Positions 1 through 40,812 of a DNA stretch of 40,812 nucleotides are shown here, one piece after another. The notes below the pieces were generated by a model that saw only the letters and a list, made by a program, of their open reading frames with translations, searched no databases and was not told where the DNA came from. The position numbers were made by a program, and so were the translations under genes. The DNA comes from an uncultured Candidatus Saccharibacteria bacterium. Its GTDB lineage: Bacteria; Patescibacteriota; Minisyncoccia; Phycocordibacterales; EsbW-18. The stretch is taken from positions 1 to 40,812 of the forward strand of contig CAZMAP010000002.1 of the NCBI GenBank assembly GCA_964564385.1, read 5' to 3'. Each line of letters begins with the position of its first letter. Position 1 is the first letter of the stretch.

Positions 1-37
1 CCAGAGAAGGTCAGGGGTTCGAATCCCTTAGCGCCCA
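1..37 (+). tRNA. 3' fragment of a tRNA (window starts inside the gene; isotype not determinable)
   Basis: T-arm AGGGG(13-17)/TTCGAAT/CCCTT(25-29), acceptor 3' strand AGCGCCC (30-36), discriminator A37. No CCA is encoded. Confidence 0.7.
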
Positions 38-232
38 CACAAACAAAGGAGCGAAATGCGTAGCATTACGCGACTATTGTTTATGGGGTGCTGAGGGATT
101 CGAAAGCGAACGCGGGCACCCCGCCAACAGGCGGGGTCGCGTGAGTAGGGTCGAGAGGAGCTCGGAGCGACGGCGACCTGCCTGCCGGCAGGCAGGCGAG
201 CGAGCTCTTGACCGAAGCCCTTAGCGCCCACA
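25..232 (+). repeat. 15-nt perfect direct repeat CCCTTAGCGCCCACA (25-39 and 218-232) duplicating the tRNA 3' end and flanking a 178-nt GC-rich insert
   Basis: Both copies were read directly. The nucleotides flanking the two copies differ. Confidence 0.85.
177..196. repeat. Perfect 20-nt palindrome CCTGCCTGCC/GGCAGGCAGG nested inside a larger GAGCTC...GAGCTC hairpin (about 158-208)
   Basis: The sequence equals its own reverse complement. Related palindromes occur at 7175-7194 and 18990-19004. Confidence 0.8.
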
Positions 233-238
233 ACGGTT

Positions 239-967
239 ATGAATATCCCCATCCTCTTCGAGAACGACGACCTCGTTGTCATCAACAAGCCCGCAGGGGT
301 GATGGTTCATGGCGACGGAAAGAGCAAAGAGCCGACAATTGCGGACTGGTTTGCGGAGACATATCCCGCAAGCAAAGATGTGGGTGAGCCAGCAGAGCAG
401 GCCGACGGAACACTGCTCCCGCGTCCTGGTATTGTGCATCGTCTCGATGCGGATACGTCAGGTGTGCTTGTTCTTGCCAAGACCCAAGAAGCTTACACAT
501 ATCTCAAAGAGCAATTCCAAGAGCGCAAGATGAAAAAGGTCTACGTCGCATTTGTATATGGAAGTGTGCGCGATGATCGTGGCATCATCAATCGCCCCAT
601 CGGAAAGAGCCGTCGCGATCCTCGGTTGCGTACTGCCATGCGCGGTGCGCGAGGCCTCATGCGTGATGCCATCACACACTATCGCGTGATAGCACGAGGC
701 AAAGGTGTCACCGAGCTCGAGCTTCGTCCCAAGACTGGTCGCACACACCAAATCCGCGTGCACATGCAATCGATGAATCACCAAGTGGTGTGTGATCCAC
801 TGTATGCACCGACCAAGAGTCCGATGCTCGGTTTCGAACGTCTCGCGCTGCATGCAAAATCGCTCTCGTTCACTGCTCCAACAGGGGAGGAGCTTTCTAT
901 AGAGGCGCCACTGCCGGAAGATTTTGTTCGTGCTGAGGGGCGTATCGCCGGAAAGATTCTAGAATAG
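239..967 (+). CDS. RluA-family pseudouridine synthase
   Basis: Catalytic motif HRLDADTSGVLVLAK, plus KPAGVMVH and TGRTHQIRVH. 242 aa with no S4 domain. Confidence 0.9.
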   Translation: MNIPILFENDDLVVINKPAGVMVHGDGKSKEPTIADWFAETYPASKDVGEPAEQADGTLLPRPGIVHRLDADTSGVLVLAKTQEAYTYLKEQFQERKMKKVYVAFVYGSVRDDRGIINRPIGKSRRDPRLRTAMRGARGLMRDAITHYRVIARGKGVTELELRPKTGRTHQIRVHMQSMNHQVVCDPLYAPTKSPMLGFERLALHAKSLSFTAPTGEELSIEAPLPEDFVRAEGRIAGKILE

Positions 968-983
968 CCTGTCTGCATGACTA

Positions 984-1012
984 TTGACAGTTAAATGTTG
1001 CTAATGTACAGT
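984..1012 (+). promoter_or_regulatory. sigma70-like promoter TTGACA-17-TACAGT
   Basis: TTGACA at 984-989, a 17-nt spacer, and TACAGT at 1007-1012. It lies upstream of the GC-rich ORF. Confidence 0.5.
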
Positions 1013-1138
1013 ACTGTTGTACGTTCTTTCACAAGGAATTGCAAAATTGACCGTGGTTTTGAGACGACAAGACGTCGCCTTGCACGCTTGAAACCGCGGT
1101 CAATGAAGATGCGCGGTAACCAAAAGGAGGCACAGACC

Positions 1139-1792
1139 ATGTCTATCGACATGCTCGGTGGCCTGATCCAGAAGTTGCGTGGGGAGTGTATCCCCACACT
1201 CACGAGCCTCGTGGAGAAGCTCGCAGGCCGTCGCTGGCGGCGGACCCTTCGTGAGCTCAAGAAGTTCGTCCGTGAGGAGCCCTGCTGGGTTTCTCTGGTC
1301 GACGCCACCAAGCTCACCTTCGTCGCGAGCGCGACCACGACCATCGCCGCGATTCGCACCCTCTCGGTCGCGGCCTTCGCCACCACGGCCGAGGACACGG
1401 CGTCGCCCTTCGGGCTCCGCGACCTCTTGGTTGCCCTCAAGTCATGGGCGACCAAGAGATTTCGCGTCCAGGGCTACGACCTCCGCGAAGGGATGACCTT
1501 CGCGGAGATGATCGAAGCAGTGGGTGGTGAAGGGGAGATTCGCTCGAAGCACCTCTTCACTCGCGATCAGATTCGCGTGATCGTCGATCGGCAGGCGAAG
1601 GGAGAGGTGGGACCGTTGTACGTCAACGGCTGTACCAACTTCTTCTTCACGCTCGCTGAGGATGGCACATCGCTTGCGGTCGTGCGCGTCGGCTGGCTTG
1701 CCCACTACGGCTTCTGGGGCGTGTGGTCGGACTCGGCTTCGTACGGCAGCCACTGGCCCGCTGGTAATCGGCTGTTCCTCAGCGCTGCCTAG
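1139..1792 (+). CDS. Orphan protein, GC-rich cassette, paralogue family P (copy 1)
   Basis: The ATG at 1139 is preceded by AAAGGAGG, so the longer 995 start is unlikely. The C-terminal half aligns by eye with 24908..25489 (AEM..G..QI..TFF..VVR..W.AG.R) and more weakly with 13364..14008. Confidence 0.65.
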   Translation: MSIDMLGGLIQKLRGECIPTLTSLVEKLAGRRWRRTLRELKKFVREEPCWVSLVDATKLTFVASATTTIAAIRTLSVAAFATTAEDTASPFGLRDLLVALKSWATKRFRVQGYDLREGMTFAEMIEAVGGEGEIRSKHLFTRDQIRVIVDRQAKGEVGPLYVNGCTNFFFTLAEDGTSLAVVRVGWLAHYGFWGVWSDSASYGSHWPAGNRLFLSAA

Positions 1793-1833
1793 TGCTCAGG
1801 CATGTGCATCCCTTTCACTCTGCTCTTTGAACT

Positions 1834-1873
1834 CTGCCCCGAATCGCGGAAGCGAGGAGGGGCAGTTTCTTTT
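1834..1873 (+). terminator. Intrinsic terminator
   Basis: CTGCCCC...GGGGCAG stem followed by TTTCTTTT. Confidence 0.7.
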
Positions 1874-1955
1874 GAAAAGCTTTACCAAAAAATCCCAAAA
1901 CAGCCTGAACCTTGCCACTAAACGCAAGAAATGCTAGAGTGAGCTCTCCAAATAT

Positions 1956-2396
1956 ATGACACAAGCATCATTTAAAACCTCATCGGTCGACATGGACGCG
2001 CGCAAGGCGCTCTCATTCCGCACCGGCGACACCGTTCGTGTGTGGGTCAAGGTTGAAGAAAAGGGCAAGACCCGCCTCCAAGCTTTCGAAGGAACCGTTC
2101 TTGCTCGCAAGGGTGGTACTCAGGCGGGTGCTACGTTCACCGTCCGCCGCACAACTGGAGGTTTTGGTGTCGAAAAGATCTTCCCACTCTACGCTCCAAT
2201 GATTGACCGTGTCGAGGTTCTCCGCACTGTCACAATTCGTCGCAGCAAGCTCTACCATGTTCGCGACAAGGCAGCTCACGAAATCCGTCGCCAGATGCGC
2301 AAGATGCGCATTGTCGAGCAGGTTCCTGCAAGCAAGAAAGAAACTCCCGCAGCAGTAGAGGAAGCCCCAGAGACAGAAGAAACAAAGTCCGAATAA
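1956..2396 (+). CDS. rplS: 50S ribosomal protein L19 with a C-terminal acidic extension
   Basis: FRTGDTVRVWVKVEEKGKTRLQAFEGTVLARKG...FTVRR...VEKIFPLYAPMIDRVEV is a typical L19 core. A TTGCCA-17-TAGAGT promoter lies upstream, and a terminator at 2402-2427. Confidence 0.93.
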   Translation: MTQASFKTSSVDMDARKALSFRTGDTVRVWVKVEEKGKTRLQAFEGTVLARKGGTQAGATFTVRRTTGGFGVEKIFPLYAPMIDRVEVLRTVTIRRSKLYHVRDKAAHEIRRQMRKMRIVEQVPASKKETPAAVEEAPETEETKSE

Positions 2397-2457
2397 AGAG
2401 ACCCCGCCAGTGGCGGGGTTTTCTTTTGTCTCTTTCTGATGTATCGTGTCTTCCGAT

Positions 2458-2539
2458 GCCCAGGTGGCGGAATTGGTATACGCGTATGCTTGAGGTGCAT
2501 ATGCCGCAAGGCTTGGAGGTTCGAGTCCTCTCCTGGGCA
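2458..2539 (+). tRNA. tRNA-Leu (anticodon GAG), type II with long variable arm, no encoded CCA
   Basis: Acceptor GCCCAGG/CCTGGGC. Anticodon stem TATGC/GCATA with loop TTGAGGT. T-arm GGAGG-TTCGAGT-CCTCT. Confidence 0.88.
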
Positions 2540-2552
2540 CAAAAACAAAGGA

Positions 2553-2585
2553 GCCCCGCAGTATGCGGGGCGACTTTTGTTTCGC
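2553..2585 (+). terminator. tRNA trailer terminator
   Basis: GCCCCGC-agtat-GCGGGGC plus a T-run, embedded in ACAAAGGAGC...GCGACTTTTGTTT. The same frame follows the first tRNA at 38-85. Confidence 0.7.
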
Positions 2586-2616
2586 GCCTTCTTTGTATTC
2601 TTGTATCCTTACACGT

Positions 2617-3000
2617 ATGGATTCTCATTGGTCGGAAAAAATTACTGGAGCGGTTGGCTCTACAACGTCAATCATTGTGCACACGCTCTTTTTTGTGGCG
2701 GCGTTTGCGCTGGTGCTCTTTGGTGTTCCGTTCGATCGAGTTCTTCTTGGTCTTACCACAATTGTCTCGCTCGAAGCCATCTATCTCTCATTGTTTATAC
2801 AGATGACAGTGAACCGCCACACACAGAGCCTCGAGGAGGTTGGGGAGGATATTGATGAGATTCAAGAAGACATCGACGAGATTCAGGAAGATGTTGATGA
2901 GATTCAAGAAGATGTTGGTGAGATTAATGAAGAAGTCGAAGAGATTGCTGAGGATCTCGAAGAGATTGTCGAAGAGCTCGACCAGGACGAAGAATCCTAA
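2617..3000 (+). CDS. Small membrane protein, DUF1003-like, with acidic heptad-repeat tail
   Basis: Two TM segments and SLEAIYLSLFIQMTVNRH resemble DUF1003. The C-terminus is (EDIDEIQ)n. The start is taken at the ATG at 2617, after the tRNA terminator. Confidence 0.55.
   Translation: MDSHWSEKITGAVGSTTSIIVHTLFFVAAFALVLFGVPFDRVLLGLTTIVSLEAIYLSLFIQMTVNRHTQSLEEVGEDIDEIQEDIDEIQEDVDEIQEDVGEINEEVEEIAEDLEEIVEELDQDEES
2845..2970 (+). repeat. About six tandem 21-nt (7-codon) repeats encoding EDIDEIQ-type heptads
   Basis: The units gaggatattgatgagattcaa, gaagacatcgacgagattcag and gaagatgttgatgagattcaa (and following) were read directly. Confidence 0.8.
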
Positions 3001-3001
3001 T

Positions 3002-4081
3002 ATGTCACTCAAACGACTTACACGGTTTATTCATCGTTACGAAAAACAACTTTCGGTTGCTGCCATGGTCGGCGGTTTCATTCTTGATTCGCTCACACTT
3101 CGGCGCGTTGATCTTTTGGCCGACAATCTTGTCATCATTGTGTATCTTCTCGTTGCGGGTATTTCGATTGCCGCACTTGATCTTCGACATACGCGCATGC
3201 TTACCCATCGGTGGTTCGCATGGATGGTCACCGTTGCGCCGATTGCCATGCAATTCGTCTTCGGTGGTCTCTTTAGTTCATTTGTTGTCTTCTATCTCCG
3301 GAGTGCGTCACTTTCGGCGAGTTGGCCATTCATCGGTTTTCTTGTTGTTATGCTCGTGGGCAACGAAGCTTTTCGTCCCTATTACGAACGGCTTGTTTTT
3401 CACGTGACGGTGCTTTTTCTTGCGGTGCTCTCATACTCGATATTTCTCGTTCCAATCCTCGTTGGTGCTCTTGGAACCCACGTATTTCTCTTGAGTGTTG
3501 TTGTGAGCATTGCGTTCATCACTGCCTTTCTCGCATTTCTTTCGATATTCGCTCCCGAACGCATTCGTGAAGAGCGCGCAACAATTGTTCGCTCGATTGC
3601 GTTCACCATTATTCTTGTTGTGCTCGCATATGCGGCAAATGTCATTCCTCCTATTCCGCTCTCACTCAAAGATTCCGCGGTTGCCTATGGTGTTGTGCGC
3701 GAGGGAGACACCTATCAACTCTCTGTTGAACAGCCGTCGTTTGCCGAGCGTCTCGGTCTCGTTCAGAGCTACAATCGCGCTCCCGCCCAAGGTGTTTCGG
3801 TATGGACGTCGGTCTTTGCTCCTACTGCGCTCTCGATCCCCATCATCCATGTGTGGCAACATCGCGAAGGGGAGACGTGGGTCACTATGAGTCGTATCTC
3901 GTTCCCCATCTCAGGTGGGCGCGACGGGGGTTATCGTGGCTATTCAACCAAGACCAACATACTGCCGGGCGCATGGCGGGTATCTGTGGAGACACCAAAC
4001 GGGCAGGTGATTGGTCGGGTGCGGTTTGATATCACCGACAAGGCGGGGGATGTGGCTGCTGTTTCAACGGAAACCCGCTAG
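3002..4081 (+). CDS. Multi-pass membrane protein with C-terminal DUF2914-like domain
   Basis: The ATG at 3002 follows the upstream stop directly. There are about 7 TM helices, then IHVWQHREGETW...GGRDGGYRGYS...PGAWRVSVETPNGQVIGRVRFDI. Confidence 0.55.
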   Translation: MSLKRLTRFIHRYEKQLSVAAMVGGFILDSLTLRRVDLLADNLVIIVYLLVAGISIAALDLRHTRMLTHRWFAWMVTVAPIAMQFVFGGLFSSFVVFYLRSASLSASWPFIGFLVVMLVGNEAFRPYYERLVFHVTVLFLAVLSYSIFLVPILVGALGTHVFLLSVVVSIAFITAFLAFLSIFAPERIREERATIVRSIAFTIILVVLAYAANVIPPIPLSLKDSAVAYGVVREGDTYQLSVEQPSFAERLGLVQSYNRAPAQGVSVWTSVFAPTALSIPIIHVWQHREGETWVTMSRISFPISGGRDGGYRGYSTKTNILPGAWRVSVETPNGQVIGRVRFDITDKAGDVAAVSTETR

Positions 4082-4127
4082 GTGGTTTTGCACACGTGCA
4101 ACTTTTTTCGGGAGGTATATACTATAG

Positions 4128-4314
4128 GTAGGTCATGTTCTCTGGGTGGTGAACGGAAAACGGAACCAGTAGACAGCGCGGAGCAATCTTGGGGCTTCAG
4201 TTCAGTCACATCGACTGCAGTCGATACCCCCACGCCACGCGCTCACTACTCACTTCCATTTTCCCTTCACCATTCTCCTCATCGCCCCACGCAAAAGCGC
4301 GGGGCTCTTCTTTT
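4128..4314 (+). ncRNA. Candidate structured small RNA (long imperfect hairpin plus terminator), class unknown
   Basis: A TATA-rich box lies at 4116-4126. GGGTGGTGAA(4144-4153)+GGAAAA(4155-4160) pair with TTTTCC(4259-4264)+TTCACCATTC(4266-4275). Inner helices are GGAA/TTCC, AGTAG/CTACT and GCGCG/CGCGC, with an apical palindrome ATCGACTGCAGTCGAT. A terminator lies at 4284-4314. Confidence 0.35.
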
Positions 4315-4355
4315 CCTCGCATTTTTTGTGGTTTTTGTGTAGAGTGTCAGCGCAT

Positions 4356-4431
4356 GGTGCCTATGGTGTAACGGTTAACACTGGAGCTTGTGGAGCTCTC
4401 AATTCGGGTTCGATTCCCGATAGGCACCCCA
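4356..4431 (+). tRNA. tRNA-His (anticodon GTG) with G-1 and encoded CCA
   Basis: G-1 pairs with C73. Acceptor GTGCCTA/TAGGCAC. Anticodon loop TTGTGGA. T-arm TCGGG-TTCGATT-CCCGA. CCA is at 4429-4431. Confidence 0.88.
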
Positions 4432-4497
4432 CTGAGAGATACGTTCTGGCGCCCGAGAAAGGTCAAAACCATTTCGTAGACATGTTAGAATAAACTT

Positions 4498-5373
4498 ATG
4501 TCTCCAGAAAACCCTCCAAATATTGATACCCCAGAAACCAAGTTACAAAAAGCCGAAAGAGAAACCTTTGAAGAGTTGCCGTTACAGCTAGGTCCGCATG
4601 GGGGCCTCCTTTTTAAGGATCCTACAAAGGGATTTGATCCAGAATACGAATATCTAAGTACTGAGCGGCTTTTTACAGATGCACCAAAATTTTGGGAAGA
4701 ACAACAAGCACTAGTAGAGAATAATGGGGCCTATAAGGCGTATCCATACAAGGTGCCGTTTACTGCGATTAAGAAATTACCAGAAGAACAACGAGGTAAG
4801 GAGATACTGGCACAACTAACCCTAGCGCGCAGCATACACAGTAGCTACATTGACTTGTCCAAAAACGAAAAGCGAGACCCCGGTGCAGTAATAGAGCTTG
4901 ATATACCAGAAGGATCAGCGCGAACGTGGTTCAAGTATTTATTTTTTGAGGACTGTTTTGCTCATCCGGGAACAGGCACGTTTTCCCAATTAAAAGATGT
5001 CTTATTTGAATTATCACAAGAGGAACAACAATCGGCACTTGAGTGGGCAGTTAGATATTCCTTAATACATGGAACTCACGCACGTACCCCTGGATTTTTC
5101 GCTAAAATTGATGCCCGAGACATTGTCGGTGTTTTTCTCGATGAAAGGTTCAAGGTCTTACAGAGTTTACTCAACCAGGACTATCTAGAATACCTATGGG
5201 CACGAGACCTCGATGACAATTTTAACTTGGATACACAAGAATATAGAACACTTACGGAATCTTTGGGAATGGATCCAGAAAAGATTCTTGCAAAAGCGCG
5301 AAAATGGAGTAATTCCCAGCGCCTAGTCAATAATATTCTTACATATTACCCGGAACTAAAAGACTCCGAGTAA
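4498..5373 (+). CDS. Orphan soluble protein in an AT-richer segment after tRNA-His
   Basis: Clean 291-aa ORF with no competing frames and no motif I recognise. It uses AT-rich codons (aaa, gaa, tta), unlike its neighbours. Confidence 0.6.
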   Translation: MSPENPPNIDTPETKLQKAERETFEELPLQLGPHGGLLFKDPTKGFDPEYEYLSTERLFTDAPKFWEEQQALVENNGAYKAYPYKVPFTAIKKLPEEQRGKEILAQLTLARSIHSSYIDLSKNEKRDPGAVIELDIPEGSARTWFKYLFFEDCFAHPGTGTFSQLKDVLFELSQEEQQSALEWAVRYSLIHGTHARTPGFFAKIDARDIVGVFLDERFKVLQSLLNQDYLEYLWARDLDDNFNLDTQEYRTLTESLGMDPEKILAKARKWSNSQRLVNNILTYYPELKDSE

Positions 5374-5505
5374 GAAACATAGAAGAAATTCACTTTATTT
5401 TTTGTCCGAGAAGCATCGTTCGGATAATGTAGAATGGTCTAAACAGGCAAGCTGGGTATGACAACCAATAGTTTCAGCCCGAGATAGCACCCCAAAAACC
5501 CACAC

Positions 5506-5985
5506 ATGCATAACCCAGAAGGCCCAGCGTCAGCAGACTTCATCGATTGGGAAGCGATCAGAAAGACTGAGGAGTATCGAAAGCACATGGTTGCCTTTCT
5601 CAAGGCGCGACTTGAGGAGATTGCTCATTCGCCCGACTATATCGCGCGACTTCATCGTGCTTTGGAGACGCCACAAAAACCTCTCGAGGATTTTGATAGT
5701 CTCGAAGATTTCATGGATGCTTCTCAAGAAAATGAATTTCGCACCGAGGAAGAACAAGACATAGATGCCGAGATTTTTGCTCTTACGACTATCGGAGAGA
5801 TTGAGGCATACGTTGATGAAAACAAGATAGATTTTGATGTGCAGGAGGAAATCCGAAAATTGGAAGCGACGTATCTCGAGGACCAGCGTCAGCTCGCAGC
5901 GCTTAAAGAAAAGCACCACAGCATGCTGAGCAAGGCGCTCGAATTGATGACTGGCGAGAAAGGCAAAGACCCCGACGTACAGTAG
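5506..5985 (+). CDS. Orphan acidic helical protein
   Basis: 159-aa ORF with a TTGTCC-17-TAATGT promoter-like site at about 5433-5461. No motif recognised. Confidence 0.5.
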   Translation: MHNPEGPASADFIDWEAIRKTEEYRKHMVAFLKARLEEIAHSPDYIARLHRALETPQKPLEDFDSLEDFMDASQENEFRTEEEQDIDAEIFALTTIGEIEAYVDENKIDFDVQEEIRKLEATYLEDQRQLAALKEKHHSMLSKALELMTGEKGKDPDVQ

Positions 5986-6003
5986 GAGAGGCGGGTGTAA
6001 GCC

Positions 6004-7227
6004 TTACTCCAACTCATCCCACACATCGGCATCTTCCTGTCCGTCTATCTTAAAGAGCGCTATGCCGAGCAGGTTGTATTCTTCGGCCAAGTCGATCTTG
6101 TCTTTCATGGCGCCCGCATCACTCCAGGTCACATAGTTGAACACTGCGGCATTGCCGGTTGCGCTTGCATAGGCGAGACTGCGCGCCGCGACGACGAGGC
6201 TCTCGGGAGTGTCTTTGGGGATTGAGAAGTTTGTAATGAACTGCGGTGCATGCTTGATGAGGTCAGAGTACGAGAACGCGAGCTCGCCAGCCCCCGAGCG
6301 GCTCGGCTCGATGTTGTGCTTCTTCATCTTTTTTTCAATCGAGGGGATGTTGAATGCGCCTGCTCGACGATATTCGGCATAGCGGTCAGGAGTTACCAAT
6401 ACCTCGTATTCGTGTCCATATGTGGCGACGCCGAGCACAATCTTGTCTGCGGGGATGGTCTCGAGAGTGAGATTGAGTACGGCGCGTACCCATGCGACGT
6501 CGGAGACGGGGATGTAGGGCGCGCCCTTGTTGGCGTCGTTGAGTGTGATGTCTGCACGCTGTTGGTCGTATGCCATGATGTTCACTCGGTCGCAGTATTT
6601 TGCAATCGCGTCATAGTCATTGGCGTAGGCGAGATCGTCGGGAACGGTGCGGTACAGGTCTTCGGGTGGTGTGCGCGCCTCGATGGTGCACGAGAGGATC
6701 TTGTCTCCGAGCCCTTTCTTCAATTCTTTGAGAAAGAGGGAATAGGAATCTTTGGTTGCTGAGAGTTTTCCTTCGTAGTCAATGTCGATGCCATCGAACT
6801 TTTCTTTTTTGACGACGGAGAGAATCTTTTTGATGTGGTTTGTGCGTAGCGTTTTATCGCTGAGAATGGTGTGAACGAGCGAACCGTTGCTCGTGGTGAT
6901 TGTGGGCACCACCAAGACGTCGTCTTTGCGCGCAGCCGAGAGAAGATTCTTCCAGGCTCCCTTTTTGATGCCCATCAGATCCTTGATGTTGCCGTCGCTT
7001 TGGAGCGCGTAGCCGAAGGGATGGATCATGGACAGGTCGCCGAGATGTTTTTGTGCCGCTTTTGGTGCCCCCGATGTCCAATAGGGAACCCAGCCCGAAA
7101 TCTCAAGGTCTTGTGCTGCAGCGAGTGATGGAAAAGTGCCTACGATGAACGCCACGGCGACGAACATCATCGCCGCCTGTCTGCGCAGGCAGGCATATTT
7201 TTTTGGATGTGTGATGATGATTTTCAT
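6004..7227 (-). CDS. Secreted glycoside hydrolase family 18 (chitinase/peptidoglycan-hydrolase-like) protein
   Basis: GH18 catalytic motif FDGIDIDYEG. N-terminal basic region plus a hydrophobic signal ending in AAAQ. Alternative starts are at 7251 and 7170. Confidence 0.8.
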   Translation of the reverse strand: MKIIITHPKKYACLRRQAAMMFVAVAFIVGTFPSLAAAQDLEISGWVPYWTSGAPKAAQKHLGDLSMIHPFGYALQSDGNIKDLMGIKKGAWKNLLSAARKDDVLVVPTITTSNGSLVHTILSDKTLRTNHIKKILSVVKKEKFDGIDIDYEGKLSATKDSYSLFLKELKKGLGDKILSCTIEARTPPEDLYRTVPDDLAYANDYDAIAKYCDRVNIMAYDQQRADITLNDANKGAPYIPVSDVAWVRAVLNLTLETIPADKIVLGVATYGHEYEVLVTPDRYAEYRRAGAFNIPSIEKKMKKHNIEPSRSGAGELAFSYSDLIKHAPQFITNFSIPKDTPESLVVAARSLAYASATGNAAVFNYVTWSDAGAMKDKIDLAEEYNLLGIALFKIDGQEDADVWDELE

Positions 7228-7290
7228 ATACAATGAGTATACGCTCATCATCGAGAAGCGTTACTCGACATAATCAAAAATCATTTCTTT

Positions 7291-7749
7291 ATGGGTATCG
7301 AAGGAGCACCACACGAGATTCCGCAAGGAGAAACAGAGAAAACACCTGCATCAAAAGAACTTCCACCACACGAGCGCGAGGTTGTGAGTGCACTCAGTGA
7401 TCACTCGGCAGAAGTGGCAGAAATCGTTGGGGCTGATTTCAGTGCTGTTCTCGAAGCGGTCAAATTGTTGGGACCTGGCAATCCAGAGAACAGGAGGCTC
7501 GTTACGGAATGGACGGTGAGGGAAGAGGAGGCCGTGCGTCGGAACACTGAGCGCGAGCCTTTGGCTCGCGCCTCAATTCGGTTCAACATCCAGAGAGCGG
7601 AGCTCTACTTCGCTGCTGGAAACATTGATGGAGCGATTGATTGTCTTTATGACGCTATCGATCAAGCGGCAAATGAGGGTCACGACGATCTTCGTCAGGA
7701 AGCTCAAATGAGGGCTGACTCAGTGACGGCACAGAGTCGCTGGGCATAA
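7291..7749 (+). CDS. Hypothetical protein
   Basis: 152-aa ORF in an intergenic-sized slot. No motif recognised. Confidence 0.45.
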   Translation: MGIEGAPHEIPQGETEKTPASKELPPHEREVVSALSDHSAEVAEIVGADFSAVLEAVKLLGPGNPENRRLVTEWTVREEEAVRRNTEREPLARASIRFNIQRAELYFAAGNIDGAIDCLYDAIDQAANEGHDDLRQEAQMRADSVTAQSRWA

Positions 7750-7812
7750 GGGAATGAATCCGTTTATACTGTGTGAGCAATCCGTAGGAGATTATTTTCT
7801 AACTTTATATCT

Positions 7813-8748
7813 ATGACAAAGAGCCTCTTAACCAAACTTCCTCTCTTCGTTTTTGTGCTCGCAGGTCTCGTGCTTGCACACAATGCCCATGCCGCCGATG
7901 TTCAATGCTCGTTCACACGCGACCTCACGCTCGGTGATACTGGCGAGGATATTCGCTGTTTGCAAAAGTATCTCAACGGGGCAGGATTTACTGTTGCCAC
8001 AACAGGTGTTGGTTCCCCGGGAAACGAAACGAGTCTCTATCGAGAGCACACGGTTGAGGCGGTAAAAAAGTGGCAGACGGCTCGTGGTATCTCGCCAGCA
8101 ACGGGCACCTTCGGTCCTCTCTCGCGCTTGTCGTACACTAAGTCGCTCGCCGCATCCGTTGCCGCCACAACTCCGGCACCTGTCATTGCGGCACCGAGTA
8201 CAACAGTGACAAAGCCGTCGGTCACGACACCGTCATCACAAGAGAATAATGCGCGAACGAGGCTCAAGGCGGCAATCGAATCGCTCGAAGACGCAAAGAA
8301 AGAATTCAATGACGCGGAGGATAACAACGATGATACTGGTGATGCTGAGGACATGATCAATGACGCCAACGAGAGCTTCTTTGATGCTGTTCGTTCGTTT
8401 TTGAAAGACGACTTCACGCAAGCAGTTGATTATGCCGATGAGGCGCGGAATTTTGCCGATGACGCACAAGATGAGATTGATGGCGACGGCGATGACGATG
8501 CCACCGAGAAAGATGCTCGTAAGGCAATCAACAATGCCGAGGATGATATCAGCAACGCAGAAGATGACATCAACCAGGCCGACGACGACGGTGTCAATGT
8601 CAGGGACGCAGAAGATCTTCTCGACGATGCCAACAATCTTCTCGACGATGCCAATGATGCCTTTGACGATGAAGACTGGGACGAAGTGATCGACATCGTC
8701 GACGAGATTAACGATGTCCTCGACGACATCGACAACGAGCTCGATTAA
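7813..8748 (+). CDS. Secreted protein: signal peptide, peptidoglycan-binding domain, Asp-rich acidic tail
   Basis: Signal peptide LAHNAHA. A PG_binding_1-like segment: LTLGDTGEDIRCLQKYLN...AVKKWQTARGISPATGTFGPLS. The C-terminal half is D/E/N low complexity. Confidence 0.75.
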   Translation: MTKSLLTKLPLFVFVLAGLVLAHNAHAADVQCSFTRDLTLGDTGEDIRCLQKYLNGAGFTVATTGVGSPGNETSLYREHTVEAVKKWQTARGISPATGTFGPLSRLSYTKSLAASVAATTPAPVIAAPSTTVTKPSVTTPSSQENNARTRLKAAIESLEDAKKEFNDAEDNNDDTGDAEDMINDANESFFDAVRSFLKDDFTQAVDYADEARNFADDAQDEIDGDGDDDATEKDARKAINNAEDDISNAEDDINQADDDGVNVRDAEDLLDDANNLLDDANDAFDDEDWDEVIDIVDEINDVLDDIDNELD

Positions 8749-8845
8749 GGTTTATTTGTTGCCACGCGATATGCGTGGGGGACAAGAAGGCCCCAAGAGG
8801 GGCCTTCTTTGATATACTTGGAGAAGCTAGCTAAAAAGAACAGAT

Positions 8846-11608
8846 ATGAAACAAAACTCTATTGCTATGGGGGTGCAAACGAAGATGACGAGGCTGTTTC
8901 TTGGTGTTTTTTGTTGTGCTGTTGTGCTCGCTCTCTTTCCTGGTGTGTCACAGGCCGCTACAGCTTTGGACTCTATTCCCGATGCGGTGAAGAGTCAATA
9001 CACATTCAATGGTTCGATTTATGCGGCTGTCAGTGACGGGAACACCCTCTATGTCGGCGGCGAATTCACATCGGTGGCGCTTTCATCGCCCGGAGATCCG
9101 GTCGAGTATGAGCGCACACACATCGCGGCGATCGACCTGTCAACGTATACCCTCACCACTCTCGATACGGTGCTTGATGATGCGGTCCGTTCTCTTGAGC
9201 TCGCATCAGATGGCACGCTCTATGTTGGCGGTGATTTCTCGACGGTTGATGGCGCAGAAAATCCTTTTCTTGTCGCTCTCAATACAAGCACGGGGGTTGC
9301 ACTGTCTTCTTTTGCATCAGCACCGGATGCCTCGGTTGTTGCTCTGGCACTCTCACCTGACGAGTCGGTTCTCTATGGTGGTGGGGGCTTCTCAACCCCA
9401 GCCTCGAATGTTGTTGCATACACAACCTCGGACAGGACGGAGACTGCTTTTAGTGCACAGGCGGACCTTTCGGTTAGGGCGCTTTCAGTATCATCTGACG
9501 GAGCGTCGCTCTATATAGGAGGCGATTTCACCAAGGTGGGAGGAGAAATTCCCCAGATCGGCATAGCTCGTGTTGATGCGGATACGGGCGTGTTGGACGG
9601 CTCGTTCGCCTCTGCGCTTTCGGGCGGCAGTATATACGGCATGCAGCTTTCTTCGGATGATGGTGTGCTGTATGTGGGTGGCGATTTTGACACCTTCTTC
9701 ACACAAAGCGGCGAGGGAGCAATCTTCAATGAGACAACAAAAGCATTTGTAGCATCTCCAAAAGTTTCGACGCAGGCTGGGGGAGGCGATGCAACAATTT
9801 ATGCGGTGATCCCGGACGGTGATGGAGGGTGGTATATCGGAGGAAGTTTCACTCACGTGGGAAACACGGCACAGGCGCGGCTCGCGCACATCACTGCTGC
9901 AGGAGCGCTCGATACGAGCTTCGATCCTGTCATCAACAACGGACAGGTGAACGCATTGGAGCTTTCGCTCGACGGTACAGTGCTCTATGCGGGCGGATCG
10001 TTCAACCAGGTCGAAGGGGTGGCACATAGGCACGTTGCCGCATTCTCGACGGCAACCGGCGCGGCTACGGCGTTCGATCCCGATCCCGATGCAACAGTTC
10101 GTGATCTTGAGCTTTCGTCCGACGGCGATACGCTCTATATAGCGGGCGATTTCAGTGCGGTGGCGGGAGGCAGTCGCCACGGAATCGCGGCGTTCGATGT
10201 GGGGACCGATGGCTCGCTTCTAGCGTTCGACGCCGATCTCTACGGCGCTGGGTATGCCATCGAGCTGTCGGCCGATGATTCTGTTTTGTATGCTGGTGGA
10301 AATTTTACGAGCGTCAAGTATGGTGCTGGGCCCGGGACGCTCCGAGACCGCATCGCGGCATTTACCACGGCTGGTGCAGGGGCAGTGACGGCTTTTAACC
10401 CAGGCGCCGACAGCATCGTGCACGACCTCCTTCTTTCGGGGGGCGGAGGGACTTTGTACGCGGGAGGAGAGTTCTCTGTTGCAGGAGGTGAGGCGAGAGG
10501 ACGTTTTGCGGCACTCGATACTGTAACGGGCAGTTCAGCGGGCCTTTCTGATATTGGTATCACGGGAGGTATCGCAGCGGTCTTTTCAATGGGGGTCGCG
10601 TCAGATGGAGAGACTGTGTACCTTGGTGGAGATGATTTCGCTGAGGTCGGCGGCGTGGCGCGAACGCGTTTTGCCGAAATCGATGCGGCGACAGGAGCAG
10701 TGACAAGCTTTAATCCTGCTTTTGATGATACGGTGTACGCTGTTGCTGTTGATGCAAGCGCTGGGAGACTTTATGTGGGCGGCAGCTCGTCGGGGTTCGG
10801 GTTCGAGACAGCTTCAAAGATTGTTGCAATCAACACAGCTGACGGCTCGTTTGTCTCTAGCTTTGCACCAAGCGCGAACAATACCGTGCGCGTACTCAAG
10901 CTTTCGCCCGATGACACGATTCTCTATGCCGGCGGGCTTTTTACCGACATCTCGAGCACGGCGCGCAACTATCTTGCCGCACTCGATACATCTGACGGTT
11001 CACTAACGGCATTTGACCCGTCGGGGACGTTCTCGGTCTATGGCATGTCGCTTGCGCCGGATGACTCGGAATTGTATGTGGGGAGTTTTGATGACGGCGA
11101 CGCCATGGCGTCTGACCTGCTCATCTTTGATGCAGATGGAGATGCTGGCGGGGCAGGTGATGACGATGATGACGACGGTTCGGGGGGCGGTGATACGGGG
11201 AGCAGTGGCTCGAGCCGCCGCGGCGCCGCGCACTCAACTCAGGGAAACAGTCGCCTTTTCTTCCTTCTCGAAAGACTTCGCGATCTTTTGAGAGAGCTCG
11301 TCAGTATAGGGGGGACGATTCCTCCGGGCGCGGAGCAGTATCTCATGGATGATAGCGTTGGGAGTGCATGCTCGTTTGGGCGCGATCTCACGCTTGGTGA
11401 CAGAGGAAATGATGTGATCTGCCTTCAGAAGATTCTCATCACGCGTGCGGTTGGCACCGCTGGGCAGGCGCTGGGAGCCAATGGCGCAACAGGATTCTTT
11501 GGTGCTCTCACACAAGCGGCTCTTACTGAGTTTCAGGCATCAGTGGGTATCACGCCGTCGGCTGGGTACTTTGGTTCTGTGACTCGCGCATACATGAGCA
11601 CGCTTTGA
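8846..11608 (+). CDS. Large secreted beta-propeller repeat protein (delta-60/DUF5122-like repeats) with C-terminal peptidoglycan-binding domain
   Basis: At least 12 repeats of the type V.AL.LS.DG..LY.GG.F..V.G..R..IAA.D..TG....F.P, a poly-Asp linker, then LTLGDRGNDVICLQKIL...LTEFQASVGITPSAGYFGSVT. Confidence 0.8.
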   Translation: MKQNSIAMGVQTKMTRLFLGVFCCAVVLALFPGVSQAATALDSIPDAVKSQYTFNGSIYAAVSDGNTLYVGGEFTSVALSSPGDPVEYERTHIAAIDLSTYTLTTLDTVLDDAVRSLELASDGTLYVGGDFSTVDGAENPFLVALNTSTGVALSSFASAPDASVVALALSPDESVLYGGGGFSTPASNVVAYTTSDRTETAFSAQADLSVRALSVSSDGASLYIGGDFTKVGGEIPQIGIARVDADTGVLDGSFASALSGGSIYGMQLSSDDGVLYVGGDFDTFFTQSGEGAIFNETTKAFVASPKVSTQAGGGDATIYAVIPDGDGGWYIGGSFTHVGNTAQARLAHITAAGALDTSFDPVINNGQVNALELSLDGTVLYAGGSFNQVEGVAHRHVAAFSTATGAATAFDPDPDATVRDLELSSDGDTLYIAGDFSAVAGGSRHGIAAFDVGTDGSLLAFDADLYGAGYAIELSADDSVLYAGGNFTSVKYGAGPGTLRDRIAAFTTAGAGAVTAFNPGADSIVHDLLLSGGGGTLYAGGEFSVAGGEARGRFAALDTVTGSSAGLSDIGITGGIAAVFSMGVASDGETVYLGGDDFAEVGGVARTRFAEIDAATGAVTSFNPAFDDTVYAVAVDASAGRLYVGGSSSGFGFETASKIVAINTADGSFVSSFAPSANNTVRVLKLSPDDTILYAGGLFTDISSTARNYLAALDTSDGSLTAFDPSGTFSVYGMSLAPDDSELYVGSFDDGDAMASDLLIFDADGDAGGAGDDDDDDGSGGGDTGSSGSSRRGAAHSTQGNSRLFFLLERLRDLLRELVSIGGTIPPGAEQYLMDDSVGSACSFGRDLTLGDRGNDVICLQKILITRAVGTAGQALGANGATGFFGALTQAALTEFQASVGITPSAGYFGSVTRAYMSTL

Positions 11609-11668
11609 GTGGAGGAGTTCTGTTTCCCGATAGTGTTTTGATTCAACTATTCTTTATCGTTCATCACC

Positions 11669-12199
11669 ATGAGCACACCAGCAGTAATTGTCAGTGATCT
11701 TATTATGTGGGGTGTCCTCGTGCTTCAAATTGTTGTTGTTGTTGGCCTTGGTGTATTTATCTTTGCGCGAGACAGTGTCTCTGCGTTTATTGAACGGCAT
11801 GCGCTTTTCATCGCATTCCTTCTTGCTGGGGTCTCTATCCTCGGGAGTTTCTATTATTCGAGCATTCTCGGATTTGAGCCGTGTCGTTTGTGCATCTATC
11901 AACGCTGGCTCATGATAGCGCTTCTCATTGTTGCGGGTATCGCAGTATATCGTGGCGATCGTAATGCGTTTCCGTATATTGCGGGGATCTCGCTCATGGG
12001 CCTTGCCGTTGCGGTGTATCAGATATTTCTCCCATTCTTTAAACCAAGCTACATCTGCGCGCCGGGGGAGGTGTCATGCACCACCACCTATGTCACTGGA
12101 TTCGGATACATCACGATTCCGGTCATCTCTCTTACGGTATTTGCCGCAATGCTTCTTGTGTGGGCCTTTCAGCGACGCTCAAAGCCGGTGGTGCTATAA
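11669..12199 (+). CDS. Disulfide bond formation protein (DsbB/BdbC family)
   Basis: Four TM segments, the CRLCIYQRW motif, and a second Cys pair C..GEVSC in the periplasmic loop. Confidence 0.75.
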   Translation: MSTPAVIVSDLIMWGVLVLQIVVVVGLGVFIFARDSVSAFIERHALFIAFLLAGVSILGSFYYSSILGFEPCRLCIYQRWLMIALLIVAGIAVYRGDRNAFPYIAGISLMGLAVAVYQIFLPFFKPSYICAPGEVSCTTTYVTGFGYITIPVISLTVFAAMLLVWAFQRRSKPVVL

Positions 12200-12241
12200 T
12201 CTCGTGCAAGAAGGTTTTAGATTTAATCACTAATATTCCCT

Positions 12242-13096
12242 ATGGATTCACTTATAAAAGAGCGATCGATGAAGGTGCTCTCTGCGCTCGGCATTGTTCT
12301 CACAATCTATGTTGGTGTTCTTGCGCTCGCAAAGCTTCGCGAATATCCCTACATTGGTTCGCAGTACCCGAGTGGCAATGTTATCACCGTCACCGGCGAG
12401 GGCGAGGTGTTTGCCGTTCCTGACATTGCGGAAATCAGCTTTAGCGTAAATGAAGAGGCGGACACATTGCCCGCAGCACAGGAGGTTGCTGCCACCAAGA
12501 TGAATGCCGCAATCGACTATCTCACGTCGAACGGTGTGGATGAGAAAGATATCAAGACGACCAATTATAGCGCAAACCCTCGCTACGAATATCGTAACGC
12601 TGGTGTGATGCCGATGTACGACACGTCGGTGCGCGAAGGTGTGAGCACCGGAAGCGCGGGGTCTGCAGTGACGATGTCATATCCTGTGCCGGGTGGTGAT
12701 ACACGTGTACTCGTTGGCTACGATGTCAACCAGACCATCTCGGTGAAGGTTCGTGATACCAAGAAGGCCGGTGAGCTCATCGCGGGTGTCACCGCGCAGG
12801 GTATCACCGATGTCTACGGTCCCAACTTCACCATCGACGATGAAGACAAACTCCAGCGCGAGGCGCGTCAGGATGCTATCAAGGATGCTCGTGCAAAGGC
12901 CAAGGAGCTCGCCGACGACCTCGATGTGCGCTTGGTCCGCGTTGTCTCGTTCAATGACAACAATGGAGGGTACTATCCGATGTATGCAAAGGTGGAGATG
13001 GCAATGGATAGTGGTTCTGTGCCGACAGCACCAAACATCACGCCGGGCGAGAATCGCATTGCAGCATCAGTGACGATTACCTACGAGATTCGATAG
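12242..13096 (+). CDS. SIMPL/DUF541 domain protein
   Basis: N-terminal TM, ITVTGEGEVFAVPDIAEISFSV, and ...ARAKAKELADDLDVRLVRVVSF... are typical SIMPL. An alternative start is at 12269. Confidence 0.75.
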   Translation: MDSLIKERSMKVLSALGIVLTIYVGVLALAKLREYPYIGSQYPSGNVITVTGEGEVFAVPDIAEISFSVNEEADTLPAAQEVAATKMNAAIDYLTSNGVDEKDIKTTNYSANPRYEYRNAGVMPMYDTSVREGVSTGSAGSAVTMSYPVPGGDTRVLVGYDVNQTISVKVRDTKKAGELIAGVTAQGITDVYGPNFTIDDEDKLQREARQDAIKDARAKAKELADDLDVRLVRVVSFNDNNGGYYPMYAKVEMAMDSGSVPTAPNITPGENRIAASVTITYEIR

Positions 13097-13133
13097 ATAA
13101 GGCGACAATTAAAAGGTGATAACGAATTGAGAA

Positions 13134-13166
13134 GCCCGCTTCGAGAGAGGCGGGTTTTCTTTTTTA
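13134..13166 (+). terminator. Intrinsic terminator
   Basis: CCCGCT...GGCGGG stem plus TTTTCTTTTTT. Confidence 0.7.
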
Positions 13167-13184
13167 GGCTATATTTCAGAGGTA

Positions 13185-13213
13185 TTGACAAAGTCGACCA
13201 AAAGGCCTATAAT
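13185..13213 (+). promoter_or_regulatory. Perfect-consensus sigma70 promoter TTGACA-17-TATAAT
   Basis: TTGACA at 13185-13190 and TATAAT at 13208-13213. It is followed by a ~140-nt leader with the hairpin GGTTAGTT..GCTTTTA...TAAAAGC..AACTAACC. Confidence 0.7.
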
Positions 13214-13363
13214 GAACTCGGAAGCACTTTCAAAAGAACTACGGGTTAGTTGCGGCTTTTAGCGCATTTCTCGTGCCTTAAAAGCTGTAACTAACCTAGG
13301 CGAGCTCGAGGCCCGAACCGTTGTGGTGAGGGTGGGGAGCAAACCAAAAGAGGAGTAACGCAA

Positions 13364-14008
13364 ATGGCAAGCAAGCATGCCCCGAACGTCCTGATCTCGG
13401 CAGCGGGATGGCTGATGCAGTTCGTCAGTCTCCTGATCAAGGGCCTTCTGGCCCGGGGCTGGGACAGCGAGCGCATTCACGCGCTCGCCACCGACAAGGG
13501 TGCGGCGGACATGGAGCGCCTCGTCGAGGCGGTTCTCAACGCTTTCGCTGCGCCGCTGGCTCCCGTGATCGATCTCGCAACCGGCATCTGCCGATTTACG
13601 GTCGACTTCACGAAGACGCTCGAGGAGATGATCGCCGCCGGGAAGTACGACTGGCGGAACAACGTCATCACCTCACAGCTGTTCCCCATCGTCGGGAACG
13701 GTACGGTCGTCGTGGACGCCAAGCTGTTCCACTTCGGCCGCAGTACCACTTCCAACGAAGTCGAGCGCGAGCTCGAAACCGCCGGATACCGTTCGGCGAC
13801 CATCGCGGAACTCCTGGCTTTCGGGGCATCGTTCCCGGAAGTCCAGCGACAGTTCCCGGTGATCGCTCTCGGCTCCGTCACGAAGGTCAGTGGCGGCCGC
13901 AGCGTCCCGTGCCTCGTCCGGCACGGCGCGGAGCGGAGCCTCGACCTCGACTGGCGCGGCCGCGTCTGGGGCGACGCCTGTCGGATCCTGGCCGTTCGCA
14001 TCAAGTAG
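13364..14008 (+). CDS. Orphan protein, GC-rich cassette, paralogue family P (copy 2)
   Basis: SD AAGAGGAG lies upstream of the ATG. The C-terminal segment ATIAELLAFG...FPVIALGS...VPCLVR...DWRGRVWGDACRILAVR resembles copies 1 and 3. The overlapping ORFs in other frames are R/P-rich high-GC artefacts. Confidence 0.65.
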   Translation: MASKHAPNVLISAAGWLMQFVSLLIKGLLARGWDSERIHALATDKGAADMERLVEAVLNAFAAPLAPVIDLATGICRFTVDFTKTLEEMIAAGKYDWRNNVITSQLFPIVGNGTVVVDAKLFHFGRSTTSNEVERELETAGYRSATIAELLAFGASFPEVQRQFPVIALGSVTKVSGGRSVPCLVRHGAERSLDLDWRGRVWGDACRILAVRIK

Positions 14009-14069
14009 TTCTCTGGTTCTTGACCCTTTGCTTCGCCGTCAGGCGAATAGCACTCGGGTCTTGGACCTT

Positions 14070-14110
14070 CCCGGCGCAACCTACCAAGGTGGCGCCGGGC
14101 TTTCGTTTTT
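14070..14110 (+). terminator. Intrinsic terminator with GCTTTCGTTTTT tail
   Basis: CCCGGCGC(14070-14077)/GCGCCGGG(14092-14099), then CTTTCGTTTTT. Confidence 0.75.
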
Positions 14111-14111
14111 A

Positions 14112-14362
14112 TATAATTAAACCAACAGACGAAAAATCTAAGGTCACGGCTTTAGATAGTTTGTTCGCACGCTCGGGAGTGAGAGTTTCGACGGCTACGG
14201 TTGTCGGAAGGGTGTTTCCGAGTTCTGAATAAAAACCAGAGAAAGTTGGTGCGTTCGGGAATCCTGATTCACAAGAGTGACAGGGGACACTCCAGACTCC
14301 CGCTCTAGGGTGTGAGCCTTTCAGCCTGTCGACGCGCCGCGTCGGCGGGCTGTGCTGTTTTT
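14112..14362 (+). ncRNA. Candidate ORF-free transcript ending in a strong terminator
   Basis: It lies between two terminators, with TATAAT at 14112-14117. There is long-range pairing CGGGAGT/ACTCCCG. A 14-bp GC stem (14323-14336/14338-14351, two G-U pairs) is followed by a T-run to 14362. No credible ORF. Confidence 0.25.
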
Positions 14363-14610
14363 AAGAATGACTGAAAGTATTTTTTAGTAATACTACTTTC
14401 CAAACCAAGCTCACTAGAAGCGGCTTCGTGCTTTTCGTGCAAACACACAGTATGGCTAATCTTGCGGAGAATCAGTGTTCAAAATAAGAAGTTGGCTCGG
14501 GTCTTTTTGGGAACATTGGTACAACCCTTGACTTGTGGCGTGCTGTGCGGAGAATGGGCCTCGGACCATAGCCGCATAGCGTGCGGCACAGCGCAGGAAA
14601 GGAGTTGGAA

Positions 14611-15522
14611 ATGCAAGAGCAAGTGCTGGGGACACAACATCCGCTTGAGGGCCGTTTGTTCAGCCGGAGGACCTTTTCCAACTGGAAGGGGCGACTGGAA
14701 AAGGCGACGGAGGTAGATGAGATGGTGAGCCTGCTTTATGGTGGGTTCAGGCTCCACTCCTTGTCTCACGACGAGGAGAATGAGCGCCTTATCATCTACT
14801 TGAGTTATGCAGATGGTGGGCAGAGTAATCCTGCGAACGAGATAACCGAGAAGGCGTTTGCGGAACTTTCTCGCGTGTTCACGCTTCCGAAGGCCGGATC
14901 GGATAAGACACAGAGAATTATGTACTGGTTGTATCGGCTCTCCGAGCGTGATGTCTTCGGTAAATTCCTCTGGTTCTTCGATCCAAAACGTAACAACATC
15001 CCGCCTCGGTTCAGTCGGAGTCAGGCGCAAGGTGTTGTTGCAGAGTTTCTCGAGACGGTTCTTTCGGCACTGTCTCGCTGGGGTGACTACATTAGCCGCC
15101 CTTTGAATGTGGCTCAACTTTCTCACTACGAAGAGAGCGCCGTGATGTGGTCGGAGGCTCGCACCGCAATCATGGACATCATGGAAAGAAACGGCACTCT
15201 GCGTTCTCTCCACCCTGGACTGTGGAGGAAGGGCCCGACGCGACGCCATCTCAAGCACATGGCGTGCCGGAGTGTCTTTGGGTATTCCAAAGTCTCCGGC
15301 CCGATTATGAACGATTTTCTCTTGGCGCACGCACTCAAGGAAAACAACCAGGCAGCGTGGATCCTTGCCCGAGAGCATTTCGAGAGAAAACTGCGCGCCA
15401 GAGAGCTCTGGAAAGAGCGGAATGCGCGTCGTCGGGAGAGGAAGACGACGCTTCTGTCTGAGGTCAGGGAAGCGGAGGTTCGGCTCGAACTGGCACGAAG
15501 ACGAGTCGCGGGTCTTTCTTGA
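14611..15522 (+). CDS. Orphan protein (303 aa) with basic coiled-coil C-terminus, GC-rich cassette
   Basis: The ATG at 14611 is preceded by GGAAAGGAG. A promoter-like TTGACT(14528-14533)-16-GAGAAT lies upstream. No motif recognised. The antisense 299-aa ORF was rejected. Confidence 0.6.
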   Translation: MQEQVLGTQHPLEGRLFSRRTFSNWKGRLEKATEVDEMVSLLYGGFRLHSLSHDEENERLIIYLSYADGGQSNPANEITEKAFAELSRVFTLPKAGSDKTQRIMYWLYRLSERDVFGKFLWFFDPKRNNIPPRFSRSQAQGVVAEFLETVLSALSRWGDYISRPLNVAQLSHYEESAVMWSEARTAIMDIMERNGTLRSLHPGLWRKGPTRRHLKHMACRSVFGYSKVSGPIMNDFLLAHALKENNQAAWILAREHFERKLRARELWKERNARRRERKTTLLSEVREAEVRLELARRRVAGLS

Positions 15523-15667
15523 TCTACGGACCCTCCTGCAGTTCTTTTTTGGCTTGTCGGCAGGTTCGTCGGATTCTGGCTCGTCATTGACTGGCCTCCC
15601 GAGAGCCTCGTTCTGGTTCTGACGTCTCCTTTGGAGTCGTGAACCTAGTCTTCGACCTAGTTTTCTT

Positions 15668-15735
15668 GGGCACTACCGCCTACCACACCCGTTGGTGTAT
15701 CAGCGGGAGCCTCGCAGCGATGCGGGGCTTTTTGT
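15668..15735 (+). repeat. ~70-nt double-hairpin element, copy A
   Basis: GGGCACT.CCGCC.ACC...CCCGTTGGTGTATCA.CGGG.GCCTCGCA....TGCGGGGC + T-run. About 80 percent identical by eye to 25496-25567. Differences fall in loops or preserve pairing. Confidence 0.75.
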
Positions 15736-15795
15736 ATCTCAACACCACACACCATCTTCTTTTTTGCAAAACTGATACAATAAAGTGCAAAGCAT

Positions 15796-17550
15796 ATGCG
15801 CATTGACACCGAACAGCTCAAACAATTTCTTATCGACGCGCGACTTGTCACTGAGGCTAAGCTCGCCGATATCGAGAAAGCGGCCGAGAAGAGCGACACG
15901 ACGCTCGAAGAGGCGCTCGTCTCCGAAGGTGCGCTCTCCGAAGACGATGTGCGTCGCGCAAAGGCACACGTTATCGGCATTCCGTTTGTTGACCTCAAAG
16001 ATCAAAAGATAGAATTTAGTCTTTTGTCGCTCATTCCTGAGCCCATCGCTCGAACACACAATATTGTGGCGTATGGCAAAAATGCCCGTGGTCTCGAGGT
16101 GGCCATGCTCGATGTGGGCGACCTTCAGGCAATCGATTTTGTGAAAAAGAAGACAGGCCTCTCGATCCTGCCGCGTCTCACCGATGCCGAGTCGGTGAAG
16201 CGTGCACTCCTTCAATACCAAAAGAGTCTCAAGGCCGAATTCGGCGACATCATCAGCACGGAGGCGGCGTCGCTTGTTGCTATCGCCGAGAGTGACGGCT
16301 CGGAGGCTTCGGGAGAAGATCTCAAAAAGATGGCCGAAGATCTTCCGATTGTCCGTATCGTCGATACGCTTATCAAACACGCCGTTGTTCAAGGCGCATC
16401 CGACATTCACATTGAGCCCATGGAACGCGAACTCCTCGTTCGTTATCGCATCGATGGACTCTTGCACGATGCCATGACACTTCCGCGTCAGGCGGCGCCG
16501 GGTATTGTTGCGCGCATCAAAGTACTTTCGAGTCTCAAGCTCGATGAGAAGCGTCTTCCACAGGATGGACGTTTCAAGATCGACCTCGATGGCGAGAAGG
16601 TGAGCTTCCGCGTATCAACACTTCCCACATACTACGGCGAGAAGACCGTGATGCGCGTGCTTCGTGAAGGCGGGGGAGGGTATACGCTCGAGGCGCTTGG
16701 ATTTCACGGCGAAGGGCTCGAATCAATCCATTGGGCTACCAAACAGTCGACCGGCATGATTCTTACCACCGGTCCTACCGGGTCGGGTAAAACGACCACG
16801 CTTTATACGGTGCTTGATATTCTCAATACGCCCGATGTGAACATCTCGACCATTGAGGATCCGGTGGAGTACCAAATGCCTCGTATCAATCAGACTCAGG
16901 TGAAACCCGAGATTGGTATGACCTTTGGCAACGGACTTCGTTCACTTGTCCGACAAGACCCTGACATCATCATGGTTGGTGAGATTCGTGACACCGAAAC
17001 CGCGTCGCTTGCTGTGAACGCTGCACTTACCGGACACTTGGTGCTTTCGACGCTCCACACCAATTCGGCCGCCGGCGCTATCCCTCGCATGCTCGACATG
17101 GGGGTTGAACCGTTTCTTTTGGTCTCGACAATCAAGGTCATCATTGGTCAGCGTCTTGTACGCACGCTCGCAAAGGAGAAGAAAGAAGAATACACACTTT
17201 CGAAGGCAGAGATAGCAACATTGGCAAAGACGGTAGATCTCGATCGCATGCTCAAGTTCCTTGTGGCCGAAAAAATCGTCAAAGATGGCACAAAATGGGA
17301 GGATATTACTTTCTACCGTCCAAAAGGAGGGTCCGATGTGGAGGATGGATACAAAGGGCGCTCTGGTATTCACGAAGTCTTGCACGTGACACCAACGGTG
17401 AAAGAACTCATTATGAAAGGTGCTACGGGTGATGCTATTGAGGCACAAGCCAAGAGTGAGGGGATGATGACAATGCTCGAGGACGGTGTTTTCAAGGCAA
17501 CACAGGGCATTACAACACTCGAAGAAGTGTTGCGTGTGGTGACAGAGTAG
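15796..17550 (+). CDS. pilB: Type IV pilus assembly ATPase PilB (GspE family)
   Basis: T2SSE N-terminal domain, Walker A GPTGSGKTT, Asp box VRQDPDIIMVGEIRD, His box GHLVLSTLHTN. Confidence 0.93.
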   Translation: MRIDTEQLKQFLIDARLVTEAKLADIEKAAEKSDTTLEEALVSEGALSEDDVRRAKAHVIGIPFVDLKDQKIEFSLLSLIPEPIARTHNIVAYGKNARGLEVAMLDVGDLQAIDFVKKKTGLSILPRLTDAESVKRALLQYQKSLKAEFGDIISTEAASLVAIAESDGSEASGEDLKKMAEDLPIVRIVDTLIKHAVVQGASDIHIEPMERELLVRYRIDGLLHDAMTLPRQAAPGIVARIKVLSSLKLDEKRLPQDGRFKIDLDGEKVSFRVSTLPTYYGEKTVMRVLREGGGGYTLEALGFHGEGLESIHWATKQSTGMILTTGPTGSGKTTTLYTVLDILNTPDVNISTIEDPVEYQMPRINQTQVKPEIGMTFGNGLRSLVRQDPDIIMVGEIRDTETASLAVNAALTGHLVLSTLHTNSAAGAIPRMLDMGVEPFLLVSTIKVIIGQRLVRTLAKEKKEEYTLSKAEIATLAKTVDLDRMLKFLVAEKIVKDGTKWEDITFYRPKGGSDVEDGYKGRSGIHEVLHVTPTVKELIMKGATGDAIEAQAKSEGMMTMLEDGVFKATQGITTLEEVLRVVTE

Positions 17551-17641
17551 CGCCGACAGCTTTTTCTCTGATCAAGGAGGTACACTATATCTAAAGCAAA
17601 AAGGTGAAGCCAAAAGTTAAAAGCTTGGTATACTTTTCGTA

Positions 17642-18850
17642 ATGAAGTTCTCATACAAATCTGTTACGGCAAACGGAACGGTCGAAGAAAACATTCGTGA
17701 AGCAGACGATCAGTTTGCGCTTGCCCGCGATCTTAAGGCCGAAGGAAAGACCCTCATCACGGCGGAGGAGACAGATGAAAAAGCTGCAGCCTCGCGGTTC
17801 AATCTTTCATTTGGAGGTGTGAAGCTTGCCGACAAAATCACCTTTGCCAAAAATCTTGGGGCAATGATTGATGCGGGTCTTGCGCTTTCTCGTGCCCTTG
17901 CCGTGATGGAGCGTCAGGCAAAGAGCGCAAAATTCAAAGAGATTCTTCGTGCACTTAGTACGTATGTCGAAAAAGGTTCGGCCTTGTCAGACGCGCTCGC
18001 CAAATTCCCCGAAACGTTTTCAGCGCTCTTCGTATCAATGGTTCGCGCCGGAGAGGAGTCGGGGAAGCTTGGTGATTCGCTTCGCATTGTTGCTGAACAG
18101 ATGGATCGAAGTTACGCGCTTCGTCGCAAGATTCGCGGCGCGATGATGTATCCGACGATCATTCTTTCTGTGATGGTGATCATCGGTATCCTCATGCTTA
18201 TGTTTGTTGTTCCAACCCTTACCGCAACATTCACAGAGCTCAACGTGAAGCTTCCGATGACGACGCAAGCTGTTATCTCGATGAGCGATCTTCTTACGGC
18301 CCATCCGGTAGGGGTTATTGGTGGTCTTGTGCTCTTGATTATTGCGTGCATTACCGCCTCGCGGACACGTCGGGGAAGGCGAGGGTTCGAGTTCGTTATG
18401 CTTCGTATGCCGATCATTGGCACGCTCATCAAAGAAACAAACGCCGCACGCATGTCACGAACATTTTCATCGCTCCTTTCCTCGGGTGTCGATATGGTCG
18501 CTGCCATTTCCATAACACAAGACGTTCTCCAAAATTCATTCTACAAAGAAGCGCTTGCAGAGGCGGGACGAGAAATCCAAAAGGGTGCTGCCGTCTCGGC
18601 TGTTTTTGCTCGATATGAACGATTGTTTCCGCCGATGGTGAACGAAATGATAGCTGTGGGCGAGGAGACAGGAAAACTCCCGGGCATGCTCCTTCAGATT
18701 GCAATCTTTTTCGAGGGTGAGGTCGATCAAAAAACAAAAGATATGTCGACAGTCATTGAGCCGTTTTTGATGGTCATCATTGGTGCGGCCGTTGGATTTT
18801 TTGCCGTATCAATGATTACTCCAATCTACTCGCTTTCGAGCGGAATCTAA
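17642..18850 (+). CDS. pilC: Type IV pilus platform protein PilC (GspF family)
   Basis: Two T2SSF repeats (GEESGKLGDSL and GEETGKLPGML) and three TM segments. Confidence 0.9.
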   Translation: MKFSYKSVTANGTVEENIREADDQFALARDLKAEGKTLITAEETDEKAAASRFNLSFGGVKLADKITFAKNLGAMIDAGLALSRALAVMERQAKSAKFKEILRALSTYVEKGSALSDALAKFPETFSALFVSMVRAGEESGKLGDSLRIVAEQMDRSYALRRKIRGAMMYPTIILSVMVIIGILMLMFVVPTLTATFTELNVKLPMTTQAVISMSDLLTAHPVGVIGGLVLLIIACITASRTRRGRRGFEFVMLRMPIIGTLIKETNAARMSRTFSSLLSSGVDMVAAISITQDVLQNSFYKEALAEAGREIQKGAAVSAVFARYERLFPPMVNEMIAVGEETGKLPGMLLQIAIFFEGEVDQKTKDMSTVIEPFLMVIIGAAVGFFAVSMITPIYSLSSGI

Positions 18851-18855
18851 GGAAT

Positions 18856-18986
18856 GAAATCCGAAGCACGAAGCACGAAATCTGAAAGAAGCACTAAACT
18901 CTAAATCCAAATGTTCAAAACGAAATTACACCCTGTTTTGGATTTAGGATTTCGAGCCTTGAATTTGTTTCGGATTTCGTGTTTCG
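18856..18986. repeat. Gene-less imperfect inverted repeat (about 55-nt arms, about 25-nt loop)
   Basis: Inner arms CTAAATCCAAA(18901-18911)/TTTGGATTTAG(18937-18947). Outer arms CACGAAATCTGAAA versus the reverse complement of TTTCGGATTTCGTG. The word usage resembles the arms flanking 37248..37598. Confidence 0.65.
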
Positions 18987-20752
18987 CCCGCCTGCGCAGG
19001 CAGGAATTTCGTGTTTCTGCACGCCAACGTGGTGCAACACTCATCGACGCCATCGTGGGTGCCGCGCTCATGGTGATTGTCTTCATTGGTCTCTTTGGTA
19101 TCGTCCGGCTTGCCGTGGTCTCTATTGGTCTTGGAAAGGCAAAAACGGGAGCAACGGCGCTCGCAAACGAACAGGTCGAATACATCCGAAGTCTTCCGTA
19201 CAACAGTGTTGCGGTTGTGGGCGGGATTCCTGCGGGAACTATTCCTGCGACGCAGACGATTACGCTCAACAACATCGTTTACACGCGACGTACATTTGTT
19301 CAATACATCGACAGCTCTGTTGATGGTGTTGGGCAGGCTGATACGAACGGTATTCAGGCGGATTACAAGGTGGTGAAGGTTACGGTGTCGTGGCCTTTTC
19401 GTGGAAGCGATCGTCGCGTAACGCTCATCACAAATGTTGTGCCTCGTGGTGTCGAGACGCTCGACGGTGGTGGAACCCTTGTCGTGAATGTTGTGAACGC
19501 TGCGGGCGTTGTGGTCCCCGATGCTTCTGTGACGATTAGAAACACTTCGGTTTCGCCCAACATCAATATCAGCACCTACTCGAACTCAACGGGTGCCGCA
19601 AATTTTCCCGGAGCTCCGGTATCGAGCGCATATCAGGTGACGGCAACAAAGGCAGGATACAGTACCGATCAAACGTATCTTGTGACGGCAACAAATACCA
19701 ATCCAACACCTGGCACACTCACCGTAATATCGGATCGAACAACGTCGTCGACGTTTCGTATCGATCTCTTGTCTGACCTCACGATCCACTCATTCACCGA
19801 GGTGCGTTCGGCAACATGGACGGACAGTTTTTCTGACATGTCGAAGATAGATACCGCAGTGGGGACGGCCGTATCGGGAGGGAATGCTGTGCTTGCGTCA
19901 ACTGCGGGGGCATATCAATCGTCGGGCACACTCACCTCGATCGCCGAGGCGCCGACGTATCTCTATGGGTGGAAGGCGGTTCAGTTTGATAAGACAACAC
20001 CTGCAGGAACCGCACTTCGTGTACATGTCTACTACGATACAGCAACGACGACCGAGCTTGTCCCAGAGACAGCTATTGCTGGTAATGCGTCGGGGCTCAC
20101 GTCGTCGCCAATCAACATCTCAACGCTTTCGCCAACAACCTACCCGTCACTGCGGCTGGTCGCAGATCTCACCACCACGAATGCATCCACAACACCATCA
20201 CTTCAGGAGTGGCGGCTTACCTATGACGAAGGTCCGATACCGCGCCCCAACAGCGCCTTTACGGTGAGGGGGACGAAGACCATCGGAACATTTTCGGGTA
20301 ACCCCGTTTATAAATATCAAAGCTCGGTTACAACAGGAGCGTCTGCTTCCACAACGCTCGAAAATATCGAGTGGGATTCGTATCTCATCGCAAAAGCGTC
20401 GTCGGAGACTACTGTTTCGGTGGCAGAATCATGCCCGTTTCAGCCTGTGGGAGTGAACCCTGGCGTTTCTCAGAACGTCAATATCATTTTTGCACCAGTG
20501 AGTACGTACTCGCTCCTCGTCTATGTCTCAACGGCGTCGGGTGTTCCCATCAAGAACGCGTCGGTGCGGCTCTCTCGTACTGGATACGACACAACGATAC
20601 TTTCGAGTACGTGCGGGCAGTCATTCTTCCGCGGTCTTTCGTCGGCAAACTATACGCTTCGCATATCTGCACCGGGATATGTCTCACAAACTATCAACAA
20701 TGTCTCTGTGTCTGGAGCGGCAACGCGATCGATTCTTCTCAACCCATCATGA
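18911..20752 (+). CDS. Large pilin-like protein: type IV pilin-type N-terminal helix plus carboxypeptidase-regulatory-like beta-sandwich domains
   Basis: QRG/ATLIDAIVGAALMVIVFIGLF prepilin-like segment. VVNVVNAAGVVVPDASVTIRN...YQVTATKAGY and VYVSTASGVPIKNASVRL...YTLRISAPGY match the CarboxypepD_reg pattern. The start is uncertain: the ATG at 18911 lies in the loop of the inverted repeat, and a TTG at 18959 is possible. Confidence 0.7.
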   Translation: MFKTKLHPVLDLGFRALNLFRISCFARLRRQEFRVSARQRGATLIDAIVGAALMVIVFIGLFGIVRLAVVSIGLGKAKTGATALANEQVEYIRSLPYNSVAVVGGIPAGTIPATQTITLNNIVYTRRTFVQYIDSSVDGVGQADTNGIQADYKVVKVTVSWPFRGSDRRVTLITNVVPRGVETLDGGGTLVVNVVNAAGVVVPDASVTIRNTSVSPNINISTYSNSTGAANFPGAPVSSAYQVTATKAGYSTDQTYLVTATNTNPTPGTLTVISDRTTSSTFRIDLLSDLTIHSFTEVRSATWTDSFSDMSKIDTAVGTAVSGGNAVLASTAGAYQSSGTLTSIAEAPTYLYGWKAVQFDKTTPAGTALRVHVYYDTATTTELVPETAIAGNASGLTSSPINISTLSPTTYPSLRLVADLTTTNASTTPSLQEWRLTYDEGPIPRPNSAFTVRGTKTIGTFSGNPVYKYQSSVTTGASASTTLENIEWDSYLIAKASSETTVSVAESCPFQPVGVNPGVSQNVNIIFAPVSTYSLLVYVSTASGVPIKNASVRLSRTGYDTTILSSTCGQSFFRGLSSANYTLRISAPGYVSQTINNVSVSGAATRSILLNPS

Positions 20753-21357
20753 ACATGAGAACGCATTCTCAATCAGGTTTCACGCTCATCGAAGCGATAA
20801 CAACGCTTGCGATTTTTATGATTATAAGTGTCGCGGTTGTAGGCTCCGTTGTCATGCTCTATCGAGGCAATCGATACGCTATGGAGCAATCCATTGCAGT
20901 CGAAAGCGCACGTCGCGGTGTTGAGCAGATGGTCCGTGACATTCGCGAGGCTTCCTATTCCGATGCTGGTGCGTATCCGATTGTGGCAATCGGCTCCACC
21001 ACGATGGCTTTCTACAGCGATCTGGATCGGGACAACGACGTCGAGCTCATTCGGTTCTATCTCGAAGGCACGTCGTTTAAGAAACGCATTACAAATCCAA
21101 CAGGATCGCCCGCGGTCTATAATGAGGTGGAGGGGGGGGAGAGCGTTCTTTCCGACAACGTGCGAAACGCGGAGCAGGGGATTCCGATTTTTGAATACTA
21201 CAACAGTTCGGGCACAAAGCTCACATCCTATGGAAACGTCACGCCTGCCGTTTTTGTGAAAGTGAGTCTCGTGGTCAACGTGAATCCAAAGACGCTTCCA
21301 AACGAGTATGTTTTGCGCTCGAGCGCAGCGATACGAAACCTGAAGGTCAACTTGTAA
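20749..21357 (+). CDS. Prepilin-type N-terminal cleavage/methylation domain protein (minor pilin)
   Basis: MNMRTHSQSG/FTLIEAITTLAIFMIISVAV. The ATG overlaps the upstream stop (ATGA), suggesting translational coupling. Confidence 0.85.
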   Translation: MNMRTHSQSGFTLIEAITTLAIFMIISVAVVGSVVMLYRGNRYAMEQSIAVESARRGVEQMVRDIREASYSDAGAYPIVAIGSTTMAFYSDLDRDNDVELIRFYLEGTSFKKRITNPTGSPAVYNEVEGGESVLSDNVRNAEQGIPIFEYYNSSGTKLTSYGNVTPAVFVKVSLVVNVNPKTLPNEYVLRSSAAIRNLKVNL

Positions 21358-21381
21358 GGAACGACTTCTAACACACAACTA

Positions 21382-22821
21382 ATGACACACAACAAACACA
21401 CGGGGGTTGTCGGCCATAGGCCAGCGGTTGGTCGTGGGTACATTGTTGTTTCGGTTGTTGTTTTTGGAACCGTGTTTCTCACAATTCTTGCCGGACTCGT
21501 TGGATTTGTTTTTCTTCAAACCAAGGCGCAGGTCAAAAAAGAGACGAGAGAAAAAGCGCTTCAGATTGCTGAAGCCGGACTCGATTATTACAAATGGAGG
21601 CTCTCACACTTTCCCAACGATCTCACCAACGGAACAGGGCAGAGTGGTCCATATACCGTACCCTATAGCGATCCTGAAAGTGGAACAATTGGGTCGTTTC
21701 AACTTTCCCTCGCCGCAGAACAGTATTGTGGTCAGGTGAACACGGTGACCATCACCTCAACCGGGTGGACGGTTCAAGATCCCACTATCCGCCGCACGGT
21801 TTCTGCGCGCTACGCGCGTCCGTCGGTTGCGTCGTATGCATACATCATCAACAACAGTGTGTGGGCTGGCTCCGATCGTCAAATTAGCGGACGATATCAT
21901 AGTAACGGCGGTATACGCATGGATGGTACCAACGATTCACTCGTCACGAGTGGTGTCTCGACGTGGTCATGTACGAGCTCGTTTGGTTGTAGTCCGGCAT
22001 CAACAACACCGGGCGTGTGGGGCGCTGGCACGGGTTCGAATCTTTGGCAGTACCCGCAACCGCAGGTTGATTTTGCCGGCATCACGACTGATCTCGCTCA
22101 GATTAGAACGATTGCACAGTCGCAAGGTCGATATATCAATGAGACGAGCAATTCAGATCAGCGAGGCATTTTGCTGCGATTCAATGGTAATGGAACCTTC
22201 ACCTACTGGCGTGTGACTGGAACGTCTGCTGTGGATGCTCAGCATGTCGATACGGGGAGCGATTGGCATGACGATTACCACACAATCACGAGCACATCGA
22301 CACCTACGACACTCACAATTCCAGAAACGTGTCCGGTTATCTTTGTGGAAGCAAAGACGTGGATCGAAGGTGTTGTGGATCAAAAAGTGCTTCTTGGTGT
22401 TGATGAGATTACCAGCGCATCAGCGCGCGCAGATGTCATTCTCAACGGAAACATCACCTATGCTGATTACACCGGCCTCGATGGTCTCACGGTTATTGCG
22501 GATCGGTCGATTCTCATTCCGTTTGAATCTCCCGATGTCATGAGTATCAGTGGTATCTTCACGGCACAAAACGGCTACTTTGGACGCAATTACTATCCGT
22601 CTTCCGATGGCCCCGAATATATGCGAAGTTCGCTCACGGTGAATGGTACGATTGTTTCGAACGCTCGTGAGGGAACCAAATGGACATCAGGGTCTACCGT
22701 GGTATCTGGCTACCAGAACCGCGTCAATATCTATGACGAAGATCTTGTCGTGTCGCCCCCGCCGTTTACCCCCAAAACAAGCACAACTCCGACGTTTCTC
22801 GAATGGGAGGAGGTGGAATGA
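21382..22821 (+). CDS. Pilus-associated protein with N-terminal TM anchor (PilX-like placement)
   Basis: N-terminal hydrophobic helix IVVSVVVFGTVFLTILAGLVGFVF. It sits directly after the pilin genes. No other motif recognised. Confidence 0.55.
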   Translation: MTHNKHTGVVGHRPAVGRGYIVVSVVVFGTVFLTILAGLVGFVFLQTKAQVKKETREKALQIAEAGLDYYKWRLSHFPNDLTNGTGQSGPYTVPYSDPESGTIGSFQLSLAAEQYCGQVNTVTITSTGWTVQDPTIRRTVSARYARPSVASYAYIINNSVWAGSDRQISGRYHSNGGIRMDGTNDSLVTSGVSTWSCTSSFGCSPASTTPGVWGAGTGSNLWQYPQPQVDFAGITTDLAQIRTIAQSQGRYINETSNSDQRGILLRFNGNGTFTYWRVTGTSAVDAQHVDTGSDWHDDYHTITSTSTPTTLTIPETCPVIFVEAKTWIEGVVDQKVLLGVDEITSASARADVILNGNITYADYTGLDGLTVIADRSILIPFESPDVMSISGIFTAQNGYFGRNYYPSSDGPEYMRSSLTVNGTIVSNAREGTKWTSGSTVVSGYQNRVNIYDEDLVVSPPPFTPKTSTTPTFLEWEEVE

Positions 22822-22852
22822 GGGCTCTGTGAGGCCGTGGTACAATTAATCC

Positions 22853-23617
22853 ATGGCAACAAAAAAGCTCATTGTCGGCAATTGGAAACTCTATGTCGAT
22901 TCGCCCAAGGTGGCAAAGGAGCTCGTCCGTGCGACGCACGCCGTCGCACGGAAGACGCGACGGACGCAGGTGGTTGTGTGTCCGCAGATGCCGCTTCTTG
23001 GTCTCTTTGCAACAAACACCTCATCACACCTTCGTCTTGGAGCGCAGGATGTCTTTTGGGATCTTGATCCAAAACACACTGGAGCGTCGGGTGTCTATGC
23101 ACTCCGGAGTCTCGGTGTCTCGCACGTAATCGTTGGACATTCCGAGATGCGCGCCGTGGGCGAGACGAGTGCCGTGGTTTCACTCAAGACTCAAGTTATC
23201 ACCAAACACGGCATGACTGCTGTGGTGTGTGTTGGTGAGAGTGAGCGTGATGTTCGAGGCGAATATCTCACGCAACTCGAAAACCAATTGCGCGAGTCGC
23301 TCGCTGGTATCACGCGCCACAAGCTCGGGTCCGTTGTCGTTGCCTATGAACCGGTCTGGGCAATAGGTAAGTCCGCCGCAGATGCGATGACACCGACAGT
23401 GCTTCACGAGACGGTGATTTTTATCAAGAAGATACTCGTGAGCATGTATGGGCGCTCGGCCGGGACCGGAGTGCGCGTCCTCTACGGGGGCTCCGTTGAA
23501 TCCGAGAATGCGGGGGTGCTCATGCGTGATGCAACAGTCGACGGTTTTCTTGTGGGGCATGCGAGCGTCGATGCGAAAGAATTTCGAGAGATTATCAGAA
23601 GTGCGGACGCTGCGTAG
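22853..23617 (+). CDS. tpiA: Triosephosphate isomerase
   Basis: VGNWK, VGHSEMR, AYEPVWAIG and YGGSV motifs. Confidence 0.93.
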   Translation: MATKKLIVGNWKLYVDSPKVAKELVRATHAVARKTRRTQVVVCPQMPLLGLFATNTSSHLRLGAQDVFWDLDPKHTGASGVYALRSLGVSHVIVGHSEMRAVGETSAVVSLKTQVITKHGMTAVVCVGESERDVRGEYLTQLENQLRESLAGITRHKLGSVVVAYEPVWAIGKSAADAMTPTVLHETVIFIKKILVSMYGRSAGTGVRVLYGGSVESENAGVLMRDATVDGFLVGHASVDAKEFREIIRSADAA

Positions 23618-23676
23618 CTTGTAGCTTCATTAGCTTGTAGAAATTCCTAAAGAAGCTACAAGCTACACCAATTTCT

Positions 23677-24783
23677 ATGCCTCAGTCACTCTCATCACTC
23701 GGCGAAATCAAAGGAAAGCGCGGTCTCGTTCGCGCGCCGTTCAACGTGCCCATGGACGGTGCAACGATACGTGATACGACGCGTATTGATGACTGTGCAT
23801 CAACAATCGATTTTCTCGTTCATGCCGGCGCGCGTATCATTTTGGTGAGCCACCATTCCGACGGCGCAGAAGTTTCTCTCAAACCTGTTGCCGAGTATCT
23901 CTCGAAGCGCGTCCCCGTTGTTTTTGTTGATGATATCTTTTCATATACAGGAAACGACACGATTGTCCTTGCTGAGAACCTGAGGCGATATCCAGAAGAA
24001 GAAAAGAATGATCCCGCGTTTGCAGCACGGCTTGCGGCACTTGCCGACATCTATGTGAATGATGATTTTACGTCGGCGCACCGCACACACGCATCAGTTG
24101 TTGGTGTCCCCAAGCTCATTCCCGGCGTTGCAGGGTTTTCATTTCAGCGTGAGTACGAGGGGCTCTCAGCGTTTGCGTCACCGGCTGCTCCATCACTTGC
24201 AATCATTGGTGGGGCAAAACCTGAAACCAAACTTCCGCTCATTGCAAAGATGGCCGAACGATTCACAAGTGTTTATGCGGGGGGTGTCTCGGCCAACGTG
24301 CTTCTCGAAGATAGGGGAGAGGAGATTGGCGTTTCGGAGACCGCCACGAAGAACATTCCTAATCTTGATGCAATCACCGCCGACGAGCGTATTGTGCTTC
24401 CCGTGGATGCTCGTATTGTTGGGCCTGGCGGTGCGACACGTATTGGTTCCATTACGAGTGTCAAAAAAGACGAGTCAATCGTTGACGCTGGCACCGAGAG
24501 TCTCGCGGACCTTCGCGGTCTCATTGCGCGCTCGCGCACCATTGTCTGGAACGGTCCGCTCGGCGACTATGAGCGGGGCCACGGCGAATCGACGCACGAA
24601 CTTGCGCAGATGCTCATGACTTGCGATGCCGATGTCATCGTTGGTGGAGGAGATACACTTGCATCCATCAAAGATATCGATACCTCGGGTGCGTTTGCGT
24701 TCGTCTCCGAAGCGGGTGGTGCCATGCTCCATCTCTTTGCCTATGGAACGCTTCCCGCAGTAGAAGCGCTCGAGAACCATTGA
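23677..24783 (+). CDS. pgk: Phosphoglycerate kinase (short form, 368 aa)
   Basis: RAPFNVP, DFTSAHR, IIGGAKPETK, WNGPLG and VGGGDT motifs. Confidence 0.9.
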   Translation: MPQSLSSLGEIKGKRGLVRAPFNVPMDGATIRDTTRIDDCASTIDFLVHAGARIILVSHHSDGAEVSLKPVAEYLSKRVPVVFVDDIFSYTGNDTIVLAENLRRYPEEEKNDPAFAARLAALADIYVNDDFTSAHRTHASVVGVPKLIPGVAGFSFQREYEGLSAFASPAAPSLAIIGGAKPETKLPLIAKMAERFTSVYAGGVSANVLLEDRGEEIGVSETATKNIPNLDAITADERIVLPVDARIVGPGGATRIGSITSVKKDESIVDAGTESLADLRGLIARSRTIVWNGPLGDYERGHGESTHELAQMLMTCDADVIVGGGDTLASIKDIDTSGAFAFVSEAGGAMLHLFAYGTLPAVEALENH

Positions 24784-24808
24784 CGCAACTTTGGAATAAG
24801 CATACTGT
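24780..24808 (+). promoter_or_regulatory. Promoter-like TTGACG-17-TACTGT overlapping the pgk stop
   Basis: TTGACG at 24780-24785 and TACTGT at 24803-24808. Confidence 0.45.
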
Positions 24809-24907
24809 GTGCGCGGACGTGGTCTCTGAAACGGACACAAACAAATCAGTGGGCTCTGTCCCACACGGCCAATGGCCGAAACTTCGAGGGAGAAGGAGAA
24901 AAGATCT

Positions 24908-25489
24908 ATGGATCTCGTAAAGGAGTTGTTGGAGGGGGTGCTGCTAGCGGTGTTTCTTGCCGCACTCGTCATGCCGATCGTTTTCTGGATTCGGCGCCGG
25001 CGCAAGAAGACCAACCCAATCCTCGTTCGTTTGTACGAGAACGAGGAGATCGTGGTTGGCTCGACCACAGGTGAGGAGACAATCGCGAAGGCACGGCATG
25101 TCTTTGCTGGGTATCTCGACTCCGATTTCGAGCGCTGGGGCGCGAATGTTCCGAGTGGAACACCAACTGAACGGGCCAAGATCGCGGTGTATGAGGTGTG
25201 TCGTGATGCGAATTTGGCCGAGATGTTCGGTTCCATCGGCAATTTGAATTCGCACGCACTCTCTCAGGGGCAGATCCTCCGCTTCGTTCTGGAGCATAAC
25301 GACAAGTTGCAACCAGACGAACTTGCCACGTTCTTTCTCCTTCGGGTGGGGAGCGGGTTTCTGGTTGTGCGAATTTCCAAATTGCGGGGGGAGCTCGTGG
25401 AGCGACTTGAGCGTTTCGACGACCCAACTATCTGGAGGGGTGCGGGCCGGCGTCGGGTGGTCGTTGTCAAGGCTGGGTCGTCCAAGTAG
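24908..25489 (+). CDS. Orphan protein, GC-rich cassette, paralogue family P (copy 3), N-terminal TM anchor
   Basis: SD GGAGAAGGAG lies before the ATG at 24908. N-terminal LLAVFLAALVMPIVFWIRRRRKK. The C-terminal NLAEMFGSIG...QILRFV...TFFLLRVGSGFLVVRI...WRGAGRRRVVV aligns with copy 1. Confidence 0.65.
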   Translation: MDLVKELLEGVLLAVFLAALVMPIVFWIRRRRKKTNPILVRLYENEEIVVGSTTGEETIAKARHVFAGYLDSDFERWGANVPSGTPTERAKIAVYEVCRDANLAEMFGSIGNLNSHALSQGQILRFVLEHNDKLQPDELATFFLLRVGSGFLVVRISKLRGELVERLERFDDPTIWRGAGRRRVVVVKAGSSK

Positions 25490-25495
25490 TTCCTC

Positions 25496-25567
25496 GGGCA
25501 CTTCCGCCCACCTCGCCCGTTGGTGTATCAACGGGTGCCTCGCACGTTGTGCGGGGCGCTTTCGTTT
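25496..25567 (+). repeat. ~70-nt double-hairpin element, copy B (includes the terminator)
   Basis: See 15668-15735. Hairpins CCCGTT-ggtgtatc-AACGGG and CCTCGCA-cgttg-TGCGGGG, then CGCTTTCGTTT. Confidence 0.75.
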
Positions 25568-25602
25568 AATGGCCGATGCGTTGCCTCCGTAGGCGGGCGA
25601 TA

Positions 25603-25631
25603 TTGACGTATTGCAGATTTTGTAATATCAT
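25603..25631 (+). promoter_or_regulatory. Promoter-like TTGACG-17-TATCAT
   Basis: TTGACG at 25603-25608 and TATCAT at 25626-25631. Confidence 0.45.
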
Positions 25632-25667
25632 TTTTTCGAACCTGTTCGTTTAGAGAGGAGGAAGAGG

Positions 25668-25865
25668 ATGGGCAACCAAGGAATTTCTTTTGACGAGGGA
25701 CGTGGGGAGTTTGTTCTTCGTGATCTCGCGGGGAACACAACATACTATTCCGTCCGCGCGATGCAGCAGATCGTTCGCGAAGCGAACATGATCTTGCTCG
25801 GTCTTGCCGACGCGCCCCCGCCCACTCGTCGTGGCGGTGTGAAGGAACCCATCGTACACCACTGA
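25668..25865 (+). CDS. Small orphan protein (65 aa), own promoter and terminator
   Basis: SD AGAGAGGAGGAAGAGG lies before the ATG, and a terminator CCCCGCAC/GTGCGGGG lies at 25873-25906. The FV.R...G......A...h.E...hL pattern is shared with 26028..26237. Confidence 0.55.
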   Translation: MGNQGISFDEGRGEFVLRDLAGNTTYYSVRAMQQIVREANMILLGLADAPPPTRRGGVKEPIVHH

Positions 25866-25948
25866 CGGCCTAGCCCCGCACAAAACGTGCGGGGCGTTGT
25901 ATTTGTAAAACGCGCTTTTTTGAAGTGTTTTGTTGTGTTTGCATTGCA

Positions 25949-25977
25949 TTGACCGCTGACACGCGTCTGTGTATCCT
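25949..25977 (+). promoter_or_regulatory. Promoter-like TTGACC-17-TATCCT
   Basis: TTGACC at 25949-25954 and TATCCT at 25972-25977. Confidence 0.4.
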
Positions 25978-26027
25978 CGTGGCAGATGTTCACATTCGCG
26001 CATCGCGCGGAAAGGAGTGAAAACACA

Positions 26028-26237
26028 ATGAGTACGGATCGCAACGGTCCACGCGTGGCGTACCACTCTCGGGAGAAGATGTTCGTTGTTCGTGGCGACG
26101 ACGGTCGGCCCATTCGCCTCGACCGTTCGGGTGCCGAGGAAGTGCTCATGGAGCTCGGCCGGATGCTGGGAGAGGAGCGTGCTCTTGATGCGCGTTTGGC
26201 GCAAATAAAGCTCCTCGACACTATCTGCCAAAAGTGA
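26028..26237 (+). CDS. Small orphan protein (69 aa), weak paralogue of 25668..25865
   Basis: SD GAAAGGAG lies before the ATG at 26028. The similarity to the neighbouring small ORF is judged by eye. Confidence 0.5.
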   Translation: MSTDRNGPRVAYHSREKMFVVRGDDGRPIRLDRSGAEEVLMELGRMLGEERALDARLAQIKLLDTICQK

Positions 26238-26245
26238 TGTAGACG

Positions 26246-26512
26246 ATGCGACCCGCAAAGGTCGTCGTTCTCGAAAGGTCGGTGAGGCTTTCTCCAAAGC
26301 AAAAGGAGGAGTGCCGCCAATACGAGAGTCTCGTCAAGAGGATGTCTGTTCGGCAGCTTACTCGAGCAGAAATCGAGTTCCTCGATAAGCACGAGAATAC
26401 ATGCCTAGGACGACATTCGGCTCGTGCTCACGAGCGGGCGCTCGGTCTCACCCTTGGTGCCCTTGATCCTGGTGGAACGAGCGACCCGAAGAAGTTGCGC
26501 TCTGTCCGCTAA
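26246..26512 (+). CDS. Small orphan protein (88 aa), same transcription unit as 26028..26237
   Basis: It starts 8 nt after the upstream stop and has no SD of its own. A terminator lies at 26520-26555. Confidence 0.4.
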   Translation: MRPAKVVVLERSVRLSPKQKEECRQYESLVKRMSVRQLTRAEIEFLDKHENTCLGRHSARAHERALGLTLGALDPGGTSDPKKLRSVR

Positions 26513-26565
26513 TCAATAACCCCGTCTCGCTGTGCGCGAGGCGGGGTGCGTTTTTGTGGCGGCTT

Positions 26566-26961
26566 CTAGTGAAGTCTCTTTTTGATCTCGTCTCTCACTT
26601 TGTTGAGCTCTTCGGGTGTTGCGGGTTTTGCTCGTTCAGGGTTGAGCTCATGTCCGTGGTTGATTGGAACGAGGTGGAGGTGGGCATGTGCGATGCCGAA
26701 TCCTTCGATGGCGAGACCTGTTCGTGTTGTTCCCATTGCTTCTTTCAAGATTGGGGCAAGGAGTCGTGCAACGTCGAACATCTGTCCATAGAGGGGTTGT
26801 GGAACGTCAAAGAAATGGTCCACGTGTTTCTTGGGAACAATGAGCGTATGGCCGGGGTTTATCGGCTTTATATCTAGAAAGGCTACACTGTTCTCGTCCT
26901 CGTAGAAGATATCTGCGGGAATTTGACGAGAGGCTATTTTGCAGAAGATACAGTCATTCAT
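26566..26961 (-). CDS. HIT family (histidine triad) protein
   Basis: CIFCKI, NPGHTLIVPKKH and the HAHLHLVP triad. Confidence 0.92.
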   Translation of the reverse strand: MNDCIFCKIASRQIPADIFYEDENSVAFLDIKPINPGHTLIVPKKHVDHFFDVPQPLYGQMFDVARLLAPILKEAMGTTRTGLAIEGFGIAHAHLHLVPINHGHELNPERAKPATPEELNKVRDEIKKRLH

Positions 26962-26988
26962 GGCTGATAGTATATAGTATCGCTACCC

Positions 26989-28671
26989 ATGACCGAACTA
27001 CTCAAAAAACTCCTTGCGTTGCGGGGCATAACGACCGAGGAAGATATCGAAAGCTTCCTTTTTCCTGATTATACCAAGCACATACTCGATCCGATGCTTT
27101 TGTCGGATATGGATGCTGCAGTCAAACGTATTATCAAGGCTTTGAAAGAGGGGGAGAAGATCAAAGTCTTCACTGACTTTGACGCTGATGGCATTCCGTC
27201 CGCGGTTCTCATGAACGACGCGCTTACGAAGCTCGGTGCAAAAGATTTTTCTATTTCGATTCCACATCGCAACACCGAAGGGTTTGGTCTCAACGAGCGC
27301 GTTGTCGACGAATGTATCGAAAACAAGGTACAACTTCTCATCACCATCGACTGTGGCATGGGCGACGCGGTTCGCATTGACCGCGCTGTTGCTGCAGGCA
27401 TCGACGTCATCGTTATCGATCACCACCAGGAAGGGGAGGGCTCCCCCTCCGGAGCCTTGGCGAAGGAGGGAGGTGCGCCGCGCTGTCTTGTCATCAATCC
27501 CAACAAAGAAGGAGATGAATATCCCAACAAGTATCTCTGTGGTGCGGGTGTGGCCTACAAAGTTGTGCAGGCAGTCATCGCTCGGCTCCGTGCCGATAAC
27601 GACACGCGTGTTGTCGAGGTACCTGTTGGGTGGGAGAAATGGCTCCTCGATATGGTTGGTATCGCAACACTCTCAGATATGGTGCCGCTCCTTGGCGAGA
27701 ACCGCGCACTTGCGCACTACGGTCTCATGGTGCTGCGTAAATCTCCGCGTCCGGGTATTCGTGCGCTGTGTCAACGTGCGCGCATTCAGCAGTCGCGGCT
27801 TACCGATGACGACGTTGTCTTTACTATCACACCTCGTATCAACGCCGCGTCACGTATGGATGAACCCGAGGCTGCATTCCGATTGCTTGCCGCAACGACG
27901 ATGCAAGAGGCGGATCTTCTTGCTGAACATCTCGAAGGCGTCAACAACAGTCGCAAGGGTGCTGTTGCATCGATGACAAAAGAGATTAATGCGATGCTCG
28001 CATCGCGCGAGGAGATTCCATCGGTTGTTGTGGTGGGCAACACGCACTGGCGTCCAGGTCTGCTTGGTCTTGCTGCCACAAAAGTCGCTGAAACATACAA
28101 TCGCCCTGCGTTTGTGTGGGGCCAAGGCGAATCGACGATGATCAAGGGCTCATGTCGCTCTGGCGGAGGCGTCGACATTATGTTGCTTATGACCGAGGCT
28201 AAAGAATGTTTCGTCGAATACGGTGGACACAAACATTCGGGTGGGTTTTCAACAACGGTGCAGCACATTGTTCGTCTCGAAGAGTCGCTCTCCGAGGCGC
28301 TCAATCGTGCGGTGGCGATAGTGCATGAAGAGGCGCCCGAGCACGATGCGGAGCTCATGCTTTCTGACGTTACTTACTCGATGCACACCGATATCCAACG
28401 CATGGCACCGTTTGGCGCAGGCAACAAGAAGCCAGTGTTCCTTTTTAAAGATTGTTTGGTCTCCGCTGCAGAGCCTTTTGGTAAAGAAAAACAACACACG
28501 CGTCTCGCACTTGGTGAGAACGGTGCTGTGTCTGCAATCCAATTCTTTTCTGATGAAAAACTCCGAGGCGTGACGGCGGGGGATACGGTCTCACTCCTCG
28601 CGCACATCGAGGAAGATGCATTTGGGAAGAGGAGAGGAATTAGGTTGAGGATTGTTGATATTGTGCGGTAA
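26989..28671 (+). CDS. recJ: Single-stranded-DNA-specific exonuclease RecJ
   Basis: DHH motifs DFDADG, ITIDCG and IDHH, plus DHHA1 GGHKHSGGF. Confidence 0.9.
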   Translation: MTELLKKLLALRGITTEEDIESFLFPDYTKHILDPMLLSDMDAAVKRIIKALKEGEKIKVFTDFDADGIPSAVLMNDALTKLGAKDFSISIPHRNTEGFGLNERVVDECIENKVQLLITIDCGMGDAVRIDRAVAAGIDVIVIDHHQEGEGSPSGALAKEGGAPRCLVINPNKEGDEYPNKYLCGAGVAYKVVQAVIARLRADNDTRVVEVPVGWEKWLLDMVGIATLSDMVPLLGENRALAHYGLMVLRKSPRPGIRALCQRARIQQSRLTDDDVVFTITPRINAASRMDEPEAAFRLLAATTMQEADLLAEHLEGVNNSRKGAVASMTKEINAMLASREEIPSVVVVGNTHWRPGLLGLAATKVAETYNRPAFVWGQGESTMIKGSCRSGGGVDIMLLMTEAKECFVEYGGHKHSGGFSTTVQHIVRLEESLSEALNRAVAIVHEEAPEHDAELMLSDVTYSMHTDIQRMAPFGAGNKKPVFLFKDCLVSAAEPFGKEKQHTRLALGENGAVSAIQFFSDEKLRGVTAGDTVSLLAHIEEDAFGKRRGIRLRIVDIVR

Positions 28672-28728
28672 GAAGCGTATAAGATATCCGGATTTGTCGA
28701 GATTCCAACCCTTCCCATGGAGGACGCG

Positions 28729-28953
28729 ATGGAAAGTGAGCGATCAGCGGAACTGCTTCTCAGGCTTGCGAGGTGGCTCATCAACAAAGACGGGCTGCTT
28801 ACCACAAGGAGTCTTCAAGCCGCGTTCGATGAGGACGCGTCCTTGAGGCCACACTTCCCACAAGGCTTCCAGTTCGTCCTGCGGCAGCTTCTGCTGCGGG
28901 GCAACCTTCGAGAGGAGGTTGTTGACGGGATGAACGTTCTGGTCATCGTTTGA
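28729..28953 (+). CDS. Small orphan protein (74 aa), GC-rich mini-cassette
   Basis: GGAGG lies 5 nt before the ATG at 28729. A terminator GCCCCTTGC...GCAGGGGGC with a GGCTTTCGTTT tail ends at about 29018. Confidence 0.45.
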   Translation: MESERSAELLLRLARWLINKDGLLTTRSLQAAFDEDASLRPHFPQGFQFVLRQLLLRGNLREEVVDGMNVLVIV

Positions 28954-29037
28954 TCCGCCGATGAGCGTGAGAAGCCAACGCCCCTTGCAACCTTAACTGG
29001 CGCAGGGGGCGGCTTTCGTTTGGTATACTCAGGGAAC

Positions 29038-29460
29038 ATGAAATTTATCGTTAACACCGATGGGGGAGCACGAGGAAATCCGGGTCCGTCGGGGATTGGC
29101 TTCGTGATTCAGCAAGATGGCGAAGTCATCAAAAAAGGCAAAGCCTACATCGGCGAGACGACAAATAACCAAGCCGAGTACGAAGCGCTTATCCGCGCGC
29201 TTGGCGAGCTCGATGCCATCGTTCCAAAAGAGGGGAGAAAGGAAAATCACGTTGAGGTTCGCATGGACAGCGAACTCGTTATCAAACAGCTTCGCCGCGA
29301 ATACAAAGTGAAAGATGCGGGTCTCAAGCTCCAATTTGCAAAAGTCGGCGCGCTCATCGCACAGTTCCCAAACATCTCATTCGTTCACGTGATGCGTGAA
29401 GAGAATGGTATGGCTGATGAGCTTGCGAACGAGGCAATGGACGAACATTTAGAAAAGTAA
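29038..29460 (+). CDS. rnhA: Ribonuclease HI
   Basis: NTDGGARGNPGPSGIG, NNQAEYEALIRAL and MDSELVIKQL. A TATACT -10 box lies 11 nt upstream of the ATG, giving a very short leader. Confidence 0.88.
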   Translation: MKFIVNTDGGARGNPGPSGIGFVIQQDGEVIKKGKAYIGETTNNQAEYEALIRALGELDAIVPKEGRKENHVEVRMDSELVIKQLRREYKVKDAGLKLQFAKVGALIAQFPNISFVHVMREENGMADELANEAMDEHLEK

Positions 29461-29468
29461 CTTTTTAT

Positions 29469-29762
29469 ATGACAGGATTCATACAATTTGTACGAGAACA
29501 AGGTGTCGTTGGACTAGCAATCGGTTTTATCCTCGGTGGTGCAGTGGGGAAGGTGGTTACATCACTCGTTACTGATGTGGTAAATCCGCTTATTGGATTG
29601 ATATTCGGAAATGTCGCAGGACTTGCCGATATGTCCATTGGGGTCGTGAAGTTGGGAAGTTTCATTTCGGCGCTCATCGATTTCGGCATCATCGCCGCTG
29701 TGGTGTATTTTGTGTTTAAAGGATTGAAGATTGATCGGTTGGATATAAAGAAAGAGGGGTAG
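29469..29762 (+). CDS. mscL: Large-conductance mechanosensitive channel MscL (short)
   Basis: F.EF..QGVVGLAIGFILGGAVGKVVTSLVTDVVNPLIG plus a second TM helix. Confidence 0.85.
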   Translation: MTGFIQFVREQGVVGLAIGFILGGAVGKVVTSLVTDVVNPLIGLIFGNVAGLADMSIGVVKLGSFISALIDFGIIAAVVYFVFKGLKIDRLDIKKEG

Positions 29763-29802
29763 AGATGCTCGTTGCCCAAAAGATTAAAAAAGCGCTCGTG
29801 TC

Positions 29803-29830
29803 TTGACACACAGCGCTTTTTTGGTATAAT
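29803..29830 (+). promoter_or_regulatory. Extended -10 consensus promoter TTGACA-16-TGgTATAAT
   Basis: TTGACA at 29803-29808 sits in the loop of the mscL terminator. TATAAT is at 29825-29830, with TG at 29822-29823. Confidence 0.65.
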
Positions 29831-29879
29831 ACATCCAGACCATATACCCCGTCTTTGACGGGAGAGAGGAAGGAAGACC

Positions 29880-30359
29880 ATGAAGAACAGCAAGATGTTG
29901 CTGTGGGCGTTCATCGTGAGCGCCTGCATCACCATCGTGCAGTTTGCGATGGTGGCAATGGGGGCTGGGGAGGTCGCGTGGATCGGAGTGGTCGGGGTGG
30001 CGGCACTCACCGTCATCACGGTGTACATGCATCGGCCTGAGGGTCCAAGCATCGTACTCGCCATGTTTTCCGTGGCGGGACTGATCCTCGGTGGTGTGTT
30101 TCAGCTGGCGGGGAAAGAAGGGGTTCTCTTTGCTGCGGCGGCGCTGGTCGTGGCGCTGTTTGTGGAATCGAGGGCTTTGACTATGAGGAGCCGTCTCGAT
30201 GGTGCTCAAGGCCTCATGCTCATGCTGGGCATGATCATCGGGTGGCAGGTTAGCGCCACCTGGACGCTCATTCTCCTCGTTTCCTGGGTGTGGGCGCTCT
30301 TCCAGGAGCACCGCCGTGCCGCCAGGTGCGCACTCCCCACGGCTTCGACAGGTACCTGA
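29880..30359 (+). CDS. Orphan 4-TM membrane protein, GC-rich cassette
   Basis: SD GAGAGGAAGGAAG. Four hydrophobic helices. A terminator CCCCGCC/GGCGGGG lies at 30390-30431. Confidence 0.6.
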   Translation: MKNSKMLLWAFIVSACITIVQFAMVAMGAGEVAWIGVVGVAALTVITVYMHRPEGPSIVLAMFSVAGLILGGVFQLAGKEGVLFAAAALVVALFVESRALTMRSRLDGAQGLMLMLGMIIGWQVSATWTLILLVSWVWALFQEHRRAARCALPTASTGT

Positions 30360-30445
30360 CCTCCAACCTCTCGCTCCGCTCTTTCTTCACCCCGCCCGAG
30401 CTCGCTCGTGGCGGGGGTTGTGCTTTTATCTTCTCTTCATGACAT

Positions 30446-31912
30446 GTGGCGCATGGTGCTACCATGCGCCCCGTTTTTGTTCACACTGGATTCTGGGGAT
30501 TCCTGAGCGGTGTATCGCTTCAGTTTTTCTATGACGTTTCGTGGGAGTATGGATTTGAAGCAATCCTCGTCGGTATCGCGTTTGTTCTCATGTATAAGTC
30601 GTCAAACAAGAAGGCGATTTTTTGTTTCGCACTTTTTCTTGTTTGCTTTGGAATAGGTGTCGCTCGTTCCTACCAGTCGAGACTCTTTGCTGGTGACCCA
30701 GATATTTCCGCACATGTTGGCCAATCGCTGACCATTGAGGGAGTTATTGTGGACGATCCACAGATGAGTCCGACGGGGCAAAAGATCTTGGTTGATGTGG
30801 GGAAGGAAGACATTCTCGTCTCGGTTCCGACATATCCCATTTTTTCATATGGAGATAGGGTGAGTGTTGCAGGAAAGCTCGAGCTTCCTGAATCATTTGA
30901 AACGGACTTGGGACGGGTGTTCGATTATCCGAGGTTTCTTGCACGAAAGGGAATATTTCATGTGATCAAGCGGGGGAGCGTAGAGTTCATTGAATCAGAC
31001 CAAGGGAATCCAATCCGCGCTGTCTTTATCAAAACAAAACATGCGTTTGTCGAAAGCATCGGTCGGACCGTGTCGGAACCATCAGCAGGACTGGCATCGG
31101 GTGTCGTTCTTGGTGTCGAGGGTGCGTTGTCAAAAGAACACGAGGAGGCGTTTCGTGTTGCTGGGTTGATCCATGTCATCGTGGTTTCCGGCTACAACAT
31201 CACCATGGCAGGCGACTTCGTGCGGACGCTTCTCAGATCATTCTCTCCAATCGTGGGGTCGCTCGGGAGCATTGTCGGTATCGTCGTCTACATCATGATC
31301 GCCGGAGCGTCATCAACAGCAATCCGCGCGGGCATCATGGCCGGGCTTACCGTGCTTGCACGTGTGGTGAAACGACACTACAGCGTGACGCGGTCACTCA
31401 TGCTCGCCGCATGCGTGATGATATTTCACGTGCCGTATATCTTGCTCTACGATCCGTCATTCCAACTCTCGTTTCTCGCCACGTGGGGACTTGTTGCCAT
31501 CGCACCGCTCTATGCCAAACATCTCGAGTGGGTGCCCGAGGCGGGTGGATTGCGCGAGACGCTCGGAACAACCCTCGGTGCACAGACAGCGGTGACGCCC
31601 ATTCTCTTATATCAATCAGGCATGACCAACCTCCTCACGCTTCCTGCGAATCTCTTGGTCTTGCCCACGATGCCGCTCTTCATGCTCGGCGCTTTGGCGG
31701 TCGGCGTCGCAGGATTATTTGGTACATTCATCGCGCTTCCGTTCTCAATCCTCATCGAGGCGCTCGGCGCGTACACTTTCCGGGTCGTCAAAATCGCCGA
31801 CAGCTTTCCGTCGATGTTGGTGAAGGTGGGTGTGATGCCGATCTCAGTGCTTGTTGGCCTGTACGTGGTGATTGGGGTGTGGGTGTTATTTGGACGAAAA
31901 GGCGACAATTGA
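30446..31912 (+). CDS. comEC: ComEC/Rec2 competence channel protein (DUF4131 plus Competence domains, no MBL domain)
   Basis: OB-like N-terminal domain, then FRVAGLIHVIVVSGYNITM and multiple TM helices. The start may be the ATG at 30464. Confidence 0.85.
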   Translation: MAHGATMRPVFVHTGFWGFLSGVSLQFFYDVSWEYGFEAILVGIAFVLMYKSSNKKAIFCFALFLVCFGIGVARSYQSRLFAGDPDISAHVGQSLTIEGVIVDDPQMSPTGQKILVDVGKEDILVSVPTYPIFSYGDRVSVAGKLELPESFETDLGRVFDYPRFLARKGIFHVIKRGSVEFIESDQGNPIRAVFIKTKHAFVESIGRTVSEPSAGLASGVVLGVEGALSKEHEEAFRVAGLIHVIVVSGYNITMAGDFVRTLLRSFSPIVGSLGSIVGIVVYIMIAGASSTAIRAGIMAGLTVLARVVKRHYSVTRSLMLAACVMIFHVPYILLYDPSFQLSFLATWGLVAIAPLYAKHLEWVPEAGGLRETLGTTLGAQTAVTPILLYQSGMTNLLTLPANLLVLPTMPLFMLGALAVGVAGLFGTFIALPFSILIEALGAYTFRVVKIADSFPSMLVKVGVMPISVLVGLYVVIGVWVLFGRKGDN

Positions 31913-31948
31913 AAGGCAACAATTCATTTTCATTTAGATTGTCGCCTT
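31899..31948. terminator. Bidirectional hairpin between convergent comEC and sodA
   Basis: AAGGCGACAAT(31899-31909) pairs with ATTGTCGCCTT(31938-31948). Confidence 0.7.
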
Positions 31949-32584
31949 CTAATCCTGAATCGCTTTATCAAACCACTCAGAGACTGTCTCCCAGTTGATC
32001 GCATCAAGATATGCCGCGGCATACGTTGCCTTGTCGGCCGGAGCATAGTCCAAAAGATATGAGTGTTCCCACATGTCCAAGGTGACAATAGGGGACAGGC
32101 CCGTCAGGTGACCCAAGTGCTGTTCGTCGACCCACTGGGTGAGGAGTCGCTTGGCGATAGGGTCGTAGTAGAGCATTGCCCAGCCGATGCCGCGGGTGAG
32201 GGCGATGGCCTTGAACCGGTTCATGAAGGCGTCGACGCTGCCCCACGTTTCGGTTATTGCCTGTGCGAGAGCGCTGTCTGCCGAGAGGGCTTTGGGGCCA
32301 CCCTCAAGGGCGCCAAAGTAATATTCGTGGTTTCGCATGCCGTCGAATTCGAAGGCAAAGCGGCGCTGGAGCTCGCCAAGGGCGTATGCGTTTGCCCCCG
32401 CCTGCGCCAAGGCTCCGGCGGACAGGTCGGAATCCTTGGAGTACTCCTCAATCTTGCCAAGGACAACATTTGCCTGTTTTACGTACCCTTCATAGAGCTT
32501 GATGTGGGTTTCAAACGTCTTGGAAGAGATGCCGGGAACCTCCGGAAGTGCAAACTGGCGGGCTGAGTAGGGGGTAGTGGTCAT
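31949..32584 (-). CDS. sodA: Fe/Mn superoxide dismutase
   Basis: DMWEHSYLLDY, NHEYYF and GWAMLYYD. The start is taken at MTTTPYS (32584). Confidence 0.88.
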   Translation of the reverse strand: MTTTPYSARQFALPEVPGISSKTFETHIKLYEGYVKQANVVLGKIEEYSKDSDLSAGALAQAGANAYALGELQRRFAFEFDGMRNHEYYFGALEGGPKALSADSALAQAITETWGSVDAFMNRFKAIALTRGIGWAMLYYDPIAKRLLTQWVDEQHLGHLTGLSPIVTLDMWEHSYLLDYAPADKATYAAAYLDAINWETVSEWFDKAIQD

Positions 32585-32711
32585 GATGGGGTGAAAAAGA
32601 TTCTTGGTGAGGTCTTCTAATAAAAATAAGTATATCATGGCCACAAAATGGCTTTGTTTAGCTGTTTTTACAATTCAGCACTTGACGAATAAGCAATCAT
32701 GTGTGGTGCTA

Positions 32712-32790
32712 TTGACAAAAAAATCGGCACTGCTATAATGAGGCATCTTTCTCTTCGGAAAGAGCCGTCCTCCGGGGCGGCTTTTTCGTT
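32712..32790 (+). promoter_or_regulatory. Consensus promoter TTGACA-16-TATAAT followed by a two-hairpin leader that ends in a terminator-like stem plus T-run
   Basis: TTGACA at 32712-32717 and TATAAT at 32734-32739. Hairpins CTTTC-tcttcg-GAAAG and AGCCGTCC-tccg-GGGCGGCT, then TTTTTCGTT, ending 13 nt before the ATG at 32803. Confidence 0.55.
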
Positions 32791-32802
32791 GGGGAAGACA
32801 CT

Positions 32803-33384
32803 ATGCAATATACAAAAATCAAAAACCTTTATACGCTTCTTGCAAAAATGGCTGTGTGCGCGCTCATTGCGGCCCTTGCGTTTACTTCTAACATCGCGCT
32901 TCTCAGCAATCACCACGCCCAGGCGGCATCTATTGAGGCCCTTGGATCGTCTGATGTTGACGATGAGATTCTCTGGTTTGCCCGAACTATCTATTCTGAG
33001 ACCAAGAAGGTCGAAGAACAGCGACTCGTTGCGTGGGTTATCCGCAATCGCGTTGACTCAGGTCTCTACGGCGATACATATGAAGATGTCGTTCTTGCTC
33101 GCGGTCAGTTCTCTGGTATGCATGCAACTGACAAGCAGTATGCCACCAACATCTCGATGGACTATGACGATACGAGCCCCGCGTGGGACAGTGCCCTTTC
33201 GATTGCCCGTTCTGTCTATTATGCGGACGCGATTCTCAACCCGCTTTCGTCAGATGTGATGCATTTCTACTCACCGATTTCTGTCATCAACACGCCGTCA
33301 TGGGCGTTGGGTCTTGAACCCGCTCACACGGTTGCCGATCCTGTCACCAAGCACATCCGCTTCGCGTTCTACGCCATCAACTAA
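32803..33384 (+). CDS. Secreted cell wall hydrolase (SleB/CwlJ Hydrolase_2-like)
   Basis: Signal peptide, then ARTIYSETKK...VAWVIRNRVDS..YGDTYEDVVLARGQFSG. Confidence 0.65.
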   Translation: MQYTKIKNLYTLLAKMAVCALIAALAFTSNIALLSNHHAQAASIEALGSSDVDDEILWFARTIYSETKKVEEQRLVAWVIRNRVDSGLYGDTYEDVVLARGQFSGMHATDKQYATNISMDYDDTSPAWDSALSIARSVYYADAILNPLSSDVMHFYSPISVINTPSWALGLEPAHTVADPVTKHIRFAFYAIN

Positions 33385-33466
33385 AAGATAGGGAAGGACG
33401 CAAACCACCCCGTACAGAAATGTGCGGGGTGGTTTGTTTATGTAATGTTTAAACAGTCTGTAAAGA

Positions 33467-33494
33467 TTGACTTATGTTTTATAGTTGCTATAAT
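33467..33494 (+). promoter_or_regulatory. Near-consensus promoter TTGACT-16-TATAAT
   Basis: TTGACT at 33467-33472 and TATAAT at 33489-33494. Confidence 0.65.
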
Positions 33495-33552
33495 CCAAAA
33501 TGGATGATCGGCGAATGTCTCGCCCTTCACAATTCAGTGCGGGAGGAGTCAC

Positions 33553-35373
33553 ATGTTTCTGTTGATCGCGTTTTTGTCCGCTCTCGTCGGCGCGTTGCCA
33601 CTTTTCCTTCGTGGAAAAGTGGGGGCCGCCATCTGGGCCGCTTGCGGCTATGGTGTCGTGAACACCGTCCTCTTCTACGTGTCGTGTCCGTCTCTGGCCT
33701 ATCCGATTTTCGGCGGGGTCGGCTTCATGACCCTCATCTGGCTTTTCGTTTCAGCCGGAATCGACGGGTCTGGCGACTACGGCTTCGAGCTCACGACGTC
33801 CGCCTGGGCACCCATCGTGCTTCTGGCCGCGTTCATTCTCGTGCTCGCCGGTTCGTGCAGTATGTTCCGATCGGACGACTACTATCGCCTGATCGGGGAC
33901 GTTGAGAAGCGCGAGTGGACGAAGGATGTCCAGCCCAAGGATCCCAGGCACGTCCGTCTGGTCCCTGAGAAGTTGGCCTATTACCTCGCTACCAAGCAGT
34001 TGGGTGAGGCCGGCGGCGCCATCGGTAGCCAGTTCTCGGTCTCCGAGAACAGTCTGACGCTCCAGGAGTTCCACGGCGAACTCTGGTACGTGGCTCCGCT
34101 CGAGTTCAAAGGCTTCAGTGTCTGGACTTCTGCGGATGTCACGCCGGGCTTCGTCATGGTTCACGGCGAGGACCCCAACCGCCCGGCAATCGTGAAGACC
34201 GGACACCAGTTCCGTTTCATGGAGAGCGCGTACTTCGGCGACAACGCTGAGCGCCACCTCTGGAAGGACGGCTACTGGAACAAGGTTCTCTCGGATTGGA
34301 CGTTCGAGATCAACGAGGAGGGCAAACCCTTCTGGGTGGTTACGGTTTCCAAACCGACCATCGGATGGGGAGGCTCTAAAGTTCTCGGCGTCGTGGTCAT
34401 GGATCCGACGAGCGGTGAACACACGTTCTACGCCGTTGGGTCGGTCCCGAAGTGGATCGACCGCGTGTATCCGAGTCACATCGTCTCCAACTACATCAGC
34501 AATTGGGGGCGGTTCGCCTCAGGATGGTGGAACAGTTTTTGGGGCAAGAAGGACATCATGAAGCCCGAGGAGCCGAACATCATCTACGGTGCAGATGGCG
34601 ATCCGTACTGGGTCACCGGCCTGACGTCGACCAACATCAAGGACAACTCCATGGTTGGCCTGATGTACACCAACAGCAGGACCGGTAAGTCGGTCCGGTA
34701 TCACGCTGTCGGCGGCACGGACGAAGCGGTCATCGAGTTGGTCAACAACAAGGTGGCCTACCAGAAGTTGAGCGGCGCTGCGCCGGTTCTGTACAACATC
34801 TACGGAGAGATGACCTCGATCGTGCCTCTCCTCGGTGAGAGTCACACGTTTCAGGGAGTTGCGTTCGTCGATGTGCGGAACATGCGTCTCGTCGTCGGTA
34901 AGGACCAGGAAGACGCCGCCCGTCAGTACCAGGAACTTCTTGCTACGAGCGGTCAGCAGTTGGCTCCCGAGAAGTCGCGCGATTCGGTCGAGAAGGAATT
35001 TCAGATCGACCGAATTTCGGCGGCGAGTGAGAACGGTACGACGGTGTACTATCTCTACGTCGCGAAGGAGCGCCACATCTTCACGGGTACGAGGAAGGTT
35101 TCCTCGGAACTCGTCGTGACGCAGCCCGGCGACCACGTCCGCGTTCGGTATGTGAATTCGGGCGAAGGTGTCATGCCGATTCTGAGTCTCAAGAATCTCG
35201 ACATCCTCATCGAACAGACCGACGTGCAGCGGCAGTTGGCCGAGCGCGTCGAGTCCAGGAAGGATGAGGTGTCGCTTTCCGAAGAGGGGAGGTCGGCACG
35301 CGGAAGGTTGGAGGAGATGACCGACGAAGAAATCGGGAGACTCCTCCAGAAGCTTGACAACGAGAAGAAGTAG
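33553..35373 (+). CDS. Orphan 606-aa membrane protein (N-terminal ~4 TM, large extracytoplasmic domain, C-terminal coiled coil), GC-rich cassette
   Basis: SD GGGAGGAG. The ORF is uninterrupted with protein-like composition. A terminator lies at 35423-35453. No family assigned. Confidence 0.7.
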   Translation: MFLLIAFLSALVGALPLFLRGKVGAAIWAACGYGVVNTVLFYVSCPSLAYPIFGGVGFMTLIWLFVSAGIDGSGDYGFELTTSAWAPIVLLAAFILVLAGSCSMFRSDDYYRLIGDVEKREWTKDVQPKDPRHVRLVPEKLAYYLATKQLGEAGGAIGSQFSVSENSLTLQEFHGELWYVAPLEFKGFSVWTSADVTPGFVMVHGEDPNRPAIVKTGHQFRFMESAYFGDNAERHLWKDGYWNKVLSDWTFEINEEGKPFWVVTVSKPTIGWGGSKVLGVVVMDPTSGEHTFYAVGSVPKWIDRVYPSHIVSNYISNWGRFASGWWNSFWGKKDIMKPEEPNIIYGADGDPYWVTGLTSTNIKDNSMVGLMYTNSRTGKSVRYHAVGGTDEAVIELVNNKVAYQKLSGAAPVLYNIYGEMTSIVPLLGESHTFQGVAFVDVRNMRLVVGKDQEDAARQYQELLATSGQQLAPEKSRDSVEKEFQIDRISAASENGTTVYYLYVAKERHIFTGTRKVSSELVVTQPGDHVRVRYVNSGEGVMPILSLKNLDILIEQTDVQRQLAERVESRKDEVSLSEEGRSARGRLEEMTDEEIGRLLQKLDNEKK

Positions 35374-35489
35374 CGCTGAGGTGTTCATTGTGCCGGTGTG
35401 GCGAATTCGCCACGCCGTCATGGCCGCCAGCCCTAGGCTGGCGGTTTTCTTTTACCCCAATCTCATCTCCACCACGGTACACTGTGCCC

Positions 35490-36341
35490 ATGAAGCATTG
35501 GCTCCGACTTATCGTTCTCTATCTTGTCATCGCAAGTGCAACCGCGCTCGTGTGGATGGCATACGATGCGCCGGACAAAATGCTCACCGTCGCTTTTCTC
35601 GATATCGGACAAGGTGATTCTATTTTTATACAAAGCCCCGCAGGTCGTCAGGTGCTCATTGATGGGGGAGTCGATCGTGATGTCTTGGCTCAGCTCGCAC
35701 GTGTCATGCCGTTCTTCGACCGCTCTATTGATGTAATGATTGCGACGCATCCAGACAAAGACCACATCGGCGGGTTGCCGTATGTGTTCGAACAATACGA
35801 TATCGATATGGTGCTCGACCCTGGCCTCGAAGCCGACACAGAAGGATACGATTTCTATGCTGATATGCGCGATCAAGAAAAAGATGTCATCTATCGCGAA
35901 GCTCGCAGAGGACAGGTGATTGATCTTGGTGGGGGAGCGTACCTTCGTATTCTCTATCCCGATAAAGATATGGATGGGGCAGAGGATACGAATAGTGCAT
36001 CGATTGTCACTCAGCTCATATATGGTGAGACCGAGGTGATGCTCACCGGTGACGCGCCCGATGAGACCGAAAGCTATCTTGTTTCAATCGACAGTCATCT
36101 CAAGAGCGACATCCTCAAAGCGGGACATCACGGTTCGAAGACCTCAACCTCGCAGGAGTTCCTTGATGCCGTTGATCCCGACTACACAATTATTTCAGCA
36201 GGGAAGGATAATTCGTACGGGCATCCGCACAAAGAGGTCATCGACCGACTCGTTGCGGCAAGCACGACGATACTCGAAACATTTGAAGAGGGGACTATTG
36301 TGTTCGAGAGCGATGGAGCGAATCTGAGCTTAAAAGAGTAG
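35490..36341 (+). CDS. ComEC-type MBL-fold metallo-hydrolase (stand-alone, N-terminal TM anchor)
   Basis: FLDIGQGDSIFIQ, ATHPDKDHIGGL, GHHGSKTS and ISAGKDNSYGHPH. The start is taken at the ATG at 35490 (MKHWLRL). Confidence 0.85.
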   Translation: MKHWLRLIVLYLVIASATALVWMAYDAPDKMLTVAFLDIGQGDSIFIQSPAGRQVLIDGGVDRDVLAQLARVMPFFDRSIDVMIATHPDKDHIGGLPYVFEQYDIDMVLDPGLEADTEGYDFYADMRDQEKDVIYREARRGQVIDLGGGAYLRILYPDKDMDGAEDTNSASIVTQLIYGETEVMLTGDAPDETESYLVSIDSHLKSDILKAGHHGSKTSTSQEFLDAVDPDYTIISAGKDNSYGHPHKEVIDRLVAASTTILETFEEGTIVFESDGANLSLKE

Positions 36342-36379
36342 TTTTTAAAGAGAATTTATACCTCGTATGCTATGGGTGG

Positions 36380-36772
36380 ATGATGGAGAAAGATTTTAGC
36401 AACTGGCACAGAAAGAAGTCGTGGATCCAAAAAGACAAGGTCAGACCCTTCTTTCATGAGCAAGAAGTCTGGTTTGCTTTGGTGGGTTCGAATGTGGGGT
36501 TTGAGCAGGATGGAAGAGGAAAAGACTTTCTGCGGCCCGTCATTATCGTTAAAAAGTTTAATGATTCGATAGGTTGGTGTTTGCCTCTTACAAAAAAGAA
36601 GAAATCAGGTGAATACTATTTTGTTGTGACACATGGAGGTGGAGTCATCAGCACAGCTATCCTGTCCCAGCTCCGTCTCATTGATGCAAAACGTCTTCTC
36701 TATCAATCAGGAAATGTGATGGATGCTGATTTTGAACAGATAAAGAAAAGGCTCACTCGATTTCTCGAATGA
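36380..36772 (+). CDS. PemK/MazF-like toxin-fold protein, no adjacent antitoxin ORF
   Basis: EVWFALVGSNVGFEQDGRGKDFLRPVIIVKKFN...CLPLT resembles the PemK-like family (WW.NLG.N.G.EQ.G....RPVL+LKKFN). Confidence 0.5.
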   Translation: MMEKDFSNWHRKKSWIQKDKVRPFFHEQEVWFALVGSNVGFEQDGRGKDFLRPVIIVKKFNDSIGWCLPLTKKKKSGEYYFVVTHGGGVISTAILSQLRLIDAKRLLYQSGNVMDADFEQIKKRLTRFLE

Positions 36773-36881
36773 GCCTGTGAATGTAACCCCTTGCGGGGAG
36801 GGCCGAAGCCATTGTCACAATGTCAGTATAGAAAAGTGAAACGAACTGTCAATTTTGAGCAAAACAGATTTTATCAAGCGC

Positions 36882-37139
36882 TTATTTCTTGATGACGCCT
36901 GCTTTCTTGAGAGTCGCGTAGACGCCGTTCTTGCGGACGGTTTTCATACCGCGGTTGGAGATGGTGACGGTAACGGTCTTGCCGGTCTCAGGAACAAAAA
37001 GACGGCGCTTCTGGAGGTTTGCCTTGCGACGAACCTTGCCGCGCTTTACGCCGGGGTTGAACTGGGTAGCACGAACACGGTTGCTGTAGCGACCGCCCAT
37101 GATTCCGCCTTTTCCTGTTACGACACAGACTTTTGCCAT
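36882..37139 (-). CDS. rpmB: 50S ribosomal protein L28
   Basis: MAKVCVVTGKGGIMGGRYSNRVRAT...RLFVPETGKTVTVTISNRGMKT. Confidence 0.88.
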   Translation of the reverse strand: MAKVCVVTGKGGIMGGRYSNRVRATQFNPGVKRGKVRRKANLQKRRLFVPETGKTVTVTISNRGMKTVRKNGVYATLKKAGVIKK

Positions 37140-37206
37140 ATGTTTTATCGAGATTTGAACTTTAGCATGGATTATATCGAGCATCAAGGAGATAGGTGAT
37201 TACCCG

Positions 37207-37639
37207 AAGCTCCAAATTCCATGGTCACAAAATCCAACTAAATTCCAATGACTGAAACCCAAAACAAAAAGCCGTATGATCTCGGGGAAAGAACGTTTGC
37301 TTTTGCAAAAGAAATCCGCGAGATTTGCAGGGTTACACCAAAAACACCTCTTAATATTGATGATATAAAGCAGCTCGTTAGATCTTCGGGTTCAGTCGGA
37401 GCTAATTACATCGAAGCGAATGAAGCGCTCTCAAAGAAGGATTTTATCCATAGGATTGGGATATGCCGAAAAGAATCGAAAGAGAGCGGGTACTGGATCC
37501 GTCTATTGTTTGGTGATGATCAAAAGGCAAAAGACATGTTTCAGGAGTCAAAAGAGCTCGTAAAGATATTCAATGCTATTATTATGTCTAAGAAATAAAT
37601 TGGTTTTGGAATTTAGTTGGATTTTGGAATCTGGAGCTT
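37207..37639. mobile_element. Four-helix-bundle gene cassette bracketed by ~35-42-nt terminal inverted repeats
   Basis: 37229-37248 is the perfect reverse complement of 37606-37625 (20 nt). 37207-37220 pairs with 37626-37639 with one mismatch. The left arm has an 8-nt bulge. Confidence 0.6.
37248..37598 (+). CDS. Four-helix bundle protein (23S rRNA intervening-sequence protein family)
   Basis: FAFAKEI......LVRSSGSVGANYIEANEA.SKKDFIHRIGICRKESKES.YWIRLL is typical of the family. Confidence 0.8.
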   Translation: MTETQNKKPYDLGERTFAFAKEIREICRVTPKTPLNIDDIKQLVRSSGSVGANYIEANEALSKKDFIHRIGICRKESKESGYWIRLLFGDDQKAKDMFQESKELVKIFNAIIMSKK

Positions 37640-37655
37640 GGATTTTAAAGAAAAA

Positions 37656-38255
37656 ATGGAAACCCTCATCGGCATCATCATTTTGATTCTTTCGATCATC
37701 ATTCATGAGGTCGCTCATGGGTATGTCGCAGAGATGCTCGGGGATCCAACTGCTCGCTATGCCGGGCGGCTCACACTGAACCCGATTCCGCACATCGATC
37801 CTGTGGGTTCGGTTTTGTTGCCAATCATTACGAGCATCTCGGGTGGATTCATCTTCGGATGGGCAAAGCCGGTTCCATACAATCCATACAATCTCCGTCA
37901 CGGTGTTTGGGGTGAAGCGCTTGTTGCACTTGCCGGTCCTGCGTCCAATTTTGTGCTCGTTTTTATCTTTGGTCTGGCAATGCGGCTTGCTTCGGTTCCA
38001 CAGGCGATGTTTGAAGTGTTTGCGACTATTGTTCTGGCCAACATCAGTCTCGCAGTTTTCAATCTTGTACCAATTCCTCCTCTCGATGGTTCCAAGATTC
38101 TCTTCGCGCTTCTCCCATACCGTGCTCAGCAGGTCCGTTTCTTCCTTGAACGCTACGGATTCTTTCTGGTTATTATTTTTGTCATTTTCCTGTCACCGGT
38201 CTTGGGCCCGATTGTGAGGGGGATCTTCAGTTTGGTTACAGGTTTTGCCATATAG
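37656..38255 (+). CDS. Site-2 protease family (peptidase M50) membrane metalloprotease
   Basis: HEVAHG and NLVPIPPLDGSKI, multi-TM. Confidence 0.85.
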   Translation: METLIGIIILILSIIIHEVAHGYVAEMLGDPTARYAGRLTLNPIPHIDPVGSVLLPIITSISGGFIFGWAKPVPYNPYNLRHGVWGEALVALAGPASNFVLVFIFGLAMRLASVPQAMFEVFATIVLANISLAVFNLVPIPPLDGSKILFALLPYRAQQVRFFLERYGFFLVIIFVIFLSPVLGPIVRGIFSLVTGFAI

Positions 38256-38316
38256 GGCGCGCGTGATTTGTTGGTCGAGACGAATGGGTGTATGTTTCTT
38301 TCTGGAAGGAGGTGAT

Positions 38317-38337
38317 ATGGTCAAGCGTCTGGTCTGA
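38317..38337 (+). promoter_or_regulatory. 6-codon mini-ORF (MVKRLV) with perfect anti-SD complement, in the structured 325-nt region upstream of rpsL
   Basis: GGAAGGAGGTGAT at 38304-38316 is immediately followed by ATG GTC AAG CGT CTG GTC TGA. A long hairpin GTGTGTCCGG..CGAGCCGA/TCGGCTG..CCCGGA..CACACA lies downstream. Confidence 0.3.
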
Positions 38338-38581
38338 CCTAGACGACCACACTCGCGCCGATGATCTTGATGTGTGTCCGGCGCGCCGAGCCGAATAAAT
38401 AATCGGCTGTCCCGGATCTACAGTTCACACACGGAGCCCTACAACGGGGCTCAGCCCACCACGGGCATTCAGGCCACCTCTGCGCAGTGCGCATGTGGCC
38501 GTTCTCTATGGGAGTTTCTTGCATCTCAACGACTTTCGTAGTATTCTCCTTCTATCCGCAATCGCGGATTTTTTGAACGCA

Positions 38582-38995
38582 ATGACAACCGTCAATCAAC
38601 TCGTACGTCGCAACCGCAAGCGTACTCCATCAAAAACCAAAACCACGGCTCTCCGTCGCGGTTTTAACACGATCACCAACCGTCCTTCGTCGTACCCATC
38701 GCCGTTCAAGCGTGGTGTCTGTACGCAGGTCAAAACAACCACTCCCAAGAAGCCTAACTCGGCTATCCGCAAGATTGCCCGTGTTCGTCTCACCAACGGT
38801 CTCGAAGTCACGGCCTACATTCCGGGAATGGGTCACAAGCTTCAGGAACACTCGGTGGTTATGCTCCGTGGTGGTCGTGTCAAAGACATCGGTGCTCGTT
38901 ACACGATTGTTCGTGGTCGTCTCGACGCCGAGGGTGTCGAAAAGCGCCGCAAGGGTCGCAGCCACTACGGTACTAAGAAACCGAAGCAGAGTTAA
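38582..38995 (+). CDS. rpsL: 30S ribosomal protein S12 (with an N-terminal-region insertion)
   Basis: [53 protein letters not shown]. Confidence 0.93.
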
Positions 38996-39005
38996 TTAGT
39001 TTATT

Positions 39006-39047
39006 AGTTCTTTGGTTTGTTGGTTTAAACCAATCAACCAAAGAACT
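39006..39047. promoter_or_regulatory. 42-nt near-perfect palindrome in the rpsL-rpsG intercistronic region
   Basis: AGTTCTTTGGTTTGTTGGTTT/AAACCAATCAACCAAAGAACT with 2 mismatches. A third complementary segment AACCAACAAACCAAG (about 39053-39067) abuts the rpsG ATG. Confidence 0.6.
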
Positions 39048-39068
39048 AAACAACCAACAAACCAAGCC

Positions 39069-39560
39069 ATGCGTCGTCCTCTCAAAGAAAAACAGAAACA
39101 CCCAGCGATTAAAGACCGCGCATATGATTCTGCAACGGTCACAAAGCTCATCAATTACGTCATGATTGGCGGCAAGAAGTCGACTGCACAACGTGCCGTC
39201 TACGACGCGCTCGAAGAAATCAAAAAGGCAGGCAACGCAGACCCCGCGGCACTTCTCGAGACAGCAATCCAAAACGTTGCTCCCACCATGGAGGTCCGTT
39301 CACGTCGCGTCGGTGGTGCCAACTATCAGGTTCCGTTTCCAGTTCGTCCTGAACGTCAGCTCGCATTGTCGCTCCGTTGGATTCTTGGTGGCGTCCGCAG
39401 CAAAAAGGGCGCTTCGTTTGGCACACGTCTTGCCAACGAGCTCATGCTTGCAAGCAAGGGAGAAGGGGAGGCAATGAAAAAGCGCGAAGCAGTGCACCGT
39501 ATGGCAGAAGCCAACAAGGCATTCGCTCACTTTGCTTTCAGCCGAACGCAGAAGAAGTAA
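39069..39560 (+). CDS. rpsG: 30S ribosomal protein S7
   Basis: GKKSTAQRAVYDAL, EVRSRRVGGANYQVP and KKREAVHRMAEANKAFAHF. Confidence 0.93.
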   Translation: MRRPLKEKQKHPAIKDRAYDSATVTKLINYVMIGGKKSTAQRAVYDALEEIKKAGNADPAALLETAIQNVAPTMEVRSRRVGGANYQVPFPVRPERQLALSLRWILGGVRSKKGASFGTRLANELMLASKGEGEAMKKREAVHRMAEANKAFAHFAFSRTQKK

Positions 39561-39676
39561 GGCGACAATCGAAACTTTCAATAGCAATGAAAAGCACCCA
39601 AGAGGGTGTTTTTCTGTTATAAAACCAAGATAAAATCTCTGGTTGCGGGGGTCGAACGGGGGAGTATGATTCGGGT

Positions 39677-40021
39677 ATGAAAAAGGAACCGGTAACACTC
39701 GAAAAGGTCGCGACTAACGTCGAAGAAGTTGCCAGCAAGGTCGACTCACTTGCCTCGAAGGTGGATTCCCTTACCTCGACTGTTACAGAACTGGCCGAAG
39801 CAACCTATAACGGTTTTGCTCGTGTTCAAGAAACTCTTGCGACAAAAGCCGACAAGACCGATATTGCACGGCTCGACAAACGTATCGACAAAACAGATGA
39901 GAATATCAGGTATCTCCGCCTAAAAGTCGATGACGTTCACGAAGAGCTTCGCGGATTCACATCTGATGTTCGTGATGAGCTTTCCACGCGGATTACGGTT
40001 CTCGAAAAGAAGCAGGTGTAG
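39677..40021 (+). CDS. Hypothetical coiled-coil protein
   Basis: 114-aa ORF with heptad-like repeats (KVDSLASKVDSLTSTV). No motif recognised. Confidence 0.5.
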   Translation: MKKEPVTLEKVATNVEEVASKVDSLASKVDSLTSTVTELAEATYNGFARVQETLATKADKTDIARLDKRIDKTDENIRYLRLKVDDVHEELRGFTSDVRDELSTRITVLEKKQV

Positions 40022-40028
40022 TCCAAGG

Positions 40029-40051
40029 TTGTCAAAACAGCCTTGCGTGCT
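40029..40051 (+). repeat. 23-nt direct repeat, copy 1 (TTGTCAAAACAGCCTTGCGTGCT)
   Basis: Identical to 40785-40807. Here it is followed by GGTGCG, with no -10 box. Confidence 0.9.
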
Positions 40052-40784
40052 GGTGCGTCGTTGCCCGTGGGGATGTCAAGCTATTGAACCATTACGTGTA
40101 TATTGACATATGAGGTTTTTTATATATATTCTCGAGTAGAAAATAACCCTCCGCATTATGGAGAGAAAGTGAGAGAAGGGGTCATGAAGAAGATTCTCGG
40201 TTGGGCGATTCTGGCGGTCGTCCTGGTGACGGCACTGTACTTCGGGGCACTGGCCGCCGGAGTGCCAGACGACGTTGCGATCACCTGCTTCATCGGTGTA
40301 GTTGTGTTCCTCATCTGCACCGAAACCGTGTTCGTCGATAGCCTTTGGCTCGCCAACATTTTTCGGCAACCCATCGCCTCCGTCTACAAGTCCACTATCA
40401 TCACTAGTTGTATCCTTGTAGCGCTCTTTGCCGGCATCAGCTTCTTTGGCGATACGTCGCTTCAGGAAGCCGTTCTGGCGCTCTACGGCTTCCTTCTCTT
40501 CGGAGGACCTGTCTTTGCGTTCATGACTGCTTCCAACTACAAGGACAGAGTGGGTTTGGTGTTCTTCGCACATCTCGTCGGCATCGGCGGCATCTGTGGT
40601 GTTGTCGAGTTGCGTACCTGGTGGCCCGCGGCCATCGCGGTCGTGATTCTCGGCGTGTGGTGGTTCATCCTCCACGTTGCCGAGAGGATCGAGAAGATCA
40701 CTCCGGCCGCAGTGTGACCAGCCCCATCGTTCCTTCCGAACCCCCGACATGGCTGCACGCCTGTCGGGGGGTTTGCATAACTGA
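40052..40784 (+). mobile_element. 733-bp insertion cassette (promoter, membrane-protein ORF, terminator) bounded by the 23-nt direct repeat
   Basis: Internal promoter TTGACA(40103-40108)-16-TATATT, the ORF 40184..40717, and a terminator at 40741-40774. No recombinase is encoded. Confidence 0.55.
40184..40717 (+). CDS. Orphan multi-TM membrane protein, GC-rich cassette
   Basis: SD GAGAGAAGGGG lies before the ATG at 40184. There are 5-6 hydrophobic helices. No motif recognised. Confidence 0.6.
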   Translation: MKKILGWAILAVVLVTALYFGALAAGVPDDVAITCFIGVVVFLICTETVFVDSLWLANIFRQPIASVYKSTIITSCILVALFAGISFFGDTSLQEAVLALYGFLLFGGPVFAFMTASNYKDRVGLVFFAHLVGIGGICGVVELRTWWPAAIAVVILGVWWFILHVAERIEKITPAAV

Positions 40785-40812
40785 TTGTCAAAACAGCCTT
40801 GCGTGCTATAGT
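40785..40812 (+). promoter_or_regulatory. 23-nt direct repeat copy 2, forming an intact promoter TTGTCA-16-TATAGT for the gene beyond the window end
   Basis: TTGTCA at 40785-40790 and TATAGT at 40807-40812. The repeat ends inside the -10 box. Confidence 0.6.

Follow-up and report, generated by a model that had tools for sequence, protein, structure and literature searches.

Variable gaps between conserved genes of a Patescibacteria chromosome carry heterogeneous inserts, including putative orphan DGR targets

The window analysed here, a whole stretch of 40.8 kb, is a strongly collinear part of a chromosome of the Paceibacteria type (Patescibacteria/CPR) from a tiny genome. Its backbone genes are devoid of Shine-Dalgarno (SD) motifs and often appear leaderless, and the window also encodes the DNA-uptake machinery ComEC, PilB, and PilC. 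A preliminary description had pointed out eight inserts, labelled C1 to C8, and all of them were found where it placed them, with conserved genes on both sides. Together they carry 11 cargo genes (C1, C2, C3, C4a to C4d, C5, C6, C7, and C8), with the following features.

984..1873, + strand: C1 unit, with promoter 984-1012 (TTGACA-17-TACAGT), SD AGGAGG, ORF 1139-1792 (217 aa), and hairpin terminator
13185..14253, + strand: C2 unit, putative orphan DGR variable-protein gene, with perfect promoter 13185-13213 and ORF 13364-14008
13220-13363, + strand: C2 leader, with a 20-bp hairpin (13243-13297) containing G.U pairs
13871-13999, + strand: C2 stretch equivalent to a VR
14032-14047, + strand: C2 post-stop hairpin TTCGCC-GTCA-GGCGAA
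14099-14108, + strand: C2 terminator tail GCTTTCGTTT, with a conserved spacer (14111-14253) beyond
14254..15735, + strand: C3 region, with a fragment that has a strong hairpin terminator (14322-14352)
14611-15522, + strand: C3 ORF, 303 aa, SD-led, with a weak promoter (14528-14555)
15523-15661, + strand: decayed 3' end of a C4a-like gene after C3
15662-15716, + strand: copy of the C4a 3' flank after C3, a 55-nt repeat, 85% identical, with a terminator beyond
24784..26565, + strand: C4 compound insert, in the gap where the stop codons of pgk and HIT converge
24872-25489, + strand: C4a ORF, of a DGR-target-type family, with 3' flank 25490-25567
25603-25895, + strand: C4b, with promoter 25603-25631, ORF 25668-25865, and terminator 25873-25895
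25949-26237, + strand: C4c, with promoter 25949-25977 and ORF 26028-26237
26246-26547, + strand: C4d, with ORF 26246-26512 and terminator 26519-26547
28672..29021, + strand: C5 unit, with ORF 28717-28953 (78 aa) and a hairpin terminator ending in GCTTTCGTTT (29012-29021)
29803..30431, + strand: C6 unit, with perfect extended promoter 29803-29830 and ORF 29880-30359 (159 aa), a predicted multi-pass membrane protein
33441..35454, + strand: C7 unit, with promoter 33467-33494, SD GGAGG, ORF 33553-35373 (606 aa), and terminator 35422-35446
40029..40807, + strand: C8 unit, insert of 733 bp (40052-40784), promoter TTGACA-16-TATATT, and ORF 40184-40717 (177-aa membrane protein)

Gaps were compared between taxa that differ at the level of species to genus, not strains, and the sites of C1, C2/C3, and C8 could each be set against few or distant relatives. 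Among the four comparable inserts, C4, C5, C6, and C7 are all missing from the eight closest relatives, so that the same ORFs do not stand in the same place throughout the group; the flanking genes are collinear, and the corresponding gaps are empty or differently filled. Empty sites in the relative L004 measure -7 to 2 bp at Pgk|HIT, varying with the calling of the convergent gene ends, 166-176 bp at MscL|ComEC, and 4-71 bp at hydrolase|ComEC-MBL. At these three gaps, as at RecJ|RNaseH and 479aa|TpiA, cargo differs between the same conserved neighbours, and many RecJ-anchored relatives keep synteny with varying gap content. Presence/absence polymorphism is observed directly, with exact junctions for C7 and C8. 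Comparison with the L004 empty site places C7 exactly behind the terminator T-tract of the gene upstream. On either side of C8 lies a perfect direct repeat of 23 nt (40029-40051 and 40785-40807) that corresponds to the -35 box and spacer of the fusA promoter and is single-copy at the empty site of L008. The target duplication announced earlier is therefore real and copied from the fusA promoter, and at least one insert, C8, bears an insertion scar. Close homologues of C2 occupy at least four different chromosomal gaps. The gaps between operons are probably hot spots that hold different accessory genes in different lineages.

It is scarcely credible that the inserts are assembly chimeras. The contig does end 5 nt beyond the second copy of the C8 repeat, and two Logan contigs stop 43 nt past C4a; however, independent assemblies reproduce the C2-C3 context (L001-L003), another one (L173) spans from C7 across the C8 junction into fusA, and most insert proteins are present on 3-7 contigs.

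Insert and backbone genes also differ in their observed expression architecture. A promoter scan of positions 1-40000 with a threshold of at least 10/12 gave six promoter-like sites on the + strand, five of which lie upstream of insert genes (984, 13185, 25603, 29803, and 33467), and a separate scan scored C8 at 11/12 and C5 at 10/12. The near-consensus promoters attributed to the inserts are thus present, those of C2 and C6 being perfect and perfect extended, respectively; they are not exclusive to inserts, since a perfect extended-consensus promoter at 32712 serves a backbone gene. An SD motif, also part of the preliminary description, precedes 8 of the 11 insert genes vs. none of the 26 backbone genes of the window (Fisher p=4e-6), and in relatives the corresponding counts are 13/28 and 2/59. 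The GC hairpins said to end the inserts do so, but backbone genes likewise end in GC hairpins, which makes this feature not distinctive. The terminator tail common to three inserts was recovered as well: GCTTTCGTTT occurs at 14099, 25558, and 29012, with 0.18 occurrences expected. As the same tail is found in the flank of a DGR target in the relative L084, it is linked to a family. We consider it probable that every accessory gene is transcribed autonomously, from a near-consensus sigma-70 promoter, with an SD leader and its own terminator.

Three of the inserts lead to families of DGR variable proteins, which are a known class and abound in Patescibacteria. The C2 protein is 69% identical to the target of L084, in which VR (6087-6215) and TR (6574-6702) are 88% identical, all mismatches inspected fall at TR adenines, the pattern that marks a DGR target, and bAvd and RT adjoin the pair. 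In L042, two C4a-like targets and one TR flank bAvd and RT; in L015, the Pgk|HIT gap, which C4 occupies in the window, contains a full DGR; and VR/TR pairs were also found for homologues in L015, L044, and L047. The C2 homologues of L181 and L182 are followed by a TR-like copy and bAvd, and the last ORF, uncharacterised and cut by the contig end, lies at the position of the RT. Other lineages have partial DGRs, with target and TR only (L176) or target and bAvd only (L169), which represent intermediate decay. Patescibacteria DGRs form clade 2 (Roux et al., 2021, PMC8144416; see also Paul et al., 2017, as cited in PMC10221324), and CPR DGR targets reportedly have no recognisable domains and modular N-termini (PMC8144416).

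C4a matches the L042 targets with E=4e-25. The C1 protein belongs to a family of ~210 aa, A3, with a hypervariable W..W..AG.RVF C-terminus, whose HMM matches the verified L042 targets (4e-8). C1 and C4a are linked to each other only transitively, and both reach verified targets through profile or transitive matches. C2 is separate from the C1 family by sequence (hhalign probability 13%), and the three-member family proposed at first is not confirmed as such. Membership of DGR-target families is thereby observed, C2 being tied to a first verified family and C1 and C4a, as far as sequence comparison goes, to a second one. The predicted structure of C2 (pLDDT 89.8) has C-type lectins, the fold expected around a DGR variable region, as almost all of its top PDB matches, but these are weak (E 0.03-0.5, TM ~0.45), and a viral structure library gave nothing further for this model. 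The C1 leader, 120 nt long, contains a long hairpin at ~1046-1104 (z=-3.2).

Within the 40.8 kb, none of the insert 3' ends recurs in a second copy that could be a TR, and tblastn and phmmer with the RT and bAvd of L084 as queries found neither RT nor Avd; C1, C2, and C4a are thus orphan targets. They would still be active if a DGR on another contig supplied TR RNA and RT in trans and rewrote the 3' end of C2, and perhaps those of C1 and C4a, which we regard as unlikely. Such activity would agree with the 3' flank of C2 (14009-14253), ~94% identical, by manual count from the alignment, to that of the working L084 target. It would also agree with the post-stop hairpin, whose L084 counterpart, AACGCC-CTCA-GGCGTT, has two pairs altered on both sides in a compensatory manner. 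DGR target recognition is reported to involve a hairpin 3' of the VR, in which structure matters over sequence (PMC3240598), and the C2 stem fits a structure-dependent hairpin of this type. Moreover, DGRs with two targets do exist in relatives (L042). On the other hand, three independent samples have one and the same C2 sequence, and a sister variant of C1 differs only outside the variable region, which favours frozen rather than active targets; the window is devoid of TR, and decayed DGRs are common in relatives.

The composition of the insert genes deviates as previously described, with a median GC3 of 0.69 vs. 0.55 in the 26 backbone genes of the window (Mann-Whitney p=1.2e-5) and enrichment of CTG, GAG, and AAG alike. 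The GC-rich set is partly a matter of the first selection, since other variable inserts of the window are GC-poor.

4498-5985: GC-poor variable insert
36380-36772: MazF/PemK-like toxin, GC-poor variable insert absent from the preliminary list
37248-37598: four-helix-bundle gene, GC-poor variable insert absent from the preliminary list
Between the last two (region 36380-37626), - strand: ribosomal protein L28 gene

A perfect 21-nt inverted repeat (37228-37248 and 37606-37626) brackets the four-helix-bundle gene. In the target families, high GC3 holds in every host (higher in 17/17 cases, in hosts of 37-52% GC), and the adjoining RT and Avd genes match the host. In AT-rich relatives the target genes stay GC3-rich and their leaders match the host, the leader GC of L042 being equal to host GC. 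As a trait of the target families, high GC3 is not proof of recent foreign origin. Likewise, the C2 block matches L084 at 81% nucleotide identity, above the 74% of pilB, but common GC3 bias and constraint may account for this, rather than recent transfer.

This independence from host GC would suit vertically inherited, lineage-specific genes that never were insertions, their composition being due to expression level or gene-specific selection and their absence elsewhere to loss in the relatives. We find this improbable: the GC3 of ribosomal protein genes is backbone-like despite their high expression, C8 sits between duplicated pieces of a fusA promoter, C7 was added exactly behind a terminator, and close C2 homologues lie in different gaps. 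It is slightly less probable again that the inserts are DNA of a host or neighbour that entered via ComEC and type IV pili and became fixed through illegitimate recombination. The uptake machinery of the window, the atypical composition, gene starts led by an SD in an otherwise SD-less genome, and one C2 homologue in Bradyrhizobium point that way. Yet the named homologues of C2 and C7 are nearly all from Patescibacteria, C4a homologues lie within Patescibacteria loci, and GC3-richness across hosts deprives composition of value as a donor signature; for the capture of foreign DNA first suggested, there is no positive evidence of a host as the source.

The other inserts are heterogeneous. Nothing was found for the cargo in Pfam, PADLOC, PHROGs, or NCBIfam, in line with the claim of no recognisable domains, but C1, C2, and C7 have 112, 54, and >231 homologue clusters, respectively. 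C7, with >230 full-length Patescibacteria homologues, is a widespread conserved family of membrane-anchored, beta-rich proteins, not an orphan; its predicted structure has membrane helices at the N-terminus, a beta-rich domain resembling a propeller, and a helical tail at the C-terminus. C3, C4b to C4d, C5, C6, and C8 have no homologue in the sequences searched. The small proteins C4b and C4c and the membrane proteins C6 and C8, both pairs presented as paralogues, have no detectable similarity. The leaderless RNase H gene has its -10 box immediately next to the C5 unit, and C6 stands in place of a long palindromic intergenic element of L004 and L008. For C8, an insertion sequence or MITE was considered and rejected: the direct repeat is 23 nt long, where such elements have a short target duplication, a reading of the insert ends gave no terminal inverted repeats, the sole ORF encodes the membrane protein and not a transposase, and no other copy was found in 2.4 Mb of related loci.

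No integrase, transposase, or recombinase was found in the 40.8 kb, in agreement with the preliminary description: the window translations include no recombinase-like ORF, and Pfam/NCBIfam scans of 24 of them named none. It is very improbable that all eight inserts belong to one integron- or transposon-like cassette-mobilising system with a recombinase encoded elsewhere. A common architecture, the terminator tail of three inserts, and the direct repeat of one are what such a system might leave; however, the insert ends share no imperfect inverted repeat, terminal repeat, or attC-like site, the tail is family-linked, cargo is heterogeneous, and junctions differ (23-bp repeat at C8, none at C7, replacement at C6). 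What stands of the cassette-type accessory system is that the inserts are lineage-specific, with their own expression signals, deviant composition, and no mobility gene. The eight inserts are not one mobile family, consisting instead of three stranded DGR targets, one widespread membrane-protein family, and a remainder without relatives.

The explanation that we favour, with reasonable though not high confidence, is that of variable gaps holding heterogeneous self-expressed units, among them three orphan DGR targets and the widespread family of C7. C2, and by family C1, C4a, and the decayed copy after C3, would be proteins of ~200 aa with a variable C-terminal domain, of the sort that in relatives are targets of CPR-type DGRs (target, TR, bAvd, RT) in the same kind of gaps. 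The orphan targets would then be frozen ligand-binding variants or, with lower probability, sequences that a DGR elsewhere in the genome rewrites in trans. Gain, loss, and exchange of units may proceed mainly through recombination that follows DNA uptake, the window encoding ComEC and type IV pilus proteins, with occasional illegitimate insertion, as C8 with its 23-bp duplication suggests.

Several known systems bear comparison. The three genes resemble DGR targets: their products are short, lack Pfam domains, and have a variable C-terminal domain, and a hairpin follows the stop codon. They differ in that the TR and the RT, the latter normally adjacent and usually accompanied by Avd, are missing from the window, as is Avd. 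Long structured 5' leaders, SD-led starts in an SD-less genome, and GC3 enrichment over the whole gene go without mention in the available portions of PMC8144416 and PMC3240598. Integron gene cassettes are similarly small, variable, single-gene units, but they have attC, depend on IntI and attI, are usually promoterless, and form arrays, whereas the window units are scattered and have their own promoters; with no attC, integrase, or array in the window, this assignment was rejected. Phage morons are autonomous promoter-gene-terminator units among conserved phage genes, often of deviant composition. The inserts share with them the one-gene unit, complete with promoter and terminator, among conserved genes, and the deviant composition; a prophage moron was rejected, the neighbours being clade-conserved housekeeping genes and no PHROG match falling below E=0.06. 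In the minimal mobile elements of Neisseria, differing genes lie between the same neighbours and are exchanged by transformation and homologous recombination. The window is alike in its varied cargo within the same conserved gene pairs, its lack of a mobility gene, and its encoded uptake machinery; exchange by transformation is part of the Neisseria system, of which the machinery alone is seen here, and the window units differ further in that each has strong expression signals of its own.

The window, an entire contig of 40,812 bp with 52.5% GC, carries nearly all of its genes on the + strand, and an Rfam scan of it returned two tRNAs and nothing else. Its recognisable genes include the following.

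RluA, L19, tRNA-Leu, tRNA-His, a GH18 protein, DsbB and SIMPL
PilB, PilC and pilin-like genes
TpiA, Pgk, HIT (- strand), RecJ, RNase H and MscL
ComEC Competence-domain gene, SodA (- strand), a cell-wall hydrolase and a separate ComEC metallo-beta-lactamase (MBL) gene
L28 (- strand), S2P protease, RpsL and RpsG

ComEC is split into a DUF4131+Competence gene (30446-31912) and the MBL gene (35490-36341). Between them lie SodA, the hydrolase gene and the insert C7; relatives show the same split, with SodA and the hydrolase gene likewise in between. The first bases of the contig (1-52) begin within the 3' end of a tRNA-like sequence, whose downstream tail (ACAAAxACAAAGGAGC) matches the sequence after tRNA-Leu (2518-2554). 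At 2831-2977, about six copies of a 21-nt tandem repeat, with an acidic-rich 7-aa periodicity, are placed upstream of, or at the start of, a DUF2914 membrane protein gene.

All eight inserts of the preliminary description (C1 to C8) were found where it placed them. A RecJ-anchored scan of species-representative genomes recovered Patescibacteria/Parcubacteria (Paceibacteria-type) MAGs, with RecJ identities of about 90% for the loci L004 and L008, 60% for the next relatives and then about 54%. In a metagenome scan with PilB, the closest relative did not exceed 71% identity. Hence, the left half of the window, with the sites of C1 and C2/C3, is compared only with distant relatives. The gene order from PilB to RpsG is kept in the eight closest relatives, and the four ORFs of the compound insert C4 (C4a to C4d), C5, C6 and C7 are absent from all eight. 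In L004, the sites are essentially empty: Pgk and HIT abut or slightly overlap (-7 to 2 bp, depending on gene-end calls), and the gaps measure 166-176 bp between MscL and ComEC and 4-71 bp between the hydrolase and ComEC-MBL genes. In other relatives, different, unrelated ORFs fill these gaps. Some gaps are empty in the window but filled elsewhere; that between 479aa and TpiA, for example (about 31 bp in the window), holds inserts of about 1 kb in L004 and L008. The operon-internal junctions TpiA-Pgk, HIT-RecJ and RNase H-MscL are tight in most relatives. The ORFs of about 210 aa found in the 479aa-TpiA gap (L004 5822-6454, L008 6405-7079) are only 42% identical, unlike the backbones of the two loci, which are about 90% identical. 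Both end in a W...W.F.G motif, so they are possibly additional, rapidly evolving members of the same class of proteins.

Two junctions are seen at nucleotide level. C7 (33441-35454) is a clean addition between the terminator T-tract of the hydrolase gene and ACCCCAATCTC, which directly adjoin each other in L004. The 23-nt target duplication ascribed to one insert is confirmed as a perfect repeat flanking C8. It corresponds to the -35 box and spacer of the fusA promoter and is single-copy in L008, directly after the rpsG terminator. The concern about assembly chimeras is dismissed for two stretches, since an independent assembly (L173) spans C7, C8 and fusA, and three others reproduce the C2-C3 context. 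The rpsL-rpsG-fusA cluster is broken by two inserted genes, X114 (coiled-coil, 39677-40021) and C8 (window 39561-40812, L173 5494-6700), while in L008 fusA directly follows rpsG; the fusA leader has a hairpin followed by a T-run and is attenuator-like.

The nature of part of the cargo emerges from C2, for which 54 homologue clusters were found. In the related locus L084, a C2 homologue (69% identical) lies between PilB and PilC, with a Y1 transposase gene as neighbour; bAvd and an RVT_1 reverse transcriptase (RT) come after the homologue. The last 129 nt of the homologue are repeated 487 nt downstream with 88% identity, and the mismatches read in the alignment all fall at adenines of the downstream copy. 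Such a repeat pair is the signature of a diversity-generating retroelement (DGR), in which a template repeat (TR) corresponds to a variable region (VR) of a target gene. The 3' end of C2 aligns with both L084 copies. Moreover, three close homologues (P0003, P0005, P0006) are near-identical before the variable stretch and highly divergent inside it. AlphaFold models C2 with confidence (pLDDT 89.8), and the top PDB matches of this model, which are weak, are almost all C-type lectin folds, the fold found in all solved DGR variable proteins (PMC5006420, PMC6328139). Profile searches with the C2 and C7 families against PDB sequences gave no match.

The C2 block (13218-14253) aligns at about 80% with L084, L181/L182 and L176, and in all four the alignment breaks off at 14253 of the window, about 100 nt short of the TR of those loci. 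The 245 nt 3' of the C2 stop codon are about 94% identical to L084, as counted from the alignment, and the post-stop hairpin shows two compensatory pair changes between the two sequences. A noncoding stretch of about 140 nt, from the target terminator to the TR region (window 14111-14253, L084 6324-6466, also L176, L181 and L182), is about 94% conserved, which exceeds the coding sequence; this stretch possibly belongs to the DGR RNA or to its promoter. RNA-mediated spread, prompted by the start of C2 homology at the transcription start, was considered and found unnecessary, since unconstrained promoter spacers would be saturated at such divergence.

Two further inserts lead to the same kind of gene. 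C4a has only two homologues in a large database, and it matches two genes of the AT-rich locus L042 (E=4e-25 and 6e-15), placed on either side of bAvd and RT and each ending in a VR matching a single TR. C1 (true start 1139) has 112 homologue clusters and a hypervariable W..W..AG.RVF end, and its family HMM also matches the L042 targets (4e-8, 4e-7). Because both reach these targets, C1 and C4a would, on sequence similarity, form one superfamily that includes proven DGR targets. C2 probably represents a second, separate family, since profile-profile hhalign with the C1 family was not significant; hhalign of the C2 family with a single C1 or C4a sequence was not significant either. Pairwise BLASTP among the three proteins linked only C1 and C4a (E=0.013). 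Thus, the cargo family said to occur three times is kept for C1 and C4a, linked transitively, and C2 falls outside it by sequence. The other proposed paralogies, of the small proteins C4b/C4c and of the multi-TM proteins C6/C8, could not be upheld, no similarity being detectable. All-against-all BLASTP of the window ORFs revealed no insert paralogy except a 16-aa match from a shared 3' flank. A decayed C4a-like C-terminus lies at 15523-15661, just after C3 and in the same frame, and is followed by a copy of the sequence that trails C4a:

25490-25544, 55-nt repeat trailing C4a
15662-15716, copy of the 55-nt repeat, 85% identical

Two independent Logan contigs (L171, L172) both end 43 nt after the C4a stop codon, within this repeat, which suggests an assembly break there or population heterogeneity downstream of C4a.

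The remaining cargo is heterogeneous. C7 has more than 231 full-length homologues (40-71% identity) in unrelated neighbourhoods, mostly from Patescibacteria among those with a named source. Its model combines N-terminal membrane helices with a beta-rich, propeller-like domain, for which Foldseek returned only generic beta-propeller matches (TM below 0.3), none informative. C3, C4b-d, C5, C6 and C8 are singleton or near-singleton 90% clusters, with no relative in 2.36 Mb of related loci. The insert proteins had been described as devoid of recognisable domains. Indeed, nothing significant was found in Pfam, PADLOC, PHROGs or NCBIfam, but C1, C2 and C7 have large homologue families.

C1, C2 and C4a are therefore DGR-target-type genes without a retroelement. 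The window contains no TR, Avd or RT, and a search for TR copies of the 3' end of each insert, run on the window and on all fetched loci, gave none for the window. Relatives cover every stage of DGR decay: full DGRs (L084, L015, L042, L044, L047, L123), a target with the TR alone (L176), a target with bAvd alone (L169) and a bare target (the window, L178, L179). L181/L182 hold a target, a TR-like copy, bAvd and then an uncharacterised ORF cut by the contig end. Close C2 homologues sit in different gaps (SIMPL-PilB, PilB-PilC, IleRS-RecO, beside FtsA, PemK-GatC), so the C2 unit is mobile with respect to the backbone. Similar gaps, including Pgk-HIT in L015, hold the full DGRs of relatives. Frozen rather than active targets are favoured, because three samples share an identical C2 and the changes in a C1 variant all lie outside the variable end.

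Composition sets the inserts apart as announced. Median GC at third codon positions (GC3) is 0.69 in 11 insert ORFs vs. 0.55 in 26 backbone ORFs (p=1.2e-5), and CTG, GAG and AAG are enriched. However, the term GC-rich applies only to the subset first picked and not to all variable DNA, given the GC-poor variable inserts at 4498-5985 and at the MazF-like toxin and four-helix-bundle genes. Target-family genes exceed the long ORFs of their host loci in GC3 in 17 of 17 cases (mean +0.19). In L042, target GC3 is 0.68 vs. 0.29 for the host, and the adjoining RT and bAvd genes, like the leader GC, are host-like. The enrichment spans the whole target gene, third-position adenine being 5-11% in most. 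A simple expression-linked codon bias is an unlikely cause, because ribosomal protein genes have backbone-like GC3. A DGR-specific avoidance of adenine is rejected, since C6, C7 and C8 are equally poor in third-position adenine; a C7 homologue is likewise GC3-rich in its own host. The deviant composition is thus no donor signature, and GC3 that tracks the family and not the host cautions against taking such deviance as proof of recent foreign origin.

Two GC-poor genes lie near L28. The MazF/PemK-like toxin gene (36380-36772), with no obvious antitoxin partner, is absent in L004 and L008 and has homologues in L026, L037, L074 and L149. Between L28 and this gene, a stretch of only about 50-80 nt on the - strand is framed by an 11/12 promoter-like site (36852-36825) and a terminator-like hairpin (36776-36749); the element (36749-36852) may be a small antisense/antitoxin RNA or a bidirectional terminator. 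A perfect 21-nt inverted repeat (37228-37248 and 37606-37626) flanks the four-helix-bundle gene, whose family (TIGR02436) is known from intervening sequences of 23S rRNA. L004 and L008 lack the gene, which L007 has at the same place.

Expression signals also differ. A Shine-Dalgarno (SD) sequence precedes 8 of 11 insert genes vs. 0 of 26 backbone genes (Fisher p=4e-6). Conversely, a -10-like hexamer lies 4-12 nt before the start codon of 12 of 20 backbone genes vs. 0 of 11 insert genes, suggesting that backbone mRNAs are mostly leaderless. Examples of the leaderless type are seen at 26961-26989, 29021-29038 and 22835-22853. In relatives, SD-like motifs precede 2 of 59 conserved anchors vs. 13 of 28 gap ORFs. 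The strongest + strand promoter sites do mostly precede inserts, but one perfect extended promoter (32712) serves a conserved backbone gene. The shared terminator tail, GCTTTCGTTT, occurs three times in the window vs. 0.18 expected.

In different genomes, 11 of 17 target-family genes have a near-consensus promoter followed by a leader of 100-185 nt with a 16-21-bp hairpin. Such hairpins occur in L084, L042, L123, L013, L006, L157 and L025 and in the window:

13243-13297, leader hairpin of C2
about 1046-1104, leader hairpin of C1

C4a is without a long hairpin leader. The z-scores are -3.6 for C2 (antisense -1.8; its stem includes G.U pairs), -3.2 for C1 and between -4.5 and -7.1 for relatives; a plain DNA palindrome scan missed the stems containing G.U pairs. 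The hairpin structure persists, but hairpin sequences differ from gene to gene, the stems having almost no common sequence, and several leaders have AGCTTTTAG...TTAAAAGCTGT in common. The hairpins have no match in Rfam. A covariance model would be uninformative, because stems share so little sequence that any long hairpin would match.

Altogether, inter-operon gaps are polymorphic and their units autonomous, with a promoter, leader and SD design unlike that of the backbone. The inserts are real, yet they are a mixture and no new mobile family. A dedicated cassette system, as first envisaged, finds no support in an element-encoded recombinase or a shared end sequence. Units would rather turn over by uptake of DNA that recombines in the conserved flanks, given the ComEC, PilB and PilC genes of the window, with occasional illegitimate insertion, as may have been the case for C8. 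A broader reading, tentative and rather doubtful as a whole, is that of a Patescibacteria-wide circulating pool of self-expressing, GC3-rich single-gene modules hopping between inter-operon gaps without an element-encoded recombinase. These modules would combine a consensus promoter, an SD and a terminator, in many cases with a long structured leader, would be adenine-poor at synonymous sites whatever the host GC, would encode surface/ligand-binding proteins, including DGR targets with or without retroelement, and would reside in otherwise leaderless, SD-less, collinear genomes. If so, distinct translation initiation and conserved leader hairpins would give the accessory genome a regulatory layer of its own.

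Patescibacteria combine tiny, collinear genomes with a life attached to other cells; hence, the best candidates for genes that determine host contact are the few that vary. The window locates this variability in the gaps between operons, and much of it is made up of DGR-type binding proteins stripped of their retroelement. If genome-wide, the split between SD-led and leaderless genes and the family-linked GC3 may be of use in gene finding and in detecting accessory genes.

The ideas of moron-like units and of variable loci flanked by conserved genes are not new. Orphan targets spread over housekeeping gaps, the split between SD-led and leaderless genes, host-independent GC3 enrichment and conserved leader hairpins are each provisionally novel, being unmentioned in the passages of the literature that were searched. 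The enrichment of DGRs and of domain-less targets in Patescibacteria is already described in earlier work (PMC8144416, PMC10221324). DGR targets have also been presented as modular (PMC8144416), which is matched by the protein P0244, where a C2-type N-terminus is fused to a C1-type C-terminus. Finally, the post-stop hairpin of C2 is similar to the structure-dependent hairpin that DGR target recognition requires (PMC3240598).

Follow-up and report, generated by a model that had tools for sequence, protein, structure and literature searches.

P1, the gene at positions 1139 to 1792, is one of three GC-rich single-gene units in this window, which raises the question of what such genes encode and whether they have a common origin. 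By the window we mean the whole 40,812-nt stretch of DNA analysed, which is contig C2 of an assembly of 676 kb (0.68 Mb) in 67 contigs, about 97% complete and with a GC content of 0.51, as is typical of a Patescibacteria/CPR genome. The initial annotation described the three genes as divergent paralogues of an orphan family, each in its own cassette. All three are located among housekeeping genes: P1 is flanked by a pseudouridine synthase gene (rluA) on one side and rplS on the other, P2 follows a SIMPL-family gene and has pilB and pilC about 1.8 kb downstream, and P3 follows tpiA and pgk, with recJ about 1.5 kb downstream. The three genes are as follows.

1139..1792, plus strand: P1, 217 aa, with a helical module (ELKKFVREEPCW) at the N-terminus and a domain at the C-terminus
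13364..14008, plus strand: P2, 214 aa, with a three-helix module at the N-terminus followed by a C-type-lectin-like domain (residues 68-212)
24908..25489, plus strand: P3, 193 aa, with an N-terminal transmembrane (TM) anchor followed by RRRRKK

Each gene is preceded by a ribosome-binding site: AAGGAGG, 8 nt 5' of the ATG at 1139, for P1; AAAAGAGGAG, 5' of the ATG at 13364, for P2; and GAAGGAG, 5' of the ATG at 24908, for P3. The GC content at third codon positions (GC3) is 0.81 in P1, 0.85 in P2 and 0.68 in P3, compared to about 0.55 for neighbouring genes, and this frame-specific signal marks all three as real coding genes. The start codons and coordinates first assigned to the three open reading frames are correct. 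The following expression signals were found around P1 and P2.

984..1012, plus strand: promoter-like site of P1, TTGACA-17-TACAGT, 10/12 matches (scan and direct reading)
1834..1873, plus strand: likely terminator of P1, hairpin CTGCCCC...GGGGCAG with the T-run TTTCTTTT (direct reading)
13185..13213, plus strand: promoter of P2, TTGACA-17-TATAAT, 12/12 matches (scan), with a terminator before it

The hairpin downstream of P1 has a loop of more than 8 nt and is not called by the scan, and the promoter scan of the region upstream of P3 returned nothing at or over its threshold.

Scans of Pfam, PHROGs and NCBIfam assigned no family to P1, P2, P3 or members of their families, and none of 86 P3-family members has a relevant Pfam match. 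Relatives are nevertheless numerous for two of the three. P2 has 54 database relatives, from Azambacteria, Uhrbacteria and other groups and including a Bradyrhizobium; P3 has two by word index, and for its family a profile built from three sequences retrieves 1,963 cluster representatives at E<=1e-3 and 1,339 at E<=1e-10. The term "orphan" therefore does not fit P2 or P3. P1 has two database relatives, 97% and 57% identical to it.

The genes located beside these relatives point to the nature of both families. We identified seven P3-type loci in named genomes, which come from Parcubacteria, Kaiserbacteria, Paceibacterota and Saccharibacteria and from one MAG labelled 'Gammaproteobacteria'. In three of these loci (L003, L006 and L007), a repeat of the final 115-128 nt of the gene is located about 400 nt downstream, and 16/16, 24/26 and 16/20 of the mismatches, respectively, coincide with adenines in that downstream repeat. 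All three loci then carry avd in the opposite orientation, and L003 and L006 also have a reverse transcriptase (RT) gene after it, while L007 ends before the RT position. When translated, the downstream copies read, for example, FVANVNVNAGKLKANVNRFDNDNVWNADDRHQVVVPK, which is the AAC-codon design of DGR template repeats (TRs). A similar picture emerges for the P2 type. The L011 target P0011, 69% identical to P2, lies in the gene order pilB-transposase-target-bAvd-RT-pilC and has a variable region (VR) and TR that differ at adenines in 16/16 mismatches; P0023 of an Azambacteria locus (L009) has a VR/TR pair with 22/28 mismatches at adenines and a bAvd gene, with no RT at the locus; and P0047, also of the P2 type, has no DGR. 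Because VR/TR pairs, avd and RT genes stand beside their relatives, both families are DGR variable-protein families, and P2 and P3 were shown by sequence comparison to belong to them. Homology to proteins with a VR/TR/RT context of their own is clear for P2 and P3 and is remote for P1 (hhalign E 5.4e-6). The description of the family as "diversifying" was apt, since the C-terminal 40 or so codons are DGR variable regions in relatives of both families.

We therefore consider it highly probable that P1, P2 and P3 are Patescibacteria/CPR-type DGR variable proteins that now stand without a TR, avd or RT beside them. A DGR target of this kind joins an N-terminal module to a ligand-binding domain at its C-terminus. 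The VR, formed by the last 40 or so codons of that domain, is overwritten repeatedly in an intact element by cDNA copied from the nearby TR. The error-prone reverse transcriptase that makes this cDNA misreads adenines, such that AAC codons in the TR give rise to a wide range of residues while the scaffold stays fixed. The three proteins would most likely now be fixed-sequence binding proteins left from past hypermutation; we infer that all three are static at present and that they function in ligand binding.

How the three genes are related to each other can be judged from profile comparisons. The similarity between P1 and P3 is weak but genuine. BLASTP aligns 84 aa of the two at 25% identity (E 0.013), and hhalign, restricted to the domains, aligns them at E 5.4e-6 with a probability of 86%, compared to E 0.3-0.4 for reversed-sequence controls. 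P1 also matches a deep 86-sequence profile of the P3 family at E 1.8e-5, and a search of the 4,673 six-frame open reading frames of the genome with the P3-family HMM places P1 fourth, as the best match from outside the family (P3 itself matches its own family HMM at E 8e-59). For P2, BLASTP gave no match to either P1 or P3. The domain-only hhalign comparisons gave E 0.062 for P2 with P3, over 110 collinear columns, and E 0.014 for P2 with P1, also collinear; both are slightly above the reversed-sequence controls, which overall gave E 0.3-0.5 over 7-19 columns. These comparisons required deeper profiles, as hhalign runs from shallow 3-sequence alignments were uninformative.

Accordingly, there are two families: a P3 type, comprising P3 and the divergent P1, and a separate P2 type, whose homology to P1 and P3 is unproven. 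P1 is a divergent member of the P3-type DGR-target family. The proposal that the three are paralogues of one family holds for P1 and P3 (E 5.4e-6) and not for P2, whose values (E 0.062 and 0.014) are not significant, and the hhalign comparison of the three C-terminal regions, which the initial annotation had named as its check, divides in the same way. The alignment by eye on which that proposal was based was probably one helix off for P2, as both hhalign and the order of predicted secondary structure place ATIAELLAFG opposite LSQGQILRFV rather than NLAEMFGSIG. W..G.R...V, the C-terminal pattern common to the three, is formed by scaffold residues of the hypermutated tail that do not vary. Within this genome, P2 has a paralogue at C51:187-924 and P3 has one at C22:4778-5269 plus a tail remnant on C21, and no within-genome paralogue of P1 was found. 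As a separate observation, the P3-type proteins P0063, P0064 and P0067 (381-560 aa) carry two to three tandem copies of the whole domain.

Structure models offer a further view of the two scaffolds. The AF2 model of P2 (pLDDT 88.8) comprises an alpha/beta domain (residues 68-212) preceded by the three-helix module. A sequence search of the PDB with the P2 profile found nothing. The top 40 Foldseek matches of this model in the PDB are nearly all C-type lectin domains; these matches are weak (E 0.012-0.4, TM 0.45-0.6 normalised to target), the best having E 0.012 and prob 0.99. The P3 model (pLDDT 91.7) has its best PDB match at E 0.28, with a lectin first appearing at rank 39, and produced no BFVD match and no meaningful PDB match. 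The order of elements in the P3 model, a strand and helices followed by four strands, parallels that of the P2 model.

The N-terminal halves of P1, P2 and P3 are mutually unrelated, as had been noted, and the initial annotation was right on the overall architecture: GC-rich single-gene units in which the C-terminal module is conserved and the N-termini vary. These N-terminal modules are not confined to one scaffold. Residues 1-62 of P2 are 48% identical to the N-terminus of the P3-type protein P0084 (E 4.5e-16), matches between the N-termini of P2-type and P3-type proteins number 83 at E<1e-3, and P3-type proteins, the L006 target among them, have N-termini to which that of P1 is similar at E 2-3e-7. 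N-terminal modules are thus recombined onto either scaffold family, in line with the general modularity of DGR targets (Roux et al. 2021, PMC8144416). Hydrophobic segments indicative of TM or signal sequences are rare, occurring in 3/122 P3-type and 2/46 P2-type N-termini, in agreement with the remark in that study that recognisable TM domains are missing from CPR targets, and most of these target proteins appear to be cytoplasmic. Given the structural comparisons, the P3 type could represent a VR-bearing fold distinct from the C-type lectins, one that could be exchanged for the lectin-like P2 scaffold behind the same set of N-terminal modules.

These data bear directly on the alternative that survives best, namely that all three genes are divergent paralogues of one orphan accessory family with a homologous C-terminal module. 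The P1-P3 relationship, the collinear profile alignments of P2 with both other proteins at values just above the reversed controls, the similar order of secondary structure in the P2 and P3 models and the presence of the same N-terminal modules on both scaffolds are all compatible with this idea. We nonetheless regard it as unlikely: P2 is not significantly similar to the others in BLASTP or hhalign, its model matches C-type lectins where that of P3 matches nothing, neither family is orphan, and the true within-genome paralogues of P2 and P3 lie elsewhere, on C51 and on C22 and C21, respectively. Two families of DGR targets therefore remain our preferred description of the three genes.

If P1, P2 and P3 descend from DGR targets, their tails may retain traces of adenine mutagenesis. 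The strongest such traces were found in P2, for which the following features can be defined.

13871..13999, plus strand: P2 variable region (VR), from alignment to the L011 TR
14009..14253, plus strand: retained DGR spacer downstream of the P2 VR, with homology to L011 ending at 14253

The L011 TR (5995-6123) is 77.5% identical to 13871-13999 of the window, and 23/29 mismatches fall at TR adenines, 18 of these being A to G. Comparison of the P2 tail with the L011 target gave identities of 0.75, 0.68 and 0.98 at the first, second and third codon positions, and the same inversion is seen between the P2 tail and its own-genome paralogue on C51. Past hypermutation is thus demonstrable for P2, and the match of its VR to a heterologous TR shows a past pairing rather than a present one. 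Beyond the VR, 5401-5887 of L011 (the 3' half of the target and the spacer) is 87% identical at the nucleotide level to 13764-14253 of the window. This homology ends about 108 nt before the position at which the TR starts in L011, and tblastn with three avd and two RT proteins found no avd or RT on contig C2. Because the VR footprint and spacer are kept and no avd or RT is present on the contig, P2 is the surviving front half of a DGR, with the TR, avd and RT lost beyond 14253. Positions 14254-14360 of the window mark the approximate boundary of this deletion or replacement. A strong hairpin with a T-run is located at 14322-14352, just before the extrapolated TR start (about 14361).

For P1, a comparable signal comes from its 57%-identical relative, P0006 (L013), which occupies the same position between rluA and rplS; the flanking pseudouridine synthase gene and rplS are 67% and 64% identical, respectively, to their L013 counterparts. 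The region concerned is as follows.

1673..1789, plus strand: P1 tail, a probable former VR (residues 179-217; boundaries approximate)

Over the last 39 codons, nucleotide identity between P1 and P0006 is 0.69 at the first, 0.85 at the second and 0.87 at the third codon position, whereas the third position is the least conserved elsewhere (the P1 core has 0.67, rluA 0.44 and rplS 0.50). The codons that differ in the tail are almost all NNC. Differences at the first two positions account for 18/23 in the tail compared to 47/88 in the core, a modest enrichment (Fisher p 0.035). The 97%-identical relative of P1 carries seven substitutions, none of which is in the tail. A former VR that is now static fits both the inverted codon pattern and the substitution-free tail of this relative, and it is probable, as judged from these comparisons, that the P1 tail was a VR hypermutated in the past. 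Searches for a P1-type TR close to the gene, in the genome and in metagenome contigs (two scans, one with peptide patterns and one with the VR nucleotide pattern) were negative, and the peptide-pattern scan returned no P1 relatives.

One might argue instead that both the likeness of P1 to P3 and the pattern in its tail are products of chance or composition, and that P1 is an unrelated lineage-specific gene. Its family has two database relatives, the BLASTP match to P3 has E 0.013 and the footprint p 0.035, and P1 is GC3-rich throughout, such that NNC codons are common in it anyway and third-position identity is inflated. This argument is improbable in view of the reversed-profile controls, which reach E 0.3-0.4 compared to 5.4e-6 in the true orientation, of the independent matches of the P1 N-terminus to P3-type proteins (E 2e-7) and of the identity at third positions in the tail, which exceeds that in the equally GC3-rich core (0.87 and 0.67, respectively). 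We thus continue to treat P1 as a putative former target related to the P3 type.

In P3, the features of interest are its anchor and the part of the tail that corresponds to the VRs of its relatives.

24929..24994, plus strand: P3 transmembrane segment, residues about 8-29 (best 19-residue Kyte-Doolittle window 2.68; helix 2-29 in the model)
25355..25486, plus strand: P3 tail, VR-equivalent, aligned to the VRs of L003, L006 and L007 in the family profile

Both the TM segment and the RRRRKK that had been noted in this protein are present, a feature that sets it apart from most members of its family (3/122 N-termini with a hydrophobic segment). From the positive-inside rule and the RRRRKK after the TM segment, we infer that the C-terminal domain of P3 faces the cytoplasm. 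The P3 tail showed no adenine-mutagenesis footprint, with ordinary codon-position identities against four comparators. The TRs of P3-type relatives are too diverged from the P3 and P1 tails and revealed no adenine bias, and the spacers of these relatives found no match in the window. Past hypermutation of P3 is undetectable. Two small orphan open reading frames, each with a Shine-Dalgarno sequence, lie downstream of P3 at 25669-25865 (65 aa) and 26029-26237 (about 69 aa); the first has a promoter-like site upstream (25603-25631) and a hairpin after it.

The genome does contain a DGR of its own. Its only RT gene, with the GxxxSQ motif, is on C8 (17742-18791, minus strand) beside the genome's only avd gene, which is divergently oriented (18795-19145, plus strand), and the TR at 19195-19313 of the same contig has VR matches on C43 (17/18 mismatches at adenines), C56 (12/13) and C25 (degenerate). 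The targets of this element form a third family (LDSDGNHVNVGNFDAKGLNVNNWNDNNRNSNIGLSSARQ), for which the C43 and C25 members gave no detectable relation to P1, P2 or P3. The C8 TR was also considered as a template for P1, P2 and P3 and was rejected, as it has no similarity to them. The parts of this DGR on the other contigs are at 79-879 of C43, 1-73 of C56 and 9205-10008 of C25. A terminase gene and ParB-methylase genes adjoin the C8 DGR, which may lie in a prophage-like region.

A sensitive blastn search for a TR of P1, P2 or P3 found none in the window or in the rest of the 97%-complete assembly. Since no TR was found and the contig carries no RT or avd, the status of the three genes as targets rests on homology and footprints. 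A TR could be hidden in an assembly gap, because assemblies break at DGR repeats, as this one does: the last 55 bases of C8 are the first 55 of C43. It is in this setting that continued diversification in trans has to be weighed, in which a TR and RT at another site, perhaps one within such a gap, would act on the three genes as remote targets. Remote targets are known for DGRs, although they were not surveyed in Roux et al. 2021 (PMC8144416); RT and avd are intact on C8; DGR repeats fragment the assembly; and the GC3 of P1, P2 and P3 is as high as that of targets in intact elements. Even so, we assign this scenario a small probability. The one TR found, on C8, matches the VRs on C43, C56 and C25 and not those of P1, P2 or P3; the seven substitutions in the close relative of P1 spare the tail; and the spacer homology of P2 stops before the place where a TR would be expected. 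Fixed proteins left over from past hypermutation thus remain our preferred reading. Finally, the idea that these genes encode polymorphic-toxin immunity proteins or are homing genes was dropped after VR/TR pairs were found in their relatives.

The GC-rich character of the cassettes proved to be a property of the target genes themselves. In 10/11 loci, the GC3 of the target exceeds the median of the other open reading frames at the locus, with a mean excess of +0.23 (Wilcoxon p 0.002). In these loci the target also stands far above each individual neighbour, its own RT and avd included. The RT and avd genes of the same elements are host-like in this respect: in L006 the target has a GC3 of 0.69 compared to 0.25 and 0.22 (0.25 for the RT), and in L009 the target has 0.85 compared to 0.41 for avd and 0.37 for polA. 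From the N-terminal module to the tail, the target gene shows this excess evenly, and it does so in hosts that span 35-52% GC. Depletion affects A and T in equal measure, which indicates that simple avoidance of sense-strand adenine is not the explanation, and ordinary horizontal transfer fits poorly because the adjoining RT and avd are host-like. The excess would point to an unrecognised GC-biased process, or to a sequence requirement, tied to DGR-target status; repair of cDNA-DNA heteroduplexes and recombination between targets are candidate processes. The GC content of targets received no mention in the DGR surveys that we searched. Taken jointly, a GC-biased process tied to DGR targets and a second, non-lectin VR scaffold form a possible reading that we put forward tentatively. 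Two observations may be added here: the loci in which no GC3 excess was seen, L008 and L012, are also loci in which no DGR was found, and an open reading frame of the window at 33553-35373 (606 aa, GC3 0.79) resembles DGR targets in composition, with no Pfam match and no match by the P2-type or P3-type HMMs.

DGR variable proteins of Patescibacteria/CPR were reportedly first surveyed by Paul et al. 2017, and the system itself is known in CPR; what is new here is the assignment of P1, the N-terminal modules shared across scaffolds and the composition anomaly. Like the targets of the CPR-restricted DGR clade 2 (PMC8144416), which have no recognisable TM segments or known domains, the proteins described here are small, mostly soluble and without signal peptides, and they combine modular N-termini with a conserved C-terminal domain whose last 40 or so codons correspond to the VR. 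The relatives of P2 and P3 also follow the CPR DGR layout of target, TR, avd (minus strand) and RT (plus strand). P1, P2 and P3 differ from clade 2 in having no RT, avd or TR in the window, and P1 further differs from its targets in being a very divergent branch with no known TR. Solved DGR variable proteins with a C-type lectin fold include Mtd of Bordetella phage BPP-1, TvpA of Treponema, the archaeal AvpA and TaqVP of Thermus (PMC2408619, PMC5006420, PMC6328139). As in these proteins, the VR is at the C-terminal end of a ligand-binding domain, with AAC-rich TR codons and a fixed scaffold, and the P2 model resembles their class in that its best structural matches, although weak (E 0.012), are C-type lectin folds; in contrast, there is no sequence similarity to them, and the P3 model has no match among solved or viral predicted structures.

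As in other remote, orphan or decayed DGRs, the targets are away from the RT, and P2 keeps its VR and spacer with the remainder deleted; L009 of the Azambacteria, which has kept avd and lost its RT, offers a parallel. What distinguishes this genome from known decayed DGRs is the combination of one working DGR, serving a third family, with about ten templateless target-like genes or remnants from two other families. The finding of this many in one 0.68 Mb genome with a single active DGR supports the view that targets remain as fixed binding proteins after their mutators are gone. The three genes described as orphans thereby receive a concrete assignment, as putative ligand-binding proteins of a hypermutation system that is unusually common in CPR, and the analysis provides leads on how CPR DGR targets may be built and maintained, among them the shuffling of N-terminal modules, the target-specific GC3 excess and a scaffold with no structural match. 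A further observation concerns L003 (CAYHYG010000015.1), from the MAG labelled Gammaproteobacteria: its DGR is typical of the CPR type and has a P3-type target, and the contig may be misbinned.

A last observation concerns an element located 7 nt after the stop codon of P3.

25496..25567, plus strand: double-hairpin element, the second hairpin and its T-run being terminator-like

This element of about 70 nt has four copies in the genome, at 25496-25567 and 15668-15735 of the window and at 5760-5824 and 6131-6176 of C21 (both minus strand). Three of the four directly follow VR-type gene tails; upstream of the one at 15668, no VR can be recognised. The element may represent a DGR target-recognition hairpin fused to a terminator. 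On C21, the region at about 5760-6700 (minus strand) contains a full target-like open reading frame ending in ...FGERRVNVNRLDGFWDDNWLFGGVPRE, with its Asn codons still in place, followed by a hairpin element, a 56-aa remnant of a P3-type tail (69% over 29 aa) and a second hairpin element, an arrangement that looks like a small graveyard of DGR targets.

Follow-up and report, generated by a model that had tools for sequence, protein, structure and literature searches.

The region between 13185 and 15735 of the window (the whole stretch of 40,812 nt analysed here) very probably represents two independent things and no single module: the front part of a DGR, and unrelated DNA that carries ORF B. 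The copy in the window is a decayed DGR cassette, a kind of element already known from Patescibacteria/CPR and reportedly first described there by Paul et al. in 2017. According to the mechanism that we propose, 13185–14253 would be the front part of a Patescibacteria-specific DGR type from which a deletion or replacement took away everything beyond 14253, i.e. the 3′ 40% of a structured RNA together with TR, avd and RT. ORF A would be left as an intact gene with a strong promoter, encoding a binding surface scarred by former adenine mutagenesis, and since its own cassette is gone beyond 14253, it would no longer be diversifiable from its own locus. In the intact relatives, the RT would make errors at adenines when copying RNA of the TR, and the resulting cDNA would replace the variable region (VR), thereby rewriting the ligand-binding face of a C-type-lectin-like domain. 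The remainder, 14254–15735, would be DNA foreign to the DGR, made up of ORF B, the region upstream of it and a terminator module. An apparent 'orphan island' is in this way explained by a known mechanism, and provides a concrete case of DGR decay in the small genomes of Patescibacteria/CPR.

ORF A and its expression signals

All features of the region described below lie on the plus strand. ORF A (13364..14008) encodes a protein of 214 aa whose homologues are the variable (target) proteins in a Patescibacteria DGR clade. The gene is preceded by a sigma-70-type promoter (13185..13213, TTGACA-17 nt-TATAAT) that matches the consensus at 12/12 positions, and both the −35 and −10 hexamers are also discernible in L006, one of the fetched loci with an intact cassette (alignment A2). 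The structured 5′ leader (13214..13363) is 86% identical to those of L006 and L007. The segment 13212–13363 folds with a minimum free energy of −56.1 kcal/mol (z = −3.84) into a long hairpin of ~22 bp (~13243–13297) and a second stem-loop (~13299–13345), followed by the ribosome-binding site. The long hairpin is kept in both of these loci, and the leader alignment yields 37 consensus pairs, 3 of them compensatory. The sequence-only reading of this DNA had thus correctly recognized a perfect promoter and a hairpin leader of ~140 nt, as well as the existence of both ORFs (A, 13364–14008; B, 14611–15522).

The ORF A family comprises 54 homologues and 80 genomic loci, nearly all from Patescibacteria MAGs, and several genomes hold more than one member. 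ORF A shares 69–72% identity with the L006, L007 and L096 targets (69% for L006). It has no match in Pfam, PHROGs, NCBIfam or PADLOC, and a profile of the family found none among PDB sequences. The AF2 model (pLDDT 89 overall, 95–98 over the domain) predicts a helical N-terminal region and a C-type-lectin-like domain at the C-terminus. The top ~40 Foldseek matches in the PDB are all C-type lectin-like domains, with a best probability of 0.98, though as matches they are weak (E 0.018–0.4, TM 0.42–0.56 by target length, about 0.45–0.49 at the E = 0.018 level), and a viral structure library likewise returned weak C-type lectin matches. ORF A may be expressed, and its protein may bind a ligand.

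High GC is confined to ORF A (0.653; VR 0.76, GC3 0.85), while the remaining parts lie at 0.49–0.55 against a window mean of 0.525, so that the description of the whole region as a GC-rich island does not apply. Neither does the view of ORF A as the second copy of a 'family P': tblastn and a profile HMM at maximum sensitivity detected no further ORF A-family member in the window, and the supposed paralogue, ORF 24872–25489, is unrelated (BLASTP E = 20, nothing with the profile HMM).

Adenine signature of the variable region

The VR of ORF A (13871..13999) is depleted of adenine (9% A, 76% GC) and can be aligned gap-free with the TRs of L006 and L007. Among the 29 sites that carry an A in both TRs, 21 differ in the VR, compared with 5/98 sites without an A in either (Fisher p = 4e-13), the reference TRs being orthologous ones from other genomes. 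The 3′ end of the VR, CTGTCGGATCCTGGCCGTTCGC, is GC-rich and conserved, and is the same in the VR and TR of the relatives. Where pairs could be compared directly the pattern is the same: in L006 all mismatches between VR and TR fall at TR adenines (16/16), and in the ~30 of 81 ORF A-family loci that have a VR/TR pair the mismatches are nearly confined to TR adenines. Over 1287 nt, the only differences between L007 and L096 are at two VR sites, both of them TR adenines; the intact relatives are therefore active. Judged by its homology to targets that possess VR/TR pairs, ORF A is a DGR variable protein.

Downstream of the VR lies a stem-loop (14015..14067) whose inner hairpin, TTCGCC-GTCA-GGCGAA at 14032–14047, lies 23 nt past the ORF A stop codon. 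L006 has AACGCC/GGCGTT as the inner stem, a difference of two compensatory pairs, and the segment 14006–14112 as a whole folds with −53 kcal/mol (z = −6.3). The position matches that of DGR homing hairpins, and a putative role in homing may be assigned to it on this basis. It is followed by a predicted intrinsic terminator of ORF A (14070..14110; stem 14070–14099 plus T-run), with 92–93% identity in L006/L007.

Truncation of the pre-TR RNA

In intact cassettes, the region ahead of the TR contains a structured RNA with 47 consensus pairs, of which 37 show compensatory changes (alignment A8). The window retains the first ~60% of this pre-TR RNA (14106..14253), including helices P1 and P2. With an nhmmer profile of 24 intact cassettes the piece is detected at E = 1e-22 and matches model positions 6–161/257 only. 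A TATAAT box at 14112–14117 lies inside it. The 3′ strands of a long-range helix, which pairs with the TR border, and of two further helices are missing. The point of truncation is sharply defined: 13218–14253 runs collinear with the cassettes of L006, L007 and L096 until all alignments break off at 14253, where homology to L093 and L097 ends as well and where the window also departs from L011 and L016 (alignment A5).

What stands in place of the remainder of the cassette (14254..14362; fold z = −2.2) has no BLAST match in the 81 fetched loci and closes with a strong terminator (14322–14352 plus T-run). The terminator-bounded, ORF-free unit discerned from the sequence alone is hence real, beginning at the TATAAT box and ending at this terminator, and is made of retained RNA joined to replacement sequence. 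Divergence of the RNA piece in the window is 6.8%, compared with 4.7% between intact cassettes, and the corresponding values for the CDS are 18.4% and 13.1%. Relative to the CDS the RNA piece is thus not more diverged than in intact cassettes, and nothing points positively to neutral decay; either a recent truncation or a constraint still acting on the RNA piece may explain this.

At gathering thresholds, Rfam finds only tRNAs in the window and leaves seven intact cassettes unmatched, and L017 has no match at E ≤ 5. The pre-TR RNA therefore belongs to no Rfam family. A match to RT-7 at 14179–14226 was rejected as an identification, its 17.9 bits (E = 0.25) comparing with a gathering score of 116.8.

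The rest of a DGR is absent from the window. No RT was found in the 40.8 kb, either by tblastn with the L006 RT or with a profile HMM of 21 family RTs (--max), a search that extends 13 kb upstream and 27 kb downstream of ORF A. No profile-HMM match to Avd better than E = 3 was obtained over the same length, and no repeat of 13871–13999 that could serve as a TR was detected by blastn (word size 7) or profile nhmmer. A complete DGR in the window is thereby ruled out; RT and TR may lie elsewhere, since the window is a single contig of the genome.

Intact cassettes and a decay series

The order in intact cassettes, an architecture that recurs in ~30 of the 81 loci, is promoter and leader, target gene with 3′ VR, hairpin and terminator, promoter and ~250-nt RNA, TR, a minus-strand avd and RT, with a ~350-nt spacer between target gene and TR. 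RT and Avd accompany the target in 24–26 of 80 ORF A-family genomic loci; in L006, for example, the ORF A homologue is followed by bAvd and an RVT_1 RT. The closest relatives can be arranged as a decay series. Full cassettes are present in L006, L007 and L096; L093 has kept target, RNA and TR, with RecO where avd/RT would be; the window has the target and half of the RNA, and L031 is truncated in the same way (model position 171, compared with 161); L095 and L098 have the target alone. Across genomes the ORF A cassette sits at differing insertion sites.

Among the 76 family members analysed, 47 have no cassette in the fetched DNA. For 34 of these, at least 3 kb of downstream sequence is available and contains no RT, and the adenine content of their VRs (0.114) is close to that of cassette-linked ones (0.098). 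Since so many members of the target family are RT-less yet have adenine-depleted VRs, DGR-shaped proteins probably outnumber RT-centred counts.

This series suggests that a complete cassette was formerly present at the site in the window and was probably lost by deletion, as opposed to having arrived by partial transfer. An intact cassette between the SIMPL gene and pilB, which would represent the ancestral state, was not found among the loci, and for this reason partial acquisition instead of loss in place may also account for the copy.

ORF B and the downstream module

The intergenic region upstream of ORF B (14363..14610) is AT-rich in part, includes a ribosome-binding site and a weak promoter-like site (14528–14555, 9/12 positions), and has no homologue among the fetched loci. 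It had been read as an AT-rich hairpin region carrying arm words of an inverted repeat found elsewhere in the window; 14363–14480 folds no better than shuffles (z = +0.37), and the TTCGTGC words show no enrichment (13 occurrences, 8.5 expected).

ORF B (14611..15522) encodes a protein of 303 aa, a member of an all-helical, fast-evolving family outside the DGR. It was considered an orphan, which no longer holds: phmmer against a representative library returned 15 entries, of which one is the query (5e-200) and the other 14 are relatives at E ≤ 1e-3 (1.7e-12 to 3.5e-4), and a profile search added P0070–P0077. The family amounts to ~20 distant relatives of ~300 aa, all-helical, sharing the motifs HPL, W-EWK, GLLH-GF, YL-ADG, KA(F/W) and LWFF-N-P (alignments A7 and A10). 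The C-terminus forms a helix of ~55 aa, a coiled coil. Pfam, PHROG, NCBIfam and PADLOC gave no match. Structure prediction, which for ORF A had led to the weak C-type lectin matches, yielded a model with pLDDT 86 for ORF B, for which Foldseek found no PDB fold other than generic designed helical repeats (TM ≤ 0.26). A six-frame search with the profile HMMs of RT and Avd also found nothing that would make ORF B a degenerate RT or Avd.

Past ORF B lies a hairpin-plus-terminator module (15652..15728) with a second copy at 25478–25557. This shared downstream element, already noticed in the sequence, is confirmed: the copies are 80% identical over 80 nt, a score equalled by 0/500 shuffles, and both fold into a hairpin and a terminator. 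The second copy comes after ORF 24872–25489, which has no relation to ORF A.

The two ORFs never occur together outside the window. No relative of ORF B lies within ~10 kb in any of 88 ORF A-family loci, and neither a relative of ORF A nor an RT or Avd is present in the eight ORF B-family loci outside the window (L087–L092, L100 and L102, representing five distinct neighbourhoods), where the neighbours are housekeeping genes. The proposal of a multi-component module, for which co-occurrence of the two ORFs was the decisive point, is therefore refuted. The more general view that the region is accessory DNA with a decayed cassette, and that the ORF-free unit is more than spacer, has stood; the decayed cassette is ORF A's own DGR cut at 14253, and not an older copy downstream of ORF B.

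Alternative explanations

ORF A could still be diversified in trans, as a distant target of some complete DGR in another part of the genome, whose RT, Avd and matching TR would make use of the intact VR 3′ end and the hairpin behind it. We regard this as rather unlikely, even though ORF A is intact and conserved together with its promoter, the 3′ end of its VR and the hairpin that follows, the 34 RT-less family members have VRs as adenine-depleted as those linked to a cassette, several genomes contain multiple ORF A-family members and the literature recognises remote targets (PMC8144416). The truncated pre-TR RNA indicates that this copy had, or came from, a cassette of its own, and no RT is encoded over the 13 kb upstream and 27 kb downstream. 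Moreover, five Logan contigs cover the region in part or whole with 99.99–100% identity to the window, and the four that span the VR show zero differences within it, as far as consensus assemblies, in which minority variants are invisible, can tell. It is very unlikely that 14106–14362 has become a functional stand-alone small RNA, selected after loss of the cassette, for instance for binding a remote RT–Avd. Such a role would agree with the 91–93% identity to intact copies and a CDS-relative divergence that is the same as between intact cassettes, with the bounding TATAAT box and strong terminator, with P1 and P2 that still fold (z = −4.0), and with the cut at nearly the same model position in L031. 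On the other hand, the long-range helix to the TR border is left without its 3′ partner, the chimeric unit has no independent homologues in the fetched loci, and a recent truncation accounts equally well for the conservation.

The idea that ORF A, the non-coding unit and ORF B make up an accessory module of several components that grew by tandem accretion of cassettes, 15600–15735 being the decayed tail of an older copy, is extremely improbable. It arose from a likeness of 15600–15667 to the sequence after the ORF A stop (GTTCTCTGGTTCTTGACC versus GTTCTGGTTCTGAC), which is equalled by 41/500 shuffles. Within 15567–15625 there are two weak collinear likenesses to the VR end and post-VR sequence, GTCGGATYCTGGC, reached by 6/500 shuffles, and TCTGGTTC..GAC..CCTTTG, reached by 41/500, and the varied insertion sites of the ORF A cassette in varied genomes would be compatible with accretion. 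However, nhmmer profiles of the VR end plus post-VR sequence and of the TR end match nothing in 14254–15800, even at E ≤ 100, the window has no ORF A paralogue, the ORF A and ORF B families never meet in the 88 and eight loci, and the shared downstream element also trails an unrelated gene. A TR/VR relic or second cassette tail in 14254–15800 was rejected, since profile nhmmer and blastn-short gave only noise. The reading of a DGR front part beside unrelated DNA is the one that we retain.

Relation to known DGRs and to the type IV pilus

The DGRs of Patescibacteria/CPR correspond to what Roux et al. 2021 call 'DGR clade 2', with targets that were predicted to be new C-Lec variants (PMC8144416). 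The element described here resembles them in its Patescibacteria hosts, its cellular and not viral nature, adenine-specific mutagenesis, and a small target with a C-terminal VR and no recognisable Pfam domain; it differs in that the window copy has no TR, avd or RT. By its own account, an RT-anchored survey would not detect targets distant from the RT (PMC8144416), and a remnant like the window copy would therefore be missed. Remote or orphan targets (PMC8144416) are similar as adenine-depleted VR genes with no adjacent RT, whereas the target in the window keeps a fragment of its own pre-TR RNA, which points to a lost cis cassette and not to a target that was always remote.

The DGR of Bordetella phage BPP-1 (mtd-avd-TR-brt) has a variable protein of C-type-lectin fold, as is predicted for ORF A, and shares with ORF A the 3′ VR and a hairpin just downstream, and with the intact relatives of the window cassette the presence of Avd and RT. 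Another common trait is a TR set in structured RNA, which in BPP-1 is required for cDNA synthesis (bioRxiv 10.1101/2023.10.23.563531). The order is different here, with target, ~250-nt structured RNA, TR, an avd of opposite orientation and RT; in addition, ORF A has no detectable sequence similarity to Mtd, and the window element is chromosomal, not phage-borne, and devoid of the machinery. Structured RNAs beside bacterial RT genes, possibly including DGRs, are known in Rfam as RT-1 to RT-19 (Weinberg et al. 2017, PMC5737381), but the RNA in the window falls far below the gathering score of RT-7.

Two by-products of this analysis are perhaps more useful than the finding itself, namely a strongly covarying pre-TR RNA absent from Rfam and a recurrent link to pilB/pilC. 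One reading would tie the lectin-like family functionally to the type IV pilus apparatus of Patescibacteria, perhaps as a hypervariable host-attachment adhesin of which the window copy is frozen or still rewritten in trans, a suggestion that we consider decidedly unlikely. A PilB-like ATPase is encoded within 10 kb in 15/81 ORF A-family loci, a raw locus count that ignores kinship. Orthologues of pilB and pilC occur together in L006, L014, L018, L020, L050 and L054 and in the window, where the ORF A region lies between the SIMPL gene and pilB, directly upstream of the latter; L006 and L020 have their entire DGR cassette situated between pilB and pilC.

ORF A is the variable protein of a retroelement

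The best-supported reading of this locus is a decayed cassette of a diversity-generating retroelement (DGR) adjoining an unrelated gene. ORF A (13364-14008, plus strand), which found no match in any profile library searched, has 54 relatives in a large protein collection and is a DGR variable protein. In L006, the genomic context of one such relative, a homologue 69% identical to ORF A is followed by genes for bAvd, the accessory protein, and for an RVT_1 reverse transcriptase (RT). The last 129 nt of the homologous gene recur 359 nt downstream with 87.6% identity, and the mismatches (16/16) all lie at adenines of the downstream copy. An in-gene variable repeat (VR) with a downstream template repeat (TR), mismatched at TR adenines, is the defining signature of a DGR. 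Scanning GTDB representative genomes yielded 80 further loci of the ORF A family, nearly all in Patescibacteria MAGs; an RT is present in 24 of these and Avd in 26, always in the order target (+), a spacer of ~350 nt, TR (+), avd (-) and RT (+). About 30 loci have a VR/TR pair, and nearly all mismatches in these pairs are at TR adenines.

The family alignment shows a conserved core of ~140 aa and then a hypervariable tail of ~40 aa on the fixed scaffold VP.L...R.L.L.W...W...CRFLAVRK. The best PDB matches of the ORF A AlphaFold model (pLDDT 89; core 95-98) are all C-type lectin-like domains with weak E-values (0.018 and up), and these weak Foldseek scores, taken with the family context, hint at a lectin fold. 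A domain-less, putatively lectin-like protein fits published work, in which Patescibacteria have a DGR clade of their own with targets that lack recognisable domains and are predicted to represent new C-Lec variants (PMC8144416). In L006, from the closest related genome, a Y1 (IS200/IS605-type) transposase gene (L006:4707-5300) lies directly upstream of the intact cassette and may have a bearing on cassette movement between sites.

A mutagenesis footprint without the machinery

The VR of the window (13871-13999) can be aligned gap-free with the TRs of L006 and of L007, a locus from a GenBank MAG. It differs from them at 21 of the 29 sites where both TRs carry adenine, versus 5 of the 98 sites where neither does (p = 4e-13). 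This adenine-site footprint leaves the VR with 9% A and 76% GC and thereby accounts for the local GC spike. What the sequence-only reading had taken for a GC-rich island comes down to ORF A alone (0.653; GC3 0.85), all other parts lying at 0.49-0.55 in a window of 0.525 overall.

No TR was found in the window, and unfiltered six-frame searches of the 40.8 kb with family-specific profile HMMs detected neither Avd nor RT. Our view being limited to one contig of the genome, the VR may be diversified in trans by a DGR elsewhere in it; we regard this as rather unlikely. Five sample assemblies containing the locus are 99.99-100% identical to the window, and the four of them that cover the VR show zero differences there. 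By contrast, the intact locus L007 and its independently assembled counterpart L096 are identical over 1287 nt save two VR positions (L007:10611 and 10614, L096:844 and 847), both at TR adenines. These two differences indicate that intact relatives are active in nature, with mutagenesis ongoing.

The cassette is broken within a structured RNA

Alignments of the window to its collinear relatives (L006, L007, L096 and L097 over 13218-14253, L093 over 13567-14253) all end at 14253, and in alignment A5 the window leaves every intact cassette right after AGTTGGTGCG. The non-coding DNA behind the ORF A stop codon comprises a stem-loop, whose inner hairpin carries two compensatory pairs relative to L006, a terminator, and an RNA element behind a promoter-like TATAAT. 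It is 91-93% conserved, versus 80-82% for the coding sequence.

In this Patescibacteria DGR clade an RNA of ~250 nt immediately precedes the TR. Its consensus from 24 intact cassettes (alignment A8: L006:6325-6584, L007:10767-11026 and 22 other loci) comprises 47 pairs, of which 37 show compensatory changes. One helix is long-range and pairs the sequence just past the window's breakpoint with the TR border. This covarying pre-TR RNA is absent from Rfam: seven intact cassettes (L006, L007, L008, L011, L016, L018 and L038) gave no Rfam match at the gathering score, and L017 gave nothing at E <= 5. Such an RNA is consistent with the requirement that the TR sit in a structured RNA wrapping RT-Avd (bioRxiv 10.1101/2023.10.23.563531).

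An nhmmer profile of the pre-TR RNA matches the window at 14106-14253 (E = 1e-22), covering only model positions 6-161 of 257. Together with the divergence in A5, this shows a chimera: the 5' 60% of the DGR pre-TR RNA is fused to 109 nt of unrelated, terminator-ended sequence. The proposal of a terminator-bounded, ORF-free unit thus holds for its bounds, a TATAAT at 14112-14117 and a strong terminator at 14322-14352; its content is a piece of DGR RNA plus unrelated DNA. When set against the coding sequence, the retained piece has no extra divergence, so that either it was truncated recently or it remains under constraint, the latter being of low probability. An intact cassette between SIMPL and pilB was seen in none of the relatives, so that loss of the cassette in place at this site is something we infer.

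Decay recurs within the ORF A family, as seen in the closest relatives of ORF A. Complete cassettes (L006, L007, L096/L097) stand beside a decay intermediate, L093:8001-9225, which retains the target, the complete pre-TR RNA (8703-8963) and the TR (end about 9089), with RecO replacing avd and RT. L031:10001-10666 is a second independent truncated cassette much like that of the window: its pre-TR RNA breaks off at model position 171 versus 161, and the neighbouring 10 kb lack an RT. In L095 and L098 only the target gene is present. The cassette is absent from the fetched DNA in 47 of the 76 family members analysed, and in 34 of these 47 the downstream sequence runs for 3 kb or more without an RT. 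Cassette-less members match cassette-linked ones in the adenine poverty of their VRs (adenine fraction 0.114 versus 0.098, against about 0.23-0.24 in the rest of the gene). In L034:10676-11830 the pre-TR RNA match halts at model position 219 and is directly followed by a shortened avd and then the RT; the TR of this locus seems either absent or displaced.

ORF B and the surrounding region

ORF B (14611-15522, plus strand) is unrelated to the DGR cassette. A word-indexed search returned only ORF B itself; exhaustive phmmer found 14 relatives (E 1.7e-12 to 3.5e-4), all of about 300 aa with common motifs and a C-terminal coiled coil, and a profile search added more. Curated families gave no match, and the all-helical AlphaFold model (pLDDT 86) matched nothing specific in the PDB. 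Neighbours of its relatives are housekeeping genes (mraZ, mur ligase, gyrB, lytB, Band_7, translin). In profile searches none of the 88 ORF A loci had an ORF B relative, and the eight loci of the ORF B family outside the window were devoid of ORF A relatives, RT and Avd. The two families thus never co-occur in these loci, which refutes the proposed two-gene module on the very point, co-occurrence elsewhere, by which the sequence-only reading would have it judged.

The window looks like a Patescibacteria (CPR) contig, with DsbB (11669-12199) and SIMPL (12242-13096) upstream of ORF A, and pilB (15796-17550) and pilC (17642-18850) downstream of ORF B. Type IV pilus genes are frequent neighbours of the ORF A family: 15 of 81 loci, counted irrespective of kinship, have a PilB-like ATPase no more than 10 kb away, and orthologues of both pilB and pilC occur in the window (15796-18850) and six loci (L006, L014, L018, L020, L050 and L054). 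In two, L006:2962-9358 and L020:7293-13528, pilB and pilC lie on either side of the entire cassette. DGRs, their abundance in CPR, their lectin-fold targets and remote targets are already known; the noteworthy by-products here are the covarying RNA absent from Rfam and this recurrent proximity to pilB/pilC.

Several predicted features were borne out, namely the two ORFs, the TTGACA-17-TATAAT promoter at 13185-13213 (12/12 consensus match) and a structured leader of 150 nt, built on a ~22-bp hairpin, whose fold beats shuffles (z = -3.8). The AT-rich region said to form a hairpin folds no better than chance, and TTCGTGC words are not enriched. An older cassette copy downstream of ORF B had been suspected from a GTTCT..GGTTCT resemblance between 14008 and 15610, which 41/500 shuffles equalled; another short stretch resembling the VR end, at 15567-15583, was equalled by 6/500, and profiles of the VR end with post-VR sequence and of the TR end found no match at the site. 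The window holds no second copy of the ORF A family, ORF 24872-25489 having proved unrelated. A true repeat is a hairpin-plus-terminator module of ~80 nt (15652-15728 and 25478-25557, 80% identical), present in the window only in these two copies, after the unrelated ORF B and ORF 24872-25489; it may be a terminator that the two genes share, or else a small repeat element. The latter ORF encodes 205 aa with an N-terminal transmembrane-like helix and a single sub-threshold Pfam match (EACC1, E = 0.07), and its stop context resembles that of ORF A (AAGTAGTTCC/TCTC).

Follow-up and report, generated by a model that had tools for sequence, protein, structure and literature searches.

The convergent housekeeping genes pgk and HIT of an uncultured Candidatus Saccharibacteria bacterium enclose a segment of plus-strand ORFs in the 40,812-nt contig analysed here (CAZMAP010000002.1, assembly GCA_964564385.1; hereafter the window), raising the question of whether the segment was inserted into an older gene order and what its ORFs encode. 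An earlier note had described it as a GC-rich island of three transcription units with four orphan ORFs, the first a membrane-anchored third copy of a family within the window and the last two arranged like a toxin-antitoxin or immunity pair. The features discussed below are collected in Table 1.

Table 1. Features of the segment between pgk and HIT and of its repeated element
Feature	Position	Strand	Basis
pgk	23677..24783	+	Pfam PGK, 3.7e-84
Weak promoter-like site TTGACG-17-TACTGT, overlapping pgk stop	24780..24808	+	8/12; read from sequence, below scan threshold
Accessory islet (insert)	24781..26565	+	Site empty in L007, other insert in L004 (alignments)
ORF 1 (P3), 193 aa	24908..25489	+	ATG, SD GGAG 9 nt upstream; codon LLR +24.5
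VR-equivalent region of ORF 1, residues 150-185 (beta-hairpin and last strand)	25355..25462	+	hmmalign to family, codon read-out; secondary structure from AF2 model
80-nt repeated element spanning ORF 1 stop	25478..25557	+	Sequence repeat; hairpin 1 25516..25535, hairpin 2 25537..25557, then CTTTCGTTT
Second copy of the double-hairpin element	15652..15728	+	80% identity over 80 nt, E 8e-13
Promoter-like site TTGACG-17-TATCAT	25603..25631	+	Scan, 10/12
16-nt purine tract AGAGAGGAGGAAGAGG, Shine-Dalgarno, directly 5' of the 65-aa ATG	25652..25667	+	Read from sequence
o65, 65-aa ORF, singleton	25668..25865	+	Codon score 0.21 per codon, best of four
Unit 2 intrinsic terminator, 9-bp stem, 8 GC pairs	25873..25895	+	Terminator scan
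Promoter-like site TTGACC-17-TATCCT	25949..25977	+	Scan, 9/12
o69, 69-aa ORF, singleton; SD GGAAAGGAG at 26011..26019	26028..26237	+	Codon score 0.15 per codon
o88, 88-aa ORF, singleton, basic (pI 10.2), no clear SD	26246..26512	+	Weak coding signal, 0.018 per codon
Unit 3 intrinsic terminator, 12-bp stem, 9 GC pairs, z = -4.3	26519..26547	+	Faces 3' end of convergent HIT
HIT	26566..26961	minus	Pfam HIT, 2.4e-19

An accessory islet at the pgk/HIT junction

Alignment with relatives places the left edge of the 1.8-kb insert directly after the final sense codon of pgk (His, 24778..24780), while its right edge adjoins a CTAG (26566..26569). In one relative (L007) the islet is absent and the same CTAG forms the overlapping stops of pgk and HIT, showing that the segment is not backbone in all relatives, whereas in another (L004) the site holds an unrelated 0.43-kb insert with a different 112-aa ORF. 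The insert is thus real, and the earlier view of a lineage-specific accessory island of separate plus-strand expression units is supported. From PilB to ComEC, synteny with relatives is otherwise complete, the collinear backbone being interrupted by four variable slots (between the gene for a 479-aa protein and tpiA, pgk and HIT, RecJ and RNase H, and MscL and ComEC); collinear relatives differ almost only there, by small lineage-specific genes. As for composition, the description as GC-rich proved marginal: GC content is 0.561 in the islet, sliding windows average 0.524 (sd 0.029), and 11% of them are as high as the islet.

Coding and expression signals

All four plus-strand ORFs lie where the earlier note had placed them, with an in-frame ATG at 24872 as an alternative start of ORF 1 (205 aa), and codon log-likelihood preferred each of them over every other frame. 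The long antisense ORFs that the same note had named as potential competitors (25650..26297 and 25745..26392) scored negative. Further, an independent gene caller applied to Logan contigs called the 65-, 69- and 88-aa ORFs, the last, however, not on contigs L089 and L090 despite identical DNA there.

The proposed anatomy of units 2 and 3 was also recovered part by part, from promoter-like site and ORFs (with the purine-rich SD in unit 2 and the 8-nt gap between o69 and o88 in unit 3) to terminator, the unit 3 terminator ranking first and that of unit 2 third in the 20-40 kb half of the window. Promoter matches were counted over the 12 positions of the two hexamers, and since matches of 9-10/12 are common in the window (37 found vs. 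about 27 expected), the promoter calls rest mainly on placement. For unit 1, a site overlapping the pgk stop is indeed present, but it matches at 8/12 and falls under the scan threshold; as an alternative, ORF 1 could be transcribed by read-through from pgk, which has no strong terminator.

Unit 1 ends, as had been claimed, in a double-hairpin element that recurs in the window, and this element probably acts as its terminator. The second copy follows an unrelated 303-aa orphan ORF at a distance of about 130 nt and closely precedes pilB; the two copies become homologous about 15 nt ahead of a TAG whose counterpart in the alignment is the ORF 1 stop. The element is therefore common to the islet and to another orphan-rich region, at 13.1-15.8 kb. 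Logan assemblies break at the islet copy, where contigs L001-L003, L089 and L090 end.

Cassettes 2 and 3 hold singleton ORFs, two of them probable small proteins

The designation as orphans holds for o65, o69 and o88, each of which forms a 90%-identity cluster of size 1 among about 15 billion sequences; the singleton status of o65 and o69 rests on exact-cluster look-ups together with smaller libraries, and o88 had no relatives in 5.8 billion clusters. The weak similarity once perceived between the 65- and 69-aa products is at chance level, BLASTP returning no alignment and 31% of shuffles matching their Smith-Waterman score.

Such isolation would be expected if the three small ORFs were not genes at all, units 2 and 3 being decaying mobile-element remnants or non-coding transcripts and ORF 1 alone functional, and the near-zero codon score and inconsistent calling of o88, as well as the chance frequency of promoter-like hexamers, point in the same direction. 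Nevertheless, we consider this unlikely, as o65 and o69 score inside the 0.10-0.33 per codon range of the bona fide genes of the window, have the called frame as the best of six and are each preceded by a strong, correctly spaced SD, while both units end in a high-quality terminator and the region holds no Rfam match. We conclude that o65 and o69 probably encode genuine small proteins and that the status of the 88-aa ORF as a gene is uncertain. Cassettes 2 and 3 would then be units of promoter, SD, ORF and terminator whose three products have no detectable relatives; that these act in regulation or as small binders is a guess.

A second possibility is that o69 and o88 are partners in a type II toxin-antitoxin or toxin-immunity system; the basic 88-aa product would be the toxin, and the 69-aa protein would both neutralise it and autoregulate the promoter upstream of its own gene. 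With two small adjacent ORFs of typical size served by one promoter-like site and one strong terminator, the unit has the compact bicistronic layout of such modules; its second product is very basic, it sits in a strain-specific islet, and a recognisable MazF/PemK toxin is encoded elsewhere in the genome (36380..36772). What sets it apart from type II modules is the lack of a detectable toxin, antitoxin or DNA-binding domain and the doubtful coding status of the downstream ORF, which is the weakest of the four in this respect and has no SD. Neither protein matched anything in Pfam, NCBIfam, PADLOC, PHROGs or PDB sequences at E<=0.1, no relatives of either emerged from the searches made, and phage, plasmid and viral-contig searches with both were equally negative. 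With layout alone in its favour, the toxin-antitoxin reading of this unit is improbable.

ORF 1 belongs to a large family of DGR variable proteins

The description of ORF 1 as an orphan did not survive exhaustive HMMER searching. A single-sequence phmmer search against 1.84 billion representatives returned 1233 matches at E<=1e-3 and 548 at E<=1e-10, the best non-self matches (2.5e-32 to 1e-31) covering residues 36-187, and the family HMM matched ORF 1 at 5.7e-55. The match is significant across the whole domain of about 150 aa, with fold and invariant residues retained (G55, F66, Q120, Q122, T141, F143 and V153 in a 62-sequence alignment including P3). In a profile search, 249 proteins carry no Pfam domain and no name other than 'hypothetical protein [Patescibacteria/Parcubacteria]'. 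Neither BLAST, phmmer nor the family HMM detected a further copy in the window, so that ORF 1 is not one of several in-window paralogs, as had been suggested, but a member of a large Patescibacteria family.

The link of this family to diversity-generating retroelements (DGRs) was first seen at locus L088, where a variable region (VR, 5543-5659) and a template repeat (TR, 5998-6114) differ almost solely at TR adenines and bAvd and RVT_1, a reverse transcriptase (RT) domain, adjoin. Across 84 metagenome loci we found 88 full family members and 44 C-terminal-only HMM matches, of which 43 are TR-like and one (L092) resembles a split gene; the TR-like matches lie at a median of 312 nt from the stop of a member. 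Among the 40 members with at least 3 kb of downstream sequence, a TR was present in 20, an RT in 19 and an Avd in 19. Mismatches between VR and TR fell at TR adenines in 676 of 790 cases (86%), counted over 39 distinct pairs, and codons at nine variable positions are of the NNY type in 97% of cases with a local TR and 94% without one, compared with 60% at other positions (73 other members). Considering the model together with the alignment, these variable positions alternate along the two strands of a beta-hairpin, not along loops.

These sequence comparisons establish ORF 1 as a genuine member of a large and unnamed family of Patescibacteria proteins that serves elsewhere as DGR variable protein. 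The usual layout of the family is a target gene, a TR about 310 nt downstream and then Avd and RT, with adenine-specific mutagenesis rewriting about nine AAY-templated codons that alternate along the C-terminal beta-hairpin.

In ORF 1 itself, an N-terminal TM helix (residues ~2-31) is followed by RRRRKK and then by the 150-aa family domain. A hydrophobic N-terminus occurs in just about 5% of 263 family proteins, and that of P3 is among the strongest. Because the TM helix precedes RRRRKK, the positive-inside rule, a rule-of-thumb topology prediction, would put the domain on the cytoplasmic face of the membrane, as if helix and basic stretch had been grafted onto it. An AF2 model built from the family alignment with P3 as target reached a pLDDT of 91.5, with 94-97 in blocks across the VR-equivalent region, and shows the order beta, three short helices, four beta strands. 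Cumulatively, the family-invariant residues, the confident model and the positive codon score suggest that ORF 1 is still a folded, expressed protein. Foldseek searches of the model against PDB and BFVD gave nothing at E<=1e-3 (best TM-scores 0.21 or lower), and the family profile found no match among PDB sequences.

The window copy is probably decoupled from DGR machinery

The copy in the islet differs from its relatives at the very positions that a DGR would rewrite. NNY codons occupy just 2 of its 9 hypervariable positions, the lowest value of 89 members, and the codons found there include GAG, TTG, GTG, CGA, AGG and GGG, all of them impossible to obtain from an AAY template; the conserved ...VVVPQL 3' end (CCG CAA CT / PQL) is missing. 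Its nearest relative, P0003 on L091, shares 49% identity and has 8/9 NNY codons and an RT fragment next door. While TRs in other loci score 1e-9 to 1e-20 against HMM positions 180-220, a six-frame translation of the 40.8-kb contig held no second match to these positions, and blastn of the islet against the window found no repeat beyond the 3' hairpin element. Likewise, tblastn with the L088 RT and Avd gave nothing below E 0.1 in the window, and Pfam on the scanned ORFs of the contig found no RT. The VR-equivalent region is identical in the window and in L002 and L003, consensus contigs that bring the number of independent samples to three, two of them beyond the window. Since TR, RT and Avd are absent from 40.8 kb, the NNY imprint is down to 2/9, the VVVPQL end is lost and the VR-equivalent region is identical in the consensus contigs of the three samples, we regard the copy as decoupled from DGR machinery on this contig and, by extension, presumably in the genome.

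An RT/Avd/TR cassette on another contig of the genome could in principle act in trans on ORF 1 as a remote target. The family is one of DGR variable proteins, and half of its members with enough flanking sequence have no local TR yet retain 94% NNY codons, so that remote targeting or recent loss is common in the family. Further, two stem-loops are kept in the 3' flank of ORF 1, and according to one account of the Bordetella phage DGR (PMC3240598) stem-loops downstream of the VR assist retrohoming. Keeping in mind the codons outside the reach of an AAY template, the missing 3' end and the identity of the consensus contigs across samples, we nevertheless judge active remote targeting very unlikely. 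Instead, we read ORF 1 as a DGR-decoupled, fixed-specificity ligand- or protein-binding module from a hypervariable ancestor, the binder role being suggested by the family context.

Discussion

Taken together, our observations are best explained by an accessory islet in which cassette 1 is a DGR-decoupled family member and cassettes 2 and 3 are small units encoding relative-less proteins, a reading to which we assign a probability of roughly 0.7. The islet would be a lineage-specific segment that accumulated, as three separate cassettes, at a 'safe' slot, the junction of convergent housekeeping genes; apart from such slots, the backbone of this Patescibacteria genome is in full synteny with that of relatives. 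An origin as a prophage or integrative-element remnant, to which its presence/absence polymorphism, its slightly raised GC3 (0.58-0.68 vs. 0.51-0.52 in flanking genes) and the shared 80-nt element could be ascribed, is highly improbable given that the site has no integrase, flanking direct repeat or tRNA, that IMG/VR contigs, INPHARED phages and PHROGs are all without match, and that the islet resembles three independent cassettes while the L004 slot holds a different insert.

For the original observation this result is mostly deflationary, as the islet occupies one among several slots for orphan genes along a collinear CPR backbone. Its largest 'orphan' is now placed, however, and derives from a family that Patescibacteria diversify with DGRs. 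Most DGR targets in the two published catalogues consulted have no functional annotation (PMC8144416, PMC11661182), and a DGR-decoupled, membrane-anchored copy offers a natural experiment on what becomes of hypervariable binders after specificity is fixed. Since ORF 1 has a confident model for which no structural match was found, the question of whether C-type-lectin folds are universal among DGRs becomes directly testable. It is conceivable, if on balance doubtful, that the P3 family represents a previously uncharacterised non-C-type-lectin DGR scaffold, a small, mostly cytoplasmic alpha/beta domain with about nine AAY-templated residues on the face of a beta-hairpin, which would be the dominant DGR target of Patescibacteria, often with no DGR nearby, and of which the window copy would be a frozen, membrane-tethered binder. 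If so, the window copy would be a natural example of a binder that was detached from its retroelement, drifted out of NNY codon space and was re-deployed in membrane-tethered form.

Comparison with known systems

Like other orphan-gene slots between conserved CPR genes, the pgk/HIT slot is one of few intergenic positions at which collinear relatives differ by small lineage-specific genes; compared with the other slots here, it is the largest of the four, holds three cassettes and has one that is traceable to a known mobile-diversification system.

With respect to C-type-lectin-fold variable proteins (Mtd, TvpA, TaqVP and archaeal AvpA), the P3 family shares a C-terminal VR in which AAY-templated variable residues are set among conserved ones of the scaffold. 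The C-type-lectin-like order is beta1-alpha-alpha-beta2-beta3-beta4-beta5, with which the order in the ORF 1 model is loosely compatible, and divergent variants of this fold are known to escape Foldseek-type searches. In contrast to these proteins, the ORF 1 model has no PDB or BFVD match by Foldseek, and its variable positions fall on the strands of the hairpin, not on loops.

A further comparison is with the variable proteins of Patescibacteria/CPR DGRs (cellular 'clade 2' DGRs, Roux et al. 2021, PMC8144416). The whole 150-aa domain of ORF 1 shows homology to proteins with a VR in the C-terminal ~40 codons and a cognate TR, Avd and RT; as with the CPR targets in that catalogue, a recognisable TM or Pfam domain is absent from most P3 family members. 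ORF 1 departs from them in that its contig is without TR, RT and Avd, the NNY imprint and the conserved PQL/IMH-like end are lacking, and a strong N-terminal TM anchor is present.

An accessory islet at the pgk/HIT junction

The window is a complete contig of 40,812 bp, and its source is an organism of the Patescibacteria/Parcubacteria type. Two related loci, L004 and L007, come from MAGs that carry the labels Candidatus Parcubacteria and Patescibacteria group; the pgk of the window shares 81-82% identity with theirs, and gene order is the same in all three from PilB to ComEC. RecJ, RNase H and MscL follow beyond the HIT gene in the window. The earlier note had proposed a search for empty sites between pgk and HIT in relatives, and L007 provides one: its pgk (7408..8514) and HIT gene (8511..8903, - strand) overlap in a palindromic CTAG that contains both stop codons. 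In the window this CTAG lies at 26566..26569 and the last sense codon of pgk (His) at 24778..24780, and by comparison with L007 the stretch 24781..26565 is therefore an insertion, which supplies pgk's own TGA. L004 has 0.43 kb of other sequence in this slot, including a 112-aa ORF unrelated to those of the window. The insert of the window is marked neither by an integrase or tRNA nor by repeats at its flanks, and Rfam at a permissive threshold gave no match across the islet. Its description as GC-rich holds only marginally, with 0.561 vs. 0.524 (sd 0.029), a value reached by 11% of equal-sized windows. We conclude that the islet is real and accessory, and that it occupies the junction of two convergent genes.

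Lineage-specific small genes were found in three other slots of this neighbourhood, namely 479-aa gene/tpiA, RecJ/RNase H and MscL/ComEC. Between MscL and ComEC (29803..30359) the window carries a hydrophobic 159-aa ORF behind a perfect extended -10 consensus promoter, which is absent from both relatives (~100 nt there). Between the 479-aa gene and tpiA, L004 (6366..7040) and L007 (5822..6454) carry homologous ORFs of 210-224 aa (4.5e-51 mutual), with no counterpart in the 32-nt gap of the window, and the RecJ/RNase H slot of L007 holds a 189-aa ORF with a relative in another locus, L005 (3e-10).

Features of the islet and of other regions of the window
Feature	Position	Strand	Remark
DUF2914 protein	2840..4081		tandem repeat at start
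311-aa ORF	7813..8748		tandem repeat at end
Second orphan-rich region	13100..15760		between SIMPL-like gene and pilB
Perfect consensus promoter	13185..13213		TTGACA-17-TATAAT
214-aa ORF	13364..14008		GC3 0.84
303-aa ORF	14611..15522		
Double-hairpin element, second copy	15652..15728		end of orphan-rich region
pgk	23677..24783	+	Pfam
ORF 1 (P3)	24908(24872)..25489	+	codon score 0.13 per codon
Double-hairpin element, first copy	25478..25557		across ORF 1 stop
Promoter-like site, unit 2	25603..25631		10/12
o65 (65-aa ORF)	25668..25865	+	codon score 0.21 per codon
Terminator	25873..25895		third in 20-40 kb half of window
Promoter-like site, unit 3	25949..25977		9/12
o69 (69-aa ORF)	26028..26237	+	codon score 0.15 per codon
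o88 (88-aa ORF)	26246..26512	+	codon score 0.02 per codon
Terminator	26519..26547		first in 20-40 kb half of window; z = -4.3
HIT-family gene	26566..26961	-	Pfam
Extended -10 promoter	29803..29830		
159-aa hydrophobic ORF	29880..30359		
PemK/MazF-family ORF (130 aa)	36380..36772		PF02452, 9.9e-07
23S rRNA-intervening sequence protein / four-helix-bundle gene (116 aa)	37228..37626		PF05635, 8e-13

Coding evidence and transcription signals

All four + strand ORFs were found where the earlier note had placed them. The start of ORF 1 is most likely 24908 (193 aa), with a GGAG 9 nt upstream; gene callers choose the upstream ATG at 24872 (205 aa). Codon usage was scored by a log-likelihood whose training set was 20 secure window genes, most of them at 0.10-0.33 per codon; by this measure the called frame ranked top of six for each of the four ORFs. 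The long antisense ORFs considered as competitors (25650..26297 and 25745..26392) were not favoured, their codon scores being negative. An independent gene caller also predicted o65, o69 and o88 on one Logan contig from this organism, and o88 was left uncalled on Logan contigs L089 and L090 despite identical DNA.

Readable directly in the sequence are a 16-nt purine tract 5' of o65, GGAAAGGAG ahead of o69 and the 8-nt gap that separates o88 from the preceding ORF. A promoter scan recovered exactly the two sites assigned to units 2 and 3. The promoter of unit 1, said to overlap the pgk stop, is present as TTGACG-17-TACTGT, but reaches only 8/12. Sites of like quality are common across the 40 kb (37 observed vs. 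~27 expected), which makes these promoter matches less telling than they seem at first. Both terminators were recovered by the scan and fold well. Shine-Dalgarno sequence, codon score and terminator give both o65 and o69 the appearance of genuine small genes; o88 is uncertain as a gene.

The three small ORFs were all singletons at 90% clustering of ~15 billion sequences and gave only chance-level hits in Pfam, PHROGs, NCBIfam, PADLOC, PDB sequences, INPHARED phages and IMG/VR contigs, as did o69 and o88 in PLSDB plasmids; o88 had no relative in a database of 5.8 billion clusters. The two-gene unit of o69 and o88 thus keeps its description as lacking a recognisable family in the libraries searched, and a toxin-antitoxin reading of it is consistent with the layout, with nothing else in its favour. 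The similarity seen between o65 and o69 does not rise above chance: BLASTP gave no alignment and 31% of shuffles equalled the Smith-Waterman score.

ORF 1 belongs to a family of retroelement targets

ORF 1 had been counted among four orphans, and a word-indexed search of 5.8 billion clusters, which returned only a 99% identical copy (itself), suggested the same; Pfam, PHROGs, NCBIfam and PADLOC gave no match. Exhaustive HMMER over 1.84 billion representatives overturned this reading, with 1233 relatives at E<=1e-3, of which 548 reach E<=1e-10, spanning ORF 1 residues ~36-187 at 27-49% identity. Family proteins are typically ~220 aa, some with two or three domains in tandem (P0013, P0016, P0024), none has a Pfam domain, those with a name are called 'hypothetical protein', and the sources are mostly Patescibacteria or Parcubacteria MAGs. 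The consensus reads ILxRLY..E.I..GATDG.ETIA.A..VFTGYLD.DF.NWGT...T....V.VYE...DATF..MFGSLG..LD.L.LTQ.QII.FC..HR.KLR..GYATFFLFKV..E.FVAxVxVxxGxLxAxVxRFxxxxVWxAxxRxRVVVPQL. The earlier note listed ORF 1 as copy 3 of a family P. The 214-aa ORF has a C-terminal beta-rich pattern that looks like that of ORF 1 by eye, but paralogy of the two within the window is rejected by the family HMM, by phmmer and by BLASTP (E 21).

In one family locus, L088, genes for bAvd and for a reverse transcriptase (RT; RVT_1) lie directly 3' of the member, and a 117-nt repeat joins its last codons (5543..5659) to an intergenic copy (5998..6114). The adenine bias of the differences, 13/15 of which fall at adenines of the intergenic copy, together with AAC or AAT at eight codons there, is the mark that a diversity-generating retroelement (DGR) leaves. 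We extended this to 84 loci, 80 of them metagenome loci fetched by the family profile plus four others. In these the HMM matched 88 members at full length and 44 stretches at the C-terminal part only, the latter on the member's strand at a median of 312 nt past its stop. All but one of these (43/44) resemble a template repeat (TR); the one in L092 looks like a split gene. Downstream sequence of 3 kb or more was available for 40 members; among these, a TR was present for 20, an RT for 19 and Avd for 19. Between variable region (VR) and TR, 676/790 mismatches (86%, 39 distinct pairs) fall at TR adenines. At the nine templated positions NNY codons make up 97% with a local TR and 94% without one, vs. 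60% elsewhere; many copies are therefore remote or recently diversified targets.

Two members stand in tandem or nearby in L086 (5001..6338), L094, L100, L123 and L159, and a single TR downstream of both in L094 and L123 suggests that one DGR serves two adjacent targets there.

DGRs of the CPR were reportedly first described by Paul et al. in 2017. According to Roux et al. [quoted passage not shown] The ORF 1 family very probably belongs to this target set.

The window copy is probably decoupled, with a predicted TM anchor

In a six-frame translation of the 40.8-kb contig the family HMM matched nothing besides ORF 1 (also termed P3), so neither a second copy nor a TR lies there, and tblastn of the L088 RT and Avd against the window gave no hit. 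The 303-aa ORF as a hidden RT was unsupported by Pfam, NCBIfam and tblastn. At its nine variable positions P3 has CGA, TCC, TTG, GGG, GTG, CGA, GAG, ACT and AGG, that is 2/9 NNY, the lowest among 89 members, and several of these codons are impossible from an AAY template. Its C-terminus, RRRVVVVKAGSSK, is without the conserved VVVPQL end, and its VR-equivalent is the same in the window as in both Logan contigs that span this stretch. The nearest relative, P0003 (L091, 49% identity), keeps 8/9 NNY and an adjoining RT fragment, and the decoupling is therefore specific to the lineage of P3.

The N-terminal hydrophobic segment of P3 is among the strongest of 263 family proteins, ~5% of which have any, and AlphaFold2 (AF2) modelled it confidently as a helix. 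As RRRRKK follows, the domain would, by the positive-inside rule, face the cytoplasm. The window copy is an atypical family member, with no DGR found on its contig. The locus is of an ordinary kind; its most interesting content is one informative passenger, a DGR-family protein that has probably left the DGR. P0007, whose sequence closes with ...VVVLLAGVVNP, is a candidate for another decoupled, TM-anchored copy.

In a distant relative, L084 (3359..6648), a family member lies directly after PGK-DHHA1-RNase H. The housekeeping neighbourhood is that of the window and the slot another one, which may reflect chance or a preference for the region.

The repeated double-hairpin element

The claim of a shared double-hairpin element was borne out: 80 nt across the ORF 1 stop recur in the second copy at 80% identity (E 8e-13), and each copy folds as a pair of hairpins with a T-rich run after it. 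Of five short-read contigs, four terminate in or right beside the first copy. Identity among the Logan contigs is 99.6% or higher; nearly all of the few differences that set five of them, drawn from four samples, apart from the window lie in or around the element (25466..25577). Such breaks and clustered differences are expected of a repeat. Two differences among contigs, V187L and S191L, are non-synonymous within the last seven codons of ORF 1. The differences suggest that the two copies exchange sequence or that assembly went astray at this repeat.

A hairpin and T-run are present in the 3' flanks of other family members too, but alignment with the nearest relative gave only loose similarity, unlike a conserved DGR cis-element. 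A widespread mobile repeat is disfavoured by zero exact matches of hairpin 1 in IMG/VR and JGI metagenome contigs, and a decayed member or TR upstream of the second copy (15520..15650) by the lack of HMM signal.

Other regions of the window

In the second orphan-rich region, a compound hairpin of very high stability (z = -6.2) lies after the 214-aa ORF; this ORF and the 303-aa one are both singletons without family match. The loci of the two relatives begin within pilB. The PF05635 gene, whose family we take to be related to DGR Avd accessory proteins, is exactly bracketed by a perfect 21-nt inverted repeat (37228-37248 / 37606-37626); tblastn with the DGR Avd did not hit it. Tandem repeats of 21 nt (7 codons) at 2831..2977 and 8525..8733 code for acidic D/E-rich stretches. 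In the region 1..245, the contig begins within a tRNA-like 3' end: GGTTCGAATCCC..GCCCACA at 16..52 resembles the tRNA-Leu 3' end (2518..2554) as well as a partial copy (209..245), and a 42-nt inverted repeat (18-59 / 63-104) follows.

Predicted fold of ORF 1

From a 62-sequence alignment, AF2 gave a model of pLDDT 91.5 and pTM 0.79, consisting of the TM helix and then an alpha/beta domain in which the VR-equivalent forms a beta-hairpin (150-159, 162-169) and the last strand (183-187). The single-sequence model (pLDDT 43), with only the TM helix usable, was left out of the fold search. Foldseek against PDB and BFVD returned nothing at E<=1e-3 (TM-scores <=0.21), and the family profile had no hit among PDB sequences. 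[quoted passage not shown] In the order of its elements (beta, helices, four strands) the model is loosely like the C-type lectin fold, and on this ground the ORF 1 domain may possibly be a very divergent C-type-lectin variant.

Follow-up and report, generated by a model that had tools for sequence, protein, structure and literature searches.

A membrane-protein gene of a large unnamed monoderm family in a variable slot of a Candidatus Saccharibacteria genome

A hypervariable slot behind a resident promoter

Our window, meaning the whole stretch of DNA analysed, comprises 40,812 nucleotides of an uncultured Candidatus Saccharibacteria bacterium. Among the open reading frames around the gene studied here, which encodes a 606-aa membrane protein (P0001), are comEC, sod, a SleB-type cell-wall hydrolase gene, a ComEC-type metallo-beta-lactamase (MBL) gene, and a PemK-like gene. 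The last of these is strain-specific and lies 1 kb downstream of the P0001 gene. The features of the locus are as follows.

33401..33436, + strand: terminator hairpin of the upstream SleB-type hydrolase gene (16-nt arms, 94% complementary)
33441..35450, + strand: segment missing from the closest relative, G012 (blastn; junction read directly)
33467..33494, + strand: resident sigma-70-type promoter, TTGACT-16-TATAAT, TG-extended, kept at the site in G006, G003, and G014
33495..35440, + strand: variable cargo proper, comprising leader, ORF, and terminators (boundaries of similarity to G006)
33541..33548, + strand: Shine-Dalgarno sequence GGGAGGAG, 4 nt upstream of the ATG (read directly)
33553..35373, + strand: coding sequence of P0001, 606 aa (GC3 0.786)
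33553..33855, + strand: N-terminal four-helix membrane anchor, aa 1-101 (AF2 helices)
33865..34962, + strand: conserved ectodomain, aa 105-470, four helix-plus-four-strand modules (AF2)
34984..35196, + strand: small C-terminal beta module, OB/TOBE-like, aa 478-548 (AF2 strands)
35221..35367, + strand: charged C-terminal helix, aa 557-605 (AF2 model)
35391..35420, + strand: first 3' hairpin, palindrome GGTGTGGCGAATTCGCCACGCC
35422..35453, + strand: intrinsic terminator, with an 11-bp stem at 35422-35446 (8 GC pairs) followed by TTCTTTT

The original prediction described a GC-rich cassette with a single gene and its own expression signals, and most of this description held. The ORF and its 606-aa product are present, and both peptides quoted in the prediction occur in the translation. 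Direct reading and folding confirmed the Shine-Dalgarno sequence and the two 3' hairpins, including the terminator; folded jointly, the hairpins reach –43.3 kcal/mol (z = –5.5). The gene is indeed GC-rich, at 0.587 where the genome has 0.509. That the cassette holds a single gene is supported by the lack of any counterpart to 33441-35450 in G012, and the view of it as an independently transcribed accessory unit holds as well. The promoter was correctly read as TTGACT-16-TATAAT – it matches 11 of 12 consensus positions, carries a TG upstream of the -10 box, and is the only comparable site within 33300-35600 – but it belongs to the site rather than to an incoming gene or mobile cassette.

This last point emerged from comparison with relatives. 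Window positions 31955-33440 match positions 2108-3567 of the corresponding G012 locus (L091) by blastn, and positions 35451-36316 match its positions 3564-4426. The two flanks thus abut directly in G012, and 33441-35450 represents a clean 2.0-kb insertion relative to its empty site. Three other species of the genus (G006, G003, and G014) have the same promoter after the hydrolase gene, where it drives unrelated GC3-rich cargo consisting of different membrane-protein genes. Similarity to G006 stops directly 3' of the -10 box and restarts at GTTTTCTTTTACCCCAATC. In cross-genome alignment, the hydrolase terminator hairpin at 33401..33436 is kept in G012, G006, and G014 and forms the left edge of the variable region; the T-tail of the terminator at 35422..35453 forms the right junction. 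The slot between the SleB-type hydrolase gene and the ComEC-type MBL gene is therefore hypervariable, and its conserved promoter faces outward. The P0001 gene itself is not conserved at this position, being absent from 30 of the 30 relatives searched (the other 14 species in the genus plus 16 further relatives).

P0001 belongs to a large unnamed family

The original prediction could not place P0001 in a family. This stands insofar as no curated model matches the protein (searches covered Pfam, NCBIfam, PHROGs, PADLOC, and PDB sequences), and the conserved ectodomain falls outside every Pfam and NCBIfam model. P0001 nonetheless belongs to a very large family that lacks a name of its own. We found at least 231 matches, the best 120 of which share 40-71% identity over 90-100% of the length, and the family comprises 1,409 representatives at 50% identity. 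Alignments of family members (A1, with 45 members, and A3) run the full length of the protein, from the four TM helices through the ectodomain to the beta module. P0001 is thus a full-length member.

The family is confined to monoderms. Members were found in 69 of 401 sampled Bacilli genomes (17%), 23 of 401 Actinomycetota (6%), and 9 of 401 Patescibacteria (2%), as well as in some Lactobacillus phages. It is core in Enterococcus (E. faecalis) and the Bacillus cereus group: one cluster contains 1,288 E. faecalis sequences, B. cereus-group orthologues exist, and in the 17% of Bacilli that have it the gene is single-copy and chromosomal. It is also always a stand-alone gene. All-against-all ORF clustering of 78 loci detected no recurrent neighbour, a Pfam census of 124 neighbours gave at most three matches per family and no conserved partner, and the Bacillaceae and Lactobacillales contexts contained no recurrent operon partner.

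Members carry the source names 'DNA-binding protein' (NCBI, Lactobacillales) or 'DUF3981 domain-containing protein'. Proteins under both names are true homologues of P0001, sharing its four N-terminal TM helices, ectodomain, C-terminal beta module, and stand-alone gene organization. BLASTP aligned P0001 residues 168-551 with the B. cereus protein P0402, which carries PF13139 (29% identity, E = 5e-49), and residues 88-534 with the E. faecalis homologue (24% identity, E = 6e-34). These copies differ from P0001 in lacking the charged C-terminal helix and in being resident genes with host-like codons, whereas the window copy looks foreign. PF13139 (115 positions) describes nothing of the B. cereus-group proteins beyond their N-terminal membrane part. 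At its 25-bit cut-off it matched that region in two B. cereus-group genomes only (G870 and G1089) and did not match P0001, and the window genome gave no match at E ≤ 1. Literature searches on the E. faecalis locus (by blind guesses at EF30xx tags) and on phages 521B and SAC12B returned nothing on a P0001-type protein. The family has no profile for its conserved domain and no solved structure, and its existing names are misleading or empty. About one in six Bacilli carry it. The confident model, the probable outside topology, and the three invariant charged residues described below can be tested directly in tractable laboratory hosts.

Architecture and resemblance to characterized proteins

AlphaFold2 and residue composition recovered every part of the predicted architecture – a bundle of about four TM helices, a Trp/Gly/Tyr-rich domain, a beta module, and a charged tail. 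The full model (pLDDT 86) has helices at residues 2-19, 23-44, 51-72, and 82-101 and a beta-rich domain at about 117-450; a model of the ectodomain reached pLDDT 91 and pTM 0.88. Between residues 102 and 470 there are 14 Trp, 18 Tyr, and 35 Gly. The charged C-terminal helix occurs in most Patescibacteria copies and is missing from those of Bacilli and Actinomycetota. Sub-threshold TOBE/TOBE_2 matches were obtained for five family members and the E. faecalis homologue. Comparing the profile with itself by hhalign revealed no internal sequence repeats corresponding to the four modules (best off-diagonal probability 7%).

Loop 1 carries 2.1 K+R on average, and loops 1 and 3 of the E. faecalis homologue are K-rich. 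By the positive-inside rule, loops 1 and 3 are probably cytoplasmic, which would place the large domain, and with it the whole C-terminal part of about 500 residues, outside the membrane.

In 54-57 sequences drawn from four phyla and from phages, four residues never vary (Q171, R234, E252, and D303), and P0001 has all of them; D207, N327, Y200, and Y383 are nearly invariant. This pattern points to R234, E252, and D303 forming, together with D207, N327, Y200, and Y383, a single conserved site, assuming that they cluster in a pocket.

The structural comparison proposed alongside the original prediction yielded confident models that match no PDB fold: every Foldseek match had a TM-score of at most 0.26. 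Sequence profiles likewise retrieved only chance TM-helix matches from the PDB (E ≥ 0.14). One parallel is YpeB, a membrane-anchored tandem PepSY protein that partners the spore cortex lytic enzyme SleB (PDB 5BOI). Both proteins combine an N-terminal membrane anchor with helix-plus-four-strand modules of an extracytoplasmic type, and both occur in monoderms. Foldseek aligned the ectodomain with the YpeB C-domain at E = 6e-4 and probability 0.87, but with TM-scores of 0.16/0.24 and an rmsd of 16 Å, and the fourth module of the E. faecalis homologue gave a sub-threshold PepSY match (E = 0.0014; 19.4 bits against a 24-bit cut-off). PF03413 (PepSY) matched neither P0001 nor, at E ≤ 5, any of 45 family members. 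YpeB further differs in having one TM helix rather than four, and the P0001 modules are compactly packed and joined by an extra beta-barrel. Because all PDB TM-scores are 0.26 or less, we regard the PepSY/YpeB likeness, like the propeller likeness discussed below, as weak. The P0001 gene happens to sit after a SleB-type Hydrolase_2 gene in the window. This adjacency is not kept elsewhere: the G012 site is empty, and none of the 124 neighbours is a Hydrolase_2 gene.

A distant resemblance to UPF0182 (PF03699) had also been suggested and did not survive comparison of sequences and profiles. hmmscan produced no PF03699 match to P0001 at E ≤ 1, and a six-frame search of the genome with this profile (cut-off 27 bits) was negative, while the C. 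glutamicum and S. elongatus controls were positive. Aligning A1 with 12 actinobacterial UPF0182 proteins by hhalign gave a probability of 2.5% and covered only 18 TM columns. The two families are alike in having multiple TM helices, a large non-cytoplasmic domain, stand-alone genes, and a patchy distribution in Patescibacteria (UPF0182 in 18 of 401 genomes); UPF0182 proteins are 900-1000 aa long and share no detectable sequence or profile similarity with P0001. UPF0182 is missing from all 25 family-bearing Actinomycetota genomes and present in 29 of 41 random genomes. The Patescibacteria genome G307 carries both families, so this mutual exclusion in Actinomycetota may be a clade effect. Kinship with the Pip/YueB/YjaE phage receptors, which have 1+5 TM helices and a long alpha-helical rod ectodomain (PMC12474359), is rejected on architecture, since P0001 has four TM helices at its N-terminus followed by a beta-rich domain.

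Possible roles and origin of the gene

We tentatively propose that P0001 binds or processes part of the cell envelope. The four N-terminal helices would anchor the protein in the membrane, and the outside part would consist of four PepSY-like helix-plus-four-strand modules, the OB/TOBE-like barrel, and, in Patescibacteria, the charged helix. The conserved site would bind or process an envelope component such as peptidoglycan or a lipid-linked or wall glycopolymer; alternatively, it may control an enzyme that acts on such a component. Taken as a whole, the account that we favor, with some confidence, is that of an acquired slot gene encoding an outward-facing, envelope-acting protein.

A different role, which we consider unlikely but the strongest competitor, is that of an envelope-located factor in phage conflict – one that excludes superinfecting phages, blocks infection, or serves phage entry, and is hence traded among strains and carried by phages. 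Homologues do occur in the early region of the virulent Lactobacillus brevis Herelleviridae phages 521B and SAC12B and in the temperate L. crispatus phage vB_Lcr_AB1, between ERF/HTH genes and ArpU, and a BFVD search returned a full-length viral structural match (TM 0.68-0.70, E = 5e-33). The Patescibacteria copies are patchy, foreign-looking, and located in variable regions, one (L001) sharing an island with AAA_13 ATPase and HTH genes and another (L002) adjoining Schlafen-type helicase and MazG-like genes; the PemK-like gene downstream of the window copy would also fit. Against this, PADLOC and PHROG gave no match, the neighbour census shows no enrichment of defence genes, and the 521B copy lies between transposase and resolvase genes and may therefore be captured host DNA. 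Nor are the other properties of the family typical of arms-race genes: it is core in E. faecalis and single-copy and chromosomal in Bacilli, with neighbour-like codons, and its ectodomain is well conserved and includes polar residues that do not vary. P0001 does not look like a fast-evolving receptor. A further record, 'Enterococcus phage Efs 1-1-1' (OR846613), resembles chromosomal DNA and is apparently mislabelled, and we therefore left it out of the phage copies.

Less probable still is that P0001 is an extracytoplasmic carbohydrate-active enzyme – a glycoside hydrolase, phosphorylase, or lyase of divergent, propeller-like build whose substrates would be wall glycans and whose catalytic carboxylates would be E252 and D303. 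The top PDB matches are mostly CAZymes with five- and six-bladed propellers (GH117 3p2n, GH43 3qee/3qef, GH130 5ay9, GH68 2yft, sialidases, and PL25), and the invariance or near-invariance of R234, E252, D303, and D207 would suit a catalytic site. However, the TM-scores of these matches (0.15-0.26) are typical of unrelated folds, with the best scores to members of GH43/32/68/117/130 reaching 0.20-0.26 where a shared propeller fold would give values above about 0.5. P0001 also departs from canonical propellers in having just four sheet modules, with a helix interposed in every one, and no CAZy-type Pfam family matched any of 45 members at E = 5.

We give very little credence to a DNA-uptake role, in which P0001 would be an outward-facing DNA receptor cooperating with ComEC: the gene does lie between comEC and its separated MBL gene, Lactobacillales homologues are labelled 'DNA-binding protein', and the C-terminal barrel is OB/TOBE-like with weak Foldseek matches to the HIN and LEF-3 OB-fold proteins, but those OB-type matches fall below a TM-score of 0.17, G012 carries nothing at the site, where G006, G003, and G014 have unrelated genes instead, the L001 copy sits between tRNA-synthetase genes, and competence genes are linked to the family in none of 78 other loci.

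Codon usage bears on where the gene came from. Its excess of GC lies entirely at third codon positions; at 0.786, GC3 exceeds the genome mean (0.541, sd 0.081) by about 3 sd and ranks 12th among 672 ORFs. High expression is ruled out as the source, because the ribosomal protein genes of the genome have a GC3 of only 0.51-0.61. The nearest copy of the gene, at L001, is 71% identical and comes from another locus, in the genome of a close relative (ProRS 81% and AspRS 80% identical). A promoter and a terminator of its own accompany this copy, its GC3 is 0.77, and its flanks are unrelated to those of the window copy. The original prediction had hoped that homologues would reveal a donor lineage, and no single one can be named.

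The L001 and window copies are sisters in the tree (100/100), and their 71% amino acid identity is near that of housekeeping proteins (63-81%). Together with the high GC3 of both, this is what one would expect of an ancestral native gene that was inherited vertically, lost from relatives, and biased in GC3 by selection on the gene itself. Such a history is nevertheless extremely doubtful given the two different loci with unrelated flanks, the absence of the gene from the rest of the genus and the further relatives, and the modest GC3 of highly expressed genes in this genome. The GC3 excess is moreover repeated in unrelated Patescibacteria hosts, where the gene exceeds its neighbours almost everywhere (57 loci; mean excess +0.10, largest +0.40), and not in Bacillaceae and Actinomycetota, where GC3 equals that of neighbours.

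At the level of the locus, we conclude that this accessory gene was very probably acquired laterally; the empty site in G012 could equally well reflect an old deletion. Marks of a mobile element – a transposon, integron cassette, or integrative island – were not found: no direct or inverted repeats bracket 33441-35450, the slot contains no recombinase gene, and the promoter head occurs only once in the genome. Given a slot with neither recombinase gene nor terminal repeats, the most likely mode of exchange would be uptake of DNA followed by recombination in the conserved flanks, the junctions falling at terminator T-tails.

A more ambitious synthesis, which we offer as speculation and would not expect to hold in full, joins these points. 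The conserved promoter would define an 'expression slot' into which this ComEC-bearing genus swaps unrelated GC3-rich membrane-protein genes through transformation and recombination in the flanks; P0001 would belong, as a single module, to a GC-rich envelope-gene pool that circulates among Patescibacteria; and the family would represent an undescribed extracytoplasmic fold whose conserved R-E-D site acts on the monoderm envelope. The locus itself is a clean example of variation in a tiny genome, with a fixed promoter and flanks, species-specific cargo, and a foreign codon signature that has been kept.

The arrangement resembles the core-flanked variable slots of naturally transformable bacteria, in which conserved flanks likewise surround cargo that is unrelated from lineage to lineage and recombinases and terminal repeats are lacking. 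The present genome encodes ComEC, and transformation in this lineage is presumed. The slot described here differs from those in two respects: a resident promoter is reused by each cargo, and the cargo, whose GC3 deviates strongly, amounts to one gene or a few.

Gene and expression signals

Every sequence feature that the original prediction listed for the open reading frame of P0001, a 606-residue membrane protein, was found in the window, including its GC richness and the following expression signals:

33467-33494: promoter TTGACT-16-TATAAT (11/12 positions match, TG upstream of the -10 box)
4 nt ahead of the ATG: Shine-Dalgarno sequence, GGGAGGAG
33553-35373, + strand: P0001 open reading frame (606 aa)
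35391-35420: palindrome forming the first 3' hairpin
35422-35446: terminator, an 11-bp stem followed by TTCTTTT

The promoter is the sole such site within 33300-35600, and the two 3' hairpins jointly fold at -43.3 kcal/mol (z = -5.5). The gene has a GC content of 0.587, compared with 0.509 for the genome. Third codon positions account for the entire excess, as GC1 and GC2 are unremarkable; the gene's GC3 of 0.786 ranks 12th of 672 ORFs, the genome averaging 0.541 ± 0.081. Expression-linked codon bias was ruled out as the source, since ribosomal protein genes reach only 0.51-0.61.

The source genome seems to hold a distinct pool of GC3-rich genes: 19 of the 672 ORFs have a GC3 of at least 0.72 and the majority look accessory or hypothetical. 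GC3-rich ORFs include C29:911-1564, C17:6291-7754 and C17:7705-8604, as well as a 159-aa four-TM ORF at 29880-30359 (GC3 0.76) and an ORF at 995-1792 of the window.

A variable slot and its promoter

Pfam identified comEC, sod, a SleB-type hydrolase gene (Hydrolase_2) and a separate gene for a ComEC-type metallo-beta-lactamase (MBL). The MBL protein is 91% identical in the closest relative, G012, and 89% identical in G006, another species of the genus. As predicted, the P0001 gene interrupts the comEC-to-MBL stretch. In G012 the counterparts of window 31955-33440 and 35451-36316 abut directly, which makes window 33441-35450 a clean 2.0-kb indel. Conservation at this position in relatives, named beforehand as evidence against the prediction, was not found: G012 is empty, G006 carries other cargo, and the gene occurs in none of the 30 relatives searched, 14 species of the genus among them. 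Deletion in G012 explains its empty site equally well. An ancestral gene lost elsewhere is very improbable.

The original prediction treated the promoter as part of the cassette. It is present, but it is resident in the slot and is kept before other cargo in G006, G003 and G014. Similarity between G006 and the window spans the hydrolase terminator and the promoter to the -10 box and restarts at GTTTTCTTTTACCCCAATC; the G006 cargo is a different 302-aa membrane-protein gene (GC3 0.83). The more distant G003 and G014 have the same promoter 3' of the hydrolase gene, with 0-3 mismatches, ahead of other GC3-rich genes, and it occurs once in the source genome. We found no repeats around the insert and no recombinase gene nearby. 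Recombination through the flanks is thus the probable route by which cargo of this core-flanked slot is swapped, the junctions lying in terminator T-tails.

The G003 and G014 slots (L117 1508-7322; L118 403-4307) each carry several genes, among them three of similar size (~300, 365 and 605 aa) with raised GC3 that are unrelated to the P0001 family. Across the order, the spacing between comEC and its separate MBL gene (31912-35490 in the window) is as short as 119 bp in G021 and as long as 9.8 kb in G003. Gene order is inverted in G023, and ComEC is split into two genes in every relative examined. An orphan PemK/MazF-like ORF (36380-36772) lacks a counterpart in G012 and G006, where rpmB follows the MBL gene almost directly; window 36317-36882 is therefore another insertion specific to this strain, lying 1 kb downstream of the first. 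In contrast to the P0001 gene, the PemK/MazF-like ORF is AT-rich (GC3 0.44).

Family, hosts and transfer

The original prediction could not place P0001 in a family. No match was obtained in Pfam, NCBIfam, PHROGs, PADLOC, PDB sequences or a PDB profile search, but P0001 belongs to a family of 1,409 representatives at 50% identity (618 with E < 1e-30), none with a precomputed Pfam domain. The family occurs in 69/401 Bacilli, 23/401 Actinomycetota and 9/401 Patescibacteria genomes sampled. The Enterococcus faecalis orthologue (E = 6e-34; a cluster of 1,288 sequences) bears the NCBI name "DNA-binding protein". The Bacillus cereus-group orthologue, whose ectodomain matches P0001 at E = 5e-49, is labelled "DUF3981 domain-containing protein"; PF13139 spans just its N-terminal membrane part and has no match in the source genome.

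The suggested resemblance to UPF0182 was rejected. UPF0182 (PF03699) occurs in 0/25 family-carrying Actinomycetota genomes (G429-G431, G445, G475-G829) and in 29/41 drawn at random, while one Patescibacteria genome (G307) has both. This exclusion is probably a clade effect, though the family may functionally replace UPF0182 in Actinomycetota.

The nearest homologue (71% identity) is on a contig, L001, of a closely related organism (ProRS 81%, AspRS 80% identical). It lies at a different locus, where 9.8 kb of accessory DNA separates TrpRS from AspRS. The copy has a promoter and a terminator of its own, and its GC3 is 0.77; DNA similarity to the window is limited to the ORF. The island has the look of a defence or accessory island, and besides the P0001 homologue it carries genes for an HTH protein, a 738-aa AAA_13 ATPase, a small MBL-fold protein and a GNAT protein (L001 3970-11126). 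The gap between the same two synthetase genes in the source genome is just ~0.9 kb.

Across 57 loci, family gene GC3 exceeds that of neighbours in 88% (mean excess 0.10). In Patescibacteria the family gene is nearly always the more GC3-rich, and in AT-rich members of the phylum the difference climbs to 0.3-0.4 (0.73 versus 0.40 at L021, 0.79 versus 0.39 at L042, 0.71 versus 0.41 at L033). In Bacillaceae and Actinomycetota its GC3 matches that of neighbours (loci L001-L063 set against L064-L088). Raised GC3 is a foreign signature persisting over many Patescibacteria hosts. In the tree, class-level labels are intermixed within a crown Patescibacteria clade, and Lactobacillales copies group with Lactobacillus phage copies. 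Given this tree, the codon signature, the patchiness and the location of the nearest copy, the gene seems to be a resident of Bacilli and Actinomycetota and to have undergone repeated transfer between Patescibacteria. This evidence singles out no donor.

Structure, topology and possible roles

AlphaFold2 models (full-length pLDDT 86; ectodomain alone pLDDT 91, pTM 0.88) bear out the proposed four-TM bundle, large domain, beta module and charged tail. Four TM helices come first, and a long helix lies between the helix-sheet units and the beta module:

aa about 139-215, 232-294, 308-388 and 390-449: four helix-sheet units, each one or two helices then a four-stranded sheet
aa 478-548: small beta module
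aa 557-605: charged helix

Loop 1 carries ~2 K/R and loop 2 none; in the E. faecalis homologue loops 1 and 3 are K-rich. These charges place the large domain, by prediction, outside the membrane. The residues invariant over four phyla plus phages are A142, Q171, R234, E252, G288, P299, D303 and G319; P198, G199, Y200, D207, G324, N327, T377, G378, Y383 and G387 are nearly so.

No neighbour gene recurs at any locus examined, so P0001 acts alone or with unlinked partners. The monoderm-only distribution, outside topology and invariant R/E/D set tentatively suggest that P0001 has an outward-facing site for binding or processing a conserved component of the envelope. Among phages, the family turns up in the early region of the Lactobacillus brevis Herelleviridae phages 521B and SAC12B, where transposase genes flank it, and in L. 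crispatus phage vB_Lcr_AB1, and BFVD gave a full-length structural match (A0A6G5YLZ4, TM 0.68-0.70). OR846613.1 (L108, 'Enterococcus phage Efs 1-1-1'), a record flagged UNVERIFIED_ORG, has an ECF sigma/anti-sigma pair, truA and genes for a dicarboxylate symporter and a P-type ATPase, ordered just as on an E. faecalis chromosome (L110), and looks like host DNA rather than phage.

A phage-conflict role is unlikely, and a propeller-like CAZyme is less probable still. In Foldseek searches no PDB fold exceeded TM 0.26; the weak matches were to propeller CAZymes, 5hx0, CyRPA and the C-domain of YpeB (5boi). Sub-threshold profile matches were PepSY on the fourth unit and TOBE on the C-terminal module. 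An accessory role in DNA uptake is very improbable. The family gene keeps no fixed place beside comEC and the SleB-type hydrolase gene, and we treat this adjacency as coincidental.

Follow-up and report, generated by a model that had tools for sequence, protein, structure and literature searches.

A fusA promoter segment brackets a membrane-protein gene unit in the hypervariable rpsG-fusA slot of an uncultivated CPR bacterium

Introduction

How does a gene with its own promoter and terminator come to lie between two exact copies of part of the next gene's promoter? The question is raised by the right-hand end of the window, by which we mean the whole 40,812-nt stretch of DNA analysed here (all features described are on the plus strand). 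The locus is a cellular str operon (rpsL-rpsG-fusA, encoding S12, S7 and EF-G), and the original prediction, made from the letters of the window, was that a cassette had inserted into a resident promoter and duplicated 23 nt of target. Here we ask which parts of that account survive comparison with strain alleles, related lineages and an outgroup, and which kind of event best explains the arrangement.

Results

The exact 23-mer TTGTCAAAACAGCCTTGCGTGCT forms a direct repeat, R, with copies R1 at 40029..40051 and R2 at 40785..40807 and 0 mismatches between them, just as originally described. The 40.8-kb contig holds no further copy at up to 3 mismatches, the suggested search elsewhere gave no exact match among JGI metagenome contigs or viral contigs, and none of 100 dinucleotide shuffles contained two matches to the 23-mer. 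R is part of the promoter of fusA (EF-G): its -35 hexamer, all 16 nt of the spacer and the initial T of the -10 box. The other strong promoters of the contig have spacers unrelated to it. R2 belongs to the fusA promoter itself, as its -35 box and spacer, and continues into ATAGT, which completes a predicted, TG-extended promoter (TTGTCA-16-TATAGT, 40785..40812); the window is an entire NCBI contig and therefore stops 5 nt after R2, on the last base of that -10 box. The gene that this promoter was proposed to serve beyond the window is indeed fusA, since a longer contig from another assembly, L001, runs past R2 through ATAGT, a hairpin with a T run and a leader into fusA. R1 is a copy of the -35 box and spacer without the -10 box, runs into GGTGCG as the original reading had it, is called as no promoter and is probably inert as one. 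R2 is predicted to drive fusA, and the transcription starts and the activity of both promoters of the locus are likewise predictions.

Upstream of the repeat, the backbone gene rpsG (ribosomal protein S7, 39069..39560; Pfam Ribosomal_S7, E = 2.8e-53), whose 163-aa product is called identically in the Logan contigs, is followed by an intrinsic terminator at 39590..39618 (GCACCC-AAGA-GGGTGT and a T run; -19.8 kcal/mol, z = -6.15), and equivalent terminators precede the rpsG-fusA slot in the relatives L018, L019 and L010. The first occupant of the slot is a coiled-coil (cc) gene of 114 codons' worth of protein (114 aa, 39677..40021) with its stop codon 7 nt upstream of R1. Homologues of the cc protein fall into six clusters at 50-80% identity, the gene is absent from L018 and L019, and a profile of the protein searched against GTDB genomes gave no confirmed match. 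Elsewhere the contig encodes ComEC, PilB/PilC-type proteins and RecJ, and an Rfam scan of the window returned only two tRNAs.

The second occupant lies in the 733-bp interval between R1 and R2, in which the promoter, ORF and terminator originally predicted could all be located. The segment adjoining R1 (40052..40086, beginning GGTGCGTCGTTGCCCGTGGGGATG) is kept in all three cassette alleles, with 1-3 differences between them before an abrupt divergence in the L005 type, and bears a weak likeness to a module of GC hairpin and T run. Next comes the unit's predicted promoter (40103..40130, TTGACA-16-TATATT, 11/12 consensus matches), both hexamers of which are kept in the L005 allele (80% identical), and ATTGAC of which is kept in the homologous unit of L019. 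The gene itself (40184..40717) encodes a predicted 177-aa multi-helix membrane (TM) protein and has a GC3 of 0.72, compared with 0.50-0.57 in its neighbours. The protein had been called an orphan, and it has no match in Pfam or PHROG, but it belongs to a small family with the conserved motifs MKKxLGW and WWPAA..LGVWW and is not an orphan in the strict sense. Other members of the family are P0010 (53% identity), P0012, P0014, which lies on a 59.5-kb contig, and P0015. Its AF2 model is all-helical and of low confidence (pLDDT 55.7), which does not suffice for a fold search. The unit closes with a predicted terminator hairpin at 40737..40775 (CCCCCGACA...TGTCGGGGG; -25.7 kcal/mol, z = -2.26) that contains a 9-bp perfect inverted repeat.

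Both junctions are found again in Logan contigs assembled independently from other runs: the R1 junction is present in L001-L008 (at least 5 runs) and the R2 junction in L001-L004, with identical sequence, and L001 spans both and extends 4.7 kb beyond, into fusA. The filled site reads GTAGTCCAAGG-R-GGTGCG on the R1 side and CATAACTGA-R-ATAGTGCC on the R2 side; an empty site would read GTAGTC(C/T)AAGG-R-ATAGTGCC, and the circle or tandem junction that recombination between the two copies of R would give is CATAACTGA-R-GGTGCG. Contigs tend to end at or within the unit: L003 stops 4 nt past R2, and L005 and L008 share an end point. A simple assembly bubble caused by an empty site fits these ends poorly, because at k = 31, which we take to be the value used for Logan assemblies, it predicts an end at R2 + 7, and L003 ends at R2 + 4.

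Strains agree at 99.8-100% in the flanks, with 1 difference in 468 nt on the upstream side, whereas nucleotide identity in the cassette is only 82-88%. The non-coding parts of the cassette have diverged as well, and the TM alleles differ with a dS of 0.14-0.21 and a dN/dS of 0.7-1.2 (about 1). Because alleles this strongly diverged sit in near-identical backbones, the history of the TM unit is partly independent of that of its flanks. The boundaries of divergence are close to the repeats, no more than about 35 nt from R1 and about 36 nt from R2; in the L005 type the left boundary lies 34 nt inside the cassette rather than at R, and in the L004 strain allele R1 itself carries a single mismatch (1/23). 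We also compared across alleles a longer, degenerate duplication that would comprise R, the -10 box, the hairpin and the T run (about 55-60 nt). The sequence adjoining R1 resembles the fusA leader hairpin region in the L005 type (p 0.001-0.01), marginally so in the window and not at all in L004, and the likeness in the L005 type could be a generic resemblance between terminators.

Related lineages carry the empty site that the original prediction called for, with one R-like copy followed by ATAGT, the hairpin and fusA. It is found in 10 contigs from at least 5 lineages (L009, L010-L012, L013, L014, L015, L016/L017 and the GTDB Parcubacteria MAG L018, the last recovered with a degenerate promoter pattern), and no TM gene is present in any of them. 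The opposite possibility, that all relatives carry both copies, is at odds with the single copy throughout L009-L018. In the sister clade 7 nt separate the cc gene from the one R-like promoter, which precedes fusA, and no two-copy site was seen in the sister-clade contigs. No haplotype with the empty site turned up in the species of the window itself, all 8 of the contigs listed with an identical cc protein being filled. The TTGTCA and CGTGCTATAGTGCC elements of the fusA promoter are invariant in L009-L017 and L018 while the spacer varies, with 3-5 spacer differences among the relatives; at 4 spacer positions R1 and R2 agree with each other but not with the nearest relatives. The hairpin and T run after the fusA -10 box are conserved too, the stems being preserved among relatives and the loops differing. 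The dS of fusA between the window and its nearest relatives or the sister clade is about 0.9-1.06.

The outgroup L019, with a fusA promoter of TTGCCA-N17-TATAGT, carries a TM homologue (P0011, 36-39% identical) between rpsG and fusA, in a unit whose promoter, 5' UTR and terminator hairpin are homologous too. This unit abuts the fusA promoter and has no repeat. Elsewhere the slot varies: in L018 it has no occupant, in L010, L009, L015 and L016 unrelated orphan ORFs lie upstream of the cc gene, and in L013 a different unit sits directly upstream of R. These other occupants (L010, L013) are not flanked by copies of R. We conclude that the content of the rpsG-fusA spacer is hypervariable in this clade: the slot is empty or holds small, self-contained transcription units of fast-evolving orphan genes, be they cc, TM or others.

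Features of known mobile elements were sought at several levels. No terminal inverted repeats join the two ends of the unit, and R shows neither dyad symmetry nor flanking inverted binding sites. A recombinase or transposase is encoded neither in the 733-bp unit nor among the 41 scanned ORFs of the contig, in agreement with the original reading, nor among the genes called on the extra 4.7 kb of L001. The TM unit is single-copy in the contig, its homologue is syntenic rather than dispersed, and no donor or circular form of it was found in contig-level data. We rejected a phage origin, as the TM protein has no PHROG match, no relative in IMG/VR and no tblastn match in GenBank phages. The structure of the unit would fit a phage moron, but its context is a cellular str operon without viral matches; an integron cassette was set aside because the unit has its own promoter, no attC-like structure was found at its ends and no integrase (intI) was found. 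A tandem duplication of the 5' region of fusA followed by overprinting was also discarded, since the insert is unlike the 900 nt that follow R2, the local alignment scoring 21 where shuffles average 20.9.

Discussion

Having located both copies of the promoter segment and both neighbouring states of the slot, we can ask which junction is new. In L019 the TM terminator abuts the fusA promoter, so the R2-side junction is old and was not made by an insertion; the cc stop codon, 7 nt and R are common to the sister clade, so the cc-side junction is old as well. With both outer junctions old, only 40051|40052, where R1 meets GGTGCG, is left as new. The proposal of an insertion into a resident promoter stands in so far as relatives have the empty site, and falls in so far as the junction on the R2 side predates any such insertion. 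A description in which the cc gene and a promoter copy were joined upstream of a resident TM unit fits equally well, and a foreign cassette whose entry left 23 nt as duplicated target or att core is one possible description only. The cassette cannot be called random foreign DNA, since a distant relative carries a homologous unit in synteny; the TM unit was therefore not simply added from outside. From the identity of R1 and R2, including the lineage-specific states of their spacer, we infer that the arrangement was made, or remade, recently; given the dS of fusA between lineages, an ancient duplicate free to evolve should have lost such identity.

We favour, as reasonably probable, the explanation that recombination across the fusA promoter segment within the hypervariable slot built the arrangement; its route, recency and direction are the parts that we infer, whereas the anatomy, the empty sites, the homologous unit of the outgroup, the divergence of the alleles and the lack of mobile-element features are directly seen. 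The window lineage carries a cc unit and a TM unit one after the other, with the promoter segment R following each. One partner may have been a chromosome of the form cc-R-fusA and the other conspecific or closely related DNA that bore TM-terminator-R(-fusA); the candidate events are unequal crossover, homology-anchored import after DNA uptake, or Campbell-type integration of a circle of TM and R. In all three routes homology would be supplied by the promoter together with the conserved fusA leader, and a dedicated transposase or integrase would not be required. Several points weigh against this reading: 23 nt is no longer, and may be shorter, than efficient RecA recombination usually requires (as cited in PMC2884548), neither an empty-site haplotype of the same species nor a donor was found, and the left boundary of divergence in the L005 type is inside the cassette. 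Homology-facilitated illegitimate recombination, with one homologous anchor and one illegitimate junction, would explain the structure. ComEC, PilB/PilC-type proteins and RecJ are encoded on the contig, and natural competence has been shown in Saccharibacteria, another CPR lineage (PMC10633639). Recombination between R1 and R2 would remove the unit precisely and regain the single-promoter state of the relatives, and the duplication would have left fusA expression intact.

A different history is that cc-R1-TM-R2-fusA was ancestral to the window lineage and the sister clade, the single promoter of the latter having arisen by deletion between R1 and R2, with gene conversion or recurrent loss and regain keeping the two copies of the window lineage identical. 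A TM unit occupies the slot of L019 and the sister clade has the cc gene, 7 nt and R, so that on parsimony both units could predate the split; on this small tree an old two-copy state fits at least as well, provided that R1 and R2 were kept identical. Deletion between short direct repeats is also well documented (PMC2884548) and would restore exactly the empty site observed. However, copies free to evolve should differ at many positions, and we observe 0/23, or 1/23 in L004; gene conversion would have to act on a very short tract of 23 nt; and two-copy contigs were not seen in the sister clade. We regard it as unlikely, though the best placed of the alternatives.

R could also be an att core, its copies corresponding to attL and attR, with a non-autonomous cassette moved by a recombinase encoded elsewhere, much as in cis-mobilisable elements or Xer-dependent modules. 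Exact repeats bracket the unit and nearly coincide with the boundaries of divergence, the repeats are young and the unit old, contigs tend to end at the unit or inside it, and 34 nt adjoining R1 are kept in all alleles. Identical cores at both ends of the unit and a single core at the empty site are as an att core demands, but any recombination across R predicts the same. The absence of a recombinase from the 41 contig ORFs and the extra 4.7 kb of L001, the lack of dyad symmetry or inverted binding sites at R, and its confinement to these two sites in searches of the contig (up to 3 mismatches) and of the viral and JGI collections all speak against it, as do the other occupants (L010, L013), which lack flanking copies, and the junction of the TM unit with the fusA promoter, which is syntenic in the outgroup without a repeat. 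We think an att core rather improbable.

Still further down is a non-autonomous transposon whose target-site duplication is the repeat. The direct repeat flanking an insertion is the sole point in its favour; 23 nt exceeds the usual target-site duplication, with rare IS1634-type exceptions, and we find no terminal inverted repeats, no transposase and only a single copy, with homologous units syntenic rather than dispersed. We give it very little credence, and the 23 nt show no signs of a transposase- or integrase-type origin. Although the NCBI contig ends 5 nt and one Logan contig 4 nt past R2, an assembly artefact or chance repeat is hardly credible, as assemblies from at least 5 runs read across R1 and 4 read across R2 with the same sequence, L001 covers both junctions, and no second match arose in 100 shuffles.

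Returning to recombination across the promoter segment, the closest precedent comes from the T4-type phages RB49 and phi1, in which an ORFan lies between two promoter/stem-loop (PeSL) cassettes and a sibling genome has a single cassette (Arbiol et al. 2010, PMC2839356). As here, an orphan ORF lies between two sigma-70-type promoter modules of which a sibling genome has one, a stem-loop terminator accompanies the promoter beside its -10 box, the repeat permits loss (possibly as a circle) or gain of the ORF while the regulation of its neighbour stays intact, and the ORFs are of unknown function and lie in a hyperplastic region. The differences are that our locus is the str operon of a cellular CPR chromosome rather than a phage, that R is not a dispersed family (2 copies in 40.8 kb, against tens of PeSL copies), that the shared part is 23 nt rather than about 100 nt, and that R1 has neither a -10 box nor a clear stem-loop; mini-circles were not observed in our contig-level data.

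In bacteria, direct repeats, mostly <30 bp, flank 10-18% of small variable segments (Touzain et al. 2010, PMC2884548), and our unit resembles them in its sub-kb presence or absence, its repeat of <30 bp, its conserved backbone and its membrane-protein gene. The traits of a direct-repeat-flanked variable segment are all found: presence and absence, a repeat with a single copy at the empty site, and no mobile-element features. Highly diverged blocks inside identical backbones are also known in bacteria (PMC2884548), and the diverged cassette within otherwise identical strains is such a homeologous block. What sets our case apart is that the repeat is a functional part of a promoter, so that the event both splits and preserves that promoter, and that the host is an uncultivated member of the Parcubacteria for which the route is a proposal. 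Like phage morons (PMC3594210), the unit is autonomous, deviates in base composition and sits between conserved genes, but it is flanked by direct repeats and has no phage context. Like integron cassettes and cis-mobilisable elements it is a single-gene unit with repeated bounds and no recombinase of its own; unlike integron cassettes, it has its own promoter and no attC-like imperfect palindrome, intI or attI, and its repeats are direct copies of a host promoter rather than sites borne by the element. We conclude that the TM unit is a clean, fairly ordinary gene-sized insertion or deletion by recombination and not a new class of mobile element.

A bolder idea, which we hold to be improbable, is that R is the dedicated crossover site of a chromosomal system for exchanging single-gene cassettes in Parcubacteria. 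If so, orphan units would circulate, perhaps as R-bearing mini-circles taken up via ComEC and type IV pili, and would enter and leave the fusA slot by recombination within the -35 box and spacer. Expression of fusA would be preserved and R1 and R2 would be kept identical automatically, making the system a cellular counterpart of PeSL shuffling or an integron-like platform without attC.

The locus shows how a gene-sized unit is gained or lost in a very conserved operon of an uncultivated CPR bacterium with the essential gene unharmed, and it is useful for understanding strain-level variation in Parcubacteria, possibly of surface or host-interaction genes. If recombination across the promoter proves to be recurrent, it would extend the idea of regulatory cassette shuffling from phages to cellular genomes.

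A promoter segment of fusA flanks a self-contained unit

As originally predicted, TTGTCAAAACAGCCTTGCGTGCT is present at 40029-40051 and again at 40785-40807 with no mismatches. We call this 23-nt direct repeat R and its copies R1 and R2. Two such matches occurred in 0/100 dinucleotide-preserving shuffles, and the search for R elsewhere that had been proposed yielded no third copy in the window, with up to 3 mismatches allowed, and no exact match in JGI metagenome contigs or viral contigs. Promoter prediction bears out the asymmetry claimed for the copies: R2 continues into ATAGT to form TTGTCA-16-TATAGT with a TG extension, and R1 continues as GGTGCG, where nothing is called. The 733-bp R1-R2 interval contains all three parts of the proposed cassette, namely a promoter (TTGACA-16-TATATT, 40103-40130), a 177-aa membrane-protein ORF (40184-40717, AAGGGG just upstream) and a strong hairpin (40737-40775, -25.7 kcal/mol, z = -2.3). 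ORFs without a Pfam match and with GC3 of 0.72-0.79, against 0.51-0.59 in housekeeping genes, lie at 995-1792, 29880-30359, 33553-35373 and 40184-40717, each behind a near-consensus sigma-70 promoter (at 984, 29803, 33467 and 40103); these four form the "GC-rich cassette" class of the original prediction.

The window, which is a complete NCBI contig, ends 5 nt past R2, and an assembly artefact had been named as one way in which the reading could fail. It is ruled out, since among Logan contigs from separate sequencing runs the R1 junction recurs in L001-L008 and the R2 junction in L001-L004, with the 13.6-kb contig L001 reading through both. Contig ends nearly coincide across several assemblies (40812 in the window and the equivalent of 40811 in L003, 4-5 nt past R2; the equivalent of 40554, one position within the ORF, in L005 and L008), as would be expected if several haplotypes coexist in the samples. 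The exact end is not reproduced by a simple bubble from an empty site at k = 31, the value we assume for the Logan assemblies.

Upstream of R1 lie rpsL, rpsG, a strong rpsG terminator and a gene for a 114-aa coiled-coil protein (cc gene, 39677-40021), whose stop codon is 7 nt from R1. L001 reveals the gene beyond R2 to be fusA, encoding EF-G, with its start codon 63 nt past the -10 box and with a hairpin (GTGCCC-AGAC-GGGGCA) and T run directly 3' of that box (L001:8902-8935, just beyond the window end at 40812). Equivalents in L009, L010, L013, L014, L016, L018 and L019 have conserved stems and variable loops, with a T-A to C-G change in L019. The hairpin probably stops transcription that reads through from the unit upstream, with fusA transcripts starting inside or beyond it; promoter and hairpin form a compact promoter/terminator overlap. 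Separately, the motif (T)AAGGCGACAAT has four copies in the window (13098-13109, 31898-31909, 31938-31949 on the minus strand, and 39558-39569; 0.21 expected, 0/100 shuffles), each located at a gene's 3' end or overlapping it (SIMPL-domain gene, ComEC, SOD and rpsG). It is conserved downstream of rpsG in L010 too and may act as a signal associated with 3' ends or terminators.

Empty sites and a hypervariable slot

The prediction that an inserted unit splits a promoter that is whole in relatives is supported by contigs representing five or more related lineages, found through cc-protein homologues and DNA pattern searches (L009 and L015; L010, L011 and L012; L013; L014; L016 and L017; and L018, a Candidatus Parcubacteria MAG that was the sole GTDB match to a degenerate fusA-promoter pattern). 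The match to this MAG places the organism among the CPR bacteria. Every one of these contigs has one TTGTCA-N16-TATAGT, followed by hairpin, T run and fusA, which is precisely the empty site originally predicted. TTGTCA and CGTGCTATAGTGCC do not vary among them, and the spacer does, at 3-5 positions, a pattern that marks a real promoter. The rest of the rpsG-fusA spacer differs: L018 has only terminator and promoter between the two genes, and L013 has a different unit directly 5' of the promoter. The cc gene is present in L014 and also in L009, L010, L015 and L016, which carry mutually unrelated orphan ORFs 5' of that gene. This makes the spacer a hypervariable slot that houses small, self-contained transcription units. 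The orphan ORFs, unrelated to one another, lie at L010:1190-1640, L013:120-720, L009:110-574, L015:228-680 and L016:438-902. Those of L010 and L013 have a common promoter, TTTACAG...GCGTATAGT, which directly follows a terminator T run; this T run (TTTTCTKTT) recurs at both borders.

The original description of an orphan, foreign cassette is not supported. A word-indexed search with the 177-aa protein returned its own alleles only; exhaustive HMMER and profile searches recovered a small family, with identity from 53% down to 29% and conserved motifs MKKxLGW and WWPAA..LGVWW. One member, P0011 (36-39% identical), is encoded on the 173-kb JGI contig L019, syntenic with the window (SOD, Hydrolase_2, Lactamase_B, L28, M50, rpsL, rpsG), and its gene likewise sits between rpsG and fusA. 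The promoter (ATTGAC), 5' UTR hairpin and RBS region, and terminator (CCCCGAC...GTCGGGG) of the two units align; L019 has neither the cc gene nor the direct repeat. The single-copy relatives form a sister clade and L019 an outgroup, judging by EF-G identity and fusA dS to the window (about 95% and 0.9-1.06 for the relatives, 83% and about 1.8 for L019; 95.8% and 0.40 among the relatives, L009-L018). Compared with L019:2219-4744, the window has extra genes set into the conserved backbone at 33553-35373 (a 606-aa protein, no Pfam match, GC3 0.79), 36380-36772 (PemK/MazF-like toxin, 0.44) and 37248-37598 (23S-rRNA-IVS protein, 0.41), so compositionally deviant genes have entered several backbone spacers, of which rpsG-fusA is one.

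Three cassette alleles, those of the window, of L004 and of L005/L008, occur among contigs encoding an identical cc protein. The flanks, which run from the 3' end of rpsG across the cc gene on one side and comprise R2 with the fusA leader on the other, are 99.8-100% identical to the window type, whereas the ORF is 87.6% identical in L004 and 82.2% in L005/L008, whose non-coding promoter region falls to 58-80%. Divergence begins about 4 nt left of R1 in the L004 type and 34 nt right of R1 in the L005 type, and ends 36 nt left of R2. Every allele keeps an open reading frame (dS 0.14-0.21, dN/dS 0.7-1.2), and GC3 is 0.72 against 0.50-0.57 in neighbouring genes. A diverged cassette within near-identical flanks implies a history partly independent of the backbone, the same "homeologous block" pattern as described for bacterial microdiversity (PMC2884548). 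Among the matches listed, no empty haplotype appeared in this species (8 of 10 contigs with the identical cc protein, all filled).

Age and origin of the arrangement

Because the unit's terminator directly adjoins the fusA -35 box in L019 as in the window, the R2-side junction is old; comparison of the cc gene with the relatives shows the same for the R1 side (cc stop, 7 nt, promoter). The sole new junction is 40051|40052 (R1|GGTGCG). R1 does not differ from R2 at any position, and both carry four spacer states unlike those of the nearest relatives. Copies evolving freely since the common ancestor should have accumulated many differences, given the fusA divergence, so the arrangement was created recently, or recently recreated or homogenised. 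The insert has no similarity to the 5' region of fusA, which excludes a tandem duplication of that region. A longer, degenerate duplication that also took in the -10 box and the hairpin with its T run is possible: R1-adjacent sequence resembles the leader hairpin region in one allele only (p 0.001-0.01), and this could be a generic terminator feature.

The original suggestion of a mobile-element or att-site mechanism finds no support. The cassette ends lack terminal inverted repeats, and none of 41 scanned ORFs encodes a recombinase or transposase, in keeping with the absence of a recombinase noted at the outset. The 177-aa protein has no match in viral or phage collections, and the window's other promoters have spacers unrelated to R; together with the confinement of R, these results argue against a conventional mobile element. 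Elsewhere, the contig begins in the 3' part of a tRNA (1-40, GGTTCGAATCC...) whose last 15 nt (CCCTTAGCGCCCACA) recur about 190 nt further on, at 218-232, and GC-rich palindromes separate the two copies; the arrangement resembles what an attL/attR-type duplication at a tRNA 3' end might leave behind. Two copies of a 55-nt direct repeat (TTTCTTGGGCACTACCGCC...GGTGTATCAGCGGGAGCCTCGCA, 85% identical) stand 9.8 kb apart (15662-15716 and 25490-25544), at the ends of unrelated ORFs.

The window also encodes a PilB-like ATPase, a PilC-like platform protein, RecJ and ComEC (15796-18850, 26989-28671 and 30446-31912), plausibly a DNA-uptake and processing toolkit, and another CPR lineage has been shown to be naturally competent (PMC10633639). 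For these reasons, and given the missing mobile-element features, we favour recombination of a cc-R-fusA chromosome with closely related DNA carrying the membrane-protein gene, terminator and R(-fusA). The promoter and highly conserved fusA leader would supply homology, and a single illegitimate junction would have formed at some stage. The recombination may have been an unequal crossover, a homology-facilitated import or Campbell-type integration of a circle; the direct repeat would then let the unit be deleted precisely, restoring the single promoter.

As a unit the cassette is built like a phage moron, though its context differs, and it is neither an integron cassette nor a transposon, nor an element that demonstrably depends on an integrase. 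Its closest functional analogue is PeSL shuffling in T4-type phages, where an ORFan lies between two promoter/stem-loop cassettes, a sibling genome has a single cassette there, and mini-circles are the proposed intermediates (PMC2839356). The logic is the same, an ORF flanked by a duplicated promoter segment that is single in relatives, but the defining dispersed repeat family is missing, so the arrangement works like a PeSL event without being a member. It fits well among small variable segments with direct repeats under 30 bp (PMC2884548). We consider it unlikely, though it would be considerably more interesting, that cassette exchange through R is recurrent and specialised.
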